Shown here: in pieces, positions 1 through 64,000 of the stretch | Layout of the letters: each line of letters starts with the position of its first letter | How positions within the stretch are numbered: position 1 is the stretch's first letter | DNA from: Eledone cirrhosa | Lineage: Eukaryota | Assembly: GCA_964016885.1 (NCBI GenBank) | Contig: OZ024743.1 | Location: 282,720,001-282,784,000, forward strand | Length of the DNA stretch: 64,000 bases | Direction: 5' to 3' | The notes under the pieces: generated by a model | What the model saw: only the letters and a program-made list of their open reading frames with translations | Database searches by the model: none | Told to the model about the DNA's origin: nothing | Made by a program: the position numbers and the translations under genes

Positions 1-400
1 CATTCATAAATGTTGTTTGGCAAATATCAGCAGCAATTCATCAGAAAACTTGGAACAAAGGCCATACTAATGTTATATGTAACAATGGAGATTTGGAATA
101 TCCTGTGTCTCTTTTCTACCTTTAAGCAAGAAGGGCACTCGACCATAGAATACCTGCCAAAAAAACTCTTCAGCTGTGCTAGTGCCATGATAAAATTAAA
201 CTGGTGCACTCTGTAGAGTGCAGAAATATATATGAACAAGTAAGTATCCAGTATGTATGAGAGGCCAGTAGCTCTGATTAAGCACTGGTATGGTCTGTGT
301 TGACCCATCCAACCCTTGTTAGCAGGAAGAACAAATGTTAAATAATGATTTGTAAAAAGGAGAAAAAAATAAGTAAACAAAAACTGAATAAAGGCTATAT

Positions 401-874
401 TACGATATATACTCAAATATCAGCCAGCCGTTGTATGTCTGAGAAGTAGGCAGAAATACAAACCTGCGTATAAGTCGAGGCAACTAATCAACACATTATG
501 TTTTGAAATTATTATGAGTGGAGAATATAATTATGAAGTTTTAATATTTTGATGTTTAAAATGTTTTAACTGTTATTTTAACATATAGTTTTTGTTTTAC
601 AACTCCATTACATAATGATTTTTTTCCAAAGTTCTGACCATTTCGAAGGCCATATTCATTCAAAATACATCAAAAACAATAGGAAAAATAAAATTTAACC
701 TCCAAAGGTAAACTGGTGTAATATTCACCTCTAAAGTGAAAATATTTTAGCACCTCATTTACATAGAATTTGAAAGTTGAAAATCGGCAAAATATTGACC
801 TCGAATATAAGCCAACTCGCATTTTAAAATTGATTGTCACATATATCTCAGCTTGTATATGAGTATATACAGTA
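401..874. mobile_element. pogo/Tigger-like MITE (Tc1-mariner superfamily), degenerate
   Basis: The ends TACGATATATACTCAAATAT... and ...CTTGTATATGAGTATATACAGTA form imperfect TIRs bounded by TA. The internal sequence matches a second copy at 16345-16847. Confidence 0.65.
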
Positions 875-1124
875 TATGTAATACAGACTGAGGTTTTTAA
901 CTAAATTTTCTTCTAATAAGTCAATTGTGAGAATGTAGAAAAGGAAAGTATTGAAAATAAATAATAAAATCACTAAAAACTAGAGATTCTAAAATTGAAT
1001 GACAAACAATCTCTGTAAGTTGATTAATCTAATTTTTTAATACTTTTCAAATTGAAAAGTATGTTCTACAATATTTGGTTTAAATAGATAAACAGACATA
1101 TAATTTTGTTAAAATTAACAGAAT

Positions 1125-1517
1125 TTACTTGACAACGAAAGGCCAGTTGTATGATGCAAGCATGCTCTGGTGGGTGTGCAATGTTACTATGCATGAACAA
1201 CAAAATATGAATGAGCTGAGAGAAAAGTTGAGTATAAGAAGAATCAGATGTAGTGCACAGGGGAGAAGACTGCTCTGGTATGGACATGTGATGCATATGG
1301 ATGATAATCCGTGGTGAGAAAGTGCCAAAAAATCCCAATGGATGGAAGCTTCAGTAGAGGGAAACCAAGAAAGACCCAGGCAGAGGTTGTGAGAACCAAT
1401 CTCAAATCGCTGAAGTTCAAAGAGATGACAAAGGATTGCAACAAGTAGAGGGATGCTGTGCTAGAAATGACCCATCTAACTCATGCAAGCATAGAACAGA
1501 TGTAAAATGATGATGAC
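1125..1517 (+). mobile_element. RTE-clade LINE 3' fragment, old and degenerate
   Basis: The peptide MLWWVCNV...NELREKLSIRRIRC...LLWYGHVMHMDD matches the C-terminus of the RTE at 34587-34961. It ends in CATGCAAGCAT...GATGATGA like the other RTE tails. Confidence 0.8.
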
Positions 1518-1619
1518 AGTGTTGTGAGAGATGACAAAGCTAAGAGTGAAATTGAAAAAATTAAATATACAGTTCCTACAGAAGTTAAATGAAAGTCTTG
1601 AATGAAATAAAATACTCAC

Positions 1620-1714
1620 GCCACACAAAAAGGCTTTTTGTCATATCCCTTGTAATTCTTCATATTTAAGGTCATTCCACAGACTTCGCATTTGAAGCAA
1701 CTTTTGTGCCATAC
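1620..1714 (-). CDS. LASP1: Internal coding exon (95 nt) of LIM and SH3 domain protein Lasp, C-terminal half of the LIM domain
   Basis: The minus strand reads ttttgcag|GTA TGG CAC AAA AGT TGC TTC AAA TGC GAA GTC TGT GGA ATG ACC TTA AAT ATG AAG AAT TAC AAG GGA TAT GAC AAA AAG CCT TTT TGT GTG GC|gtgagt, giving [32 protein letters not shown]. This matches the LASP-family LIM motif as I recall it ([31 protein letters not shown]). Splice sites are canonical, phase 0 in and phase 2 out. Confidence 0.95.
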
Positions 1715-2475
1715 CTGCAAAATATCACAAAGTATAATTTTTAAAGGTATCTAAACAGATAAATTATTTTTTGAAATAATCTATTTTAGAAGAAAAGCTG
1801 AGGCAACAATTAAAAACAATTAAAATTTAAGATGTTATAAATCGTCTGTCTATGAAAATATTTATAAAATATTTCATTGAAAAAATGAAAAAATAATAAA
1901 TTACCAATAATTACTAATCAATCAAATAGATATTTAAAGAAATAATTACTTTTCTTTACTTTCTTCCATAATGCTTTAATATTAATAGTGGTATAATTAC
2001 AATTAAACAAATAAATTGAGGGAGATTTCAACATAAATGTTTTAATATTTTCTGACACTATTTCAAACAGTACTCAAAGAGACATGACCATTCAAAGACA
2101 ATGTTTTTTTTTTAATAATGGTTTCTGATTTAGATACAATGCCAACAATCTTCCTTTTTTTTTGTGTGTGTGTGTGTGGGGGGGGGGGTTACATTAATCG
2201 TACTATATTTTATTGACACTTGTAAGGATGAAAGGCAAAGCTAACCTCGGCAGGATTTGAAAGGGCCATAACTAAATGCTACAATGTATTTTATCAGATG
2301 CTCTAACATCTCAGCCCATCTGCTGCCCTAAAAGCTTATTTAATAATGCAAAGTATGTCAATAAAGTTCTGAACATACAATTATCAAGCTGTAATCTGAC
2401 ACTCATACCACTGCACTAAGCCAACTTTATGTAGAATGGAGAGAAAATGATTCATATATTTCTTTATTTAGAATA

Positions 2476-2778
2476 GGTACACTGTATCTCTTGCATGTCA
2501 TAAGAAACAACTAAAAGGGTTGGTGCCAGGAAGAGTATTGTCTCAAAAAGAGATTCAATATTATAGGGCCTTCAAGGCTAAACTCTCCTTTAGCATGAAA
2601 ATGGCCTTAAAACACTTGTGCATATTGTATCCCTAAGTAATTGGGCTGATGCCAGGAAGAGTAACCAGCTGTAAAATACTGCCTCAAAAATAACTCAACT
2701 TATGTGTGTGAAGCCTAGTATGAGGCCTGCAAATCTAAACTCTGCTTTAGCATGAAGATGGCCTTAAAATGTTTGTAG
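2476..2778. mobile_element. Retroposed insertion with 19-bp target-site duplication and an internal tandem duplication
   Basis: TATTTCTTTATTTAGAATA occurs at 2457-2475 and 2779-2797. The internal unit TGCCAGGAAGAGTA...CTTTAGCATGAARATGGCCTTAAAA occurs twice. The left end resembles 38108-38170. Confidence 0.6.
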
Positions 2779-3889
2779 TATTTCTTTATTTAGAATATTC
2801 AAAGGCCAAGTTGTCATGACAGACAGCCCCTCTAGTGTCAGTGGCATGATAAAATGCTGTAAAGTGCTTATTGATAGTTAAGGTATCCAACTGTAAAAAT
2901 GATACCAATAAAAAGGAAATGTACATGGCAACAGTGATTGGTTATTCTTTCTATTATGTGAATCAAGTGATGAGGAACTAATGACAAGATAGCATGAGAA
3001 TGGTTTAGTGTGACAATCATTGTATTGTGATTAAAACAACATATTACTCAGTAAAATTCAATCTGCTAGTTGATAGAAGACAGTTTCTATTACAGGAAAT
3101 TGTTATATAACAGACATATGGTTTAGGTTGTTAGTCAAATGACTAGGTGCGATCTATAGGTCCAGTCAGCACCCTAGATATACTATACTTCTGATCTATC
3201 CATGTATGTTTAACCATTTTGTTACATAATTATGTATTTCAATTAATGGAGAATTTGGAGGGATTTACTAAAATTATCAATTGTTTCACTACTAAGATAT
3301 TCAACATAAAATCATTTGTTGTGTTACAAACACTATGTTGAAAGATTTGAATTTAAAGAACCTGTGTGGTTTTGTTTCATAGAATCAGAGCTGATTTTGT
3401 TTGGATTAGTATCAAATATATTTAAGTCAGTTACAGTAGTGCCTCCAGTAAAGACAAATTAGGTAACATAGTAAAAGTTGTAAAAATAATATATAAATAT
3501 ATATAAATTACTTGTTCAAACAATAAGTGTTACCAACCCATGAAACCAGGGTTAAAATAGAGAAGTCATCTATCTTGCCAGGCCATAATACTAGTATCTA
3601 TTATTGGTGTTACATTAACCACAACTGTGATCATAGTTGATGTTAGGATGTATACCGAGAAACTGTGTATTTTGATCTTGCAGCATTTTACTATCTCAAT
3701 TACTGCCAGCTGCATTAAGAGGATTAATAAGCAACATGATGGTGCCATAGACAATAATAATAGGGTTACTGTTAGAATATAATCTGCTCTCATTAAACAA
3801 TCTCAAAATCTCCCAGTTTCAACAAATTAGTTTCAAGAGAGCAAGTGTTGTTTGTGTGAATAGTGTGTGTACATGTGATTCAGTGTAAA

Positions 3890-4200
3890 TGTACCTATTC
3901 TTGATATGAAAAAGCGACAGTTTGGAGAGATAAAGAAAGAGCGTGTGTGTGTGTGCACGTGTGCGTATGCATGTTTGTATGCGCCTATTCTTAATATGAA
4001 AAGGCGACAGTTTGGAGAGAGTGTAAGTGTGTGAATGTGTGTGTGAACGTGTGCGTGTGCCCATGCATGTTTGCATGCACCTATTAATATGAAAAGGCGA
4101 TGGCAGTTTAGAGAGAAAGTGTGTTTCCATGTGCCTATTCTTAATATGAAAAAGAGGGGGAGTGTGTGTATGTGTGCACTTGCATGCACTTATTCTTACT
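3890..4200. repeat. Imperfect minisatellite, about 4 units with (GT)n-rich spacers
   Basis: The core CCTATTCTTAATATGAAAAGGCGACAGTTTGGAGAGA recurs near 3894, 3984, 4080 and 4134. Confidence 0.8.
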
Positions 4201-5269
4201 AATAAAATAAAATAGCAAGGGAGTAGGTTAGACAATAAGTCTCATTTGTTGTGATTATTTCCCTTTTTAGATTGAGAAGTTACTATAAAAGATAATTGTC
4301 TTCTCAAAAAGGCAATTGTTGAAAATCATAGCAAAATACAGAGAAGTGTAAAGGTTACAGCTGGTCAAATAAATGGAATATTGGCCAACCAGTTAAAGTC
4401 AAGCAATTTATATTCCACAATTGAGGGTTTATGTGTTCATGCTTAATGCTGCAGCACCAAACTCTCACCAATACTGCCCACAAAATAGAAAACAAGTCAA
4501 ATAACAAGTATCTCTGAGCATTATGTGCTGGAATAAACTTTGATTTCTAATTTAAGCACAAGTTAAGCAAAATTGAGAAAAGAGCAAAGTTGATTAAATC
4601 AACGCCAGTACTTGACTGGTGCTTTATTTTATCATCCCCAAAGGGATGAAAAACAAAGTTGACCTTGGTGAGATCTGAACTCAAGATATAAAGAACCAGA
4701 ATACCAAAATGGAATTTTATCTACCAATTCATCACACTTTGTGCTGGAATAAATATTCCCATAAAAAATCTGTATTCAGTTACAGAGATACCTCAACCAA
4801 TTGATATGTTTAAAACTCAGACGCCTTTATATATTGGCTGTAGAGGTGAAAAAATAAACTGCTAAAAATGTGTTCAATACTCTTCATGTCTCCAGGAGTC
4901 ACAATAACTTGGCAACACTATAATAATTATAGTCAATTAACATGAAAACTGAATGTTGGCCAAGTGAGCCATCATTCAGAACTGAACTAAAAAACAACTA
5001 TAGTAACAATGAACCATGTTGATGACTAAGGAAACATGTTTGGGAAAACAGAGAGGACAAGTGATTTTAACTACAAACTAATAAGATATGAGACAACTAA
5101 CAATTATACCTGGTCACAAATATGGAATCAAGCCAGGATTTTCATATTTGTTTAGTAAAACTAGGTGGAAATCTAAATCAGTAGATGACTCATTATTATT
5201 CATATCAGTGTTCTCAGTCCACTTTCCCAAAATGATGATCAATATATCAATATATATAGACACAGGTGT

Positions 5270-5490
5270 GAATATATGGTTAAGGAGCTTGCTTCACAAC
5301 CATGTAGTTCTGGGTTCAGTCTTACTGTGTGGCACATTGAGCAAGTGTCTTCTACTATAGCCTTGGGTTCACCAAAGCCATGTGAGTGAAATTTGGTAGA
5401 CAGAAACTCAAGAAGCCCATTGTGTGTATATATATCATTTAACCCATGCTAGCATGGAAAAATGGATGTAAAACGGTGATGATGATGATG
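5270..5490 (+). mobile_element. tRNA-derived SINE with RTE-type 3' tail
   Basis: Head TGGTTAAG...GGTTCAGTC, a TTGAGCAAGTGTCTTCTACT body, and a tail CCCATGCTAGCATGGAA...(GAT)n shared with the RTE LINE. A related copy lies near 29555-29790. Confidence 0.6.
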
Positions 5491-6149
5491 TCGATGTTCA
5501 CATTTATTGTTTGCTTATGTCATGTGATTAAGCAGCTCAACAAGAAGAGATTGATAAAATAAGTAACAGGCTTGAAAACATAAATACCGACAGACAAACA
5601 GACAGATAAGTGCCACAAGTAAACAGAGTTATTTCAGGAGATAAAGTAATTATTACACTTGTCCATCACTAAGTTCATACCTAAAAATACTTTTTGCAAT
5701 AACAGTATTGATACTGAACAGAATACTGGAGGAAATACATAATTAACCAATAAGAACTGGTTGCAAATGACAACAAACTACTCTGTCAATACTAACAACA
5801 AGAGTGTTATTTCAAAGAGGAGGAGACAAACATATAACATTAATATTGACAGGTTCTGAGCAATAGGTAATACTTTCATTGTAACAAGAGTAGAGAAAAG
5901 TATATTAATTGTACAATCCTTAATCAAAAGAAAATAATTGGAAGTTATGGAGGAACTCAAATAATTGGAAATTATAGAGAACCTAAAAAATACCAAGTTA
6001 AAAGACACCTAATGCAGCAAGAAAACATTCTACATACTAACAGATGGTTTGCATTGCATTAGAGAGTGACATAGATCTATACCAAATGCTTTATTGCAAA
6101 TATGAAAATATATTACAACAACCCAAAACAAAACAATATATATATATAT

Positions 6150-6493
6150 AAATTTCGTTTCTGAATTTATTTAGCAAGATTCTTTATCTGAAAACGTGTG
6201 TTGAAACCAATATTGTTATACTTTGGGAGGGTCATGTTGCCAATAAAAAACACACGCACCAGTTGCTTTCACTCCAATATATTATAAATTTCCGGTTGGT
6301 TGGCTCGTTCCACAACCGGACGGTTGTTCATATATTGTCAAAGTTCTTTCGTCACACATTGTGTGACCTCTTCAGGGACTGGCGATTCTTTTCTTTGTTT
6401 TATGCCTCTCCTTTGTTCTGTCCTACGCCATCTTGTTTTTCTGGTGCGTGTGTTTCTTATTGGCAACATGACCCTCCCAAAGTATAACAATAT
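6150..6493 (-). mobile_element. Short Penelope-like non-autonomous element (inverted 5' copy plus tail) with a decayed hammerhead-like motif
   Basis: 53-bp inverted arms at 6210-6262 and 6441-6493 differ by one mismatch. ACAATATATATA..AAATT flanks both sides. The minus strand at 6347-6375 reads CTGAAGA G GTCACAC AAT GTGTGAC GAAA. Confidence 0.55.
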
Positions 6494-6593
6494 ATATAAA
6501 TTCTCTTACTGGTAATAAGGTAGTAATAAATTACTGACCTTTCCTATTTATAGTTGTTTATAGTATATACATAACTATAAATAGTATTATTAT

Positions 6594-6615
<22 letters not shown>

Positions 6616-6624
<9 letters not shown>

Positions 6625-7273
6625 GAGGGGGGTTTTTTTAATGAAAAAAACGAGATGTCCTACACGAGTGAAAGTATAAGGAAAAAAGATGAAATCGAAA
6701 ATGCAATTGGAGTTTTTTTAAGAATAATTATTTGGTTCCTTTACCGGTTTCGCAGTTCTTATGCTTTTCAAAAGTAGAATTGAGATGGAGAGCTTGTGGT
6801 TTTTTTCGCATCTGGTTGGTGTTCTTGTTTTATGTAGAAAAAAGTGGCTCGAAATGCTAGGTTTTTTTAGAAAAGTAGTTTGGTTGGTTTATGACTGTCA
6901 TGTGAATAAGTATAATAATTCCGCGCTAGTTCGTCGCGTTACAAAGTCCTTATTATATTTGCCGGGGGGGGGGGGGGGGGGGGGGCTCAGTTTGTTTTTC
7001 ATATATGAGTGAAATTTGGTTGGTTGGTTGGTGCAGCCACATAAATAAGTATATCAACTTTCGTGCCAGTTCGTATTTGAGGGTTCTTTTCACTTAAAAA
7101 AGTGACTCAAAAAACTTTTTTTATAATCAAATTACATTTATAAAAAAAACTTTTTGAACCACTTTTCTAAGTGAAAAGAACCCTCAAACATGAACTGGCA
7201 TGAAAGTTCATGTGCTTATTCACGTGACTGCACCAACCAACCAACCAAATTTCACTCATATATGAAAAAACAA
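6616..7273 (-). mobile_element. Penelope-like element remnant with a terminal hairpin and a decayed minimal hammerhead
   Basis: Inverted arms at about 6992-7126 and 7137-7273. The minus strand at 6739-6774 reads CTT TTGAAAA GCA TAAGAAC TGC GAAA CCGG TA AAG. The element abuts (TA)n at 6595-6616. Confidence 0.55.
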
Positions 7274-8018
7274 TCAAGGTGGACCTGAAAGTTAAACAAC
7301 AAAAAAGCAAAACATGAAAAGAAAACCTCTTAGGTGCAAACAATACTTGATAAATATTGTTCTCTGGGACAGAGAACAAAACAAAAAAAAAAAAATGAAA
7401 TGCTCTGGGGATAAATATCACAAATATTGACCTTGTAAACTTTTTGAATCTAAAAGGAAAATCATGATGTAGAGAGTGTTAATAATGGAATTGATGTAGA
7501 ACTTAAAACTATTGTAAGTTTGACAATAGATTCCTATTACTAACCAGACAGTGGGGCACTAGACTACGTGACAATATATAAATTCGGCCATCTTAGAAAC
7601 AGCTGATGTATCCACATCACACATATTTAGTTAACACACTCTAGATCAAGATATTTCAGGAGTTCATAATTTAAGCCTAATGATCATCCTCCACCACCAC
7701 CACCACCACCACCACACACAGCTCCCACACACAATATTTGATATCACTAAAAGTCTATGATAGAAAGACAGTTGCTTTGTTGATGATGAAACATCTAAAT
7801 AATAAATAACATCATCTCTAAACTTGAACAATCAATATTGTAATTAATTTAGATTTTCATCTAATACTCAGATGATTTGTTTCAAGAAGTGTATTTCTCC
7901 AACAAAAAGAATCTAATAGGTGATGATTCAACACTGTTGCTCTACCTGCTGGAAATAGCAACCAAATTTCCCTAAAAACAGGATAAAAAATACATATTGG
8001 ATAATGCAGTCTTAAATA

Positions 8019-8827
8019 CTGATATTAAAGTATTGTTCTCAAAATAAATAATATCAAAATCTCATAGATTCAATGTTATGTGAGGTAAAGCCTTTACCAT
8101 GAAAATATCATAATACTAGCCAAATTACCCACGCCTTGCTGCGTTTCACACATTTTTTTTTGTAAGAAAATGATGATTGATTTTAAATCAGTGATATAAT
8201 TTATAGAGAAAAACTCTGCAATTCAATATTACTCAATGTAAAATGTAATGCATGAAAAATTGGAAAACATTTTTTGTAATATATCAAATCAAAATTACAT
8301 TATTAAATCTTATTCTTATTTTGTTTCTTGTAAATAAAATAAAGGGAAAATGTTAAAAAGGTAGAGGCATTAACTAATAATTTTTGTTGTCATAATTCTA
8401 GTGATGTTTTGCCATAGATAAAATGTCTAAATTAGACAAATTTTATTATAAAAGAGAGGTGCTTTTTTTTGTTGATTTAATAGGAAAACCCCGTGATAAT
8501 AGAGTTATGGGCTTCCAAAATTTTCACTATAGGGTGTCTTAATATTATTGAAATTTGCTGAAATATTGTGAATAGGCATCATATCTTGTCATTGACCTTT
8601 GGTTTAAATTTCATATAAATTGAAGGGACAAAAATTTTCAACACGAGAACCCTTTGATTAAAATGAAATATACTTATCCAAGTACCCTGGGCAATGTAGT
8701 TTCAGAATATATATGGTTATGGGGTCTATCTCCAAAACCATAGGAGTTTGTGAACAAACAAACAAACAGACAGGAACTACAACTTTATATATATAAATAT
8801 AGAGTAATGTAAATGCTAAAGGGATAA
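8019..8827. mobile_element. piggyBac-like MITE fragment interrupted by a Helitron-like element
   Basis: 8019-8114 and 8797-8827 join to give the body and right TIR (AAATGCTAAAGGG) of the MITE family seen intact at 20982-21195. Confidence 0.75.
8115..8796 (-). mobile_element. Non-autonomous Helitron-like element
   Basis: The left end ACTAG is followed by a GC-rich palindrome remnant (CCCACGCCTTGCTGCG), i.e. a 3' CTAG end on the minus strand. The right end is (AAAC)n AGACAG...CTTTATATATATA. There is no TSD and it splits a MITE cleanly. Confidence 0.65.
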
Positions 8828-8929
8828 TCCATACTTGCCAAAGTATAGAGATAAGAGAATCACTAGATTGGTGTACAAAAAAGATGAGTTTGTAAGAGCT
8901 GCAAAGTCTTTTATGTTTTATAATAGATA

Positions 8930-9334
8930 AGGCGCTACGTTATCTAGATGATGTGGAAAATATTGCATTAGAGTTGCCCAAATGATGTTGAGATCATCTT
9001 TAAAATACACCTAAGGATTGTGCCACATGCTATCTGCCCCCAACAAAAATTAAGCTTGCATCTCATAACATTACAGCACAATAATTTCACCTCAACTGGT
9101 TCTATTGTTTTTAAAAATACACCAAAACACACAAACAGAACCCATAAAATTCAAAAAGTCTTTGGACAAATTCCTCCAAGAAATCTCGGATAAACCTCCT
9201 ACACCCGGATATGTATCTAAATGATAACTCTACTTGAGTGGGCTATGATGTCCAAATCCTGATTTGAATGACTTCGCCATGTGGTACTATTAAGTTAGAC
9301 ATAGGTTTTGGCCAGTATTGGCCCAGGCTATCAA

Positions 9335-9336
<2 letters not shown>
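8930..9336 (+). mobile_element. CR1/L2-type LINE 3' fragment
   Basis: Around 9140-9215 it translates as PIKFKKSLDKFLQEISDKPPTPGY, the FKxxLDxFL C-terminal signature of CR1-group ORF2. Upstream reads MMWKILH..CPNDV. Confidence 0.65.
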
Positions 9337-9383
<47 letters not shown>

Positions 9384-9547
9384 CAATATGTAAAGATAAC
9401 ACACCAGAGAGAGAGATAGTGCGCCATCAGTCAAACAGGGAAAAACCACCAGTGTATGGAATCTATAGCCCATGGAAGGCAAAGTAGACACACAATAATT
9501 AAAAGTATAAATCAAAGTGCAAATACGTACCTTGATAACTATCTAAC

Positions 9548-9637
9548 ACACACGTACAAATCCAAAAAGATCTGTTTCACCAACTAATTTGTTGACAGAA
9601 ATGATTAGCCTATGGTTCATCAGCATGTGTAAGGCTA
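9548..9637 (-). ncRNA. Type I hammerhead ribozyme, mirror copy, sense to the Lasp transcript
   Basis: Exact reverse complement of 10158-10247. Confidence 0.85.
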
Positions 9638-10157
9638 TACATTTCAGACAACACTAAAAGAATCTAAAGCGACCATCCAGCCACACGTGGTAGAGAGAAA
9701 TTCACAGCGTGCCTAGGGCAGCAACCAGTGGCCTCTGAGGGACGAGCTGCTAGAAAGAGCAGCCCAAAGCACTCGGAGAAATGTGCTCAACGAAACAGAG
9801 AGAGAGAAGATACTGTTATAAGGAGCGAAATATCACGATAAATTAACGGAGCCATAGACTCTTGCCATTCCCTGTATTATAAAGGGCTCGGGATTCCTTC
9901 TCCTTTGAGCACATTAATGACAGGGAATAGAGAGAGTCTATGACTCCGTTAATTTATCGTGATATTTCGCTCCTTATAACAGTATCTTCTCTCTCTCTGT
10001 TTGGTTGAGCACACTTCTCTGAGTGGTTTGGGCTGCCCTTTATAGCAGCTCGTCCCTCAGAGGCCACTGGTTGCTGCCCTAGGCACGCTGTGAATTTCTC
10101 TCTACCACGTGCGGCTGGACGGTCGCTTTAGATTCTTTTAGTGTTGTCTGAAATGTA

Positions 10158-10247
10158 TAGCCTTACACATGCTGATGAACCATAGGCTAATCATTTCTGT
10201 CAACAAATTAGTTGGTGAAACAGATCTTTTTGGATTTGTACGTGTGT
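10158..10247 (+). ncRNA. Type I hammerhead ribozyme with full stem III and GUA cleavage triplet
   Basis: Stem I ACACATG(10165-71)/CGTGTGT(10241-47). Core CTGATGA 10172-78. Stem II ACCA(10179-82)/TGGT(10213-16). GAAA 10217-20. Stem III CAGATCT/GGATTTG. Predicted cleavage after A10240. Possible pseudoknot TAGCCT(10158-63)/AGGCTA(10184-89). Confidence 0.88.
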
Positions 10248-10506
10248 GTTAGATAGTTATCAAGGTACGTATTTGCACTTTGATTTATACTTTTAATTAT
10301 TGTGCGTCTACTTTGCCTTCCATGGGCTATAGATTCCATACACTGGTGGTTTTTCCCTGTTTGACTGATGGCGCACTATCTCTCTCTCTCTGGTGTGTTA
10401 TTTTCTCTACATTTTGTATTATAAAGGGCTCGGGATTCCTTCTCCTTTGAATACATTAATGACAGGGAATAGCGGGAGTCTATGGCTCCGTTAATTTATC
10501 GTGGTA

Positions 10507-10538
<32 letters not shown>

Positions 10539-10641
10539 TATTATTATTATTATAGTAATAATAATAAATTTGAAGACTAAAATCCAAAGAGGGCTCGATA
10601 AGGATAAATATATATCAAATATATAAGAACTGTATCTGTTA

Positions 10642-10685
<44 letters not shown>

Positions 10686-10689
<4 letters not shown>

Positions 10690-11065
10690 CCTAAGAAAAT
10701 ATATATATGCCTATGTATATAATTACATGCATACATTTATTTTTCTAAATTAATTGAGTTCTTTACACGAGGAATTGATATTAGTTTTGAAATAACTAAT
10801 TAACCCACGTGTGTTTTATATTTTACTCTTAATTCGGCCGGAGATTTACATTCCCATTTGCCCTTTAAAGCATAATTTTCCGTATTTACTACGGTTACGA
10901 GATGCGGTTTCTTATTCAGGTACAACCTCTGATTTTAGCCTAAGAAAATATCTATATGCGTGTGTAATTTATACACGCATATATTTATTTTTTTAACTTC
11001 AATTGAGTTCTTAACACGGATTGATAATGTTTTCGAATAAACTGATTAACCCGCGTGTATATTAT
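10686..11065. repeat. Diverged direct duplication (about 130 bp, period 249) at the start of an unclassified repeat
   Basis: TTAGCCTAAGAAAATAT...ATTGAGTTCTT.ACACG...ATTAACCC.CGTGT starts at both 10686 and 10935. It follows (TA)n. Confidence 0.65.
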
Positions 11066-11575
11066 TATTTTTTTTCCTCCTTTCGTGGATCGTAGTTGTC
11101 TCCCCTTCCCGCTTAGTGACGCTATAACACTTCCTCAGTCAAAAACTGCTGGAATTTCAAATTTGCCGGTCATTCGATGCGGGAAGGAGCAACTTAACGG
11201 ACATGATTTTTAACCGTGGTAAGAAATGTTTTTCTTATATCAAGGTTTAATGGGCTTCCACTGATGATTTATAAGCGCCCACCTAAATATATTCTTACAT
11301 GAATGTATATTAGGCTTCTACATAAACTGGAAATATTCTCCGAATTTGTAGAAAACTTATAATGAAACAATTGTTTGGAAAGAGAGATATATTTTAACTT
11401 TAATTATATCTCATAAAATAATACAACTGGCTTTTCCACATAATACATATTGTTAGCACCCCAAACACTTAAATTGGGTTTATATTAAAATATAACCTAA
11501 TGTTTGTTGAGTGTGATGGTTACCAGTCAGAGATTAGCTTTAAACTATCTCTGTTATTGTATTAATTATATATAT

Positions 11576-12021
11576 CATCATCATCAACGTTTAACGTCCG
11601 TGTTCCACGCTTGCATGGGTTTGGACGGGGGTAGTCCCACTTGAGGCAAGAGTGATTGTCTTGCTCGCATAGGACTGTCTGGCAGGTTTTCTACAGTTGG
11701 ATGCCCTTCCTAACACCAACCACATTTACAGTGTGGGTCTGGGAGGTTTTTACCGTGTTGCCTACACGGCCACATTACAGCGTGGACTGTGTGTTTTTTT
11801 GTCGTGACACCTACACGATCTCATTTGTTTCGGCCTCGATGGCGCAGCACCAACATAACTTTACATAGAACGGGGTGGTGTGGATGGGGTGGGGGTGGGG
11901 TGGTGGGACGGGGGTGGGTTTTGTTAGAGATGCCTACTGGCTGGAGTAGGTTTTACTATATATTTAGGTAAGGCGGGTCTTCTCTGTTACTGAGTACCGC
12001 CAAAGGTCTCGGTCCAGTGAC
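11576..12021 (-). mobile_element. RTE LINE 3' end, 5'-truncated
   Basis: It matches the 3' UTR and ORF end of 34217-34620 and the reverse complement of 17795-18246. (GAT)n tail; sits in (TA)n. Confidence 0.88.
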
Positions 12022-12053
<32 letters not shown>

Positions 12054-12539
12054 TCACACACACATATATATATACACACACATACATACACACATATACA
12101 TATACACATACATACATACACATATGCATACAGGATTTAAGGTCAAGGGTATACGAGAGAGAGTGGAGCAAGGCCACTATGTAATGGAGCTGTAGTTGCT
12201 CAGGTAATAATAGATATTGTTTAATGTCTATTCTTATACAGAAACTGCATAATTTGGCAGCTGCAGCTTAAAAAAAAATCTGTCTCCCCTATACTCAAAT
12301 TTAGAGCACGTTAGGGGTTGGTAAATATTCTGAAGGATGTCTTGGTTCTAGTTCATAATTAGCTTTGTTTTTACGAATGTTTGGAATCCAATGGTCTTAT
12401 CCACTAGGTGTTTTCTTTATTGGTGGTTTCATTTTCTGAGTATTATTTACGTATAGGGCATCTGAGGATTGCTTTGCATTTGCTGTGGGTGTGTATGCAT
12501 TCAAATTTGTGTTTTGATGGCGCTACATGCTTGTGCATT

Positions 12540-12575
<36 letters not shown>

Positions 12576-12584
<9 letters not shown>

Positions 12585-12945
12585 TGTAAGCTATCGCCGT
12601 ATTTTGACTAAAGAAATTAAAGAAATAATTTAGCCTGATAGTGGGGTTAAGAACCCTCGGAGAAATGGAAAAAGATGAGTATTGACATACATGGGAGTCG
12701 AACTCACATCTTTGGTTATCCGGACCACTGTGCTACCATTTACACCAACACATCATCCGGATAACCAAAGATGTGGGTTCGACTCCCATGTACGTCAATA
12801 CTCATCTTTTTCCATTTCTCCGAGGGTTCTTAACCCCACTATCAGGCTAAATAATTTCTTTAATTTCTTTAGTCAAAATACGGCAATAGCTAACATTTCT
12901 AATAATTTCAAATCCACTCGCTGTTTCGAAAATATTCTTACTTGA
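12576..12945. mobile_element. Head-to-head hairpin element with a tRNA-like head and a ~40-nt one-sided tail
   Basis: 149-bp arms at 12576-12724 and 12756-12904 with few mismatches, a 31-nt loop, and a tail at 12905-12945. (TA)n lies on both sides. Confidence 0.8.
12682..12755 (-). pseudogene. tRNA-like sequence (SINE-type Pol III head), not a canonical tRNA
   Basis: The minus strand reads TGATGTG TTG GTGT AAATGGTA GCAC AG TGGT CCGGATA ACCA AAGAT GTGAG TTCGACT CCCAT G TATGTCA A. It has an A box, D arm, anticodon-like arm, TTCGA T-loop/B box and an acceptor-like stem rich in G-U pairs. Confidence 0.7.
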
Positions 12946-13248
12946 TATATATATATATTAATATATTAATATATATTAATATATATTAATATATATATAT
13001 TAATATATATATATAAATATATATAAATATATATATATAAATATATATAAATATATATATATAAATATATATAAATATATATATATATAAATATATATTA
13101 ATATATATATATATAAATATATATTAATATATATATATATAAATATATATTAATATATATATATAAATATATATTAATATATATATATATTAATATATAT
13201 ATATATATATTAATATATATATATTAATATATATATATATATATATTA

Positions 13249-13320
<72 letters not shown>

Positions 13321-13493
13321 TATATATTAATATATATATATAAATATATATAAATATATATATATAAATATATATAAATATATATATATAAATATATATA
13401 AATATATATAAATATATATATATAAATATATATAAATATATATATATAAATATATATAAATATATATAAATATATATAAATATATATAAATAT

Positions 13494-13530
<37 letters not shown>

Positions 13531-13549
13531 AATATATATATATTAATAT

Positions 13550-13586
<37 letters not shown>

Positions 13587-13605
13587 AATATATATATATT
13601 AATAT

Positions 13606-13642
<37 letters not shown>

Positions 13643-13661
13643 AATATATATATATTAATAT

Positions 13662-13716
<55 letters not shown>

Positions 13717-13735
13717 AATATATATATATTAATAT

Positions 13736-13772
<37 letters not shown>

Positions 13773-13791
13773 AATATATATATATTAATAT

Positions 13792-13824
<33 letters not shown>

Positions 13825-13843
13825 AATATATATATATTAATAT

Positions 13844-13900
<57 letters not shown>

Positions 13901-13919
13901 AATATATATATATTAATAT

Positions 13920-13950
<31 letters not shown>

Positions 13951-13951
13951 A

Positions 13952-13984
<33 letters not shown>

Positions 13985-14063
13985 AATATATATTAATATA
14001 TATATAAATATATATAAATATATATATATAAATATATATTAATATATATATAAATATATATTA

Positions 14064-14094
<31 letters not shown>

Positions 14095-14102
14095 AATATA
14101 TA

Positions 14103-14138
<36 letters not shown>

Positions 14139-14142
14139 TATA

Positions 14143-14178
<36 letters not shown>

Positions 14179-14185
14179 TATATTA

Positions 14186-14218
<33 letters not shown>

Positions 14219-14226
14219 AATATATA

Positions 14227-14262
<36 letters not shown>

Positions 14263-14266
14263 TATA

Positions 14267-14310
<44 letters not shown>

Positions 14311-14314
14311 TATA

Positions 14315-14373
<59 letters not shown>

Positions 14374-14823
14374 TAATATATATATATTAATATATATATA
14401 TATATATATATTAATATATATATATTAATATATATATATATATATATATTAATATATATATATTAATATATATATTAATATATATATATATATTAATATA
14501 TATATATTTATATATTAATATATATATATTAATATATATATTAATATATATATATATATATATATATTAATATATATATATTAATATATATATATATATA
14601 TATTAATATATATATATTAATATATATTAATATATATATATTAATATATATTAATATATATATATTAATATATATATATTAATATATATTAATATATATA
14701 TATATATATTAATATATATTAATATATATATATATATATTAATATATATTAATATATATATATATATATTAATATATATATATTAATATATATATATTAA
14801 TATATATATATTAATATATATTA

Positions 14824-14866
<43 letters not shown>

Positions 14867-14874
14867 TATATATT

Positions 14875-14969
<95 letters not shown>
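12946..14969. repeat. ~2.0-kb pure A/T compound microsatellite, (TA)n punctuated by AAA and TTAA
   Basis: No G or C seen across about 2 kb. ATAAAT and ATTAAT phase shifts recur. Confidence 0.97.
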
Positions 14970-14971
<2 letters not shown>

Positions 14972-15204
14972 GGTAGTTATTGAGGGGGAGTAGACTGGTT
15001 GGAGCAATAATGGTCTTATTTACATATACACATAATATATTTATAGATTATCGTCATCAGCATTTGATGTCCAGTTTTCCATGCTGGTATGAGTGGGGTG
15101 GGTTGTCACTTGCTCGTTCCTTCATTCATTCATTCATTCACACACACAAAATGTTGTATAGAAATTGAGAAGAAGCAGATAGAGAACTGAGAACATTGGA
15201 GAAT

Positions 15205-15380
15205 AATTGTTTCTACTTTTGGCACAAGGCCAACAATTACTCAGTGTATCACTGGTACTTTATTTTATCGACCCCGTAAGAATGAAAGGCAAAGTTAACC
15301 TCGGCGGGATTTGAACTCAGAATGGCAAGGGCCGTACCTCTATGCATCAAAGCATGGCGTCTGACCCTCTACCGATACTG
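15205..15380 (-). mobile_element. tRNA-derived SINE (family A)
   Basis: Closely matches 40934-41120, including B box GAGTTCAAATCC and the GCCTTTCAT.CTTACGGGGTCGATAAAAT domain. Older copies lie near 2115-2330, 4540-4740, 19185-19320, 31320-31480, 43620-43760 and 54470-54600. Confidence 0.85.
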
Positions 15381-15539
15381 CCTCTCTACTCATTGACTTT
15401 AGCAAATCATAGATTTTTTTTTTTAACATTGGAAATTGTTTTAAGCAAAACAGCTTCTAATCTTGACAACATCTAATTTTCAGACATTGACCTACTTAAC
15501 CTTTAGAATGAATCTAAAACACACACACAGACACTTGTT

Positions 15540-15571
<32 letters not shown>

Positions 15572-16344
15572 CTGAAGTTGAATAAGTCACTAAAGTTCTT
15601 GGTAAGTCAGTAAAATTATATTTCTTATATTGCAGAACTCACTTTTATTTTAACAGAAATATATGAACAAAAATAATTGAAATAAAATTGAATTTTTACT
15701 TGGTCAAAATGACAAGGGAAAAAAAATTAATCCAATAAGATCGAAATTCTTTTCTACAAGCTGTCAGATTACACTGCTTCATATCAGAAGACAGATTTTC
15801 CAAATAAAAGCAACTAAAAGTTAGAAACATGAAAACTCTCTGATATAGGAAATTGTCAAACAATGCTCTCCCTCTCTCTGTGATAAACAAGAGTTTCTAA
15901 GAAAAATGTTGCTTTCTCTTGGATACTTAACTGAAGATAAGCCTATAGTTTTCAGGAAGTTATCCCATTATTTTGTTGACGTGATGAAATTTGTTTCATC
16001 TCACTTGAAATTTAAAAAATAAATAAAAATTCACGTAATTCATGTATTCATGTAATTAATTCTTTTAAAAACCTAAGTACATATTAATTTTTATGACCAT
16101 CATTGAAATCCTAGCATGTTAAATTTTACAGGAAAGTTTTCTCTTTAACTTTTATTTGTTTTATTAAACAGATGGAAAACTTTCAACTTAGGGAAATGGG
16201 ATATAATATGTTATTCATGTTTTAGAAAATAGCTGAAATTCTGTACATTTTACAGAGAAAATTACATGCATAAGGCTACACATGCAAACCTCATAGGAAA
16301 GGAACTTATGAAACTGATTTGAGTTTGAAAATTACCAAATCAAT

Positions 16345-16614
16345 TACAGCATATACTCAAATATAAGCCAACCCCTATTAATCTGAAACAAAATGAGAAA
16401 GAGAGAGAGAAACACGCAAAAATCCAAACCTTGTGTTTAAACCAAGATGTTTAGATGGTGTGGTTTTGAAATTCTCATGAGTGGAGAATATATATATATT
16501 AAGTTTTAATATTTTTAATATTTTAAGTGTTGTTTAGAGTATAATTTTTGTTTAACAAGCCCATTGCGTAATCATTTTACCAATTTCCAACCATTTTGAA
16601 GAACATATTCATTC

Positions 16615-16682
<68 letters not shown>

Positions 16683-16847
16683 AAGGAAAAACAAATTTCA
16701 CCTTCGAAAGTAAAAAATATTTTAGCATCTCATTTATGTAGAATTTGAAGTTAGTGAAAAATCGGCAAAATACTGACCCTGAATATAAACTGACCCTCCC
16801 TGCATTTTACCATCAATTTCTCATCTTATAAACAAGTATATATAGTA
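16345..16847. mobile_element. pogo/Tigger-like MITE with internal (CA)n
   Basis: TIR-like ends TACAGCATATACTCAAATATAAGCC and CTTATAAACAAGTATATATAGTA. Homologous to 401-874. Confidence 0.65.
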
Positions 16848-17501
16848 ATTGGCAAAAGATGAAAATACTAATACTAGTAAACAAAGACAAACCACTTCGT
16901 AAAAACGTTTAAACATTGAAATTTCCAGAATATAGGGGCAAAAACAGAAAACTATGTTGCATATGATATAGTGATAGGAAAAATATCAGTACATTCAATA
17001 AGATGCTACCAAGTTTGTATGAATGTAAAAGCCAAACTCTCCTCAATCAACAGTTCTGTATATACAAGGCAAAAATAGAAAAACTAAAACTAATAATCCT
17101 TCAAATTTATTGAACAAAAAAAAAAAAAAAATTGTAGTATTCATTCCTTTATGAAAAACAGTAGTTAGTAATGCAGTTTTAATTGGGAGTCAAAATTTCA
17201 TTTTAAAAAATTCTTCTTCACCTACATATTCCTGAAAGGGTTGTAGAGTAAGAACAAAATCAATTATTGATTCCCCTTATTATACCATGTTTATTTATGG
17301 ATGTCTTTGTGCTGAAAGAAATGTTCATAATAGAGAGTCCTTTGCTAGAACAGAAGTCTAATAAGACCTCTCCATTCATATTTAGATCAGGGTTGCCGTT
17401 CTTACCCATCATTCCTTTCTATGCCAGGGCAGAGCTGTTCTGCTAAAGAACAGGTCGCACGTGGCAGATATGATGGTTAGTTGCGATATGTGAGGATATA
17501 T

Positions 17502-18246
17502 GCAGACTGGAGAGGAACAAAGCTTGCATGCTCCGTTGGATGTGTAATAGTAATATACGTGAACGGCAAAGCATAAACGAACTAAGAGAGAAATTAGGAA
17601 TAAGAGGGATCAGATGTTTACTCGAGAGAAGACTACATTGGTACGGTCACGTGATGCGCATGAAAGACGACAGCTGTATAAAAAAGTGCAGGGCGATAAA
17701 AATAGACGGTAGCCACGGAGTAGGCAGACCCAGAAAAACCTGGGACGACTTGATAAATTCCGACCTCACACACTTACACCTCTCCAAGACAATGTCACTG
17801 GACCGAGATCTTTGGCGCTACACAGTAATACAGAAGACCCGCCTTGCCTAAGTACAAAGCGAAACCTACAGTCAGTAGGCACCTCTAACAAAAATACACC
17901 CCTGTCCCACTACCCCCACCCTATCCACACCACCCCCTTCAATGTGAAGTTATGTACCACAACATCCAGTCTGAAACAAATGAGGTCGTGTAGGTGTCAC
18001 AACAAAAAAAACACACAGTCCACGCTGTAATATGACCGTGTAGGTAACACGGTAAAAACCTCCCAGTCCACACTGTAAACGTGGTTGGTGTTAGGAAGGG
18101 CATCCAACCATAGAAAACCCGCCAGACAGTCCTATACGAGCAGGACAACCAATCTTGCTTCAAGTGGGAAACTCCCGTCCAAACCCATGCAAGCGTGGAA
18201 GATGGACGTTAAACGATTATGATCATGATGATGATGATGATGATAA
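17502..18246 (+). mobile_element. RTE LINE 3' fragment (ORF C-terminus plus 3' UTR)
   Basis: ORF 17528-17851 (MLRWMCNSNIRERQSINELREKLGIRGIRC...WYGHVMRM...GRPRKTW) is nearly identical to 34587-34961. (GAT)n tail. Confidence 0.93.
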
Positions 18247-20550
18247 TCAGTGGGCAGCTGCCAGATGAATAAGCAAATCTGGACCAACAGCGGTAAACTA
18301 CTAGGGAAGATGGAGCAATGGGTGACACCTGCAGCTCCTAAGAAAACTCTCACAACCCAGTGATGTAGCTATGATGAGGCGAGTAAAGGCCACCTCTAAA
18401 AAAGCCTAGTCTTTGTGGGTTTGAGAAAGTACCAGATCGGTGCCTGGCACGAACAAGACCACCAAAACTGCAACATGGTAAGAAGAACAAAAAAGAACCA
18501 TACCGCATCACTCTTCACGTGGGTTAACAAGGGATGCGTTCAGAGGCTTTAGGTAGAGGGGCTATTCAAAAAATATACTGCAGTCTCCATTTTAAAAAAC
18601 TGGACACCAAAACCTTATATATTATTTAATGCAATAAAAATTTTGATTTTCTGCACTCTGAGTTCAAGTCCTATCAAAGTTAACTTTATCAACTCCAAAA
18701 GGATGAGAGTAAAGAACCAGGCTATGGTGGTGGCTTGGTGGAATTGTTTGAGCATTAGACTGGATGCCTTGAGATATCTGTTCTGGTTCTGTGTTCAAAT
18801 CCTATCTCCTGTCACTGGGAAAATGCTGATATTTATTGTTTTATGAACCAACAGAGGATCCATCATAACACTTTTATAAATATGAGCACCATTAACATTG
18901 GATCGAAGAGGGCATGTTTGGAAAGCTTTGGGTTTCAAGTAATGAATTATGAACATGTCTTATTATTACTTCTACTGTGTTGCAGCCTTCGCTGTAATCT
19001 GCTTGACTGGCAATATGTATGTGTGTATCCATAACTCCTGATAGAGTGGTAGGGGCACTGTCATTACATACAGCATGCCTTGGACATTTAAAAACTGGCA
19101 GAGTCCATCACCTTTCCATGTCTGTACACAATCTTCCAGAGAAAAAGAGTGAAAAAGAGATATAGAAGAAGAATCGATCCTGCTATACTCTTTTTATCAA
19201 CCTTGAAAGGATAAAAGGCAAAGTTAAACTTCGCATGATTTGAACTTAGAGAATGCAGAGAACCGAAATGAATATAAAAAGGCATTCTATCTGACATTCT
19301 AATGACTTTGCCAATTCAACACCTGATTGGCAATAATTATCACTCATACTTCTCTGTAGGTGTGGTTAGTCCAAGGAAGGGCATCCAACTGTACAAATAA
19401 CAGTTCCAATAAAATGCAAATACCCACATTTTCAACAACAAAGACTGCTCCCAGAAAATAAATGACTTAGAATGAAAACTATGTGAATAAATAAATGAAA
19501 TGCCACAGTAGCAAAATTTCAAAATAATTTCAAGTGATAGAAATATTCAACAAACCTAAAGATATATTTCATAATCTCAAATACATAATAGGAAATGTTT
19601 TAAAAGGTTTATAATTTAAATGATATCCTCAAACCAAAATAAATATTCTTTCTAGCTTTTATTAACAAATACCTTAAAACAAAAAAACAATGAATATTCT
19701 TTCTACCTTTTATTAATAGATAAATTAACTGATTAAATTATCACTTAACAATTGAGAAATAGGTTAACCCCCATTTCATGGATAAATACAAATAAAAAAT
19801 ATCCCAAGGTGAGGGCAAAATGAAAACAGTTAAGTATCTTAATCTGAGTAGCGCAACAAAAGCAAGCTAGCTCATAATCAATATGTCTCAATAACAGATC
19901 AAAGTGGTGATAATGTTTGCAAATAGATTGATTAGATAAGCTTACATCCAAATCAAAGAAATATGTTATGGTTAAAACGCAGTTATGTTCTAGTCATATT
20001 CAAAACTGAAATATTAGATACCAATCATGATAATTATAACAAATGATTAGAGAGTAATCAGAAAATATAAGTTTATACTTATATTTCATAGATATTTAAA
20101 CAAAACATTGTATATAAAATACCAAAACAACCAAGATAAGAGGACTATTCTGAATAATCGCATAATATATTGCGCAATATTACTAACAATATTTTTTACT
20201 ATCAACAACTACTGAATAATTATCAGCTTTACATCTGTTTTTCCGTGCAAGCATGGATTCCATAAGAGTTTTTGAGGTAGAATTCTACTGCAGGATCTAG
20301 TTTACAATGTACTCAACCCTTATGTGATCATTCAAAATACTAATGATTGTCAAATTTCCATCAAATTAAACCCCACTATCTTAAAAAGTGGAAAGACATA
20401 ATATAATTTTATATATTCCCCCAAAACATGGGATGAAGATTGCTTAAATATCAAGAATGTGTAACTAAAACATGGCTAGAAGATTGCTTAAATATCAAGA
20501 ATGTGTAACTAAATATAATATACATAATTTGTCAATAGTAATCTTCCTGG

Positions 20551-20728
20551 TTAACTCTTTTTATCATTTACATTACTTTATATTACTTTATATTTACTAT
20601 TGTATTTTCGTGGTAAAGGCTTTATCTCGCATAATATCGAATCTATGAGATTTTGATATTATTGATTTTGAGAACAATATCTTGAGAATTCTGGCCGGAT
20701 ACAGCCAGATTAAATGCTAAAGGGTTAA
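20551..20728. mobile_element. piggyBac-like MITE, internally deleted, opposite orientation to its neighbour
   Basis: TTAA at both ends and a TAAATGCTAAAGGG TIR. Confidence 0.8.
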
Positions 20729-20981
20729 ATTGAAAGTGTAAGGGTAAATTTTTAAGCTACCTGTAAAGGATTAAATAGGTCATAAAATAACTATTTAAAA
20801 TATGTAATTGCTTGATTAACATAAAATAGTATCAAATAATTTGCAACCAATTTTAAAATGTCAACCATTTATTGGTATTCAGATAAATTGGATCTTGTAT
20901 TTATCCTTGCTTGTGGACAAACAGTATATATGTTTCTTTCATATCTATCATTTGTAAGTAATAAATAAAAAATATATACTC

Positions 20982-21195
20982 TTAACCCTTTAGCATTGAA
21001 ACCGGCTATATCTGGCCAGAATTCTCTCTCCTCTTTCTGTTCAAACCAGCTGTAATTGGCCACACATACTGATGTTACGGTATTGTTCTCAAAATAAATA
21101 ATATCAAGGTCTCATAGATTTGATATTATGTGAGATAAAGCCTTTACTGTGAAAATATAATAGTATATAGAGTAATGTAAATGCTAAAGAGTTAA
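20982..21195. mobile_element. piggyBac-like MITE (~210 bp)
   Basis: TTAA-CCCTTTAGCATT ... AATGCTAAAGAG-TTAA. A TTAA TSD and CCC termini are piggyBac hallmarks. Confidence 0.88.
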
Positions 21196-23209
21196 GATAT
21201 TTTAGGTATACATTTTAAATTGAAAAAACCTTTTCACCAGGTTGAAAACAGTGAAGACAAGTGGTTTAGTGGTTAGGATGTTGGACCGATGATCATTGGT
21301 CTGATTCCTGGACCAAGCAGTGCATTGTGTTCTAAAGCATGTTGCTTTTCATGATAGGAGCCCCTATCATTAAAACACTCAATAAACCTCCTATGGGATA
21401 CAACCTCAAAAAAACGCCAGCTAAACCGCACCCTCCTCGTAAAAATAAATAAATAAATAAAAAAACAGTGAAACAAAAATTTTAAAACCAAAAAATAAAT
21501 GATGAATGTAAAGTTAGTTTTCATGTGCTTTTGACTGACAAAAATGATTTTTCCAGTTTAGTAATTTAGTTTCAACACGGTCTCAGATTAAGTCACTTGT
21601 CTGACAAATACAACTGCAATATTTTAAAATAATTTCTTTAAAAAATATTCAGGTAGCTCACACTCCCCTCAGACTTTCACTCAGACAATCCAATCTGCAC
21701 TGGATTCTCAGGTGAGCTATTTCACCTCCCATAGTCCCTTACTTGCAATCTCTAGCTATAATCACTAGTCCAACTTGCCCATAACAAATTACATAAAGTC
21801 AAAGTCTTAGTTAGTGACACAACTACCCATTAAGAGTTACGAGATATTTTTATTTTAGACCCTGCTGTTTGCTGATATGGATGAGTAAGTTTAGTACACA
21901 TAGTAGTAAAAATCTATGGCCTTGTGCTCACAAAAAAAAATCAATTTTGTTTGAAGTAACAGACATTAGTGATAGGTGGAAGGACAAGAGGTGAGAGGTT
22001 GAAAGTAATGCAGTTCTACAGTGATTTATTAGATATATTATGCTCACAGCTTATACAGTGATCACAGTTTATATATTGTGATTACAGCTTATACAGTGTA
22101 ATCACAGCTTAGTGACCACAAAATTTCAAAAAAAAGCAACTAGGAATGTGCTAAAAGGTAAAAAGGTATGTTTTGACTAACACATGATCTACTCAATACA
22201 AAAATACATTAAAAAATAAATAAAACATACCACAACTTCACAATAGAAAACGTAATATGGTAATGGTCAAAAAACAAACTACAATTACTATCAGTATTAA
22301 TCAAGTATTTGAACATTTACATACATATAGGTGTTCATATATACACCTTGTAACACTTTGTTGGTAAATAAATAGTATATATTTGTAACATCAATGAAAG
22401 TATCAATAAGTGACTCCATATCACCAACAACATAAATGGTTATTGTAACAAGGTCATTGTTTTTACAGGGAAACCCTGAATCAATATATACAAATCAACA
22501 GTAACACTCCTTTTTTTTCTTTTTTTTTTGCTTCAAAGTGATATCAGTTAATTATTAGGTGATTAATAAATTGCCACATCTGTTAGAGGGTAGGACAAAA
22601 TGCCTTGTGGTATTTGTTCCAGGTCTTTGAGCTCAGAGTTCAAATTCATAGCCAATAAAATAAAGTACAAGTCCATGGTAGTGGATTGGCAACATTGTGA
22701 AAGCAATGGAGATACCTTGTGGTGTTTGTTCCAGCTATTTAGATTCTGAGTTCAAATGCTGCTGTGGCATGTTTAAGTGGTCAACTTAATCTGTCACCCA
22801 GTTAAAAACCACTATGTGGCCTTTAGATTAATAGTCCTATGCGAGCAAGACAACCACTCTTGCCTCAAGTGGGAAAACCCCCGTCCAAACCCATGCAAGC
22901 GTGGAACATGGACGCTAAACCTGATGATGATGATGATGATGATGATTTAGTGGAACTCACTCAGGTATAAACATTCAGACTAGATCTCTGGATAAAAGAT
23001 ACCTCCTTCTTTGAACTCAGAATGTGGAGAGAAAACCAAATATAGTAAGGCATTTAATCTGATATTCTAATTTTTCTGCCAACACACTGGCCTGGCAATA
23101 ATTAAATATATAAATCTTAAGTCTCAAAGAGAGGTGGTATATCTTAGTGCATAGCAATCTAACTCGAGAAAACATGGGAAATGCATGTTAAAACTATGGG
23201 GCTGGTGGT

Positions 23210-23385
23210 GAGGATGATGAGGATAATGGCAACAACCAACATGACAACAATGATGATGATGATACCAGCAAAGACGAAAACGGAGACAACAATTGCGATG
23301 ACAACGGCAACAACAACAATGATGGTGATGGTGACAATGATCACAATGCTGGTGATAATAAAAATGATGACAAAAGCAACAATGC
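23210..23385. repeat. Degenerate (GAT/CAA)n trinucleotide low-complexity tract
   Basis: Mixed GAT/GAC/CAA repeats that explain the spurious His/Met/Thr/Ile-rich ORFs in three frames. Confidence 0.85.
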
Positions 23386-25221
23386 AATCACCACTGCTGA
23401 AGATACACATACCATACTTAAGCAACAAATCACAAGAAAAAAAACAACAGCTTTATTTTAGTTGAAAAAAATTAATGAGAAGACATCTGACCTTGAAGCC
23501 AAAGTAGTCAATACCAGCTACGGTAACAAAGAAATCAACTAAACACCACTTTCTAATCAACTAGAACAGCTGCACAATATCACAAACAGATATTGTTCAA
23601 GATGGCCTCAGATTTCAGCTTGATTGATATAAAAATCAATAAACAACATTCGATAAAATGACTTTCTCACGTACTAAACATTAAAGCACCATTGTCACAG
23701 CAGAGATTTCTATCCATCAATCAAGTGATCATGTCTGGTTATTCAAGTAGTTCTATCACAGATGTTAAATAGGGGATATTGATCTACTGTATACTAAACT
23801 AATTAAAGACATTGTATCTTTTTATCAATTCAGCCAAAACATAATCAAGTCATTGTTTTCAGTTTGAAATTACCAACAAAAAATATATATCTTTTACATC
23901 AGTGAATTATCTCAACAAAAAGCAATCTAATTGTATTTTGAAGAGAATACTATTTAAATTTTTAAATCAATTTTCTTTTTTAATAAAATTAATAATAACA
24001 ATTTATTTATTGGCCACAAGGGCCTACGTATAGGGATAATAATAATAATGATGAAGCAAAAATATTAGAAATTAAAAAGAAACTATTAAAAACAAAGAAA
24101 GAATAAGCTTTTTGTCTTAGTGATGCAACAATTAAATTTAGTTTTCAATTATGAAAGATCATGAGAAAATATTCTGTTCTAGGGGATAGCAACTGTTTGT
24201 GAAGATTCCCATTGATAAAGAAAGTAGCCTGACAACAGTAGGGTTAATGGTAACTTTCAAGGAAACAAAATTCTTCAGAAAATAGGCATCTTTTATTTAC
24301 ACACAGATTCAAAATGGCTTCTCAATTATTTCATTATTATCATTGTTATTATTGGCCCTTGTGGCCAATAAATGAAATTATTATTATTATCATTGTTTAT
24401 ATATCCACTGGCATTAGTTGGATGGGATTTTTTGAGGCAGTATTTTTAATTGGCTACCTTTCTTGATACCAACCCTTTCAAGTTGCCTCTTACGATCTGC
24501 TGGGATATAATGTATCTAAAAACCAAGATAAAACACAGATGGATAAAATAAAAGCCCTAAATTTAGAAGTTCAACTAACCCTAAGAAATTTTGAGATGAT
24601 CCACATTTTAAATTCACAGGTATATTGTATATTTTCACAACCAAACTAAAAGCAAGTAAATGAAATATATACATTACATGAGAGTTCGGTGCCTCAACCA
24701 GTAAGACTGTTTGTTTAGGAAATATTAGATAAATGAAAACTTCTCAGAAATTACAAACTAATCTTCCCTCATACATAATATAAAAGTTGTCTAAAAATTA
24801 AAAGGTAATGTAAGATTCACTAGCCTAGATTAGTTAAATCGTCCAAGCTGCTTTCTCCACATAATGCTTTGTTAATTGAAATACAGTATATTTCATTAGA
24901 AATATATCAAAAGGGGGTTATTATCTGGAAGATAAATTTCTACATGATTGAAACATTTTAAAAATATTTTATTCTTTTACTAAAACTTATCTTTACTGAA
25001 AGCAGTAACTAAATTTGGGCAGCAAATAAACATCTTTTTTGTTATTTATATTATTCTCTTGTTATTTATATTATTCTCTTATACTAAAAAGGTGCTGAAA
25101 CAAACAAACAATTCTTACACATTAATTTCTCTTGGAACTCTAATACTGTTATTTATAAACACAGAAAATAAACTAGGAATGTGAAACCTTCTAAAAGAAA
25201 CAGACAAAATAGTCAAAAATT

Positions 25222-25271
<50 letters not shown>

Positions 25272-27542
25272 TGGGTGTGGGTGTGGGTGTGTGTGTGTGT
25301 GTGTGTGCATGCACACACACACACATAAACATTAAGTATCAATAGCATCATTTAATGTCTATTTTTACATGCTGACATAGGTTGGACAAGTTTGAAGAAG
25401 AGTATATTGCCATTCTTCCAGAAAAGGAATTCTTTCCGTCTTCTCAAGTAACTAAAATGCTCTCATTTTTATCTCCTCATACAATACACTGTAGTTGATA
25501 ATTTGTAATTAAAAAAACATAGCATATGTTCTTTGATGGGAATCTAAACTAAAACATTCTGCAACTCTTCCTCTAAGTAACAAAGATATCCTGTTTAGTC
25601 ATTAGCTCAGATAACCATAAGCCTGTACCTGAAATTTGGTATATATTTTTTTAAAGGCCTAAAACTTAAGTTTTACCTAATCTTCTCAGTAAAAGTTGTT
25701 GAAAATTAAACAAACAAAATGTCTGCGTCAAAATTTAACTTGAAAAGTAAACTGAAAAATCATGACTGTATACCACTCATTTTCTATAAATAAACATATG
25801 TAGATATATAGATATATAAATGATAGAGATAAAAACTACATAAATGCATTCAACATTTATTCTTTTACTGAGATAGGTAGTCATTAGATGGTGGCCATGT
25901 TGGGACATTGCCTCAAAAGGTTTAGTTCATCATATAGACCCCAATACGTATTTTATCAGCCTCTTTTTGTTGAACCACAAAGTTACAGGACAAACAAACA
26001 TAGCCCCCACCCCTCACAAAACAGTGGTCAATTCAAGGCCAAAGTAGAAGTCACTTGCCTAAGGGGCCACACAATGAAAGTGAACTCGTTAACCACACAG
26101 TTATGCCTGCATTTTACTCATTTTCTCTTAGTAAAAACATTTACTGCAGATCACAAGTTGACTAACAAGTCAAACATCTAATAAGTAAGGAAAATCAAAG
26201 CAAAAAATAAAAATAAAATAAATAACAGTAAGTAATTATTTCTACTTGCTTGGGGAAATTAAAGAATTTGACATAGATAATTACAATATATATATAAAAT
26301 TTCATACCGACAGATTGGAAAGAGTAAAAATTAAAGGAATAGATCAAAGAGGGAGAGGGGAGGGCAGAGAGAGAAAGAAACAAAAAGGGTGTGAGGGGGG
26401 GGGGGGGGTGCAGAGAGAGGGAAAGAAACAAAAAGAGAGAAAGAGAAAGAATAAGTGATATAAAGAAAATAGAATTTTAGTGAATAATTCATATTTGATA
26501 ATAATAATGTTGGATAAAAGGAATATTCAATAAGTGGAAGAATTTTTTGAGTTCAGATTCACTAAAATGGCTAAGAAATATAATTAGGATTTTGGTATAA
26601 TCAGCCTTCAATTGCATCATTATGTTAATTCACTACTATAATTAACCTAATATAGTCCCCATGAGATCTAAAAATACGGAATCTGAACAATATTATGCTA
26701 ATATATATTTTTTTTTAATTATACTACATCTACACACGACATGTTCTTCTTCATCATTGTCTAAAAAAAAAGTATTCATTTAAATTTTATTCAAGAGCAA
26801 CTCTACTGGAATGAAGTCTGCAAAGGACTTACAAATTGAGATCTCAGTTCTACTTTGTTCATAGTTGGATTCTATTGTAATTTTCAGCCATCAATGGAAA
26901 TTCTCCACCCCATAGCTACATTACTTTTTTCCTCTTGTTTTGGAGGGGGGGGGGGGGCATTTTCCCAGCTTATGCATTTGATACACTTGATGGTCAAATA
27001 GATGGGAAAACAAACATTAAATGATGATGATTTCTAATGAATAAATAACATTACAGATTTTTTCAAATCATTTTGAAAATAATCAAGAATTTGAAAGGAT
27101 TCTGTAATATAATTAACTTTTGTGTTATTAAGTTGGTGTTTGGAATGTAACTTTAAGGTTCTTAGATAAAATTATAATGGAAGGTTTTTTTAGATAAATA
27201 TAAACACTTTAAAATAAGCAGTTTACTATCACAAAACCAGAGGCAGTTTGGAATCAAAAGGATTAAAGAACATTAAAAAAGTTTAACCTGAGAAGACAAA
27301 TACTGAGATGGCAGAGAAAACAGAAAATGGAAATCATGAAGTACCCCAATTGGATGAGATTTCCAATAGAAACAATGAGAGAGAGAGAGAGAACACACTT
27401 AGAAGTCAGGTAGGAAGCTGGTGCAGATGAACATGGCTTCTTTTACTGCCTGGAGTTTAAAGAATTCTTTTAAAATTGACATTCTTATTCTAATGGTCGA
27501 CTTAGTGGCATAGCATCAATCAATGACCTATAAAAACTGTGG

Positions 27543-27618
<76 letters not shown>

Positions 27619-30600
27619 TTTAAATATAATCTCACTAGAGATAATCAGAAAAAATAGCCAATTAAAGATTGACAACCTTTATGATCACACCAATGGTTCC
27701 TGTCAAATGTATAGAAAGAAAAAAAAATGATGATTCGAAAATACATAATCATAATTGAGATAAAGCTAATCATATTCACATAGTCTCAGTTTATCCTATA
27801 CTATGTATGTTTGTACTGATATGTATTTATGTTTCGGGTACCTAGGACACTTGACATTATAGAGATGAGACATGGTGATGGAATTGGAAATGAAATTCAA
27901 TTTATAGTCACAATTCTATAATAAAATTATTATCAAAGGTTATGAAAAAAATGTCCTGAAACAGATTTTTTTAAATCATAAAAATTTTAGGATTTCACCC
28001 AAAATTGGCTCAAGTTCTATGAAACAAAAAAAAAAAACAATTTAAAGGGTCCTATTTAAATTAAAATCTAAAATAATTTTATATAAAAACAATGTTACTA
28101 AATCCCTCATAATTCTTCATTAATTAATAGAAATAGAGGGTATTTCATTAGAAACATGGTCATGAAAGGATTAAGATAAGTATATTATATAAGATCTTAG
28201 CCAAAAATTAACAGTTTTTTCTTTCTTTATTAGAAATGAAAACATGCTAGTGTTGACAAATTTTGTGCCAAATGAAAAATACAACAATTTCTCTAAACAT
28301 TAAAATACTAGAAGAAATCTGTGGAAGAAATACCATACATTTCAGAACAAAATTTGTTTTATTTGGGAATGGAGCAGAGGGGTAAACTAGATTAGAAAAT
28401 GCTATTTAATCTCTTTGGATTATAGAACAAATTAGCTTTATAAACACAAAAGAATCCAAAAGGGATAATAATCCTCTGCCAGCTCTAGTATAAACATTTT
28501 GTTTGGTTTCCATCACTTCACACACACAATGCATTTAAACAAGAAATGAGAGAGTGGGTGAGAGAGAATGGTGGACATTCATATTATTAGAAGACAGATG
28601 TATATTAAGAGACTAGGCCAGTGAGCCATATTTTGAAGAGGTTACACAAATGACATCTTCACTGACTAATTTACAAAATAATCTAATTTTGTTTTGTTGC
28701 TAGAGACAAATGGCTTCACAAACTGCCTCTATTCCATTCAGAAAAGAAAATTCAAAAATATACTGAAATAGAAGTTATGTCTTGTGAACAAATGTTTCAT
28801 TGTTAATGTGATGATGATGATGATGATAATGATGATGATAATAATGATGATGATAATGATGATAATAATGATGATTATGTAGGCCGTTTGAAATTATCTA
28901 GAATATTTTTTTTTCTACTTGAACAAAAAGCAATTTTAGTATTAACGAGAATGTTCTTATTCCTGGAGTAAATTCTCAAGCAAACATAAGTTATGTTATA
29001 CTCTTATCAAAGACCATCAGGCTATAAATATACAACCAAACCAGCATGTTGACTGAAATAAGAAAACTAATATTTATTTTATGCAAATTGGAGAGCTATA
29101 CCCTAATTTGGAAGATAGGGAAAAATTTAACACTTCAGTTTATATTCCAGCAGCAGTAACAACTGATGATGATGATGATGATAATGTTTTCCAGCATAAT
29201 AATAACTTGTTTTGACTAGACACAAGAATAAATTTATAGGAAAATAACAACCAAATAGAACAAACTCCTTTTACTGGTATCTATTTTATCTATCATGGTG
29301 GGATGAAATTAAAAAGAAAAGAAAAAAATCAACAGAATTCATTATCATAGAATATTCCAGCTCTTTACATTTTGAGTTCAAATCCCTTCAGGATTCTATA
29401 AAATAAGGTGCCATTCAAGAACTGGGGTTGATATAATCAACTGACATTTCCCCCAAAATTGTAGTCTTTTGCCATTAACATCCTCTATAATAATTATTAT
29501 TATTATATATTTTAACAATAATTATAATATGTTTTAATTCCAGAAATACAGTGATGCAGGCATGGCCATATGGTTAAGAGGTTCACTTTGCAACTTCATG
29601 GTTCAAGAATTAAATCTTGAGCAAGTGCTGTCTACTAATGCCTTGAGTGTATTCAATAAACAAATACTCCAAAAGTCCATTATATGTGAGTGTGAGAGTG
29701 TGTGAGAGCATGTAGAAAACCTGCCAGAAATAGATCTCATCTAACCCATGCAAGCATGGAAAAATTGATATAGTAATTATGATACATATATGTGTGTGTC
29801 TCATCCTCATCATTTTGCATCCGTTGTTCCATGCTTACATAGGTCCTTCTCAGTATCTTTCCACTTGTCGCACCCCTTTGTCATCTCCACCATGAGCTTC
29901 AGCGATCCGAGATCAGCTCTCACCACTTCCATCCAGGTCTTCCTCTACTATATATATATATGCGCGCGTGCGTATGTATGCGTATCTTTCACCGATGTAG
30001 ACTGGCAAGCAAGTGATGTGAACATCTATGAGAGGAGTGATAAATCAGTGCTTTCAAACAAAAATACAAAGTAGCATTTTTTGTATGTAAGTTGCACAAG
30101 CATTTCCTAGTTACTCTCACAGTCAGAAATGCAGTGAACCAATGATAGATCCATTGGAAACCTGTAAGCACTGCTTCTACAGTTCACAAAATACAATATA
30201 AAATTTAACTTATAAACAGACAAGAGCCAAAAGCAAACCTTCAATAAATTCGTTTTCACATGTTAGCACAAGTGACCTGGTTTTGGAAATGTCGAATCCT
30301 GCACAAATTATTGCAGCAATTGAATATCTTCATGTATATATTATTTTTTTTGTTTTTACACCATTATCAACCAGTCAATTGTGAAGTTGAAGTAATATCT
30401 TCATACCATCTTTTAGCTATGTTGACTAAAGCAAGTAATGTAACTTGCCTAAGGATAGAGTAAAATTCAACCCAACCCTTTGCCAATCTGTTAACACGAA
30501 TGAGGTGTTTCTGGAAAATTTAAGCATTGGTTTCAATCACTGTAATTTCTAATGCCAAACAAGTCAACTGTTAAATCAGAATGATGTCTATTTCCAGTAA

Positions 30601-30815
30601 AGATGTGGAGTAATGTGTCTTGCTTAAGGGAACAATGTAGTGGTTATAAATTTCAACTAATGACCTTTCAGCACAAACATATTCATCAATTCATTTAAAT
30701 GGAAATGTGCTGCAATTCATTGCCGCCCTGAAATTTTTCAATTTTGAAAAGAAAGAAAAAAATTACACACACACACACGTCCACCTTTAGTAGCAGAGAA
30801 AATAGATGTTAAATG

Positions 30816-30857
<42 letters not shown>

Positions 30858-31120
30858 GAGAAATTTTGTTGCATGGATTGCTACTATAGAAATAAATTTT
30901 TCACAAGTGTATTCCCTGAAAAATTAGCAGGAAACCATTATAGCAATTTATAACCTGAAGCATCATGAAGTTTGTAAACTAATAAATAACTATTGGTAAA
31001 TTAGGGTTAATATAAATAATTCATGAGGCATTCAAAGGCTAACAAGAAGCATAGAGAGAGAAAGGAACAATTTTTGTGAATGACTAATATTTTTTTATCC
31101 AGCAAAAACATGAAGATAAA

Positions 31121-31160
31121 TCCAGACAAGTTTCAGTCTTATTCTGATCTCATCAATGAA
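31121..31160 (-). other. Decayed minimal hammerhead-like motif
   Basis: The minus strand reads TTCA TTGATGA GATC AGAATAA GACT GAAA CTTG TC TGGA. It has one core substitution, an imperfect stem II, a GUC triplet and a 4-bp stem I. Confidence 0.4.
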
Positions 31161-32157
31161 GCCTAGCCTTCACCTAAGAGGTGATGAATGAGTACACAGA
31201 GTAAATATAAATATAACTTTATACATTTCTTTATGTACAAAAATAGAATTTTTTTGTAATTAAATAAACCTCCTCCTAATGAAAAACAATTGGTACGTTA
31301 GACTGCAAGCATCACCTTCTAGGATTTAGTCAACTACACCAAATCTTACCACCCATACTTATTGTATTGACTACAGAAGGATGAAAGTAAAATGAATACG
31401 GATAGGATTTGAACTCTCAACATAAAAAAGTAAACAAATAAAGATTTTCTCAAACATTCTACTGATTTTGCCATACATCCACCATTATACATACATACAG
31501 CATATACACACACAATTATTTCACACAAAGAACTCTCAAAAAGTACAATTAAACTAAAACAAACTCATATCCAAGTAGCCATGATGGTATGAGTTGAATG
31601 GGACATTTTGGGGGTCCATGTTTTATGGCCAGATATCCTTCCTGGTGCCACATGCAAGGATATGGTGTATAACAAACACATGTCAACCAAATTCTACTTA
31701 CTTAGATTAACCCCAATATATTTTATTGGCACGAAATAATGTAAAGGCAAAATTTACTCCAGCAAGATTTTGTCTCAGAACAAAGACTAACTAACACTTC
31801 ACCATTTCTACCTTTCCAATAACTTTTATTTAAAAAGATCATGTTTACTTGAAAGGATGTATCTGTTGTAAAGTAACGAAACTCATATAAAATTTTACAT
31901 TTGGGATTTTACGATTTATTTCTCATCATAATTTCCTTATCTACTCATTTTTGTGCAACAACAGTGATATCACTCGCAGCCATTTTTATCAAGTATTTTG
32001 AACAGCTGTGAGCAATGAGCTAAAAATAAACTGGAGGGAGGTTAGCTGATGTATTTGTTACAAAGACACATTAGCAAAAGAAACTATAAAATGAATAAAA
32101 TAAATAAAAACCTAGAAGCAGATAGACATTATTAAATGTAAAATGTCAAGAACATAA

Positions 32158-32159
<2 letters not shown>

Positions 32160-32209
<50 letters not shown>

Positions 32210-32362
32210 TGTGGTGTGGTGTGGTGTGGTGTGGTGTGGTGTGGTGTGGTGTGGTGTGGTGTGGTGTGGTGTGGTGTGGTGTGGTGTGGTGTGGTGTGGT
32301 GTGGTGTGGTGTGGTGTGGTGTGGTGTGGTGTGGTGTGGTGTGGTGTGGTGTGGTGTGGTGT

Positions 32363-32407
<45 letters not shown>

Positions 32408-32432
32408 GTGCGCGCATATATATATATATATA
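32160..32432. repeat. Compound microsatellite (GT)n-(GGTGT)n-(GT)n-(TA)n
   Basis: Directly visible. It produces six spurious ORFs. Confidence 0.97.
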
Positions 32433-32764
32433 TGAGAGGGGGCAAATACCAAAAGCTGAGAAATAGAACATTTGCCATCTGTGTGGTAAACAAAAGCTAA
32501 TATAGTCTGCTAGTTATTGTCAAACCCTATGAGTTTTATTTTATTTTTGTAGTGTTGTTTCATTGCAAATTTGAATAAGAGATAAACATTTCACAGAAGA
32601 AAGTCTATATTTCATCCATGGGTTAGGATGCCCTTGCTCATTGACACCACACATTCAATTACTAACTGAGAAGAAAACAAGACATTCTTACAAAGTAGAC
32701 AGAAAGTAAAACAATCTAAAATTTGAAGAAACTACTGAGGGTCTGCATCAGTGAAAAGAAAAAA

Positions 32765-32980
32765 ATAATTGTTTCTACATTTGACACAAGGCAATTTAAA
32801 AGGAAGCGGAAAGTTGATTAAATTGACCCTAGTGCATTATTGGTACTTTATTTTATGAACCCCGTAAGGATGAAAGGCAAAGCTATCCTCAGTGGGATTT
32901 GAATTCAGAACAAAGGGCATAACTATATGCTTCCAAGCAGGTTGCCCAATGCTCTACCAATTCTGCCAATCCACATCCCT
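32765..32980 (-). mobile_element. tRNA-derived SINE (family A)
   Basis: Homologous to 40934-41120. Confidence 0.8.
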
Positions 32981-33940
32981 AAAAAATAAAATAAGATAAC
33001 TTCATGTGGCACAAGGAGAGGAGATGAGAGCTCTATGTGAGAAACGTCAAAGCTTATATCTGATCATGGAACAAGAGCTCATTTTACAAATCTTAATACA
33101 AATCCAGACATATGCATCATCATTTTAATAAGGCTTCAACAGATCCCATTATGAATAAAAATGACATTTACAGCTATATAGGTTTAGCTGCATCTTATAG
33201 GAGGTTTCTTGGATATTTTACTGATTGGCACTACATTCCTATCGTGAACAAAAATGTGAAATGAAGCATTAGCTTTGACTGAGCATACCTATGATCAAAG
33301 GCATGGGAATCCTGTCTTTTTGTATATCAAGAACTATATTATCTAATGCATCTCTTATATTTAACCTTTTCATTACCATATTTCTAATGCCTATGATTTT
33401 CAAATAATGAAAAATTTGAATATAGTAATATAACTAATCTCATTATAAAATTGGCATTTGGAACATAACTTGAAGTTTCTTACATAAAAATTAACAGGAA
33501 GGTTTTTAAATATTAACATTTTGAAACAAACTGCTTTGTATCAGAGAAACGGGGTTGGTTTTAGGCAATTTGGTCTCAAAATGGATAAATTGTTAGGGTG
33601 TGTAATTTGAGGGAAATTTATCTGTTAATTATAGCAATTTGAGCCAAATTTATAGACTCATCCTTGTTAGTTTAACTCCTAGTTAGCAGTTCTATACTTA
33701 CTATTCATTTTCTGTAGCATTGTACCAATAGAAAACAAATATTTTGAAATTTGTCTTCCTTTCAATTGAACATTGGTCATTTTAATATTTTTGTGGTGTA
33801 AAGAAAGTTAAGTTCAAAGTTCTTCAAAGTTTCTCACTGATTTTTCAGTTTCAATTTCTAACAAGAAAAAAAAATTGAGACCTGCAATATGTTTTAAACA
33901 AATTCTCTGAATGTGGATGATCTGAGTGATAAAGCAGCAA

Positions 33941-33972
<32 letters not shown>

Positions 33973-34181
33973 ATCCTTATCATCATCACCGTTTTACGTC
34001 CATTCTTCCACGCTAGCATGGGTTAGACGGGTTGTCCTGTTGTGGGCAGTGCCAGGTTGGGTGACTTTGTCTTGCTCATATGGGAACTGATTTTGGCTTG
34101 ATTTCAACAGCTGGATGCCCTTCCTAACACCAACCTTATTTACAGTGAGTACTGGGTGCTTTATTAGTGTGGCACCTACAT

Positions 34182-34216
<35 letters not shown>

Positions 34217-34220
<4 letters not shown>

Positions 34221-37200
34221 TCATCTTCGTTTAACGTCCATTTTCCACGCTAGCATGGGTTAGACGGGAGTTGTCCCACTTGAGGCAAGGCTGGTTGGGT
34301 GACCATGTCTCGCTCATATAGGACTATCTGGCAGGCTGCCCTTCCTATCACCAACCACATTTACAGTGTGGAACTGGGAACTTTTTACCGTGTTACCTAC
34401 ACGGCCACATTACAGCGTGGACTGTGTGTGTTTGTTGTCGGGACACCTACACGATCTCATTTTCTCGTGCTGTTGGTGGGAGTGGGACGATAGGGTAAGG
34501 GTAGTGGATTGGGGTGTATATTTAGTTAAGAGGTGCCTACTGACTGTAGGTTTCGCTTTGTACATAGGCAAGGCGGGTCTTCTGTATTACTGCGTAGCGC
34601 CAAAGATCTCGGTCCAGAGACATTGTCTTAGAGAATGTAAGTGTGTGAGGTCGGAATTTATCAGATCATCCCAGGTTTTTCTGGGTCTACCTACTCCGTA
34701 ACTACCATCAATTTTGATCGGCCTGCACTTTTTTATGCAGCTGTCGTCTTTCATGCGCATCACGTGACCATACCAACGTAGGCTTCTCTCAAGTAAACAG
34801 CATCTGATCCCTCTTATTCCTAATTTCTCACTTAGTTCATTTATGCTTTGCCGTTCACGTATATTACTATTACACATCCAACGAAGCATGCATGCTTTGT
34901 TCCTTTCCAGTCTACGCAGGTCCTCTGCACGTAATGCCCATGTCTCACTGCCATGTAGCATTGTTGTTCATATACAGGCATCATACAATCTACCTTTCAT
35001 TTTTAGAGAGAAACCTTTTGTGGCCAACAGCGGTGTAAGCTCTCTGAACTTTTTCCATCCCGTTCTGACTCTGGCTACTGTACTTTCAGAACACCCTCCA
35101 CCACTGCTGATTTCATCACCCAGGTAACGGAAAGTGTCTACTATTTCTATAGAACCATCTGGGCAATAGAAGGAGCTAGTATCCTTTGGACACTTGCTAC
35201 TTATTGCACCTGAGCATTGGCCACATATAAATTCTACGTTCTTAGATAGTTTACCTGTGATCCCACTAGATCTTTTATGTACCCATACTTTGCATTTGGG
35301 ACATAAAATGGAATTTCTGCCTACTCCTTTCCTACACACTGAGCATGGCCATTTCCCTGAGGGCACCTGCGCCCTATTTTCGTTTCTACAAACTAGGACT
35401 TTAGTCTTAGACAAGTTAACTTTAAGGCCTTTTGATTCTAGACCATGCTTCCATGTTTTGAATTTCTTCTCTAGTTCAGCCATTGATTCAGCTATGAGCG
35501 TTAGATCATCTGCGTATAGGAGTTCCCATGGGCAGCCGGTCTTGAACTCCTGTGTTATAGCCTGAAGGGCAATAATAAATAGTAGGGGGCTAAGGACAGA
35601 GCCTTGATGAACGCCAACTTTTATACTAAATTCTTCACAATATTCATTGTTAATTCTAACCTTACTGACTGTTTCATTATACATAGCTTGTATAGCTCTC
35701 ACAAGCCATTCATCTGCACCTAGTTTTCTAAGAGCCCACCAGATAATGGAGCAGGGGACTGTCAAAAGCTTTCTCCAGGTCTACAAAAGCTAAGTAGAGG
35801 GGTTTACTTTTAGCTAGGTACTTCTCTTGTAGTTGTCGTACAAGGAAAAGAGCGTCTGTGGTACTTTTACTTGACACAAACCCAAACTGCATTTCATCTA
35901 GATCAATTCGCTCTCTGATTAGTTGTGCTATAACTCTTTCTGTGACCTTCATGACCTGGTCAACTAACTTAATGCCCCTATAGTTTCCCTTATCTAGAGC
36001 ATCCCCTTTACCCTTGTAGCAGTTGATGATGATGCTGCTACGCCAGTCTTTCGGTATGACCCCATTCTGTATTACTTGGTTAACTATACGGGTGACCATA
36101 GTGTCCCACCATACCAGATGCCTTCAACATCTCAGCAACTATCTCCGAAGGCCCAGCTGCCTTGCCTGTCTTCATATCCTTGATTGCCTTACTTATTATA
36201 CTACCTTTAACTTGCACCGCTGGTCCTTCTATTTGATCGATTTGGGGCAGACTATCTTTTTCCCATTTATTCTCCTCATTTAATAGTCTCTCGTAGTGAC
36301 ACTTCCAGGCTATCTTCTTATCAGTATCAGTGAGCGCAAGTACACCATTATCATTACGAACACACTTCTCCCCGACAATATCACGGTTTTCCTTGACACA
36401 TTGTCTAGCAATCCTGAACACCTCACGTTTTTGGTCCTCATGTTGTAGAACATGCTTGAACTTTTTGCAAGGTACACTTGTCTCCTAGCTTCTCTCCTGG
36501 CCACTTGATAGTGCTCTCTACTTTTCCCATCCTGCCATACTTTCCAAGCCTGCTTTTAGGCCTTGATTGTCTCTTCTACCTTACTGTTCCACCACCAAGT
36601 TACTCTCCTCCTGCCAATAGGTCTGCTCCAGCCACAGATTTCATCCGTTGCTTTCAGCAGGTTCACTTTCAAGAATTGCCATTGTTCCTCTATATTGCAC
36701 GTCTCTAATTGCTCTTCCTTATTGTCAAAGGCATCAAGTAATAAGCTTTTAAATTTGTCACTGGCTATGGGGTCCTTCAACTTCCATATTCTTCTCAAGG
36801 TAGGCTTCCTCTGTCGTCGAGTACGTCTATTCCTGACTATGAGGTCACTAACTACTAGGCTATGTTGGGAGGTGCATTCTTCACGGGGGAGGGATTTAGT
36901 GTTTACAACAGTCATTTTGTCCCGTCTTCTAGTAAGGATATAATCTATCTGGCTGGCGTGTTCCCCTGAGCTATAGGTGATCAAGTGGTTTTCATGTTTT
37001 TTGAAGTTTGTGTTACAGATAGTTAGGCTATTTGCGTCACAGAATTCCAGGATTCTGAAGCCCTCCTCATTTCTATTTCCAACCCCATAGCCTCCATGGA
37101 TTCCATCATAGCCATCACTATGTTGTCCAACGTGACGTTTAGATCGCCAGCAATAATTAAGTAGTCACTGTCGGTTATTTGGGAGGTAGTGTGCATTAGC

Positions 37201-37771
37201 ATCTCATAGAACCTGTCCTTTATAACATCAGGTAGACCAGATTGGGGTGCATAAGCAGATATTATTGTCACAGTAGTTCTATTTAGAACTAGTCTTAATT
37301 CAATTATTCTGTCATTCACTCTATTTACGTCAATTACCTTATCTACCCATTTTTCAGCTAACATAATTCCTACACCACCCTGCCCGTTGTCATTTCCCAC
37401 CCAGAAAAGTTTATAGCATCGTTTTTTACCCACGATGAATCTGGCAGACGCCCCTTTCCACCTAGTCTCTTGAATACAACAAACATCAACTTCTTTACGT
37501 TCAAGCATTTCTACAACCTCATTTGAGCGACCTTTCAATGTGCCTACATTCATGGTACCAACTCTGAAGTGAGGAAAGTGGGATGGATGGGTTGGAAGGG
37601 CAGGGAGGGGTGTGGGAGATGGGATTTTGTTGGTCATCTGTGTCTGAAATAAAGAGGGGTCCTTGTATTCTCGTCTTGCAGCGGGAGGTGAATTTATCTT
37701 TATCTGTGACATTGTCATTGAGTGCTTAGACTTTTCAAATTTCCACAGTCAACCCATCAAACAGGTCTAAA

Positions 37772-37774
<3 letters not shown>
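34217..37774 (-). mobile_element. Near full-length RTE-clade LINE, frameshifted: APE endonuclease, reverse transcriptase and a Cys-rich PHD-like finger
   Basis: Endonuclease motifs GTMNVGTL, DVCCIQETRW, ISAYAPQ, IAGDLN and SQIDYIL (37718-36556). RT motifs NYRGIKL, QFGF, FVDLEKAFD, GVHQGSVLSPLLF and LLYADD (36099-34968). C-terminal WYGHVMRM/GRPRKTW. (GAT)n tail. Several frameshifts; embedded in (TA)n. Confidence 0.95.
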
Positions 37775-37810
<36 letters not shown>

Positions 37811-38221
37811 CCAGGAATAAACAGAATCAGTGTTTCTTATCTCTCAGTTACTTAATACCACATGAAATTAGGTTAAGCTCTGTTCAGGTGAACTAACTTT
37901 TATCCAAGATCCATAGAATTTCAAAAACTTCTTAATCATACAACCATGCCTGAAACCCCCAAAAAATTATAACTATGAAAGAATACAAACTATGAAAGGG
38001 ATTGTAACCCCACTATGGGTACGCACATAGTTGATTATGGATAACAGAGTGATGAATAGTATTCAATGTGCTAAGAATAGATAATACCCTATGTGCATCT
38101 CTTTTTAGAATAGGTACACTGTATCCCCACATGGCATAAGGTGAGTAAAAGGGCATTCAGTTGTAAAACTGTCACAAAAAGTTCTATCCAACCCATGCCA
38201 GCACTCAAAAGCAAACATAAA

Positions 38222-39020
38222 AATAATGATGATAATAATATATAATAATAATAATGAAATTATTGTGTACAGTGCTCAGGTGCACTACAACTCATCAAAG
38301 GTGCATGTATAGTACGTAGAATAACGTTCAATTGTCAGGAAAATGAACAGTGTACGAGTTGTGAAATACATGTGTGCGTGTGCATGGAGGTATAGTGTTG
38401 GTGAATCTCAGGGCAGTGTCTCGAAAGCTAACAACTGATGCAGGTAGTTTGTTCCATGCTTCAGCAATTCTGAGCGTCAAAAAAATGTTTCCAAAAGTCA
38501 TGGGAGCTGTTTTGTTTTCTGACTGTGGGCATGCCCACCTGTGTTAGACACATGGAAATCAAAAAGGTGCTCAGGGTTGTTGTTGTTGGCAAGATGGTTA
38601 ATAATTTTGTGGGTGTTTACCAAGTCAGTTGCCAGACGTCGGAGCTTCAATGTATCCATACCCAAGGAAACAAGGCGTTCAGAGTATGGTAGATGCCTGA
38701 TGGAGGGTATTCGCTTGGTTGCACGTCTCTGAACAGTTTCCAGGCGGTCAATGTTCTGAGCAAGATAGGGGTTCCAGACTGGTGATGCAAATTCTAAGTG
38801 TGGCTGCACCATAGCTAAAATAGATAGCTGGAGAGCCGCTGACAAAGTCTTGCTGAGTGATGCTAAAACACCCTCGGCCTTCTTGACAATTTTAGAGACG
38901 TGCTTCGTCCAATGCAAATCGCTGCTGACAGTAATGCTCAGGTCTCGCAAGAAGACTTCTTGATATTAGTGTTGTGGAGGGAGTATGTGGATGCTGGGTT
39001 TTTACTCCCAAAATGCATGA
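38222..39020 (-). mobile_element. CR1-clade LINE 3' fragment
   Basis: ORF 38498-38950 reads RDLSITVSSDLHW..HV, VQPHLEFASPVWNPY, LETVQRRATK, LPYSERL..L..L..RRL, typical of the CR1 post-RT region. (TAT)n tail at 38222-38255. Confidence 0.9.
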
Positions 39021-39112
39021 TGAACATAAAGAATATGCCTATAATAATCTTGGAATATTGAAGTTATTCTACGACTGATTACATAAATCTATAAAATCAG
39101 TTCAACTAAAGT

Positions 39113-39311
39113 TTAACCCTTTAGCATTTAAACCAGCCGTATCCAGCCAGAATTCTCTTTCTGTTCAAACCAACCATAACTGGCCACTCAAACTGATGTT
39201 AAGGTATTGTTCTCAAAATAAATAATATCAAAATCTCAGATTTGTGAGATAAAGCCTTTACCACAAAAATACAATTGTAAATATAGAGTAATATAAATGC
39301 TAGAGGGTTAA
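39113..39311. mobile_element. piggyBac-like MITE
   Basis: TTAA-CCCTTTAGCATTTA ... TAAATGCTAGAGGG-TTAA. Confidence 0.88.
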
Positions 39312-40759
39312 ATAGATGATAAATTACTGTTGAACAAAACACTAGTCTGTTGCAGAACAATCTTGTCCCTACCTGTTCCCCACAGTTATTTGAACTGAGA
39401 TAATGAAGAAATGTAAATCTCCTGTTCAGAAACCCGACGACATACTTGCATAAAAATATGGGTGTTTTTAGTAAAATAACATTTTTAGTCTCACTGTGAA
39501 AAGTAGATATTTAATTAATACTTATTTGTATTTGAACTTGCAACTCTTTAGCCAGGTGTACAAATATGTTATCATTCAACCATTGTACCTCCTATTAATA
39601 AAAGAATAAACTAAAATATAAATTTCTAGAAGCTTTTAAATAATATCATTTAAGTGTGTCAGGGATTAAGATATATGTGTGGCAACATTGAAAACAAGGG
39701 TATAGTTAACAAGCTTTCCTTTAAATGATAGATATATTTATACTTAACTTTTGATCCTAAACAATATATCAGTTTCTAACCTTTAAATTATTTTTTCTTA
39801 GTATGAGAATATATTACATATGTTTTGTGAACTGGTTTTGCTGGAAATATGACTTTAATTATTAAGAAATAGATATTCGATTGTTCTAACGTGATACCTA
39901 CTCTCCATGTTTTCTCTTTATACAAGATGTCTTCTTGCCATATCAATAACGATTACTATGTGCGTGCCCTCTGCCTAAGTTATGTTAATGCTTTTATGCA
40001 TTGAGGGTTTATAGGACAGCAATCAGTTACAAGAGAAATTTCTCCTTGTACACATTCTGAATATATGTGTGTGTGTATAGTATAGCCTTTCTTTCCTCAA
40101 GCAAGTGGAAAAAGGTTGTTAGCTTTCATCTATGTAAAGACTTATTTAATAACTACATATCATCGCCCAAATTAGCTTCTTCAATAGTCCTTGATTCTTG
40201 GTGCAGTGAATTCTAACTAAATGACATTTTCCAAGTATTGGGCTTAAACATGGTCAAAATAGTTGTCTACCGCTAGAAGTAGATGAAATAATGATTGCAC
40301 TTGTTCTTGAAGAAAACCACTTCTCACATTTCCTTCCTCTTCCATAAGTGTTATGCCTTTGCTACTAGTGCTGGTAGCTACTGCTGGAATGTTGTTTGTG
40401 ATTAACACAGAGCTGTGAAAGACTAAGCAGTCTTTACAACTGAATTCTTTAAAGAATATATTTTGAGGTAGCTTGAATCGTAGTATAAAACATCTTAGAG
40501 ACTTATATGGTAATTCTACTTGTCACTGGTTCATTTTATCCAGTTCAAGCCTGGGGCATATAGATCTAAAAAAAAAAAAAGATTCCTTAAAGACTGGTTC
40601 TTATGCGGCTTTAAATAGACATTTTTCTTAACTTCTTCTGACAAGTTTTCTGTAAAATAAGTGAACTAATTAGATCAACTTGTGTCAGTAACAAGATTAA
40701 ACCTTTCTTAGATATTCTTATTTATCAAAATCAAGTTTTTTTTTAAACTGAATTTTTAT

Positions 40760-40917
40760 TACCATATTTCCAGGCGCCGAAAATGCTTCGTCCTAATTTT
40801 AACAACCAAAAATTTGAAGAAAAAAAATTAAACAACCTTTAGCCTCCAGGACGCATGGTAGATTTTTGAGACTTATTTTAGGAAAAGAATAGTGTTTCGA
40901 CGCCGGGAAATACGGTA
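40760..40917. mobile_element. Short pogo/Tigger-like MITE
   Basis: TIRs TACCATATTTCCAGGCGCCGAAA and TTTCGACGCCGGGAAATACGGTA, bounded by TA. Confidence 0.75.
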
Positions 40918-40933
40918 GTTAGAAATAAATAAT

Positions 40934-41120
40934 TGTTTCTACTTTAGGCACAAGGCCAGCAATTACCCAGTGCATTACTGGTACTTTATTTTTATCGACC
41001 CCGTAAGGATGAAAGGCAAAGTCAACCTCGGCGGGATTTGAACTCAGATCGTAAAGGGACGTAACTATGCTGGAAAGCATGGCGTCCGACCCTCCACCGA
41101 TACTGCCAATACACCGCCCT
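40934..41120 (-). mobile_element. Young tRNA-derived SINE (family A) with 18-bp TSD
   Basis: TAGTTAGAAATAAATAAT occurs at 40916-40933 and 41121-41138. A box TGGCAGTATCGG and B box GAGTTCAAATCC are on the minus strand. Confidence 0.92.
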
Positions 41121-41670
41121 TAGTTAGAAATAAATAATAAAAGTGAAAACATATTTCTTCTATTCATCATTGTTTTTGTTTGCCTTTCAATGCTGTAATG
41201 AGTTGGATGGGACTTTTGAGGTTAACCCTTTTAATTGTTTCTTACAACACAAACAGATACTTATTCTAAACCAGATACACACTCCAGGTTCTATAAAATA
41301 TCTAGAAGACAAATACTGAGGTTCATTCAATCAACTACACCTATTTCAGGAAATCTATGTCCTATGCACCAATGTAAGAAATATTAGGGAGATGAATGGT
41401 AGAAAATAACTTCAATGTAGGCAGTAGAATTAAAAGTGTATTAGTTTTCAATATCGAAATGAATTAGTTACACAAGGTTCTGTAAAAAGTTTTTTAACAA
41501 GTAAAATTTCATCTGAATATGAAAAAAAACTTAATAATAATAAAACGTTTAACACATGTAACAAAACAAATACAAAAGATTTATTTTCTAGTTTAATATA
41601 CAACACAAGGGTGTATTGAAAATGCTTTATAATTTAAGATGATAGAATAGAAAACATGGCAATAGTTAAA

Positions 41671-42104
41671 TTAATCGCTTGATACTAAACTGGCTGAAAC
41701 TGCCCCTGGTTCGACAATACAAAGCTATTTGTTTAAAAAAAAAAAAACTCCTGTCGTAATTTTATGTAAGAAACTTTATTAACCCTTTAGCATTTACATT
41801 ACTCTATATTTACTATTGTATTTTCGCGGTAAAGGCTTTATCTCAATATCGAATCTATGAGATTTTGATATTTATTTTTAGAAAATACTTTAACATCAGT
41901 ATGAGTGGCTGGTTACAGCCGGTTTAAACAGAAAGTGGCGAGACAATTCTGGCTGGATACAGCCGGTTTAAATGTTAAGGGGTTAAGTTATGCTCCAAAT
42001 ACCAACTTAATAAGAAACTTACTCTGAATTCTTGATTACTTTCAAAATTAATTGAAAATCATAGGCAGTGTCTTTCATTAAAAATATGATAATGAAAGGG
42101 TTAA
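41671..42104. mobile_element. Older piggyBac-like MITE (second family) containing a nested younger MITE at 41779-41986
   Basis: Outer ends TTAA...GAAAGGG-TTAA, with relatives near 33361-33588, 27040-27266 and 3210-3425. The inner element reads TTAA-CCCTTTAGCATTTA...TAAATGTTAAGGGG-TTAA. Confidence 0.75.
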
Positions 42105-42651
42105 TCTATGGGAATGGTCATCAGATGAAGATGGCACAATTGAATAGAAAAGAACAAGACAGAAAAAGAGGTAAACTTAAATTATCCAAATAATGCCACC
42201 ACGTGTGAACCAATTAGACAATGATTTTTTTCTATATCATAAATATAAAATAAGTCAAATGCTTAATTTCAATATTCATAGTCTTAAGTAAATTAACAGA
42301 TGTCACCTCATATAATTTACTTTTCAAGTGTTCCTATGAAGTTAGTTTCCTTTCTAAAAATAATACTACAAATACAACCACAGCTTTTAACAACTCTGAA
42401 CAAGCATTCCACATTTTTAAACATGTGCATGATCATGTGTGTAAATAAAAAGTAATTTCTTTTTTTATTCATGTGTGTATAGGCAGAAAGGAAAACATGA
42501 ATATTTCTTGCAATTGGTAATTAAAATTCTAAATAAATATAGAACATAACAGTATGAAAGGTGGGGATGGGGAGGATGGCTAAAAGTATAAATGGTAGTG
42601 AAGAGAATGATGTTGGTAAATTTGTAAAAATTTTGAAACGATGATCAATAT

Positions 42652-43381
42652 ATAAAAACAAATAACGAAACGAAATTAAATTTTGTTTCGTTTGTAACTC
42701 ACTTTTGTATGACTGACGCTTAAACAATTAAGTTAAAAAATGTACATCCACATATGTATACTGAAATACTAGTATGCATATGAATACACACACGTATACA
42801 TATGTAGATGTACCAAGTTTTTCACTGGTCACTTTACTGTGAGTGTCCAGCTATTCTGTATGTAAACACACAGACAAACCGGTTTTTAGAGTCATACTGG
42901 TTTTTGAGGAAACACCTTTCCTCTATTCTCCAGAAAGCCAGACAAGGAATATTGAACTAGTTTCGTTGTTGTTACAACTCATCAGCAATATTTACCTATC
43001 TTCCGGCCTTTCTGGAGAATCGTAAAAGCACATATCGTTATATGCTTTTTCTATGAAAATTAGTAGTGGGCAGACTAATTTGCATAGAGCGTGAGTACGT
43101 ACCGGTTCAACGGAGACGATAAAAACAAATAACGAAACAAAATTAAATTTCGTTTCGTTTGTAACTCACTTTTGTATGACTGACGCTTAAACAATTAAGT
43201 TAAAAATGTACATCCACATATGTATACTGAAATACTAGTATGCATATGAATACACACACGTATACATATGTCGATGTACCAAGTTAAAACTTGGTACATC
43301 TACATATGTATACGTGTGTGTATTCATATGCATACTAGTATTTCAGTATACATATGTGGATGTACATTTTTAACTTAATTG
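42652..43381 (-). mobile_element. Non-coding hammerhead-bearing retroelement (Penelope-like/retrozyme-like): 467-nt unit, 167-nt direct repeat, inverted 5' copy and TSD
   Basis: Direct repeats at 42652-42819 and 43119-43285. Inverted copy at 43286-43381. TGATCAATATATAAA is duplicated at 42642-42656 and 43380-43394. Confidence 0.9.
42948..42992 (-). ncRNA. Minimal type I hammerhead ribozyme with palindromic stem III and GUU triplet
   Basis: The minus strand reads AATATTG CTGATGA GTTGT AACA ACAAC GAAA CTAG TT CAATATT. It has a perfect 7-bp stem I, a 5-bp stem II, an intact core and an ACTAGT palindrome. Predicted cleavage is between 42955 and 42954. Confidence 0.9.
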
Positions 43382-45060
43382 ATCAATATATAAATTTGTA
43401 TAAATTAAATATGATAATGATGACGACATCAATATATTGTGTTGTTAAGATTTCACCAGCCATATAGGAGGTTTGGAACCCATAAGAAATGTACTGAGTG
43501 TTTTAATGATAGAGCACTAGTCCTACTATGTCGACATTTTTCTGGTGACGAGGCAAAATTTGAACTGAGAAAACACAGCACCAGAGTAGATACTGCAAAT
43601 AATACTATCTTTTTCTCCAACAATTCCACCAATCCATCACTTTGGACCATGAAAGAATGAAAGGCAAAGTTGACCCTAGTAAGATTTGAACTCAAAACAC
43701 AGAGAGAACAAATACTGCAAGGCATTTAATCTGATGCTCTGGCTACTGCCAATTCATTACCTATTTCTATTTCCTTATATTGCATGATTGATACTTACCA
43801 GAATGACATGGCAATTAGTAATAATAATATAGTTTCAAAGTTTCAAATATTTTATTATAAATAACTATGAGGGCAGTCTTTATCTCTGGACTATAAAATA
43901 GGAGAGCTACTGCTGGAAACAATTGACCTAGATATATTCAAATATCATCACCACCTCTCACACAGAACTTATAAATAACAAGAATTGTGAGGCAAGAAAA
44001 ATATGAAATTGTAAGCTGCCCTCTCAAAGACTGGAATTTGGCAATATTCATAATCTGTAAAATAAGGTTTCTTGTTCAATTTTCAATGCCATATAACATG
44101 AAAATATAATTTGTAAAACTTAAGAAATCATTAGCTCACCAACTAGACCAACTATTTTGGCATGACACCATTTTTATTTTAGGTGCAACCTCCACCCCAC
44201 CCCCTAAAAAGGGAGTCATGCCTAAGTGAATTGAGCCAAGATATATATTTAAAAATCACTAAAACCTTTGGCACATTAGAATTTAGTCTATAAGCAATAA
44301 ATTTAATATTCTTTTTTTAACTTGACTCAATCAGAATAGCATCCATGACCTCAGGGCCTCTGAGAAGAATTATCCTTTGACCAGAGACCTGACCTAAATG
44401 TTTGCAGTAGAGTGCATTCAGCTAAGGGCACTGCAAGCACCAGGTGGTGGTGTTAAAGTGGACAACAGATTAATAGATATCAATTGCAGAAGGAAGTTAA
44501 AGTTTGATTATTTAACAAACTGAATTTTTACTTGGTCTAAATTATCTTAAAAAGCTATTGGTTATACAATAGGGACATTAGTATTGACAAGAGGAGCAAT
44601 AATTCTTCATATTTTTCATGATTTGTATGACTTATTTTACTACTGGAATATTCATTTTCCATTGAATTTTCGTTAGTAGCTAAAGTTTATGAGCAATAAA
44701 TTGGATATATTTCTACAATACACAAGATATTTTAACAATTTTTTATAAAATTCCTAATAATATTTGATTATAAAAATACAATAGGATTTTTATAATCAAA
44801 TGGCTATGGGGCCCACAACAGTAAAATAGAAATCAAAGGGGGTCCTTAGGTAAAAGAAGATTTAGATGATGAAATATATTTATCCATTATAAAATCATTA
44901 TAGTTGATTAATATGTTACAATAAACAAACAAAAGCCAACATCCACTAATATATTCTTAGAATGTTAGTACAGCGCTGCACCACCTTTTTGAAACAGTGG
45001 TCCACAAAATTCACAAAGAATATTTCATGGACCACCAAATATAAATTTTGTTTGCAATAT

Positions 45061-45437
45061 CACCTTGATCACCTTGAGCGACTAGTCTGTCGGGCGCCAT
45101 TCGGCGCCGCTGGTCACAGCACGTGCTGTTTTAGCCATATGGGCGGGCAGGCCGTAAGTCTAAAGTCTGTCTTAAGCCAGAAGGCTCATTTGGCCGGTGC
45201 TTATCCCGGTTTCATGGTGTGAAGCGACTGAGAGTACAAGACTCCCCCCTGGACAGGACACCAGTCCATTGCAGGGTTAAACCTCCAGCTATTGCTGGTA
45301 CTCATTTTTAGCTGAGTAAACTGGAGCAACGGGAAATAAAGTGGCTTGCTCAAAGAAACAACACATCACCTGGTCCGAGAATTGAACTCACAACCTTTCG
45401 ATTCAAGCCTACTGTTCTACCCACTAAGCCATGCGCC
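45061..45437 (-). mobile_element. tRNA-derived SINE (family B; V-domain-like body by recollection) with 8-bp TSD
   Basis: Head GGCGCATGGCTTAGTGG...GAGTTCAATTC, then TTGAGCAAGCCACTTTA and GGACTGGTGTCCTGTCCAGGGG. TGCAATAT occurs at 45053-45060 and 45438-45445. Related heads lie near 21265, 53630-53750, 55190 and 60815. Confidence 0.85.
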
Positions 45438-47067
45438 TGCAATATGCAATACATTAATGTATAAAATTTGGTATGAATCACTGGTGGTCCACCTGGACTA
45501 AATTGTGCATCACTAAATTAGAATAAGGTTTAAAACTTTCACCTGTCAAGGAAAATGAGATACCTATGACAATTTATCTATCCTATTATAGTTAATAGTT
45601 TATTTTAAAAGTTAACCATTCAAAATTACTGATCGCTTCACCTATGATCATTGACCAGCAACTTATAGCTAAGGTTTGAATTTGACCGAAATTGATATAA
45701 CTTCCTAGTAATAGTATGAGCGAGAGTAAAATATATAGAATATTTAAACTAAAAAACAAAATACTAAACTAAGTCTAATGTGCAAAATCACCACACAGTA
45801 TTTAAGTAATTTCTTAAATTCCACAAGCTATATTGATCAGTGTATCTATAACAGCATATGACTCATCTGAATCATATAGGCTATGAAAGCTGTGACTAGT
45901 GACAAATTCAATTTAAATCTTTGAGAAACTGATAATGAATATATATATATAACTTTCCCTTTCTTTGACACTAAAATATTAGAAGCAACCTGTTTTTGTT
46001 GTATATTGTAATCAACATGTCAAATCAGCAATTTCTTCCCCAGTAGTAGAAACAACTATCTCTTATTAATATCTCACACAAGTGATGATCTAAAGCAATA
46101 CTGGTCATATATTTAGAAGGTTACTTCAATAGTTTCAAGTTTGGACAGAATCCAAAAGTAAGCTACCTATCATGCTGGTAACAATCTGCTTCCAACTACC
46201 AATTAGCCATACTATCTTGTATAGAAAGTTTGATATATAAGCAAAAACATCAGATAAATAGACATCTTATTTAAGATAACTCTGCCTGCACCAAAACCAC
46301 TCCACCCACAATATGCAGCCTAATTTCTCTTTGTTAGAAGGAAAAAATTAGTTAAATCTGTACTAAGGATGTCCCTAGTTCTTTTGCTTATCAGTCTTCA
46401 AAAATGTCACATCTTCACTTTGATTTTACTACAAGAACTTAATATGTGAGGCCCTTTTAACCACCACTGTTGCTTCATTTCCATAGCTCCCTATTGGGAA
46501 GAATCTCACAGACATTAATTGATATATTGTTTACACATCAGAAGATTTATGTGACATGGATAGAAATAGATGAGTAATGTAAACTGACAGTGAAAAGTGG
46601 AAGAGAATGTAAATTGATAATGAATAGGGGCCAAAACAAAAGTATGTCAACAAAGCCTTAAAATAGGGTATTTAGGTTAAATCTAAGAAAGTTAGGATTA
46701 TTAGAAGAAATGGCCTAAGCATATTGACATCTGGAGAGATGCCATTGTGCAAATTCATCAAATCAATAGCAAAAGCAGTTGCTTAAATGACAATTCTTGT
46801 GACTACGGAAGAAATAGTAATCAACAAAATCTTGTAATAACATAGCTGTAAATTTCACTTCAATTACTCATCCAAAATACCCCACTCCCAGCTTTTTTTT
46901 TGTGTGATATAAGAGAAAAGAACACCTCCACCCCCACCCACCCCCAATCAATCATTTTCAAAGATGCTCAAATCATCACACTTGATTTCTCTTCTGGTTA
47001 GTGTTTGGTAGAGCAAATTATTCTCCAGATGGACAAGTTTCCACAGTAGTGAATATCTCATATAACC

Positions 47068-47105
<38 letters not shown>

Positions 47106-47464
47106 TAAATTCTATCACTAGTTTTATGTACGAATGTTTAAAAAAAGAAAAAGAAAAACATTTTGTTTTATAAAATAGTGATTATCTATATCTTAAACAT
47201 TCTTTTTAATTTACTGTATGCTTAGAGTAACAAAAAATAAAATCTCAAGTAACCTACTCATTCAAATATTTTTTCACCCTTCCACATCAATTCATTATAA
47301 GAACTTTTTGGCACCCCTGCCCCCCATTCATTGATGTAATGAATCGGCAATGTGGTCTCAGAGACTGTAAAGGCAATAACCCCTCCCTCAGATCTAGCAA
47401 ATATATATATATAACCTCTACTTGGATTACCTTATACGATACCTTGTTTACTTCAATAAATATA

Positions 47465-47497
<33 letters not shown>

Positions 47498-47549
47498 ATT
47501 TCCTTTGAATGAAACAATTCTAGTCCTGTAGAAGCCATTTCTATATTAA

Positions 47550-47584
<35 letters not shown>

Positions 47585-47732
47585 AACTGACTGGAAGAAG
47601 TAAACATACCTGGAGATTGAATGCATTCTAAATTCTAAGTAACTTAAAAAGCTGCCCCTTATTATACATCCTCTATACATAAATTAGTTTAAAAGTACTC
47701 ATTTATGTTTACTTTTCTATATTACATAGAAC

Positions 47733-50700
47733 AATAATAATAATAATAATGATTTCTTTATTGGCCACAAGGGCTGACATCAAGAAAAACATCACAGACG
47801 GCACAGGACGGTACGATGTGGGTTTTGTGCATGTAAAGATTTTTATTATTTATATAAGAAAAGAAAAAAAAACAGAAACATATATATATAAACAATAAAA
47901 ATGAAAATTGAAACAATGAAAAATTCCCCAATAGGGGGGAAACCTCCGAGGGTTACTCGTGGTGAAAACCACACAAAAGACCACGGCCACCCTGACCACC
48001 AGGGCATGCGCCCTCTCTCAATTTTTCCATCTCTCAAACTACAGACATATATTCAGAGCGGTCTCGTTCACTCTGACCATTCTTGCTGTATTCACACACC
48101 TTTCAACAAATTTGCTAAAAAGCAGCACTTGCCTCTCCACCCTGATTTTCCTCTTCAAGTGAAACTTGAAAAAGTTAATTAGGGATTCGCCGAAGAGGAA
48201 AGTGCCCGTCTTTAACCCTTTCAACCTTGTCCACCACACAATCTCTTTCGCCATGGCCGCCAGGCAGATGAAAACTGCCTGCCCTTCCGCCTCGAAGGAA
48301 GACGGTGAGACCATCTGCACAATGGACTCAGTCGATAACCGGATCAGTCCTACACGTGACAGCAACTGTTCGACATAGCTCCACAAGTCAGCAATGCTCG
48401 GGCACTGAACGAGTGCGTGCACAACGGTTTCGTCGCTCTGCGCGCATCTATGACAGGCTCGGCTGACGGCACTTCCGTGCCTGTAGAGCTTATCTTGAAC
48501 CGGCAGCGCTCCCCGGTAGCACTGCCAGGCCAGGGATTTTTGGAAGTTATCCATAGGCCCTGGGTTGAAAGTTCTCCGGAAGAGAGCAAACAGCTGATCT
48601 TCTTCGATACCCAGGATCTCTCTGAGAACGTCGTCGTTCTTCCCCTCCACTAGTCCTCTATAGAACGCCGAGGTGGATGTTCCACCGATAGTGGTGCCCA
48701 GCTGGCAGAGGGCAGTGAGCACCTGGAGACATTCCAGTTTCCAACCGCTATCCCTCGGTCTTTTACTGACCCAGGACTGCAGCTCCGTCAAGGAGACGAG
48801 CTGTGGGAAAACGTGCCTGGCGAACGGCGACCACACTTGTTCACCATCAAAGAACACCAGAGATGTCGCAGCCTCAGCGCATGTTTGTGCATCATCAGCC
48901 ATGGCATGCCCAGTCCCCCACGCAACGGATGTTGACAGCAGATGGATCGTCTGACCATGGGAGCGCGTGCCTTCCACAAAAAGTGGAAGAGGAGGCACTC
49001 CATTTTGGTGAGAGTTGGGCCGGGGCCAGGGACGACGGTGAGGCGGTAGCAGATGACGGATGCAATGTACGCAATCGCCACCTCCACCCGGCCTTTCAGG
49101 GACAGCTTCCTCTCGGCCCATTTCTGGGTGAAGGAGGCCACCTTGCTCGTCACCTCGTCCCAGTTTTTCTCCATCTGGAGGTCCAGTCCAAACCAGACCC
49201 CAAGCAATTTAACCGGTCCGTCCGTTCAACGCCGCACGACGCTATCGGATGGCATGGACTTGCCTCTCCAGATGCCGAGCTGCAAGCCCACCGACTTTTC
49301 CTGGTTTATCTTTGCTCCTGTCACCGCTTCGTATTCCTTGAGAGCGGTGCCGAGCATCTGGACGTGTCTGGTGCTCGACACCACCACGGTGACGTCGTCG
49401 GCATAAGTCAACTCGGATTTCCCGCATCCTAGTTCGCGTGGGACGCCCCTCATCGCCCCCAGTTTGTGCAGTAACAGCTCAAGAGCCAATACGTACAAAA
49501 GGGACGAGAGAGGACAACCCTGGCGGACTGAGTGCATGATGCTGAACGGCTGCGACAAGTGACCATTCACCCTCACAACTGAGCAGACATCGCTGTATAT
49601 CGCAGCGATCCAACCCCTGAAAACGGGCCCGAAACCAGCTGCCTCGAGGACCGCCGCCAGGTATCGATGGTCGACCCTATCGAATGCTTTGGATTGATCC
49701 AAGTTGATCAGGGCCCCACCCGTGCCAGGTTCCTTAACCACCCTCTCTATGATGTATCGCATGAGGTGGAGGTTGTCGTGTATGGATCTGTCCGGAATGG
49801 CGCATGTCTGCGTCTTTCTCACCAGACCCTTGATGACAAGCGCCAACCTCGTTGCTAACACCTTGGCCAAAATCTTGAACTTTGCGTTTAGCAGGGTTAT
49901 GGGCCTGAAATTATCGATAACATCCCCCTTGTTCAGGTCTTTTCTCAGCAGCGCCACCGCTCCCCGGCTCACAAAACTGGGAGTGCTCCCAGTTTCAGTA
50001 GACATCTGCCAAGAGGTCACCGAACAAGTCTGGCATAAATGCATAAAGCTCGTAGAGCAGACCATCCAAACCTGGCGATTTACTCCTCGTGCAGTTAGTC
50101 ATCGCTTCCTGTATTTCACTGTCTGTTATTGGCTTTTCGCAACACTGTGCTGCGGTCGTCGAGAGCCGAGGCAGTCCATCGAGGTATGCACTGAAGTCCA
50201 TGCCCCGATCCGGGCCGCCGCTCCCGAACAGTTCAGCAAAGTGCTGCTGAAAAGCTTCACACATCTGCTCGAGTTCGAGCAACACACACCCATTTTGGTC
50301 AGACAAAGACCGAATTGTGGCTTTGTTGCCACGTCGCGCCTCTGCCACCCGGGCCCATTGAACAGCTTTTGTCTCCTCGTGTTTCAGAGCACGCGCTCTA
50401 GCTCTGACAACGCAGCCTTCGTGTTTTGCGTTGAAGAATTGGTCAAGTGCCAATCTCGTCGCAAGCACGTCGGTTGCGATGCCTGTCCTAAAGGCCTCTT
50501 CTAGCTTTCTGACTAACTCTCCCTCTACTCTATTTTCCTCTATCACTAGTCCTTTGCTAAACCTAATCGACTACTTTAATTGCCCTTTTCAGGGCGAACC
50601 ACCACCTGTTGTTGACGACCGCTCCCGTCAACACCTGCTTAACTAATACGCTAATCCGGTCTCTGTAGGCTTTGCGCACCGGAAAAGACGCGTTCAACTT

Positions 50701-52556
50701 CCAGTAACCGGGCCCTTGTCTATGAAGTCTGTCTATGTCGATCTCACAGATCACAAATTTGTGGTCTGTGTAGTCGACTATTTTAAATTGTGGACAATTT
50801 ATACTAGCCTTATCTAGTTCTCTGCAGAATACCCTATCGAGATATGATCTGGATGACCCGATGCGGTTTGTCCATGTCCACATTGGCACATTCGGGTGAT
50901 CCAGTCGATACCTGTCAGACAGTTCAAAACGTCTGAGCAGGTTGTGAGGCTCTTGCACCCTACTCCCCTATCCACTAGCCCCACACAATCCCAGTGTGCA
51001 TCCAAGATACCGTTCCAGTCGCCCACTAACACTAAAGAGCGGGACGTTCCAAGAAAGGTCTCTAGACGTCTGAAGAAATCTGACCGTCCTGCCCATGTTG
51101 GGGCATAGACGGCTACTAGCCTGAAAGCATTGCCTTCGTTGCCAGTCACATCCAGCACCACCGACTTACCTTCTGGTGTGTGTGTTTTGTTTTGTTTGCG
51201 TTGTTGGTGTTTTTGGTGATGCTGGTGGTGGTGCGGTTGTTGTTGGCGGTGGTGCTTGTGGTGGTGATGGTGTTGCTGCAAGTTTCCTTGCTGCCTGTCC
51301 CCGTCTTTGTGTGCCTTCTAAGGGTTTTTTTTCTTTTTTGTGACAGACCGTTTGCCACTTCACTCCCACCTCAAACTCCATGTCAGATTCCGTGGCGTCT
51401 GGGAGGGGTATGTGCTCCACGGCTGTTGGTGGTGGTAGTGGAGCCCTCTTCGGCAATTTTGTTGCTGATGTATCTACTTCAAATGTAGCTATTGGTGTTG
51501 CCGCCACTGATGCTGCTGCTTTAGTTGTCCATGGCCTTGGTACAGGTGCCACGGACGTTGCCCTCCTACTCACCGTGGAAGGGGCTTCTGCGTTTGTTGC
51601 CTGGCCTGCTCTTGGTAGCAGCAGACCAGGTATTGGAAGGAGAGGGGCCTCCTTCTTCGCTGTCTTCTGCGGGCAAAAGGCCCTGAAGTGACTCTTCGAC
51701 CCACAGAGATAACATTTTGGCCGTCTTCCTTCTACGCTTATAGGGACTTGGAGTCCTTCCTCGATGTCTAAGATATCAGAGATAGCGTTGATACATTCCT
51801 GGTCAGTTTGTATAAGCATTTGCATGCCTACACCTGACCAGTTCTCTCTCCCTATTTTCTCTACTTGCAGCATGGTCGTCCTGTCCTTGATTCCAGCAAG
51901 GACAGACGCGGCCAGCCAAAGTATGGGCACGTCGGGTGGGACCTGGGTCACTTTGACCCTCACAATTTTCTGCCCGCAGTAGGAGGGCACCAAGACTATC
52001 TCCTCACTCTTTAGGGTTTCCAAAGAGTGAGACTTCGCTTCCTGGGGGGAGTGGCGAAAAGTATGTCTACTGTGGCGTACTTTCTGCCTCGGGTGATGTG
52101 GGTTTTGTGTCCTCAGACGCACCCCAAGGCCTTTGGGATTTGAGCCTCTGTGGCTCTCTCCACCCGATGTGAAATTTTGCTTACGGTGCAGTAAGTCACC
52201 CTCCGTAGCTGCTGGTCCTTGAAAAAAAAAAAAAAAAAAAAAATCGGGTGGAGGTTTCAGGGAGACTATTGGCGCTTCTTGTCACCATGGCCCTTGCGAC
52301 TGCCATCTCCTCTGTGACTAACACTGTCTCGATATTTTGGGCGACACCTGCAAAAGAAGTGGTCCCTTTTTCAGCAGCACCACTATTGCTGCCGCTACTG
52401 GTCTTACTGGTGGTGCTGAGATCGCTGTTACACGTATCGATGTCATTGTTGATGTTTTCGTTGGTACTGTTGGTGTTGTTGTTTTCGTTGATACTGTTAT
52501 TGTGGCTGTTGTTATTATTGTTGTTTTTGTTGATACTGTTCCTACTATTATTGTAA
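47733..52556 (-). mobile_element. Tx1/L1-clade LINE, near full-length and degenerate: ORF1 with CCHC knuckle, ORF2 EN-RT-Zn finger
   Basis: ORF1 has CYLCGSKSHFRAFC (51166-52122). Endonuclease motifs VAVYAP, LVGDWN, SYLDRVF and TDHK, then GPGYWKLN and KSPGLDGL. RT motifs NFRPITLLN, LDQSKAFDRVDH, VRQGCPLS and YADD. C-terminal CHRC...ETVVHALVQC. (TAT)n tail. Several frameshifts. Confidence 0.93.
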
Positions 52557-52649
52557 TAATAAGAGAAATTTGTTCTATCTATGAGTCTATAAGCAGTAGA
52601 GATAAAAAATTATATTTTCCACAAAAAAAAAATAAATAAACGTAAAAAC

Positions 52650-52727
52650 CAGGATACTACTTATCTACTGGACTTCAGGATACAGTTTACCTACTGGACT
52701 TCAGGATATGGCTTACCTACTGGACTT
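52650..52727. repeat. 3 x 26-bp tandem repeat
   Basis: CAGGATAnnnYTTAYCTACTGGACTT starts at 52650, 52676 and 52702. Confidence 0.85.
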
Positions 52728-54651
52728 ATGCACAAATATAATTATAACTATGTTTAATTTTTCTTACTGCTATTTGAATGTTTTTTTGTTTGTTTGTTTT
52801 TTCCTTTCTTCAAGTGTTATTTTAGTTGGGGAGGGAGGGAGCAATTATAATATTGCAGCTGCATTCAGAATGGAATACTTCCAACTATTGTTTATTTGAA
52901 AAGTTGTAACAATACATTTCTGAATATAACTTTTGTATGTTCCATGAACAAAAACATACTTTGCCAACTATAGATGCATAAAAATATCTGACATACACTT
53001 AGAAAATAAATAAAAGAATCCCCAGTTTTAGACAGTAATCACACAAAATATGCAAGTTAATCTAAACAAACAGTATATATCTAAACAAGAATTTCCCAGC
53101 CAAAACCCCGATGTAATATGATTCAGTAATTAATCACTAAAGCATACATTTAAGCTAATCTAAATAAATCAGATTTAATGGTTCTTCACTTGCTAATGTA
53201 CTCTGCTGTATTGATTTGTTGAATTTAATTTAAAACATTCATCATTATCATTAGCTTTATGTCTGTTTTCCATAAAAAAAAAACGCCTTCTTACATCATA
53301 TTACATACAGGATTTAAGCTAGGTGTTTTACAACTTGAATCTTCATCAAATGTTAGCAAAAACAAAGCTGAGTGTGCTGATGTCACTAGCAATGAGTTAA
53401 GTCCTCTCCTTGATTTCAGGCCTTCACTACTATATAGTTTGAACTGTCATGAATGAAGTTGGTCAAGCAGGTTTATAGTGCACATTACTGTCTTTCTTCC
53501 CTCTGTTCACCAAGATGAGCCACCTTCAGATTGGAATAGATCTCTCCAAACAATATAGCAAATATTAAAATCTGAGACCCACATAAACTGTTAAAGTACA
53601 TACTTGTTTTGTTGCTATTGTTACTGCTTACACATTGGACTCCTGAGTGGATTGGAGCAACAGAAAATGAAGCATCTTGCTCAAGGACAAAACACAGTGG
53701 GTAGAAATGACCTTATGATTGTGAATCCAACACCCTAACCACTAGATCACATACTTTTTGCCATAATTATTTAATGTTAAATGAAAGCAAACCTTGAATA
53801 CTATTTTCTATCTAATATTGCCACAATCTATTTAAACATCAGAGTTCAATAAATATACAGCAAAATGGCTGGGGTTAAGATGTTTAACTCGAGATCACAG
53901 AGTTATGAGCTTCAATTTCACTGATATAAATCACATTCCACACTATGTCACAGTTGAGTTGAGTCAAATTAGTAGGAGGGACACCCAGTTGTAAAAGTGA
54001 TCGCCCAAACAATAAAAAAAGACAAATATACTTCCCATTCAAGTATGGATCAATAGATGTAAAAAAGAAAAAAAGAAATTAGTATTTTTCAAAAATAAAA
54101 TTTTTAAATCAAAAAATTATGATCAAATAGATTTTATCTCATGAAATTTTCAAAATAATTTAGTTTAGAAAATACATGTATATAGATAAATGTGAACCCA
54201 AAACATTATACAATTCTATAGCAGCAGAGTTAAAAAACAACCTTTTTTATTACTTGAAAATCAAGAAAATTGGAATATTGTCTGAAAAGACATTTCAAAA
54301 ATGGTCTGAAAAACTTTAATATATTTCCCTATACCCCAACGTTTTACTTTTTTAATTATTTACTGTTTAGTCAGAATCAAGGACAGAACCCTTGGATTTT
54401 CCAGAAAATTCCAAAACAGGAATTAACATTCTACATCGAAAATAAAGTAAATCAATACAGAAGATAGTGGATTGCAGCAGATAAAATGCCTTGGTGTTCA
54501 TTCCAGCTCTCTGCATGGTAAGTTCAAATCCTGCCAAGGTCACCTTTGCTTTTCATCCCTTTGAGGTCAATATATAAAGTCCAGTTGAGTACCAAAGTTG
54601 ATCCTTCTCTCTCTCCCTCCCTCTGACAATCAGGGATAGGCTCTGCCAAGT

Positions 54652-54880
54652 TTAACCCTTTAGCATTTAAACCGGCCATATCCGGCCAGAATTCTCTCAC
54701 CTCCTTCTATTCAAACCAGCAATAACTGGTTCCTTATGCTTACATTAAGGTATTGTTCTCAAAATAAATAATACCAAAATCTCATAGATTCGATATTATG
54801 TGAGATAATTGTGTGAGGTAAAGTCTTTTCTGTGAAAATACAATAGTAAATACAGAGTAATGTAAATGCTAAAGGGTTAA
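54652..54880. mobile_element. piggyBac-like MITE with perfect TIRs
   Basis: TTAA-CCCTTTAGCATTTA ... TAAATGCTAAAGGG-TTAA. Confidence 0.9.
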
Positions 54881-56414
54881 TATGCCCAAGATGCATTGTA
54901 TGTCACAACAGTTCACCTAAAGCTCCATTGGGAGCTGGAGGCTCAAAGGAGGATGAAAACCAACACATCCATTATCTATTGGGTTGGACACAATATTTCT
55001 GTTCTTGATCTGTACCTTTTTATTCTTGAATTTAAAAGGATTGGTTATAATTTTATAACAAACATATTTTTTCCAAAATGAATTGAAATGAAAATAAAAC
55101 CTTTTTGAATAATGGAGATAGAAAATTAAGCAGGGAGATATTTTTTTTTAAATTGTTTAATTTTATATAGGGTTTATAAAATTGTATATGAAGATGCATG
55201 ACTTAGTGATATAAATGTTTGACTCACAATTATAAGATCATGAATTCGATTCTCAGACTGGGTAGCACATTGTATCTTTGAGCAAGACATTACTTCATGT
55301 TGTTCCAGTCCATTCAGCCTGAACATTTGAGTTTCAATGACAAGTGCCAAGCTGTGTGTCTCTTTCATAGACAATATCAGTGGCATGGAGAAGCAAGATT
55401 GGTATACATGGGAAACTGCTTGCATTCTACAAAACTGCTTGCATTCTACAAAACATCTTGCCCGGGCTTGTGTCTTGGAGAGTAAATTTCCAGGTACAAA
55501 CCCATAGTCAGTCATGTCTAAAGGAGGGGGGGGGGGGTATAAAACTGTAGGAAAATGACCAACTAATAATTTCCCTTCCAAGGATGCCCTCCCAAACAGG
55601 TTTATATGCCAATATTTCTTTATAAATTCATTATTTTTTACCTCAGGTTATAAGTCTTTAAAAAAATAATCACATTAATATTCTTCAAAAGACAAAAGAA
55701 TGGTTTATCACTATATTCATTAAATATTTCAATCCTTCTCTCAGATCTATACCAATTTGTTTTCTTCAATCTGGCAATTCCTAAGGGTTTTTTTAACCAA
55801 CTTATGAGAAAATAAAAAGTGGCTACAGGGATCCATTAAGATCCATTTCAATAATGTCACTGATGCATCATCCCATTCTATTAATGCTTAAGTGCAAATA
55901 TATTTTATTTTATTTCATATATTCCTTTTGGCAAAAATAGTGATAAGCTTCATTTGCCTGGAGCAATGATCTATAATTACAATATTGATGATGATGATAA
56001 AAGATACATACACACACACACACACCATACACATCATACACACATACATACCTTACATGCATTTTATGATTGGGTTTTCCATGGATTGAATTATATATCA
56101 TGAATTATTGAAGCACTGGTGATTTGAAATTTGAAAGTATGGAAATCCCAAATAGGGAAAACAACAGTAACAGTCAATCACTAGAAATAATAGCTTAGAA
56201 AATTGGGTAAAATACTACTATAGATGGAAAGAATATGGCCAGCAGTCACTATGGAGAATCAAACTCCGTATCTCTCAAATCCCATGCAAGGTCATTAATC
56301 ATTAATTTAAGGGGCAACTGACTAGCCATTCTGTCTAAACTAAGGTTCTATATTGAAGAGATACAGAGTTCAATATTTTTGTAGCAGCTGCTGGTCCTTT
56401 TTTTTTCTATATAA

Positions 56415-56595
56415 GGACAGGATGGAAGACGTTTAGGGAGCTGCTTCCTCTGTTGACAACGAAGGGTTTCTCCCTATGAACGAAAGGTCAGTTGTATGAT
56501 GCCTGTGAGATATGTGATGTTGCATGGTAGTGACACATGGGCAGCCACTGCAAAGGATATACGATGGTTGGAGAGAAATGAAGCAAGCATGCTCT
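56415..56595 (+). mobile_element. RTE LINE internal fragment
   Basis: RTGWKTFRELLPLLTTKGFSL...LHGSDTWA...RWLERNEASML, homologous to 34890-35065. Confidence 0.75.
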
Positions 56596-56646
56596 AAAGA
56601 TCCTACCTGCATTTGAAAAATGTGCCTATCACTGACACTTCTATCA

Positions 56647-56730
<84 letters not shown>

Positions 56731-56879
56731 ACAGAATTGTTTCAAATGTTTAAACTCCTAATCAAACAAATTAAACAGTTCTAGTCCTGTAGAAGTCATT
56801 TCTATATGATATATCTCAACTAATGTATTGAATGCCTTACCTGCGGTTCCCTCCTGTTCCTTTTCAGAAAACCATTCTT

Positions 56880-56924
<45 letters not shown>

Positions 56925-57253
56925 GTGTGGTAAAAAAAAAACAGGTGGACCATAATGCACCAGAGTACTTGATACTTGGGGTAATAGAGTGGATAATATG
57001 AAAAGATTCAGGACCCCGACAGCTGTACTCCGGCCATTTTGAAAGCTAGATCTGAATGCATTCGACCAGAGGTCAGTTGTCAGGGTCCTGAAATTTTTCA
57101 TATATATATACCCATCAAATGGTGTTTTTCATTACACTTTCTTTCATGTATCACCTTCCATAGTCCATGTCTCTTACCATCATCATTATTATTATTATTA
57201 TTGAGGCTGTCATTATTATTAGTATTACTACTGTTATCATCATCATTATTATC

Positions 57254-59510
57254 GATGGCCGCATGATACTCGATCCCGGGCAGATGTGTGCGGCTTTTCA
57301 GCAGCACTTTACTCAGCTGTTCGGGGGCAGTGGCAGGCTGCATCACGGAATGGACTTCAGTGGCTCTCGGCCACTGAGGCGGAGTGTTGTGAAAGGCCGA
57401 TAACAGCTGCTGAAGTACGGGAAGCAATGACTAGCTGCACAATGGGTAAATCGCCTGGTTTGGATGGTCTGCCCTACGAATTTTACATACATATGCCAGA
57501 CTTGTTCGAAGACCTCTTGGCAGACGTCTACTGCAACTGGCAACAGAACGGAAGAATTTCCAGCTCTGTGAGCCAAGGAGCGGTGGCACGACTGAGAAAG
57601 GATCCGAACAAGGGGGATAACATAGAAAATTTCAGGCCCATAACTCTGCTAAACACAGACTTCAAGATTTTGGCTAAGGTACTAGCAAAGAGGTTGGCGC
57701 TTGTCGGTGGGAGAGGCACAAACATGCGCCATTCCAGACAGATCTATCCACGACAACCTCCACCTCATGCGATACATCATAGAGAGGGTTGCTAGGGAAC
57801 CTGGCATGGGTGGGTCTTTGATCAATTTAGATCAGTCAAAAGCTTTTGATAGGGTCGATCATCGTTATCTGGCGGAAGTCCTGAGAGCAGCTGGCTTTGG
57901 GCCTGTCTTCAGAGGCTGGATTACTGCCATGCACAGCGACATCTGCTCTGTGGTGAGAGTGAACGGTCACCTTTCGGAACTGTTCAACATCATGCACTCG
58001 ATCCGCCAAGGATGTGTTCTCTCTCATCCTTGTTGTACGTATTAGCCATTACTGCACAAACTGGAGACATTGAGGGGGATCCCGCATAAACTAGGATGCG
58101 GAAGAACCGTGTCAGCATATGCAGACGTCACCGTAGTGGTGTCGAACGCCAAACACATCGAGGCAATCAGCACCACACTAAGAGAATACAAGGTAGTGAC
58201 AGGAGCAATGATCAACCAGGAAAAATAAGTAGGCCTGCAACTCAGCTCCTGGAGAGGCAGGTCCATGCCACCCAACAGCGTCGGCAGGCGCTGGACGGAC
58301 CGGTTTAATTGCTAGGGGTCTGGTTCGGTTCGGCCCGGACCCCAAGACGGACAAAAACTGGGAGGAGGTGACGATCAAGGTGTTTTCTCTCACCCAGAAA
58401 CGGGCCGAGAGGAAGCTATCCCTGAAAGGTCAAGCGGAGGTGGCGATGGCGTACATCGCATCCGTCATCTACTACCGCCTGACCGTCGTGCCTTGTCCTA
58501 AGCCTTGCCTAACTGGGGCATTTGCTCTTTCGCTTTTTGTGGCAGGGACGTGCTCTGATGGTTAGGCGGTCCATCTGCTGTCAATAGCCGCTACGTGGAG
58601 GGCTGGGCATGCCGTGGCTGATGATGCGCAGACATGCGCTCAGGCTACGATATCTCCACCTCTTCCTCGATGGTGATCAGGTGTGGTCGCCCTTTGCTAG
58701 ACATATATTTCCCCAGCTTGTCTCCTTGGCGGAGCTGCAGTCCTGGGTCAAGCGAAGACAGAGAGGAAGCACTTGGAGACTGGAATGTCTTCAGGCGCTT
58801 ACAGCCCTCAACCAGTCGAGCAATACAATCGCTGGAAACTCCACCTTGGCGTTCTATAGAGGATTAGTGGAAGGAAAGAGCAACGACATCCTTGGGGAGA
58901 CTCTAGGTGTCGACGAAAACCAATTAGCCAATCTCTTCGGGAGAACTTTCAGGCCGGGGCCCATGGACACCTTCCAGAAATCCCTGGCCTGGCAGTGCTA
59001 CCAAGGAGCCTTGCCAGTTCGGGATAAACTCTACAGGCATGAAAGTGCCGTCAGCTGGGCCTGTCCGAGATGCGTACAGGGCGATGAAACCGTCCTGCAC
59101 GCACTTGTCCAGTGTCTGAGCATTGCTAACTTGTGGGTTTATACCGAACACCTGCTGACACATGTAGAATGGATCCGGCTATTAGCTGAAAATTGCCCCA
59201 CCGCCTTTCTTTAGAGAGGGAAGTGCTGACTTCCAGCCAGTTTGTTGAAAGGTGGGTGAGAGAGGCAAGAATGGCCCATATGAATGGGTCTACCCTGAGC
59301 GTAGCTTTTCTTGTGGGCTTTCTCCATGAGCAACCCTCGGGGGTCTCCCCCCCCCCTATTAGGGAATTTTTCATTGTTTCCTTTTTTGTCACATACTGTT
59401 TTTTTGTTTTTTTCACGCAGAAATGGCCATTTGTATTGTCCTGTATTGTCCTTAATGTTATACTTTGTGTCAACACTTGTGGTTAATAAAGAAAACATTA
59501 TTATGATTAT
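57254..59510 (+). mobile_element. Tx1/L1-clade LINE, 5'-truncated diverged copy
   Basis: KSPGLDGLPYE, NFRPITLLNTDFKILAKVLA, LDQSKAFDRVDH and CPRC...ETVLHALVQC. Homologous to 47733-50300 in the opposite orientation. (ATT)n at both ends. Confidence 0.93.
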
Positions 59511-59544
59511 TTGTGGTGGCATTGGCAATGTCAGTGGAGCACTG

Positions 59545-59578
<34 letters not shown>

Positions 59579-59712
59579 AACTGTATTTTTTTAAACTGAT
59601 TTATTAGGGTGGGGAGCTATATACCTTTTCTAATTAACAAGTCAATAAGTTTTACCATTAATGGAGATTTTCCAAACAACTGCATAATAATTATTGGCCT
59701 ATATATATATAT

Positions 59713-60611
59713 ACTAGCATTAAAGCCCGGCGTTGCTCGGGGTCATTAAGTTACCAAAGTTAGGTTGCACCACCCATTTTATGGCAGCACTTTTTTGTCT
59801 GCCAGGCACTGGGTGAATGAATTGCAGACCTGGAAGCATGAGCTGCGCCAGCAGTGACAATTGTAGTTTCGCCTATGGATATTATCTCTGTGCAAAAAAG
59901 TGTTGAAATTTATTGTTTCACAGTACTTGCGCAACACGCGCGTAGACGATGCCAGCCGAACAACAGAGCTGCGATGGAGTTGTTCTGCATGGTTGTCTGT
60001 GTGTTTTCTAAATGTAAGACAGTAGGGAGGGTTGTGATATGAGGGAGAGTTAGCTGTTGTTTCTAGCAGGTTTAGTGACCTCATAGAGGATATGTGTTTT
60101 CTAAATTTAAGACAGTAGGGAGTGGTGTGATATGGGGGAGAGTTAGCTGCTGTTTCTAGCAGGTTTAATGACCTCATAGAAGATATGTTTTCTAAATTTA
60201 AGACAGTAGGGAGGGGTGTGATATGGGGGAGAGTTAGCTGCTGTTTCTAGCAGGTTTAGTAACCTCATAGAGGATATGTGTTTTCTAAATTTAAGACAGT
60301 AGGGAGTGGTGTGAACGGACAGTATCACCATTAAGCTTGGAAAGAGAAAGTAGCAGAAAGTATGAAGTTGTATAGATTTTGAATGGTAGTAGAAAGAGTT
60401 CAGCAGTTTAAATGAGAGAGAGAAATCGTAAAATATTGAGTTTTATCTATGTTTTGCGTAATTGTGGGTGAAATTGAAAAAATTATCTGCGTCAAGACGC
60501 AATCGAAACTGTTTCGAATACTGAATTGTAAATTTCAATTGAAGAAATTCTATATCGTAGATTTCTATAACAAAGGAGCATGACCACACACTGAGCTTTA
60601 TAGATTATGAT
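59713..60611 (-). mobile_element. Non-autonomous Helitron-like element with internal tandem array
   Basis: ACTAG at 59713 is followed by the hairpin CCCGGCGTTGCTCGGG, i.e. a 3' CTAG end on the minus strand. It sits in (TA)n. The right boundary is approximate. Confidence 0.65.
60001..60314. repeat. ~93-bp tandem repeat, about 3.4 copies
   Basis: TGTTTTCTAAAT.TAAGACAGTAGGGAG starts at 60002, 60095, 60186 and 60279. Confidence 0.92.
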
Positions 60612-63600
60612 ATTCCAGCTATTTTCAATACTATTCAATTTACTGCTGCATGGAGTAGTGCCCAAATTACATATTGGATGAGTTATATATTGTTGGATAT
60701 AATCTGAAATGAAATTTACAATCATATCAATCTCTCTCTCTCTCTCTCTTCCTGTATGTATGTATGTATGTATGTATGTATGTATGTATGTATGTGAGTA
60801 TATATGTATATGCACGGCCTAGTGGTTAGGGTGCTGGATTTGTGATTATAAGGTTGTGAGTTCAAGTATTGGTGGATTGTGTTCTTGAGCAATATACTTC
60901 ATTTCATGTTACTTTTCAAGACAGAATTGGGGACTCATATCATTAAAACACCCAAGAAACTTCCTATGAAATGCAGTGTTGTAGGAGGCTAGCTAAGCCT
61001 ACATAGGTGTGAGTTGTAACATTTACATGTTTTTACACACAAACACCTATGTAGAAAGGGGGAGGAGTTGTAGATAAAATTCAGCAACTGTAAACTTTCA
61101 TCTGGGAAGCATTATCTATTTTTTATCATGTAACTGCTGATATATGGAAGGACCTGTCTGTCATTGAACTGTTTATATAATTAAAATGAATATGGCAACA
61201 TGATTACAGTTCAACCAATATTTATTTACAGCTGAGACTTAAATAAGTGTTTCTATTTATTTTTATTTCCCATACCTAGAGAGAGAGCTAGAAGGAATTA
61301 ACTTCTGTCATAAGATAGAAGTGAAGTGAAGTGAGATGAGGTGAAGTGTAATTAGTTGCTGTTAGGTATGAGAAATAAATAATAGAGATCAATGTCTCAA
61401 GTGCACCTGAGAAAAGTAGGTCAACAGTAAAGATAGGTTGAAGGAACAATTATTGATGATGCTGGAGGTCTTTGTTCAGACTTTTCATGAGAATAACTCC
61501 TAAGTCCTTGATGACACTGCTGGTAATGTGACACACACACACTAAATTGTAGAGTACAAGTCCACTGGACATACAAGTTGATCTTAAGATTCTCAGCTCA
61601 AAATTCTTATGTTGGGTCAATACTTGCCATATAGGTTGACCTCCAAATATACAGGGTTTTTCTTAGTGGTTGTCATAAGGTTGGTCTAATTTGTAACTAT
61701 AATGTACTTAGTGCACATGGTAGTACACCTCCAAAATACCTAAATAAACTGCACTCATTAAGACTGCCATAGGATTGTTCTCATGTTGTGTATGATATAC
61801 ATTATCTTTCACTGTAGTTTCAGAATTATTCTACATCAGCCATATATGAAACATGCAAATTTTGCATGTTACCTAAACATTATAATAAATATTTTTCTGA
61901 CACCCATTAGCCATAAATACTTATATTCCTGTGAAATCAGTACTGGGTTACCATAAGATTGTACAAATAACTGCTTCGAAATTGTCTGACTGACCACATG
62001 GCTTCAGCAGTCTGGCCTTCAGACAGTTAGTATTATCAGCTGTTGGAAACATATATATATTAATACTTTTCTTTTTATTACAGCTAGAGTACCAAATTTC
62101 CAACTGATGGTCCTGCACCTCTTTTAATCTGTATATAATCATAAAGTTCACCAAACTCATTTTTTTTAATATAAAATATGATTTACAAAGAGAAAAAGTA
62201 TATAATTTAAAAACATTCATTCTTTTATGTTGAAAAGAAATCTTGTAACATCTGTAAACCCTGTTACTTACCAAACTAAAATCTTTATTACAATAAAAAC
62301 TAATTTCAAATTTAATCAATTCATCATCATTTTTCTTTTCATCGTCATTTCAATGTACATTTTTTTTATTCCAAGTTGGCATGGTTAGATAAGCTAGTCT
62401 CATATTGCCAGGCATCTCAATATTTTGTCATCTCATTAATGAGGCCCAACATTCCAAGATCTCACTAACAATTTCGTTTTATATGAGAATGCTTATTTGT
62501 TTTTAATATCAATAAATAAAAACTACTGCAAATGCTGCCTTTCTCTCTCCTTCCCACTCAAATAAGAACACCTAAGTATTTTCCAGCTCTGGTATAAACA
62601 GAAACTTTATGACAAACTGAATTTACAAAACACATTTCAGTTATTAGTATAAACCAACTACTTCTCTAGTACTTGAAATAAGTATGTATGGAACAACTTC
62701 CCACCACCTGCCTCTTACACCTCTCAAACACTAAAACGTCATGCATGCCTGTGTAAGACATCTCTCTTTTGATATATATGATTACCAGCTCTTTGCCAGC
62801 CATTCTTTTGCAATGATTATACCATGTTAACCTGTCTACCTATTTTCAAGCATTGTAGGCATTAATATAAATTTAGCCTAAGCATCACAGTATTATTTTC
62901 ATATTTATACATTACATTCATAAGTTACCCCCTCTTCTCTAAATTGTATTTTGCAACTTTACTGTTAGAGATAAAGAACTATCATATGAACAAACCATTC
63001 AACTATTCTGTGATACAGATCAGCTAAGCTCCAAGTAAAAGTACTCAATATCATCATCGTTTTTATGTCTGCTCTTCCATGTCAGAATGAATTGAACAAT
63101 ATTTTTCTGCAGCATTCTTTGGTTGAATGTCCTTCCCAAACTTTATTTTATAAAATATGGTATATACCACATATTTTTAATTGATACACTGTCAGACACA
63201 CTGTTTAGGCAGGACATAAACACTGCTTGCTTTAAATGTTGCTAATATGAAAACACATGCAGTAAACCGACACAATCATACTCATATGAGCTTTCTTACT
63301 GTTTTCATGTGCCAAATTCACTCATAAGGCATTGGACAACACAAAGCTATGGTAGAAGATACTACACAGTTATGAAGCAAACTTAACTCCACAGCCATAT
63401 CTGTTTCATTTATTCTATGATATTCCTACACTCATACACAATTACTGATTTCATACATTGTCATATGGCTTCAAATGATAAGGGAAAATTATCATTTAAA
63501 TGAACTTTAATACATAAGTGAGTAATCAAAGACAAAATTAACAACCAGAAAAATTTGAACTTATAATGTAAAGGGGTGCAAATGCTTCAAGAAATGTTGC

Positions 63601-64000
63601 CCAATACAGTTTCCCCAATTCACTAGCCAAAACTAACCAATTATATACTCATTTTATTAGGACTAACATTTATTTTCTCTAATGGTATTTCAATCAATTT
63701 TTTTCTTCACTGTTTAGTCAGAGAGGAGAAGGACTATGCTTAGGACATTTTTCAGATCTTCAGAGACTGGTGGGAAGAAGGAAGATATGTTCAAACAAGA
63801 AACCTGACCTGAATACTTGCAATGTGAACTCTGCTAAAGGCAACTAAAAACCTAGTGGTTAGTATTAAACTAAGCAACAAATTGAGTTTACCACTAAAGT
63901 AGGCTACAGCAGGATTAGAATGAAAAAGCTGGAACAAATATCACACAACATCTTGTCTAATGTTTTAACATTTCAACCAACCACTAACCCTGAACTAGAA

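Follow-up and report, generated by a model that had tools for sequence, protein, structure and literature searches.

Two-armed insertions of unrelated non-coding repeats in Eledone cirrhosa, likely written by Penelope-type enzymes

The stretch of Eledone cirrhosa DNA analysed here (64 kb, referred to as the window) raises the question of what machinery inserted five inverted structures, A (6150-6493), B (6616-7273), C (9377-10503), D (12576-12945) and E (42652-43381), which a first-pass annotation had described as unrelated elements sharing one geometry. All five were located at the coordinates given by that annotation, and pairwise comparison among them revealed no cross-similarity below an E value of 0.15. 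Tabulation of junctions and flanks, which the annotation had proposed as a check, bore out the geometry typical of Penelope-like elements (PLEs) in A, C, D and E, so that the existence of the five, their unrelatedness and the shared geometry of these four stood, with B fitting in part. In each of the four, two arms are joined at the ends corresponding to the RNA 5' end, one arm is 41-84 nt longer than the other and the targets are TA; judged by the orientation of the hammerhead or tRNA, a 5'-truncated copy lies inverted in each, with the joint at its 5' end. We put at roughly 0.7 the probability that these four are unrelated repeats inserted in two-armed form by Penelope-type (GIY-YIG plus reverse transcriptase, RT) enzymes encoded elsewhere.

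Both C and E contain hammerhead-bearing units in partial tandem. The two arms of C end in (TA)n, the left one (9381..9879, minus strand, 499 nt) at the short site and the right one (9873..10503, plus strand), which is made of one 542-nt unit and an 89-nt repeat, at the long site. Each carries a perfect hammerhead, at 9555-9623 and 10172-10240 respectively, and the arms agree at 479 of 504 positions. Positions 9873-9961 recur as 10415-10503 (84/89), and the head-to-tail junction is common to other copies, position 10413 being internal to 34 contigs and the span 10328-10471 being covered by one contig with another species label. The main arm of E (42652..43285, minus strand) comprises a 467-nt unit, a 167-nt repeat and a 73-nt tail, with a perfect minimal hammerhead at 42955-42985, and arm alignment places a 94-nt fold-back arm at 43288..43381 (plus strand), ending at the short site and matching the main arm at 93 of 94 positions. 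In E the tandem pairs 42652-42819 with 43119-43285 (164/168), and a 15-nt direct repeat on both sides indicates a target duplication of 8-15 nt (5 of 20,000 random pairs were as good). Each is a complete ORF-less tandem unit with one hammerhead per unit, and hence a retrozyme-like passenger; non-autonomy is well supported in C, supported in E through its structure alone, and likely in D. The units of C and E, 542 and 467 nt long, thus combine a type I hammerhead with a short non-coding tandem, which D does not, and with one hammerhead per arm C and E fall outside the rule by which retrozymes are called active.

Element A consists of a 5'-truncated main arm (6150..6443, minus strand) with a 60-nt tail at 6150-6209 and a 53-nt inverted arm (6441..6493, plus strand) that ends at the short site, as defined by arm alignment (52/53 identical), and a TA-rich target with a 13-nt exact core is duplicated around it. 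Its junction, previously placed at 6262, was corrected to 6441-6443, and its hammerhead-like motif was assigned to the minus strand (6341-6375). Beyond position 6438 the A family continues with different letters in 32,221 RAD reads (PCR copies included); summed read depths are taken here as evidence of repetition only and not as copy numbers. A reads as what 5' truncation has left of a longer element, its 3' end, and may be no more than the end of an ordinary PLE; because the family continues past the junction seen in the window, the alternative that A is a terminal remnant of an autonomous element keeps real weight. A 97-codon open frame in A was attributed to chance, being matched in 80 of 1000 shuffles.

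Element D carries a tRNA-like cloverleaf and no hammerhead. According to ARAGORN and self-alignment, its left arm (12576..12755, minus strand) runs from one base before the cloverleaf to the short site, which lies in (TA)n, and its right arm (12756..12945, plus strand; self-alignment) begins in the anticodon arm, bears a 41-nt tail (12905-12945) and ends in a 2-kb AT array; 144 of 150 positions are identical. The cloverleaf (12682..12755, minus strand) was recognised by ARAGORN and by Rfam RF00005 (34.5 bits, gathering score 29), contains A and B boxes and is followed about 10 nt later by a T5 run; all four of its stems can pair, and minimum-energy folding of D gave no cloverleaf. The proposed tRNA-like head was therefore upheld as a whole cloverleaf with A and B boxes, but the family unit probably does not begin with it: further letters on its upstream side are shared in 25 contigs. 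The T5 run at 12807-12811 is present in both arms with no common variant listed there, and since this stop lies right after the cloverleaf, D is probably no classical tRNA-derived SINE; it has the A/B-box tRNA region of such elements but probably neither a start at the tRNA 5' end nor Pol III read-through to the 3' end. No poly(A) was found in D, and self-BLAST gave no match to the LINEs of the window.

Among other copies of D, at least seven further inversion joints with differing inner positions were found among the 15 joints listed out of 24. Their outer ends are apparently shared: whole contigs stop at 12903-12906 in three runs, and in raw reads the depth running on into TA beyond 12945 is 43% of that over the tail, in contigs 27%. 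The apparent molecule ends at 12856, 12862/12865 and 12904/12907 in the RAD run were rejected as ends of D, since they fall on AATT sites, and those in A and B probably do so too. D is likely a passenger in the form of a ribozyme-free unit, perhaps of about 230 nt, with a tRNA-like fold and its own terminator. More tentatively, and with considerable doubt, the cloverleaf might stand in the hammerhead's place: a tandem transcript would be cut by an RNase P/Z-type activity, which would set the ends of a unit-length RNA, and a PLE enzyme would copy that RNA into the two ends of a cut TA repeat. Pointing this way are the start of the main arm one base before the cloverleaf, the pairing potential of all four stems, letters upstream of the tRNA that may close onto the end of the tail, and four to five other D joints near the cloverleaf edge at 12750-12756; the reference used for joint mapping favoured joints at those positions, so this reading is only a lead.

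Element B fits the scheme in part. Read depth and the TA test define a high-copy outer part (6617..6963, minus strand) ending in (TA)n, and self-alignment defines an inverted pair (6991..7272; 120/137, or 87.6% identity), which is related to 6820-6945 but diverged from it and has low read depth at 85% likeness. The inverted pair expected of a member with the same geometry is thus present, but the one-sided extension is 374 nt, the right end lacks TA and there is no target duplication. B probably belongs with A, C, D and E as an old insertion of their kind. One short-site match by which B could have been fitted to the scheme was discarded as not significant (126/1000).

Of the one-sided extension or partial tandem noted for every element, extensions of 60, 84, 41 and 73 nt were found in A, C, D and E and one of 374 nt in B, with tandems in C and E. 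Extensions of tail size (41-84 nt) occur in A, C, D and E and not in B, and fixity of the ends has indirect support, for D alone. A TA-rich insertion site had also been claimed for all: a run of four or more TA/AT units is found no more than 2 nt away from 7 of the 10 outer ends, compared with about 1% of window positions, although three of the ten (A left, B left, D right) were set by the TA run itself, and 4 of the 7 independently defined ends passed the same test. The duplications at A and E agree with this claim, and the right end of B departs from it. Target and element overlap by 2-11 nt at the ends.

The strict hammerhead scan returned three matches scoring 16-18 (two in C, one in E), and none of five shuffles gave a score above 9. 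The motifs of A and B were detected only under relaxed rules set after the motifs had been seen, so that of the four elements credited with hammerhead or hammerhead-like motifs C and E have perfect type I forms and A and B weaker ones. The A variant (6341..6375, minus strand) has one additional base ahead of its 7-bp helix II, a minimal helix III and a mismatched first helix I pair, and the B variant (6742..6771, minus strand) has a U3-A8 core covariation and a palindromic 4-nt helix III; neither folded better than shuffles (z = +0.95 for B). Published PLE hammerheads include variant types like those in A and B, among them the U3-A8 covariant. An Rfam search matched the E hammerhead to HH9 (E = 6e-6, under the gathering score) and did not detect those of A, B and C. 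The five hammerhead motifs, like the tRNA, are all oriented outward. A further hammerhead-like word on the plus strand of the A tail was rejected for its C3-A8 mismatch and missing helix II.

As the first-pass annotation had stated, no PLE RT/GIY-YIG frame was found in the window (scan of the 150 longest of 184 frames, none with GIY-YIG). The longest Met-started frames in the window's copies of the elements are 43-84 aa, and no open frame spans hammerhead to tail in any arm of A-E. Six element motifs had no match in the available part of the PLE supplement of Craig et al. (PMC8557442), the 3' ends of four octopod PLEs showed no likeness to the elements by eye, and metagenome scans with the D and A motifs returned 0 stretches. 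C and E, as ribozyme units, and D, as a tRNA-carrying unit, likely borrow a Penelope-type enzyme; because the tails of A, C, D and E are unequal in length and have no sequence in common, several PLE partners are as likely as one shared "guild" enzyme.

The architecture itself is already known. In the available portions of the descriptions of EN+ PLEs (PMC3846280, PMC8557442, PMC11167929), insertions show an inverted 5'-truncated copy, a one-sided tail, a partial tandem, a short target duplication (8-10 bp) and a junction palindrome; targets are (TA)n (Hydra, Naiad, Neptune), the hammerhead lies 100-300 nt before the 3' end, and mobilisation in trans is reported. The elements here differ from those described there in lacking an ORF, in their units of about 230-540 nt and tails of up to 84 nt and, for D, in having a tRNA-like fold and no hammerhead. 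The PLE-type footprint proposed for them rests on the match to this published pattern of copy, tail, duplication and palindrome. Under this reading, a PLE-type enzyme would make a staggered cut of both strands in TA-rich DNA, as the duplications observed at A and E suggest, and each DNA end would then prime cDNA synthesis on the RNA of the element, starting from one or the other of two internal sites and so yielding a long and a short end; the two cDNAs would stop at variable points and then be joined head to head by microhomology or fold-back, C and E probably having been copied from multimeric or circular RNA. An anole PLE uses two start sites in vitro and extends both target strands, and two RT start sites would account for the one-sided tail. 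Against this explanation, tails of 60-84 nt among A-E exceed the 30-40 nt usual in PLE descriptions, and the ends overlap by several nucleotides whereas PLE starts in vitro without homology.

That all five are merely 5'-truncated pseudo-LTR ends of ordinary autonomous PLEs, with template jumps producing the short tandems, seems to us quite unlikely, although for A and B alone the balance is about even. Most PLE copies are truncated, pairs of minimal hammerheads on opposite strands 100-700 bp apart have been published as truncated PLEs, and the A family runs on upstream in other copies; but the tandem junction of C, common to copies and species labels, is unlike a one-off jump, and the missing hammerhead-to-tail frame argues against such an origin in every arm. 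A second arm made by fold-back self-priming of one strand, a PLE enzyme having written only the main arm, would dispense with the second target end. Self-priming has already been proposed for PLE palindromes, the junction of E is a near-perfect fold-back and D joints recur at a 4-nt palindrome (12787/12791), yet the inner ends of A, C and the D copy in the window are offset by at least 33 nt without a fold-back, and it is left unexplained why the second arm should halt at a fixed position before the end of the first; we regard this account as somewhat unlikely.

Twin priming by a LINE enzyme is very improbable. RT and APE-endonuclease frames of Tx1/L1-like or RTE-like LINEs lie in the window (34971-37748 and 48042-50098), and target duplications of 8-16 nt would suit them, but in classical twin priming the joined parts come from one RNA and do not overlap, unlike the arms here, which repeat one 3' region; moreover, there is no poly(A) tail, and self-BLAST of the five elements against the LINE copies was negative. 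Hardly credible is an origin as MITEs or fold-back DNA transposons, to which the long inverted repeats and TA targets might point: the arms are asymmetric, hammerheads and tandems are present, the inner junction differs between copies (a family-level comparison made for D only) and a genuine MITE in the window has short symmetric ends in all four of its full copies.

The families may already be catalogued in Repbase or Dfam. In the available portions of the retrozyme literature (PMC7229834; 10.64898/2026.07.22.740005), metazoan non-LTR retrozymes resemble C and E in that their tandem units are non-coding and each contains a single type I hammerhead, with unit sizes of 51-972 bp that include both; PLEs are proposed there as mobiliser or source on the strength of co-occurrence and pLTR similarity. 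That PLEs mobilise retrozymes has been published as a hypothesis, in which the enzyme is proposed and not shown. By comparison, the insertion footprint here itself points to PLE enzymes, and the arms hold only 1.2-1.4 units; the terms "inverted" and "target site" are absent from the text of PMC7229834. As far as the available parts of PMC8557442 and PMC6685494 extend, non-autonomous Chlamys elements (MRC1) and Heliconius Penelope elements are comparable short PLE passengers, pLTR-like and head-to-tail, for which a tRNA part is not mentioned; elements of the MRC1 type have a known partner with which their 3' sequence is shared (PMC8557442), unlike A-E, for which none was found. The tRNA-derived SINEs and Helenus/Ajax/Cassandra, which are non-autonomous LTR elements carrying small RNAs, share with D an A/B-box tRNA region in a short abundant repeat, but D has PLE two-armed ends, a T5 run after the cloverleaf and a family extending upstream; "Penelope" is absent from the available portion of PMC10886601. 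Our literature search found no tRNA-bearing PLE passenger.

ORF-less hammerhead units with a two-armed, two-start-site footprint thus offer a structural test of the retrozyme proposal and substrates for an in vitro PLE assay. If D is indeed a tRNA-bearing, ribozyme-free passenger, it would extend a SINE-like lifestyle to PLEs and, together with C and E, would give PLEs the role towards unrelated small-RNA parasites that LINEs have towards SINEs, that of a general host. Weak Rfam microRNA matches over B, D and E, scoring below gathering, were dismissed as reflecting the hairpins, and hairpins of this kind risk misannotation as MITEs or microRNA precursors.

The window is animal DNA of high AT content in which microsatellites and remnants of LINEs occur. 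Self-BLAST recovered all five inverted, two-armed elements reported in the first-pass annotation, at 6150-6493 (A), 6617-7272 (B), 9381-10503 (C), 12576-12945 (D) and 42652-43381 (E). Apart from these, a single local inverted match had arms of at least 50 nt and at least 85% identity, and it was formed by two separate MITE copies at 20577-21203. The claim that the five have no sequence in common also held (best cross-match E-value, 0.15). Because arm-to-arm identity ranged from 87.6 to 98.9%, never reaching 100%, and two elements had target duplications, an origin of A-E as read fold-back artefacts was ruled out. We consider it likely (probability about 0.7) that A-E are insertions of the Penelope-like element (PLE) type, with C and E as retrozyme-like passengers, D as a probable tRNA-bearing passenger, and A and B possibly as plain PLE ends; several PLE partners are as likely as one shared enzyme. 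Geometry, motifs, target type, repetition and a lack of coding frames were directly observed.

The longer arm exceeded the shorter by 60 nt in A, 84 nt in C, 41 nt in D and 73 nt in E. E was flanked by a 15-nt direct repeat, 8 nt of which cannot be element sequence, and random pairs attained such a repeat in 5 of 20,000 trials; A had a similar TA-rich target duplication (exact core, 13 nt), and C and D were inserted in (TA)n, where a target duplication cannot be read. The shared geometry described earlier was largely right, with B departing from it: its extension was 374 nt, its right end was without TA, its arms were 87.6% alike, and a tail-sized short site looked for in B was not shown. The inverted pair of B matched, in diverged form, the element's own outer part (score 61 versus a shuffle maximum of 37, n = 300), and B is therefore one family of sequence; a 23-G run lay between its two parts at 6964-6986. 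The long arm of C ran through precisely one complete unit before stopping at the short-end site of the family (9873-9879), where the two arms have 7 nt in common. Directly after the long, tailed end of D was a 2-kb, almost pure A/T array of TA runs with AA/TT interruptions (12946-14980).

Under strict rules for type I hammerheads, three matches scored 16-18, in both C arms and the E main arm, and five shuffles gave nothing above 9. The E hammerhead was backed by Rfam HH9 (E-value 6e-6, below the gathering score); the C hammerhead had no Rfam support. Relaxed rules gave six matches, five of them within A, B, C or E, and 60 shuffles averaged 0.2, an excess that is flattered since the rules were chosen after A and B had been seen. 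Two of these relaxations, an unpaired base ahead of a long helix II and a U3-A8 core, are described as PLE hammerhead features in PMC4209133, and an octopus Hydra element carries the same extra base; the third, a mismatched first helix I pair in A, was our own. Neither A nor B folded better than shuffled sequence. D contained a tRNA (ARAGORN call; Rfam, 34.5 bits) whose D arm may resemble that of tRNA-Gln; the GGA anticodon call was not credible given the short variable arm. Every hammerhead or tRNA motif pointed toward the outer flank, so the arms are joined at their RNA 5' ends, and A was re-parsed into a main arm (6150-6443) and an inverted arm (6441-6493).

Four public sequencing runs were aligned to 6000-12960 and to 12700-12956, E lying outside both regions. 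Summed depths in run X1, which show repetition and are not copy numbers, were about 5-14 in unique flanks versus 9e5 for A, 3e5 for outer B, 282 for inner B, 7e3-3e4 for C and 9e4-2e5 for D, and repetition was also seen in runs labelled as two further species. Other copies of A differed in their letters beyond 6438 and continued there; thus, the window's copy is truncated. As position 10413 of C was covered by 34 contigs away from contig ends, and a contig from one of the other species labels (organism B) spanned 10328-10471, the head-to-tail junction is a family property, giving a closed, ORF-less unit of 542 nt. Another high-depth repeat, at 10685-11420, is possibly a sixth, one-armed member: it began at a (TA)n run, was partly tandem over 249 bp (82% alike), and contained near 11261 a degenerate word resembling a hammerhead.

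For D, figures were taken from 15 of 24 joints, with orientation certain only for two skips and 12787/12791. Two joints were head-to-head like the window's (12750 to 12794, 12753 to 12787), five were inversions within the body (12762/12803, 12787/12791, 12788/12816, 12791/12872, 12792/12796), four were same-sense rearrangements, in one of which a truncated head came after a tail, and four were set aside as the normal unit read across the reference (coordinate sums 25481-25483). Whole contigs stopped at 12903-12906 in X1, X5 and X7; because those of X5 and X7 crossed two other AATT sites, the stop resembles branching at the short end more than a restriction cut. Past 12945, depth continued into TA at 43% of the tail's depth in raw reads, in which PCR copies are counted, and at 27% in X1, and one organism-B contig likewise ran into TA there. 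In both arms the cloverleaf was followed after about 10 nt by a T5 run, which would probably end a Pol III transcript ahead of the body and tail. About 16 letters upstream of the tRNA were shared in 25 contigs (agreement 0.65), their far end resembling the tail's last four bases. In a contig from organism D, another species label, two same-sense pieces lay 143 letters apart (133 predicted), but the intervening letters did not align; the odds that the upstream letters close onto the tail, giving a unit of about 232 nt, are therefore about even.

According to PMC3846280, PMC8557442 (Craig et al.) and PMC11167929, a PLE insertion contains a 5'-truncated copy in inverted orientation and, on one side, a tail of 30-40 bp; duplications of 8-10 bp and palindromes at the junction also occur, and PLEs can act in trans. 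With a purified PLE, AT-rich DNA is cut and its two strands are both extended, synthesis beginning at a pair of internal sites that bound the tail; hammerhead cleavage is not needed. The same texts place (TA)n-targeting Hydra and Naiad families in octopod genomes, the Naiad families being long dead in cephalopods. Two features of the window's elements speak against a simple match with these insertions: the tails are longer, and target and element ends overlap by 2-11 nt. In the proposed route, the target's two ends would serve as primers on the element RNA at the two start sites, and the cDNAs would then join head-to-head. Reverse transcriptase frames in the window belonged to LINEs (Pfam matches in 7 of 150 frames), presumably RTE-like and Tx1/L1-like. 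As for a partner PLE, none was found: six motifs had no match in the Craig et al. supplement, and by eye the elements looked unrelated to the 3' ends of Naiad_Obim, Naiad_Ovul, Naiad_Omin and Hydra-1_Obim.

The two-armed architecture has been described for PLEs before, and mobilisation of retrozymes by PLEs is proposed in PMC7229834 and 10.64898/2026.07.22.740005; the present analysis adds the PLE footprint on units that have no ORF, and a case (D) that bears a tRNA but no hammerhead. No tRNA-bearing or SINE-like PLE passenger was found in the literature covered, which had few subscription papers and neither Repbase nor Dfam, and no paper there united any three of Penelope, pseudo-LTR, tRNA-like and RNA polymerase III. 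A literature search for non-autonomous Penelope elements gave one relevant study (preprint and journal version), and one for twin-priming or octopus hammerheads gave nothing relevant beyond Craig et al.

Among the other repeats was a MITE of about 220 bp, presumably piggyBac-like, with short symmetric ends beginning TTAACCC (20982-21198, 39109-39311, 41771-41989, 54648-54883; partial at 20577-20729); a split copy (8016-8107 and 8794-8828) was interrupted by a nested insert of 686 bp, which was skipped in many reads. A broken RTE-like LINE with an APE endonuclease, a reverse transcriptase and an internal PHD-like finger lay at 34590-37748 (minus strand), with truncated 3' copies at 11574-12021, 17504-18229 and 22833-22934. 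Two broken Tx1/L1-like copies, at 48042-52281 (minus) and 57223-59211 (plus), were in opposite orientation and 77% alike over 1.97 kb. An abundant SINE, which we assume to be of the octopus OK/OR type, was present in eight copies (2192-2333, 4580-4722, 15202-15382, 19187-19293, 32804-32980, 40928-41120, 43645-43737, 54474-54592) and had no relation to D. A 93-bp tandem repeat of about 3.4 copies occupied 60000-60314.

What the first reader, a model, noticed from the sequence alone, without database searches (positions are those of the whole stretch)
12576..12945. tRNA-headed element integrated with Penelope-like geometry: a possible Penelope-dependent SINE
Seen: the minus-strand copy starts exactly at the 5' end of a 74-nt tRNA-like fold (12755 to 12682) and continues about 105 nt. 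The plus-strand copy starts mid-tRNA at 12756, repeats the body and extends about 40 nt further. There is no poly-A, (GAT)n or (TAT)n LINE-type tail, unlike the other SINEs here. Known: SINEs normally borrow LINE 3' ends and insert as single direct copies with TSDs, whereas an inverted truncated 5' copy plus a 30-40-nt tail is the Penelope signature. Inference: a Pol III-driven short element mobilised by a Penelope-type enzyme, a pairing I do not recognise as well described.
Basis: partly seen in the sequence, partly recalled or inferred. Interest (0 to 1): 0.75.

Follow-up and report, generated by a model that had tools for sequence, protein, structure and literature searches.

The report
tRNA-bearing repeat with Penelope insertion marks
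This is one mirror-image insertion of an abundant short repeat that carries a tRNA-like gene inside it, and its shape suggests that it is likely copied around the genome by the enzyme of a Penelope-type jumping gene rather than by the LINE enzymes that ordinary tRNA-derived repeats use.

Summary
Observation confirmed: two back-to-back arms in (TA)n share 147 nt (5 mismatches); one holds a whole tRNA-like fold, the other starts mid-tRNA and has a 41-43-nt tail. It is not a one-off. 2,456 reads of one run and 2,454 contigs of another lie on it. 11 of 14 listed joints are inversions, 7 of them at the tRNA's 3' edge. This is Penelope-like (PLE), not LINE, geometry.

The 'SINE' label needs correcting. 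Other copies continue 5' of the tRNA with a leader predicted to pair with the trailer. A T5 run, terminator-like for Pol III, follows the tRNA. One contig shows a 242-nt head-to-tail unit. No hammerhead core is visible.

Best reading: a non-autonomous PLE-mobilised element with an internal tRNA-gene cassette (0.65). Pol III transcription, fixed 3' ends and the partner enzyme are untested. Closest known: schistosome Smα, animal retrozymes, Cassandra/Helenus. Seven literature searches found no tRNA-bearing, hammerhead-free PLE parasite; Repbase/Dfam were not available. The scan noted similar tRNA/PLE repeats before in two other genomes. New variant; interest 0.58.

The parts
12540..12577 (.). 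(TA)n target, left flank
12578..12755 (-). Left arm: whole tRNA-like segment plus 104-nt body, no tail
12682..12755 (-). tRNA-like segment with A-box-like (about 12747-12736) and B-box-like (12703-12693) motifs; degenerate anticodon loop
   Evidence: ARAGORN; Rfam RF00005 34.5 bits; box scan
12680..12699 (-). T-arm / acceptor 3' edge: hot spot of inversion and truncation breakpoints in other copies
   Evidence: tables 5 and 7; clustering test
12664..12678 (-). Trailer containing the T5 run (12673-12669), predicted to pair with the 5' leader seen in other copies
12756..12945 (+). Right arm: starts at tRNA position 32, repeats the body, carries the tail
12903..12945 (+). One-sided 41-43-nt tail
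12946..14970 (.). 2-kb degenerate (TA)n array, right flank

Best explanation
This is one two-armed insertion of an abundant non-coding repeat that carries a tRNA-like cassette inside its unit, likely copied from RNA into a (TA)n site by the enzyme of a Penelope-like element. Shown: the arms, the tail, the TA flanks, the high copy number, the many inversion joints, the upstream leader, the T5 run and the lack of a hammerhead core in the visible sequence. Inferred steps: (1) a source locus, probably a head-to-tail unit of about 240 nt, gives an RNA on the tRNA strand, either from Pol III leaking through the first T5 (as Cassandra runs from one small-RNA cassette to the next) or from outside read-through; (2) the PLE protein nicks both strands of AT-rich DNA and starts reverse transcription from both ends at two internal RNA sites about 41-43 nt apart, the stretch between them being the tail; (3) the two cDNAs usually stall at the 3' edge of the folded tRNA domain and are joined at short palindromic microhomologies, giving the inverted pair. 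This copy would be a dead end: the arm with both promoter boxes has no tail, and the arm with the tail has no A box.
For: Geometry matches the PLE description (inverted 5'-truncated copy, one-sided 30-40-bp tail, (TA)n target; PMC8557442). The tail as the distance between two internal RT start sites, with both strands cut and extended, is shown in vitro for an anole PLE (PMC11167929). Both outer ends are 3'-side ends and the arms duplicate 147 nt. Family data: 2,456 reads laid of 12.47 million read in X13, and 2,454 contigs in X1. 11 of 14 listed joints join opposite strands; 4 of the 11 occur in both X1 and X13 (different samples and studies). 7 of the 11 have both ends in 12680-12699; random sets reach that 0 of 100,000 times, or 2 of 100,000 under a narrower null. 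Three listed joints run back on the same strand, one giving a period of 99+143 = 242 nt (X6). 7 X1 contigs break at 12692 into TA repeats. Both arms share minority family states at 12722 and 12649, and the 5 differences split 3 and 2 between the arms, as expected for one template and equal ageing. The leader pairs with the trailer at -17.0 kcal/mol on the tRNA strand against -10.8 on the other; all 4 differences are T/C, i.e. G-U pairs on the tRNA strand; 30 of 18,280 window stretches pair as well. LINE-driven SINEs almost never invert (1 of 5,554 Alu; PMC2912911). In the same window an ordinary SINE-like family sits as single direct copies, one with a visible TSD, and a hammerhead-bearing element with the same inverted TA-flanked layout lies 2 kb away.
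Against: No autonomous partner is identified. 5 of 6 body/tail/trailer motifs had no hit in the Naiad/Chlamys/Hydra supplement; the one hit is 11 nt at the end of a non-cephalopod Naiad. The octopus Naiad 3' ends look unlike the tail by eye. The tail and both 3' ends were read in this one copy only, so fixed start sites are not shown. Only 67 of 2,456 X13 reads carry a listed inversion joint; this is a lower bound and gives no fraction of inverted copies. Fold-back reads can be library artefacts, and 7 of the 11 joints occur in one run only. The tandem period rests on one contig from another organism (X6), plus one X1 contig with unknown spacing. 196 X13 reads (probably one locus) show a different upstream sequence from 12752. 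The T5 run argues against a simple Pol III SINE transcript. The clustering window and the leader test were chosen after seeing the data.
Confidence: 0.65

Rival explanations
1. A true Pol III SINE in the first reader's sense: a monomeric Pol III transcript starting about 15 nt before the tRNA, reading through T5 and ending after the tail, mobilised by a PLE. The tandem contigs are secondary.
For: A- and B-box-like motifs are intact. A leader of about 15 nt starting on a purine is compatible with a Pol III start (established knowledge, recalled). T5 is the only run of 4 or more T in either arm, so one leak would carry Pol III to the tail.
Against: T5 lies 9 nt after the tRNA, and none of the 40 variant rows shown (of 85) falls in it. 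Loose sequence beyond 12740 has median length 54 nt in X1 and is 88 nt in X6, longer than a head plus 15-nt leader, and one contig is tandem.
Confidence: 0.15
2. An ordinary retrozyme or pLTR-derived non-autonomous PLE that captured a tRNA gene as passive cargo, with a hammerhead (canonical or permuted) in the part of the unit not seen here.
For: The 242-nt period lies in the retrozyme range of about 170-400 nt. A hammerhead element with the same layout is 2 kb away. The leader, tRNA and T5 together look like a whole tRNA gene. About 6-16 nt of the unit were not seen, and the tail holds a GAAA.
Against: No CUGAnGA on either strand of 12570-12960. The one near-match is antisense and varies among copies at 12635 and 12641. 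All hammerhead permutations need this block next to two stems.
Confidence: 0.1
3. A LINE-dependent tRNA SINE whose inverted copies arise by twin priming or by later fold-back in unstable (TA)n arrays.
For: tRNA-like head. RTE, Tx1/L1-like and CR1-like LINE remnants are in the window. The share of single direct copies is not measured.
Against: No poly-A or simple-repeat tail and no match of the 3' end to the LINE remnants in the window. Twin priming inverts rather than duplicates most of the element (established knowledge). Inversion is 1 in 5,554 for Alu. The breakpoints cluster at the tRNA 3' edge.
Confidence: 0.07
4. A fold-back DNA element (MITE-like) or an assembly artefact.
For: Near-perfect 147-bp inverted repeat, TA flanks, and MITE-like families in the window.
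Against: The arms differ at 5 sites split between them, the ends are asymmetric, and the centre varies among copies (11 joints).
Confidence: 0.03

Closest known systems
Non-autonomous PLEs, e.g. Chlamys-dependent MRC1; Naiad insertion structure (Craig et al. 2021, PMC8557442; passages, one section and supplement searches seen)
   Same: Inverted 5'-truncated copy, one-sided tail, (TA)n target, tandem copies, no canonical hammerhead
   Different: No tRNA cassette is reported there ('tRNA' occurs once in the text, for Sec; 0 times in the supplement). No 3' similarity to an autonomous family was found here.
Schistosome Smα / Sjα SINE-like repeats (review PMC6765202 and PMC8490949, passages; the primary 1998 paper was not read)
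   Same: Short tandem non-coding retroelement with an internal Pol III promoter, where one unit drives the next
   Different: Smα carries a type I hammerhead; none is visible here. The passages seen do not describe PLE-type inverted insertion for Smα. This element has a full tRNA-like fold with leader and T5.
Animal non-LTR retrozymes (PMC7229834, passages; bioRxiv 10.64898/2026.07.22.740005, part 1 of 5 and term search)
   Same: 170-400-nt unit, tandem, proposed to be non-autonomous PLE derivatives
   Different: Defined by a type I hammerhead in each unit. The preprint has 0 occurrences of 'tRNA' or 'polymerase III'.
TRIMp3: Cassandra, Helenus, Ajax (Kojima 2024, PMC10886601; abstract, passages, Discussion)
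   Same: Small-RNA-gene-derived Pol III promoter inside a repeated end; transcript from one cassette to the next (Cassandra)
   Different: Those use LTR machinery (PBS, PPT, 4-5-bp TSD). This element shows PLE geometry and has no LTR pair.
tRNA-derived SINEs (SINE2), including the octopus OK/OR families (names recalled; the 1994 paper was seen only as a reference)
   Same: tRNA-related segment with A/B boxes, short, high copy
   Different: No LINE-type tail; inverted two-armed insertion; tRNA not at the family's 5' end; internal T5. The sequences of the octopus SINEs could not be compared.

Membership tests
tRNA-derived SINE (SINE2) | tRNA-related segment with A and B boxes | tested here: met
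tRNA-derived SINE (SINE2) | tRNA segment forms the element's 5' end | tested here: not met
   leader in X13, X1, X6 and a tandem contig in X6; true for this copy only
tRNA-derived SINE (SINE2) | LINE-related 3' end or poly-A / simple-repeat tail | tested here: not met
   ends on the TA target; no match to LINE remnants in the window; the genome's other LINEs were not available
tRNA-derived SINE (SINE2) | Single direct copies with TSD | tested here: inconclusive
   not so for this copy or the 11 inversion joints; family fraction not measurable
tRNA-derived SINE (SINE2) | Transcribed by Pol III | not testable with these tools
   needs Pol III occupancy or RNA end mapping
Non-autonomous PLE | Inverted 5'-truncated copy joined at the 5' side | tested here: met
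Non-autonomous PLE | One-sided 30-40-bp tail | tested here: met
   41-43 nt in this copy; other copies' 3' ends not read
Non-autonomous PLE | Tandem or partial-tandem organisation (pLTR) | tested here: inconclusive
   3 of 14 listed joints run back on the same strand; the 242-nt period comes from one contig
Non-autonomous PLE | AT-rich / (TA)n target | tested here: met
   both flanks; 7 X1 contigs break into TA
Non-autonomous PLE | 3' similarity to an autonomous PLE | tested here: inconclusive
   no convincing match in the Naiad/Chlamys/Hydra set; Penelope/Poseidon and Neptune families of this genome were not available
Non-LTR retrozyme | Type I hammerhead in each unit | tested here: not met
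   no CUGAnGA in the visible unit; about 6-16 nt unseen
Non-LTR retrozyme | Circular monomer RNA | not testable with these tools
   needs RNase R and divergent RT-PCR
TRIMp3 (Cassandra/Helenus/Ajax) | Two direct LTRs with PBS, PPT and 4-5-bp TSD | tested here: not met
   arms are inverted and abut
MITE / fold-back DNA element | Fixed symmetric TIRs and a constant centre | tested here: not met
   asymmetric ends; 11 different centres

The most novel reading that the evidence does not exclude
A third class of Pol III parasite: a Penelope-mobilised, hammerhead-free element in which a captured tRNA gene (leader, A/B boxes, T5) supplies the promoter and the RNA ends in place of the ribozyme, transcribed from one tRNA cassette through to the next in a tandem source. 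It would be the PLE counterpart of SINEs (LINE-driven) and TRIMp3 (LTR-driven), and the folded tRNA domain would act as a built-in roadblock that records where PLE reverse transcriptase stalls.
Probability: 0.35. Interest if true: 0.8.

Novelty: new variant of a known kind. Interest (0 to 1): 0.58.

Why it matters
Pol III-promoted parasites are described for LINEs (SINEs) and for LTR elements (TRIMp3). For PLEs the described parasites are hammerhead retrozymes and short pLTR derivatives. A tRNA-bearing, hammerhead-free family would fill that gap and give a 240-nt natural substrate for asking what a PLE protein needs in trans: no ribozyme, two internal start sites, a structured roadblock. The clustered breakpoints are a genomic record of where the enzyme stalls and how the two cDNAs are joined, a step still open in the in vitro work. 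Such families would also be mis-annotated as SINEs, tRNA genes or MITEs.

Tried and rejected
No whole genome was held, so copies could not be collected and scored. BLAST found no second copy in the window. Motif scans found 0 matches in metagenome contigs (2 patterns), prokaryote genomes and viral contigs. The run search gave 'no RNA holder listed'. Sequence look-up in earlier findings gave 0 windows, and none near. Libraries deposited elsewhere, Repbase and Dfam could not be seen and may already hold this family. The bioRxiv retrozyme supplement could not be seen. The 11-nt match of the tail end to the end of Naiad_Smim was rejected as probable chance: nothing upstream matches and the host is not a cephalopod. 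The Rfam miRNA hits only reflect the hairpin and lie below gathering. A functional tRNA-Ser(GGA) was rejected: no long variable arm, a pyrimidine at 37, and indels in the D loop and acceptor among copies. Contig ends at 12692 in X4 and X6 were not used as evidence, because a variant 30 nt away explains them. A precise RT stop at the T-loop adenine (12698) was considered, but the breakpoints spread over 12680-12699. No 3' likeness was found to the neighbouring hammerhead element or the other palindromes (best 12 nt).

Full report
Observation. The sequence shows two abutting arms pointing away from each other: minus 12755->12578 and plus 12756->12945. They share 147 nt without gaps and differ at 5 sites. 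The minus arm begins with a tRNA-like segment (ARAGORN; Rfam RF00005 34.5 bits against gathering 29, the only gathering-level hit in the window) with A- and B-box-like motifs. The plus arm starts at tRNA position 32 and has a 41-43-nt tail. Both ends run into (TA)n; the right array is 2 kb, so no TSD can be read. The tRNA segment does not fold better than shuffles (z 0.58) and is best called a pseudo-tRNA. The genome is an AT-rich animal genome with RTE, Tx1/L1-like and CR1-like remnants. 'Octopus-like' is my inference from the repeat landscape and is echoed by unchecked earlier notes.

Family. No genome was held and the window has no second copy, so I laid four public runs (4 of the 15 listed) on the minus arm. 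2,456 reads of 12.47 million read were laid in a RAD library (X13) and 2,454 contigs in X1 (same species label); 6 and 4 contigs were laid in two other organisms (X4, X6). With an assumed genome near 2.7 Gb and unbiased sampling this would mean thousands of arms; RAD bias makes it a rough figure. Of 14 listed joints, 11 join opposite strands and 3 run back on the same strand. Four inversion joints occur in both X1 and X13, which are different samples and studies; the other 7 occur in one run. Only 67 X13 reads carry a listed inversion joint, a lower bound because both sides must be long enough and seen at 2 or more starts. By eye, three more loose-end rows (behind 12684, 12685, 12693) also read as inversions. 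Seven of the 11 joints have both ends in 12680-12699, the T-arm and acceptor 3' edge; random sets reach this 0 of 100,000 times, and 2 of 100,000 under a narrow null (window chosen after the fact). X13 depth falls from about 1,800 to about 1,100 across the same stretch, and 7 X1 contigs break at 12692 into TA repeats. Short palindromes lie there in the majority sequence, and most joints show 2-4 shared letters. Both arms of the window copy carry the same minority states at 12722 and 12649, and their 5 differences split 3 and 2 relative to the family majority. This fits one insertion from one template, aged about 1.7% per arm, and not an assembly fold-back.

Other copies do not stop at the tRNA 5' end. 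A shared leader follows in 326 X13 reads (agreement 0.85), 37 X1 contigs (0.64) and one X6 contig; X4 shows only its first 3 letters, and 196 X13 reads (agreement 0.98, probably one locus) show a different upstream sequence. The leader is complementary to the trailer after the tRNA: -17.0 kcal/mol on the tRNA strand against -10.8 on the other. All 4 differences are T/C, giving G-U pairs, and 30 of 18,280 window stretches pair as well (X6 version only). This marks the tRNA strand as the RNA strand. The G-U pairs may reflect selection on the stem or A-to-I editing written back, a reading taken from earlier notes on this genome and not tested. The trailer holds the only run of 4 or more T in either arm (T5); none of the 40 variant rows shown, of 85, falls in it. 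By established knowledge (recalled) such a run ends Pol III transcription, so a plain Pol III transcript would lack the body and tail. One X6 contig runs head-to-tail with a period of 242 nt, and one X1 contig also runs back from head to 3' end. About 6-16 nt of such a unit remain unseen. No CUGAnGA occurs on either strand of 12570-12960. The 3' ends of other copies were not read, so the tail is known from this copy alone.

Mechanism. PLE insertions typically have an inverted 5'-truncated copy, a one-sided 30-40-bp tail and, for Naiads, (TA)n targets (PMC8557442: passages; section 15). An anole PLE protein cuts and extends both strands of AT-rich DNA, starts at two internal RNA sites that bound the tail, and does not need hammerhead cleavage (PMC11167929: parts 1-2 of 4). 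LINE-driven SINEs almost never invert (1 of 5,554 Alu; PMC2912911: abstract and passages). I therefore infer PLE mobilisation in trans, with both target ends priming cDNA 41-43 nt apart on one RNA, stalling mostly at the folded tRNA domain, and joining by microhomology. The RNA source is inferred to be a tandem locus read from one tRNA cassette into the next. In-window controls agree: a hammerhead-bearing element with the same inverted TA-flanked layout at 9377-10510, and an ordinary SINE-like family in single direct copies, one with a TSD. No partner was found. Five of 6 motifs are absent from the Naiad/Chlamys/Hydra supplement and the sixth is an 11-nt match to a non-cephalopod Naiad end. 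Octopus Naiad ends look unlike the tail by eye.

Known systems. Schistosome Smα repeats are tandem, SINE-like, apparently Pol III-transcribed and carry a hammerhead (PMC6765202 and PMC8490949, passages). Animal retrozymes are proposed PLE parasites defined by hammerheads (PMC7229834 passages; bioRxiv 10.64898/2026.07.22.740005 part 1 of 5 and term search). Cassandra, Helenus and Ajax put a small-RNA promoter inside LTRs (PMC10886601: abstract, passages, Discussion). All hammerhead permutations need the CUGAnGA block (PMC10085705 passages). The element works like a non-autonomous PLE but fails defining tests for SINE2, retrozyme, TRIMp3 and MITE. Seven searches (listings seen, selected papers opened) gave no description of a tRNA-bearing, hammerhead-free PLE parasite. 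The library lacks most subscription papers, Repbase and Dfam, so the family may be catalogued there. The scan itself noted similar tRNA/PLE repeats in two other genomes; these notes are unchecked and are not counted as support.

Verdict. A real, high-copy element with PLE-type geometry as a family trait; a new variant of the non-autonomous PLE kind, with the tRNA cassette internal rather than a plain SINE head. Confidence in the best reading 0.65. With the monomeric Pol III rival and the hidden-hammerhead rival, PLE mobilisation overall is about 0.9. Interest 0.58.

Noticed in passing
window 9377-10510: Retrozyme-like insertion: inverted arms 94% alike, 93-nt direct repeat (9873-9965 / 10415-10507, unit about 542 nt), hammerhead core at 10172 (+) and 9623 (-), (TA)n on both sides.
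   Followed up: partly
window 12946-14970: 2-kb degenerate (TA)n array with TT/AA interruptions, far longer than the left flank.
   Followed up: no
window 6995-7269: 275-nt palindromic element, arms 88% alike, just after a long G run.
   Followed up: no
window 42652-43381: Mixed direct (168 nt, 98%) and inverted (190 nt, 98%) duplication with a hammerhead-like core at 42985 (-); possibly another PLE-type insertion.
   Followed up: no
window 20981-21203, 39109-39311, 41771-41987, 54652-54883: About 215-nt MITE-like family with terminal inverted repeats.
   Followed up: partly
window 15202-15382, 32821-32980, 40928-41107: SINE-like family in single direct copies; the 40928 copy shows a TSD of about 18 bp.
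   Followed up: partly
window 34208-37748 (-), 48039-52281 (-), 57223-59214 (+), 38498-38965 (-): Broken RTE-like, Tx1/L1-like (two copies, 77% alike) and CR1-like LINE remnants; labels from recall of their motifs.
   Followed up: no
window 60000-60314: 93-nt tandem repeat, 3.4 copies, 92% matches.
   Followed up: no
window 12740-12755, copies: Many copies (X13, X4, X6) have 2 extra bases in the acceptor 5' strand, which by eye would lengthen the acceptor stem to 9 pairs at the expense of the T stem.
   Followed up: no

Follow-up and report, generated by a model that had tools for sequence, protein, structure and literature searches.

Structure and context of the insertion

The window, a stretch of 64,000 nucleotides of Eledone cirrhosa DNA (contig OZ024743.1, positions 282,720,001 to 282,784,000, forward strand), contains an exon at about 1.6-1.7 kb that matches Lasp from both Octopus vulgaris and O. 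sinensis at 97% identity. Since exon 1 lies about 19 kb beyond the window, the insertion is located in intron 1 and, exon 2 and the ribozyme both being on the minus strand, the ribozyme strand is sense to Lasp, in agreement with the preliminary description of this DNA. In the following list u1 to u467 denote positions in the unit of the element, and the RNA-sense strand of the window copy is the minus strand.

1619..1714, minus strand: Lasp exon 2 (LIM domain); the insertion lies upstream of it, in intron 1
42642..42656, plus strand: left copy of the target-site duplication; its last 5 nt also fit the long 3' end of the element
42652..43118, minus strand: full unit of 467 nt (u1 = 43118, u467 = 42652), ending at the fixed long 3' end of the family
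42652..42725, minus strand: "tail" of about 70 nt, from the short end (u392-398) to the long end (u467)
42925..43020, minus strand: outer stem, 42925-37 with 43008-20, enclosing the ribozyme
42932..43003, minus strand: type I hammerhead, in which helix I has an internal loop, helix II a conserved loop, and helix III a single pair under a palindromic CUAG cap
42955..42962, no strand assigned: palindrome of 8 nt over helix III; pairing between two hammerheads predicted (model only)
43078..43085, minus strand: octamer ATGCAAAT, common to a sister family; intact in 99 of 110 loci
43119..43285, minus strand: second unit of the same arm, 5'-truncated (u300-467), preceding the full unit on the minus strand
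43286..43381, plus strand: inverted second arm, 96 bp (u298-394), whose outer end is the fixed short 3' end of the family
43380..43394, plus strand: right copy of the target-site duplication; its first 2 nt also fit the element

The direct repeat (42652-42819 against 43119-43285, spacing 467/466) corresponds to 467 + 167 nt, or 1.36 units, as had been described earlier. The 96-bp fold-back is present as well and was identified as a Penelope-type second arm; it had been taken for an inverted 5' copy, but the inverted piece represents the 3'-proximal part of the unit. The 15-nt direct repeat TGATCAATATATAAA occurs at 42642 and 43380, and because it overlaps the element by 5 nt and 2 nt on its two sides, the true stagger is 8-15 nt and the earlier figure of 15 bp holds for the repeat only. 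The copy is young, yet not quite pristine as first stated, since three substitutions and one homopolymer base are private to it (about 0.5%); no private A>G change is among them. Both junctions of the insertion are contained in contigs of run X1; a joint across the site was seen in none of the runs, three of which had no coverage of the flanks.

The circular fold of the unit gave z = -8.9 against 40 shuffles. No useful open reading frame was found on the circle, the longest ATG frames being of 19 amino acids in sense and 50 in antisense, which upholds the earlier statement on this point. An ORF with reverse transcriptase (RT) and GIY-YIG endonuclease is absent from the unit, and an autonomous Penelope element was rejected for this reason. 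The insertion is not a product of chance, and the window copy is a young, typical member of a non-coding, hammerhead-bearing family. Having one hammerhead, it would be unable to release a unit-length RNA alone, and is itself probably a dead end. It is of particular use in lying outside a microsatellite and showing the target duplication.

Two further observations concern the window. The inverted sequence within 43187-43386 would form a 99-bp, 97% complementary hairpin in the Lasp pre-mRNA, a likely ADAR substrate. A weak tRNA match (12683-12754, minus strand, 34.5 bits) lies in a very AT-rich stretch and is possibly the head of a SINE.

The hammerhead motif

The hammerhead core starts at 42985 on the minus strand, and the cut is predicted at 42955|42954, corresponding to u164/165. 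The Rfam model Hammerhead_HH9 matched over its whole length at 42932-43003 with 37.7 bits (E 8e-8), below its gathering score of 52; a scan at gathering level gave no ribozyme match, and microRNA-like Rfam matches were rejected as fold-back artefacts. Helix I comprises 7 bp with conserved flanking loop bases, helix II 4-5 bp and helix III one pair, and the long enclosing stem reported earlier is present. The motif had been called minimal; it is instead a complete type I motif, with the conserved bases of loops 1 and 2 and with helix III. The min-HHR of Penelope elements, as described in PMC4209133, has no helix III, a short helix I whose loop 1 is ill defined and a long helix II, from which the window hammerhead differs in being of the canonical metazoan form.

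An energy model of the double hammerhead, weak either way, favoured the dimer when the motifs were isolated (at -7.6 per motif, the closed monomer form being at +0.8), whereas in the full tandem the dimer costs 4.4 kcal/mol. In the Xenopus work of a recent preprint (10.64898/2026.07.22.740005), 8 of 9 dimers tested showed no cleavage. In the predicted fold, u23-28 is paired with u417-422 and the pairing spans the u467/u1 joint; the folded RNA would therefore be a cut-to-cut monomer or a circle, and both 3' ends of the DNA copies would be internal start sites.

In 110-113 of 112-113 loci the majority sequence keeps the catalytic core unaltered. The nucleotide preceding the cut is U in 90 loci and C in 23, and A in the sister family; 31 loci have one pair of helix II swapped. 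The 16 core and loop bases contain no inherited variant, compared with 86 variable sites of 456 overall (p ~0.035), while single-unit changes occur there as expected (13 against 13.1). This suggests that the copies which spread keep the ribozyme. Between the family and its sister, six pairs of helices I and II are changed on both sides, all of which represent one family split counted many times. The ribozyme thus appears to be under selection as a predicted self-cutting motif.

Size of the family and its relatives

The exact 45-nt ribozyme motif has 4,843 copies in the 3.0 Gb genome, compared with none for the reversed control, and 2,307 junctions of the long 3' end with TA were counted, so that there are at least 2,307 insertions. 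Full units measure 465-468 nt in 122 of 123 cases, their GC content is low (35%), and arrays reach 25 units at one locus. The earlier expectation of a recent insertion with multimeric arrays and further genomic copies was thus borne out. The units join head to tail with no ORF between them; attachment of all copies to a coding Penelope ORF, which the preliminary description had considered, was not what was found.

Among 42 loci selected for a match to the unit or the ribozyme, almost all outer ends adjoin a TA run, the exceptions seen by eye being L001, L035 and L043. A target duplication of about 12-14 bp was recognized by eye at L013, L043 and L069; at 41 of 62 sites it is hidden in pure (TA)n. 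The family has the sequence characters of a non-LTR retrozyme, with cleavage and circles predicted.

The sister family is about 60% alike and collinear, keeps the core and loop bases, and gave 12,917 motif matches. Its units (L114:1395-1945; L123-L147) measure 420-540 nt and contain an internal TA run whose length varies; they show the same two 3' ends, here separated by about 60 nt, and a mismatch at the foot of helix II. The octamer ATGCAAAT shared by the two families is struck by A>G clusters in the youngest long arrays; an octamer-driven promoter like that of newt satellite 2 would be a possible parallel.

Another hammerhead family occurs in the window itself at 9340-10510. Its helix III is long, and it is built in the same way, two arms diverging in (TA)n with hammerheads at 9623 (minus) and 10172 (plus). 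It has no sequence similarity to the 467-nt unit. The two families are therefore unrelated in sequence, as had been proposed, but the 467-nt family does not stand alone, given its sister. Runs X4 and X5, which bear two other organism codes, contain the unit (42759-43254) at about 98-99% identity; this may reflect a close relative, a mixed sample or mislabelling.

Arms and ends of the insertions

Diverging arms were present in 50 of 50 loci with hammerheads on both strands. Among the first 100 long-end sites, 62 carry an inverted arm whose end falls at u388-398, mostly at u393 or u398; of the remaining sites 7 were cut by the region edge, and 11 of the 31 others show an inverted short end further off. 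One arm ends at the long end and the other about 70 nt earlier, leaving a tail of 69-74 nt, and both arms are longer than one unit at 21 of 100 sites. A linear cut monomer was rejected as the template, since 76 of 100 long arms run through the cut site and the 5' ends show no pile-up there (3 of 98 within u160-170).

The family thus shows a tandem and inverted build with a one-sided tail, which is given in PMC8557442 as a hallmark of Penelope-like elements. Moreover, the Anolis element of PMC11167929 was shown in vitro to start at two internal sites on both strands. The retrozyme is very likely moved by Penelope-type machinery.

A probable single template per insertion and clustered A>G changes

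Units within one insertion differ at 0.8 positions on average, compared with 11.4 between loci. In 55 of 70 loci the two arms are in agreement at the diagnostic sites, compared with 296 of 5,995 pairs drawn at random (5%), and in the other 15 they differ at 2-5 sites; no arm-specific fixed change was found.

Changes were counted at non-polymorphic sites of 141 loci of the main family (485 segments, 169,811 bases; the sister family had too few loci), and those shared by all units of a locus were separated from those of single units. The counts of both classes exclude 76 polymorphic sites, L168, a seeming duplicate of L167, and segments below 50 nt or 90% identity; for the tree, 31 of the 141 loci with short cover were also left out. 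The shared changes (n = 58) comprised 26 A>G, 11 T>C, 6 C>T and 1 G>A (p 0.0075), whereas the single-unit changes (n = 312) were strand-symmetric, with 34 A>G, 35 T>C, 52 G>A and 43 C>T. In the tree, which comprises 110 loci, A>G exceeded T>C over all branches (80 against 29) and at the tips (34 against 14, p 0.006), with 40 G>A against 26 C>T.

The shared excess rests on three loci, without which A>G and T>C are equal at 11 each. The private changes of these loci are all A>G (10/10 at L174, 3/3 at L173 and 3/3 at L041+42), and a three-locus clade has 5 of 6. Genome-wide, the L173 marker occurs in its own 4 units only, on both arms, and that of L174 in 2 units there. The L041 marker is found in 69 units at 7 loci, which indicates that such changes are passed on. 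G precedes the changed A at 1 of 26 shared A>G sites and at 10 of 34 single-unit sites (p 0.016), the difference from background not being significant (p 0.20); depletion of G upstream of the edited A is the known direction for ADAR (PMC5625713). We consider it likely, judging from these genomic copies, that the clustered A>G changes are fixed A-to-I edits of RNA.

At L174, six of ten private A>G changes are common to a 5'-truncated unit and the units following it. Repeated reading of a circle would explain this one strong case, and separately edited linear units would not; at least two passes over u36-389 appear to have been present from the time of insertion, as judged from the 5'-truncated and the short-ended unit.

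Coding Penelope-like elements and a candidate helper

The coding Penelope-like elements of the genome have RT and GIY-YIG domains and a CxxC motif before the nuclease, and are called Neptune-like after the description in PMC8557442 and not from a tree. Family A shows the build of one long and one short arm in (TA)n, with a tail of 68 nt in 5 of 5 two-arm loci; family D is built in the same way, likewise in (TA)n, but its tail is about 37-40 nt long, from which that of the retrozyme (69-74 nt) differs. The unit has no homology to the ends of coding elements in the 52 loci examined (48 GIY-YIG loci and 4 more), in a partial sampling of families in which 150 of 10,596 candidates were scored.

One locus, L228 (G000:C1:41489000-41496500; L228:653-4389), carries a retrozyme arm of 2.7 units, with its long end, joined to a family D arm. 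At the joint, 39 nt of unit sequence are followed by the last 388 codons of a family D element, which is 95-97% identical to other copies and stops at the short end of family D, in the same kind of TA run. The simplest reading of this chimera would be one event handling both RNAs; being one case, it could also be a deletion between two neighbouring insertions. That the family of L083, L109 and L117 is the helper we judge to be slightly less probable than not.

Other loci touch on these elements. At L031:2518-3341 an older Penelope-like ORF, which is 82% alike to L098/L105/L118, is joined at its 3' end directly to a diverging retrozyme arm, possibly as a second, older chimera with another family. 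The 3' UTR of family C (L106, L110, L115, L116) contains a hammerhead of the same design, with an 8-nt palindrome over helix III and U before the cut, and families A and D carry a degenerate hammerhead core. An open LINE-like ORF of 1,040 amino acids lies at the junction between two retrozyme arms (L071:4788-7910). We take it by its motifs to be an RTE-type LINE; it was rejected as a parent element, since it looks like a LINE and not like Penelope.

Proposed mechanism and alternative readings

The reading we consider probable is that of a retrozyme inserted by a coding Neptune-type Penelope-like enzyme, which would copy one RNA, probably a circle, from both cut strands. Tandem arrays would be transcribed, and adjacent hammerheads, paired by way of the palindromic helix III, would excise a unit which is closed into a circle, by analogy with the retrozymes of mussel, coral and axolotl. 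This structured RNA would sometimes be A-to-I edited, as the DNA copies suggest. The putative helper would nick a TA-rich site with a stagger of 8-15 nt, and reverse transcription would begin on each strand at a fixed internal site of its own, the two sites lying about 70 nt apart, as the ends and diverging arms indicate. Each arm would run for a variable length, often past the cut site and over several units, before the two 5' ends are joined, the product seen in the insertions; the arrays would later be reshuffled by local duplication, of which a few show the traces. It is tempting to extend this to a fuller scenario, in which the enzyme rolls round one edited circle from both nicks, each insertion is the DNA record of a single RNA, editing drives the evolution of the family and family D is the helper, but taken as a whole this is tentative and somewhat less probable than its opposite.

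That the template was a circle we hold to be only modestly favoured. The same element and helper might have used a linear, uncut multimeric transcript, the long arrays growing by unequal exchange and circles being a by-product. Such a transcript explains the lack of a pile-up of 5' ends at the cut site as well as a circle does; uncut RNA was the main in vitro substrate for the Anolis element (PMC11167929), and local amplification is the model of the preprint 10.64898/2026.07.22.740005. Patterned variants inside the arrays of L055+56, L070, L051 and L059 point to local duplication or multimeric templates, so that the homogeneity of an array is by itself no proof of a circle. On the other hand, the passes at L174 have most of their private changes in common, where separate linear units would have been edited separately; the youngest lineage, that of the L041 marker, already has long near-perfect arrays, and at L041+42 no single-unit change was found in 7.3 kb. 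A linear template is accordingly the less likely of the two, at a level that still deserves attention. Considerably less probable is that the A>G excess represents ordinary DNA mutation filtered by selection for RNA pairing, under which a change of A-U to G-U is tolerated. Such selection likewise gives A>G an advantage over T>C, A-U/G-U accounts for 10 of 12 one-sided pair changes, the shared C>T over G>A points the same way, and the excess depends on the three loci named above. Yet A>G and the equally tolerated C>T stand at 26:6 among shared and 34:43 among single-unit changes (p 6e-4), and several L174 changes fall on predicted unpaired bases. The branches made up wholly of A>G at L174 and L173 have no parent in the assembly and fit poorly with a process that yields A>G in 11% of changes; a parent of these haplotypes could lie outside the present assembly.

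The copies might finally be 5'-truncated terminal repeats of a coding Penelope-like element yet to be found, whose insertion footprint would be the same and for which the share of candidates scored leaves room. We regard this as very improbable, and as already largely excluded for the copies examined, in view of the long ORF-free head-to-tail arrays. Moreover, a Penelope protein match lies near only 10 of 166 element loci, and in none of the four inspected does it continue into the unit as its own terminal repeat. Insertion of a retrozyme RNA by a Penelope-type enzyme remains the preferred reading.

Comparison with known systems

The octopus family resembles the metazoan non-LTR retrozymes of PMC7229834 in its low-GC, non-coding tandem units, ranging from dimers to long arrays, in its type I hammerhead, in target duplications above 4 bp and in having no LTR/PBS/PPT build; the axolotl HHR_Amex1 described there likewise has a helix III of one pair with a palindromic tetraloop. 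It differs in unit length, 170-400 nt being given for those retrozymes against 465-468 nt here. Expression and circles were shown for them, whereas for the octopus family they are predicted. In the accessible part of PMC7229834, diverging arms, two fixed ends and edits fixed in DNA do not appear, and editing is mentioned a single time, as something that might account for heterogeneity of the RNA. In the open literature, whose supplements may list cephalopod families, no report was found of octopus retrozymes or of edits fixed in retrozyme DNA, nor was a two-start, two-arm retrozyme footprint or a chimera with a candidate helper.

With Neptune-type Penelope-like elements (PMC8557442, PMC11167929) the family shares partial tandems, an inverted 5'-truncated copy, a tail at one end, microsatellite or AT-rich targets and an internal two-site start on both strands. 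The published tail is of 30-40 nt compared with about 70 nt here, and the octopus retrozyme has, unlike the Neptune type, no ORF, arms that can both be long multimers and a canonical hammerhead. Li, Clavereau and Pollet (2026; 10.64898/2026.07.22.740005) proposed retrozymes to be non-autonomous Penelope derivatives dependent on Penelope-like enzymes; their evidence consists of co-occurrence and sequence homology in vertebrates, whereas that given here is an insertion footprint and one chimera. The return of retrozyme RNA to the genome and the origin of the tandem, inverted and tailed Penelope build are open questions according to that preprint and PMC8557442. The family offers for their study thousands of young insertions, two mapped start sites, a candidate helper and marks which trace single templates.

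The pattern of changes is like that of A-to-I hyper-editing of repeat RNA (PMC5625713), in which A>G changes are clustered in self-pairing repeats with G depleted upstream, and for which the lizard Penelope is named as heavily edited; those edits are in RNA, whereas in the octopus the pattern is seen in the copies of genomic DNA. Should the A>G clusters be edits, cephalopod RNA editing would have been written into germline DNA by way of a mobile element.
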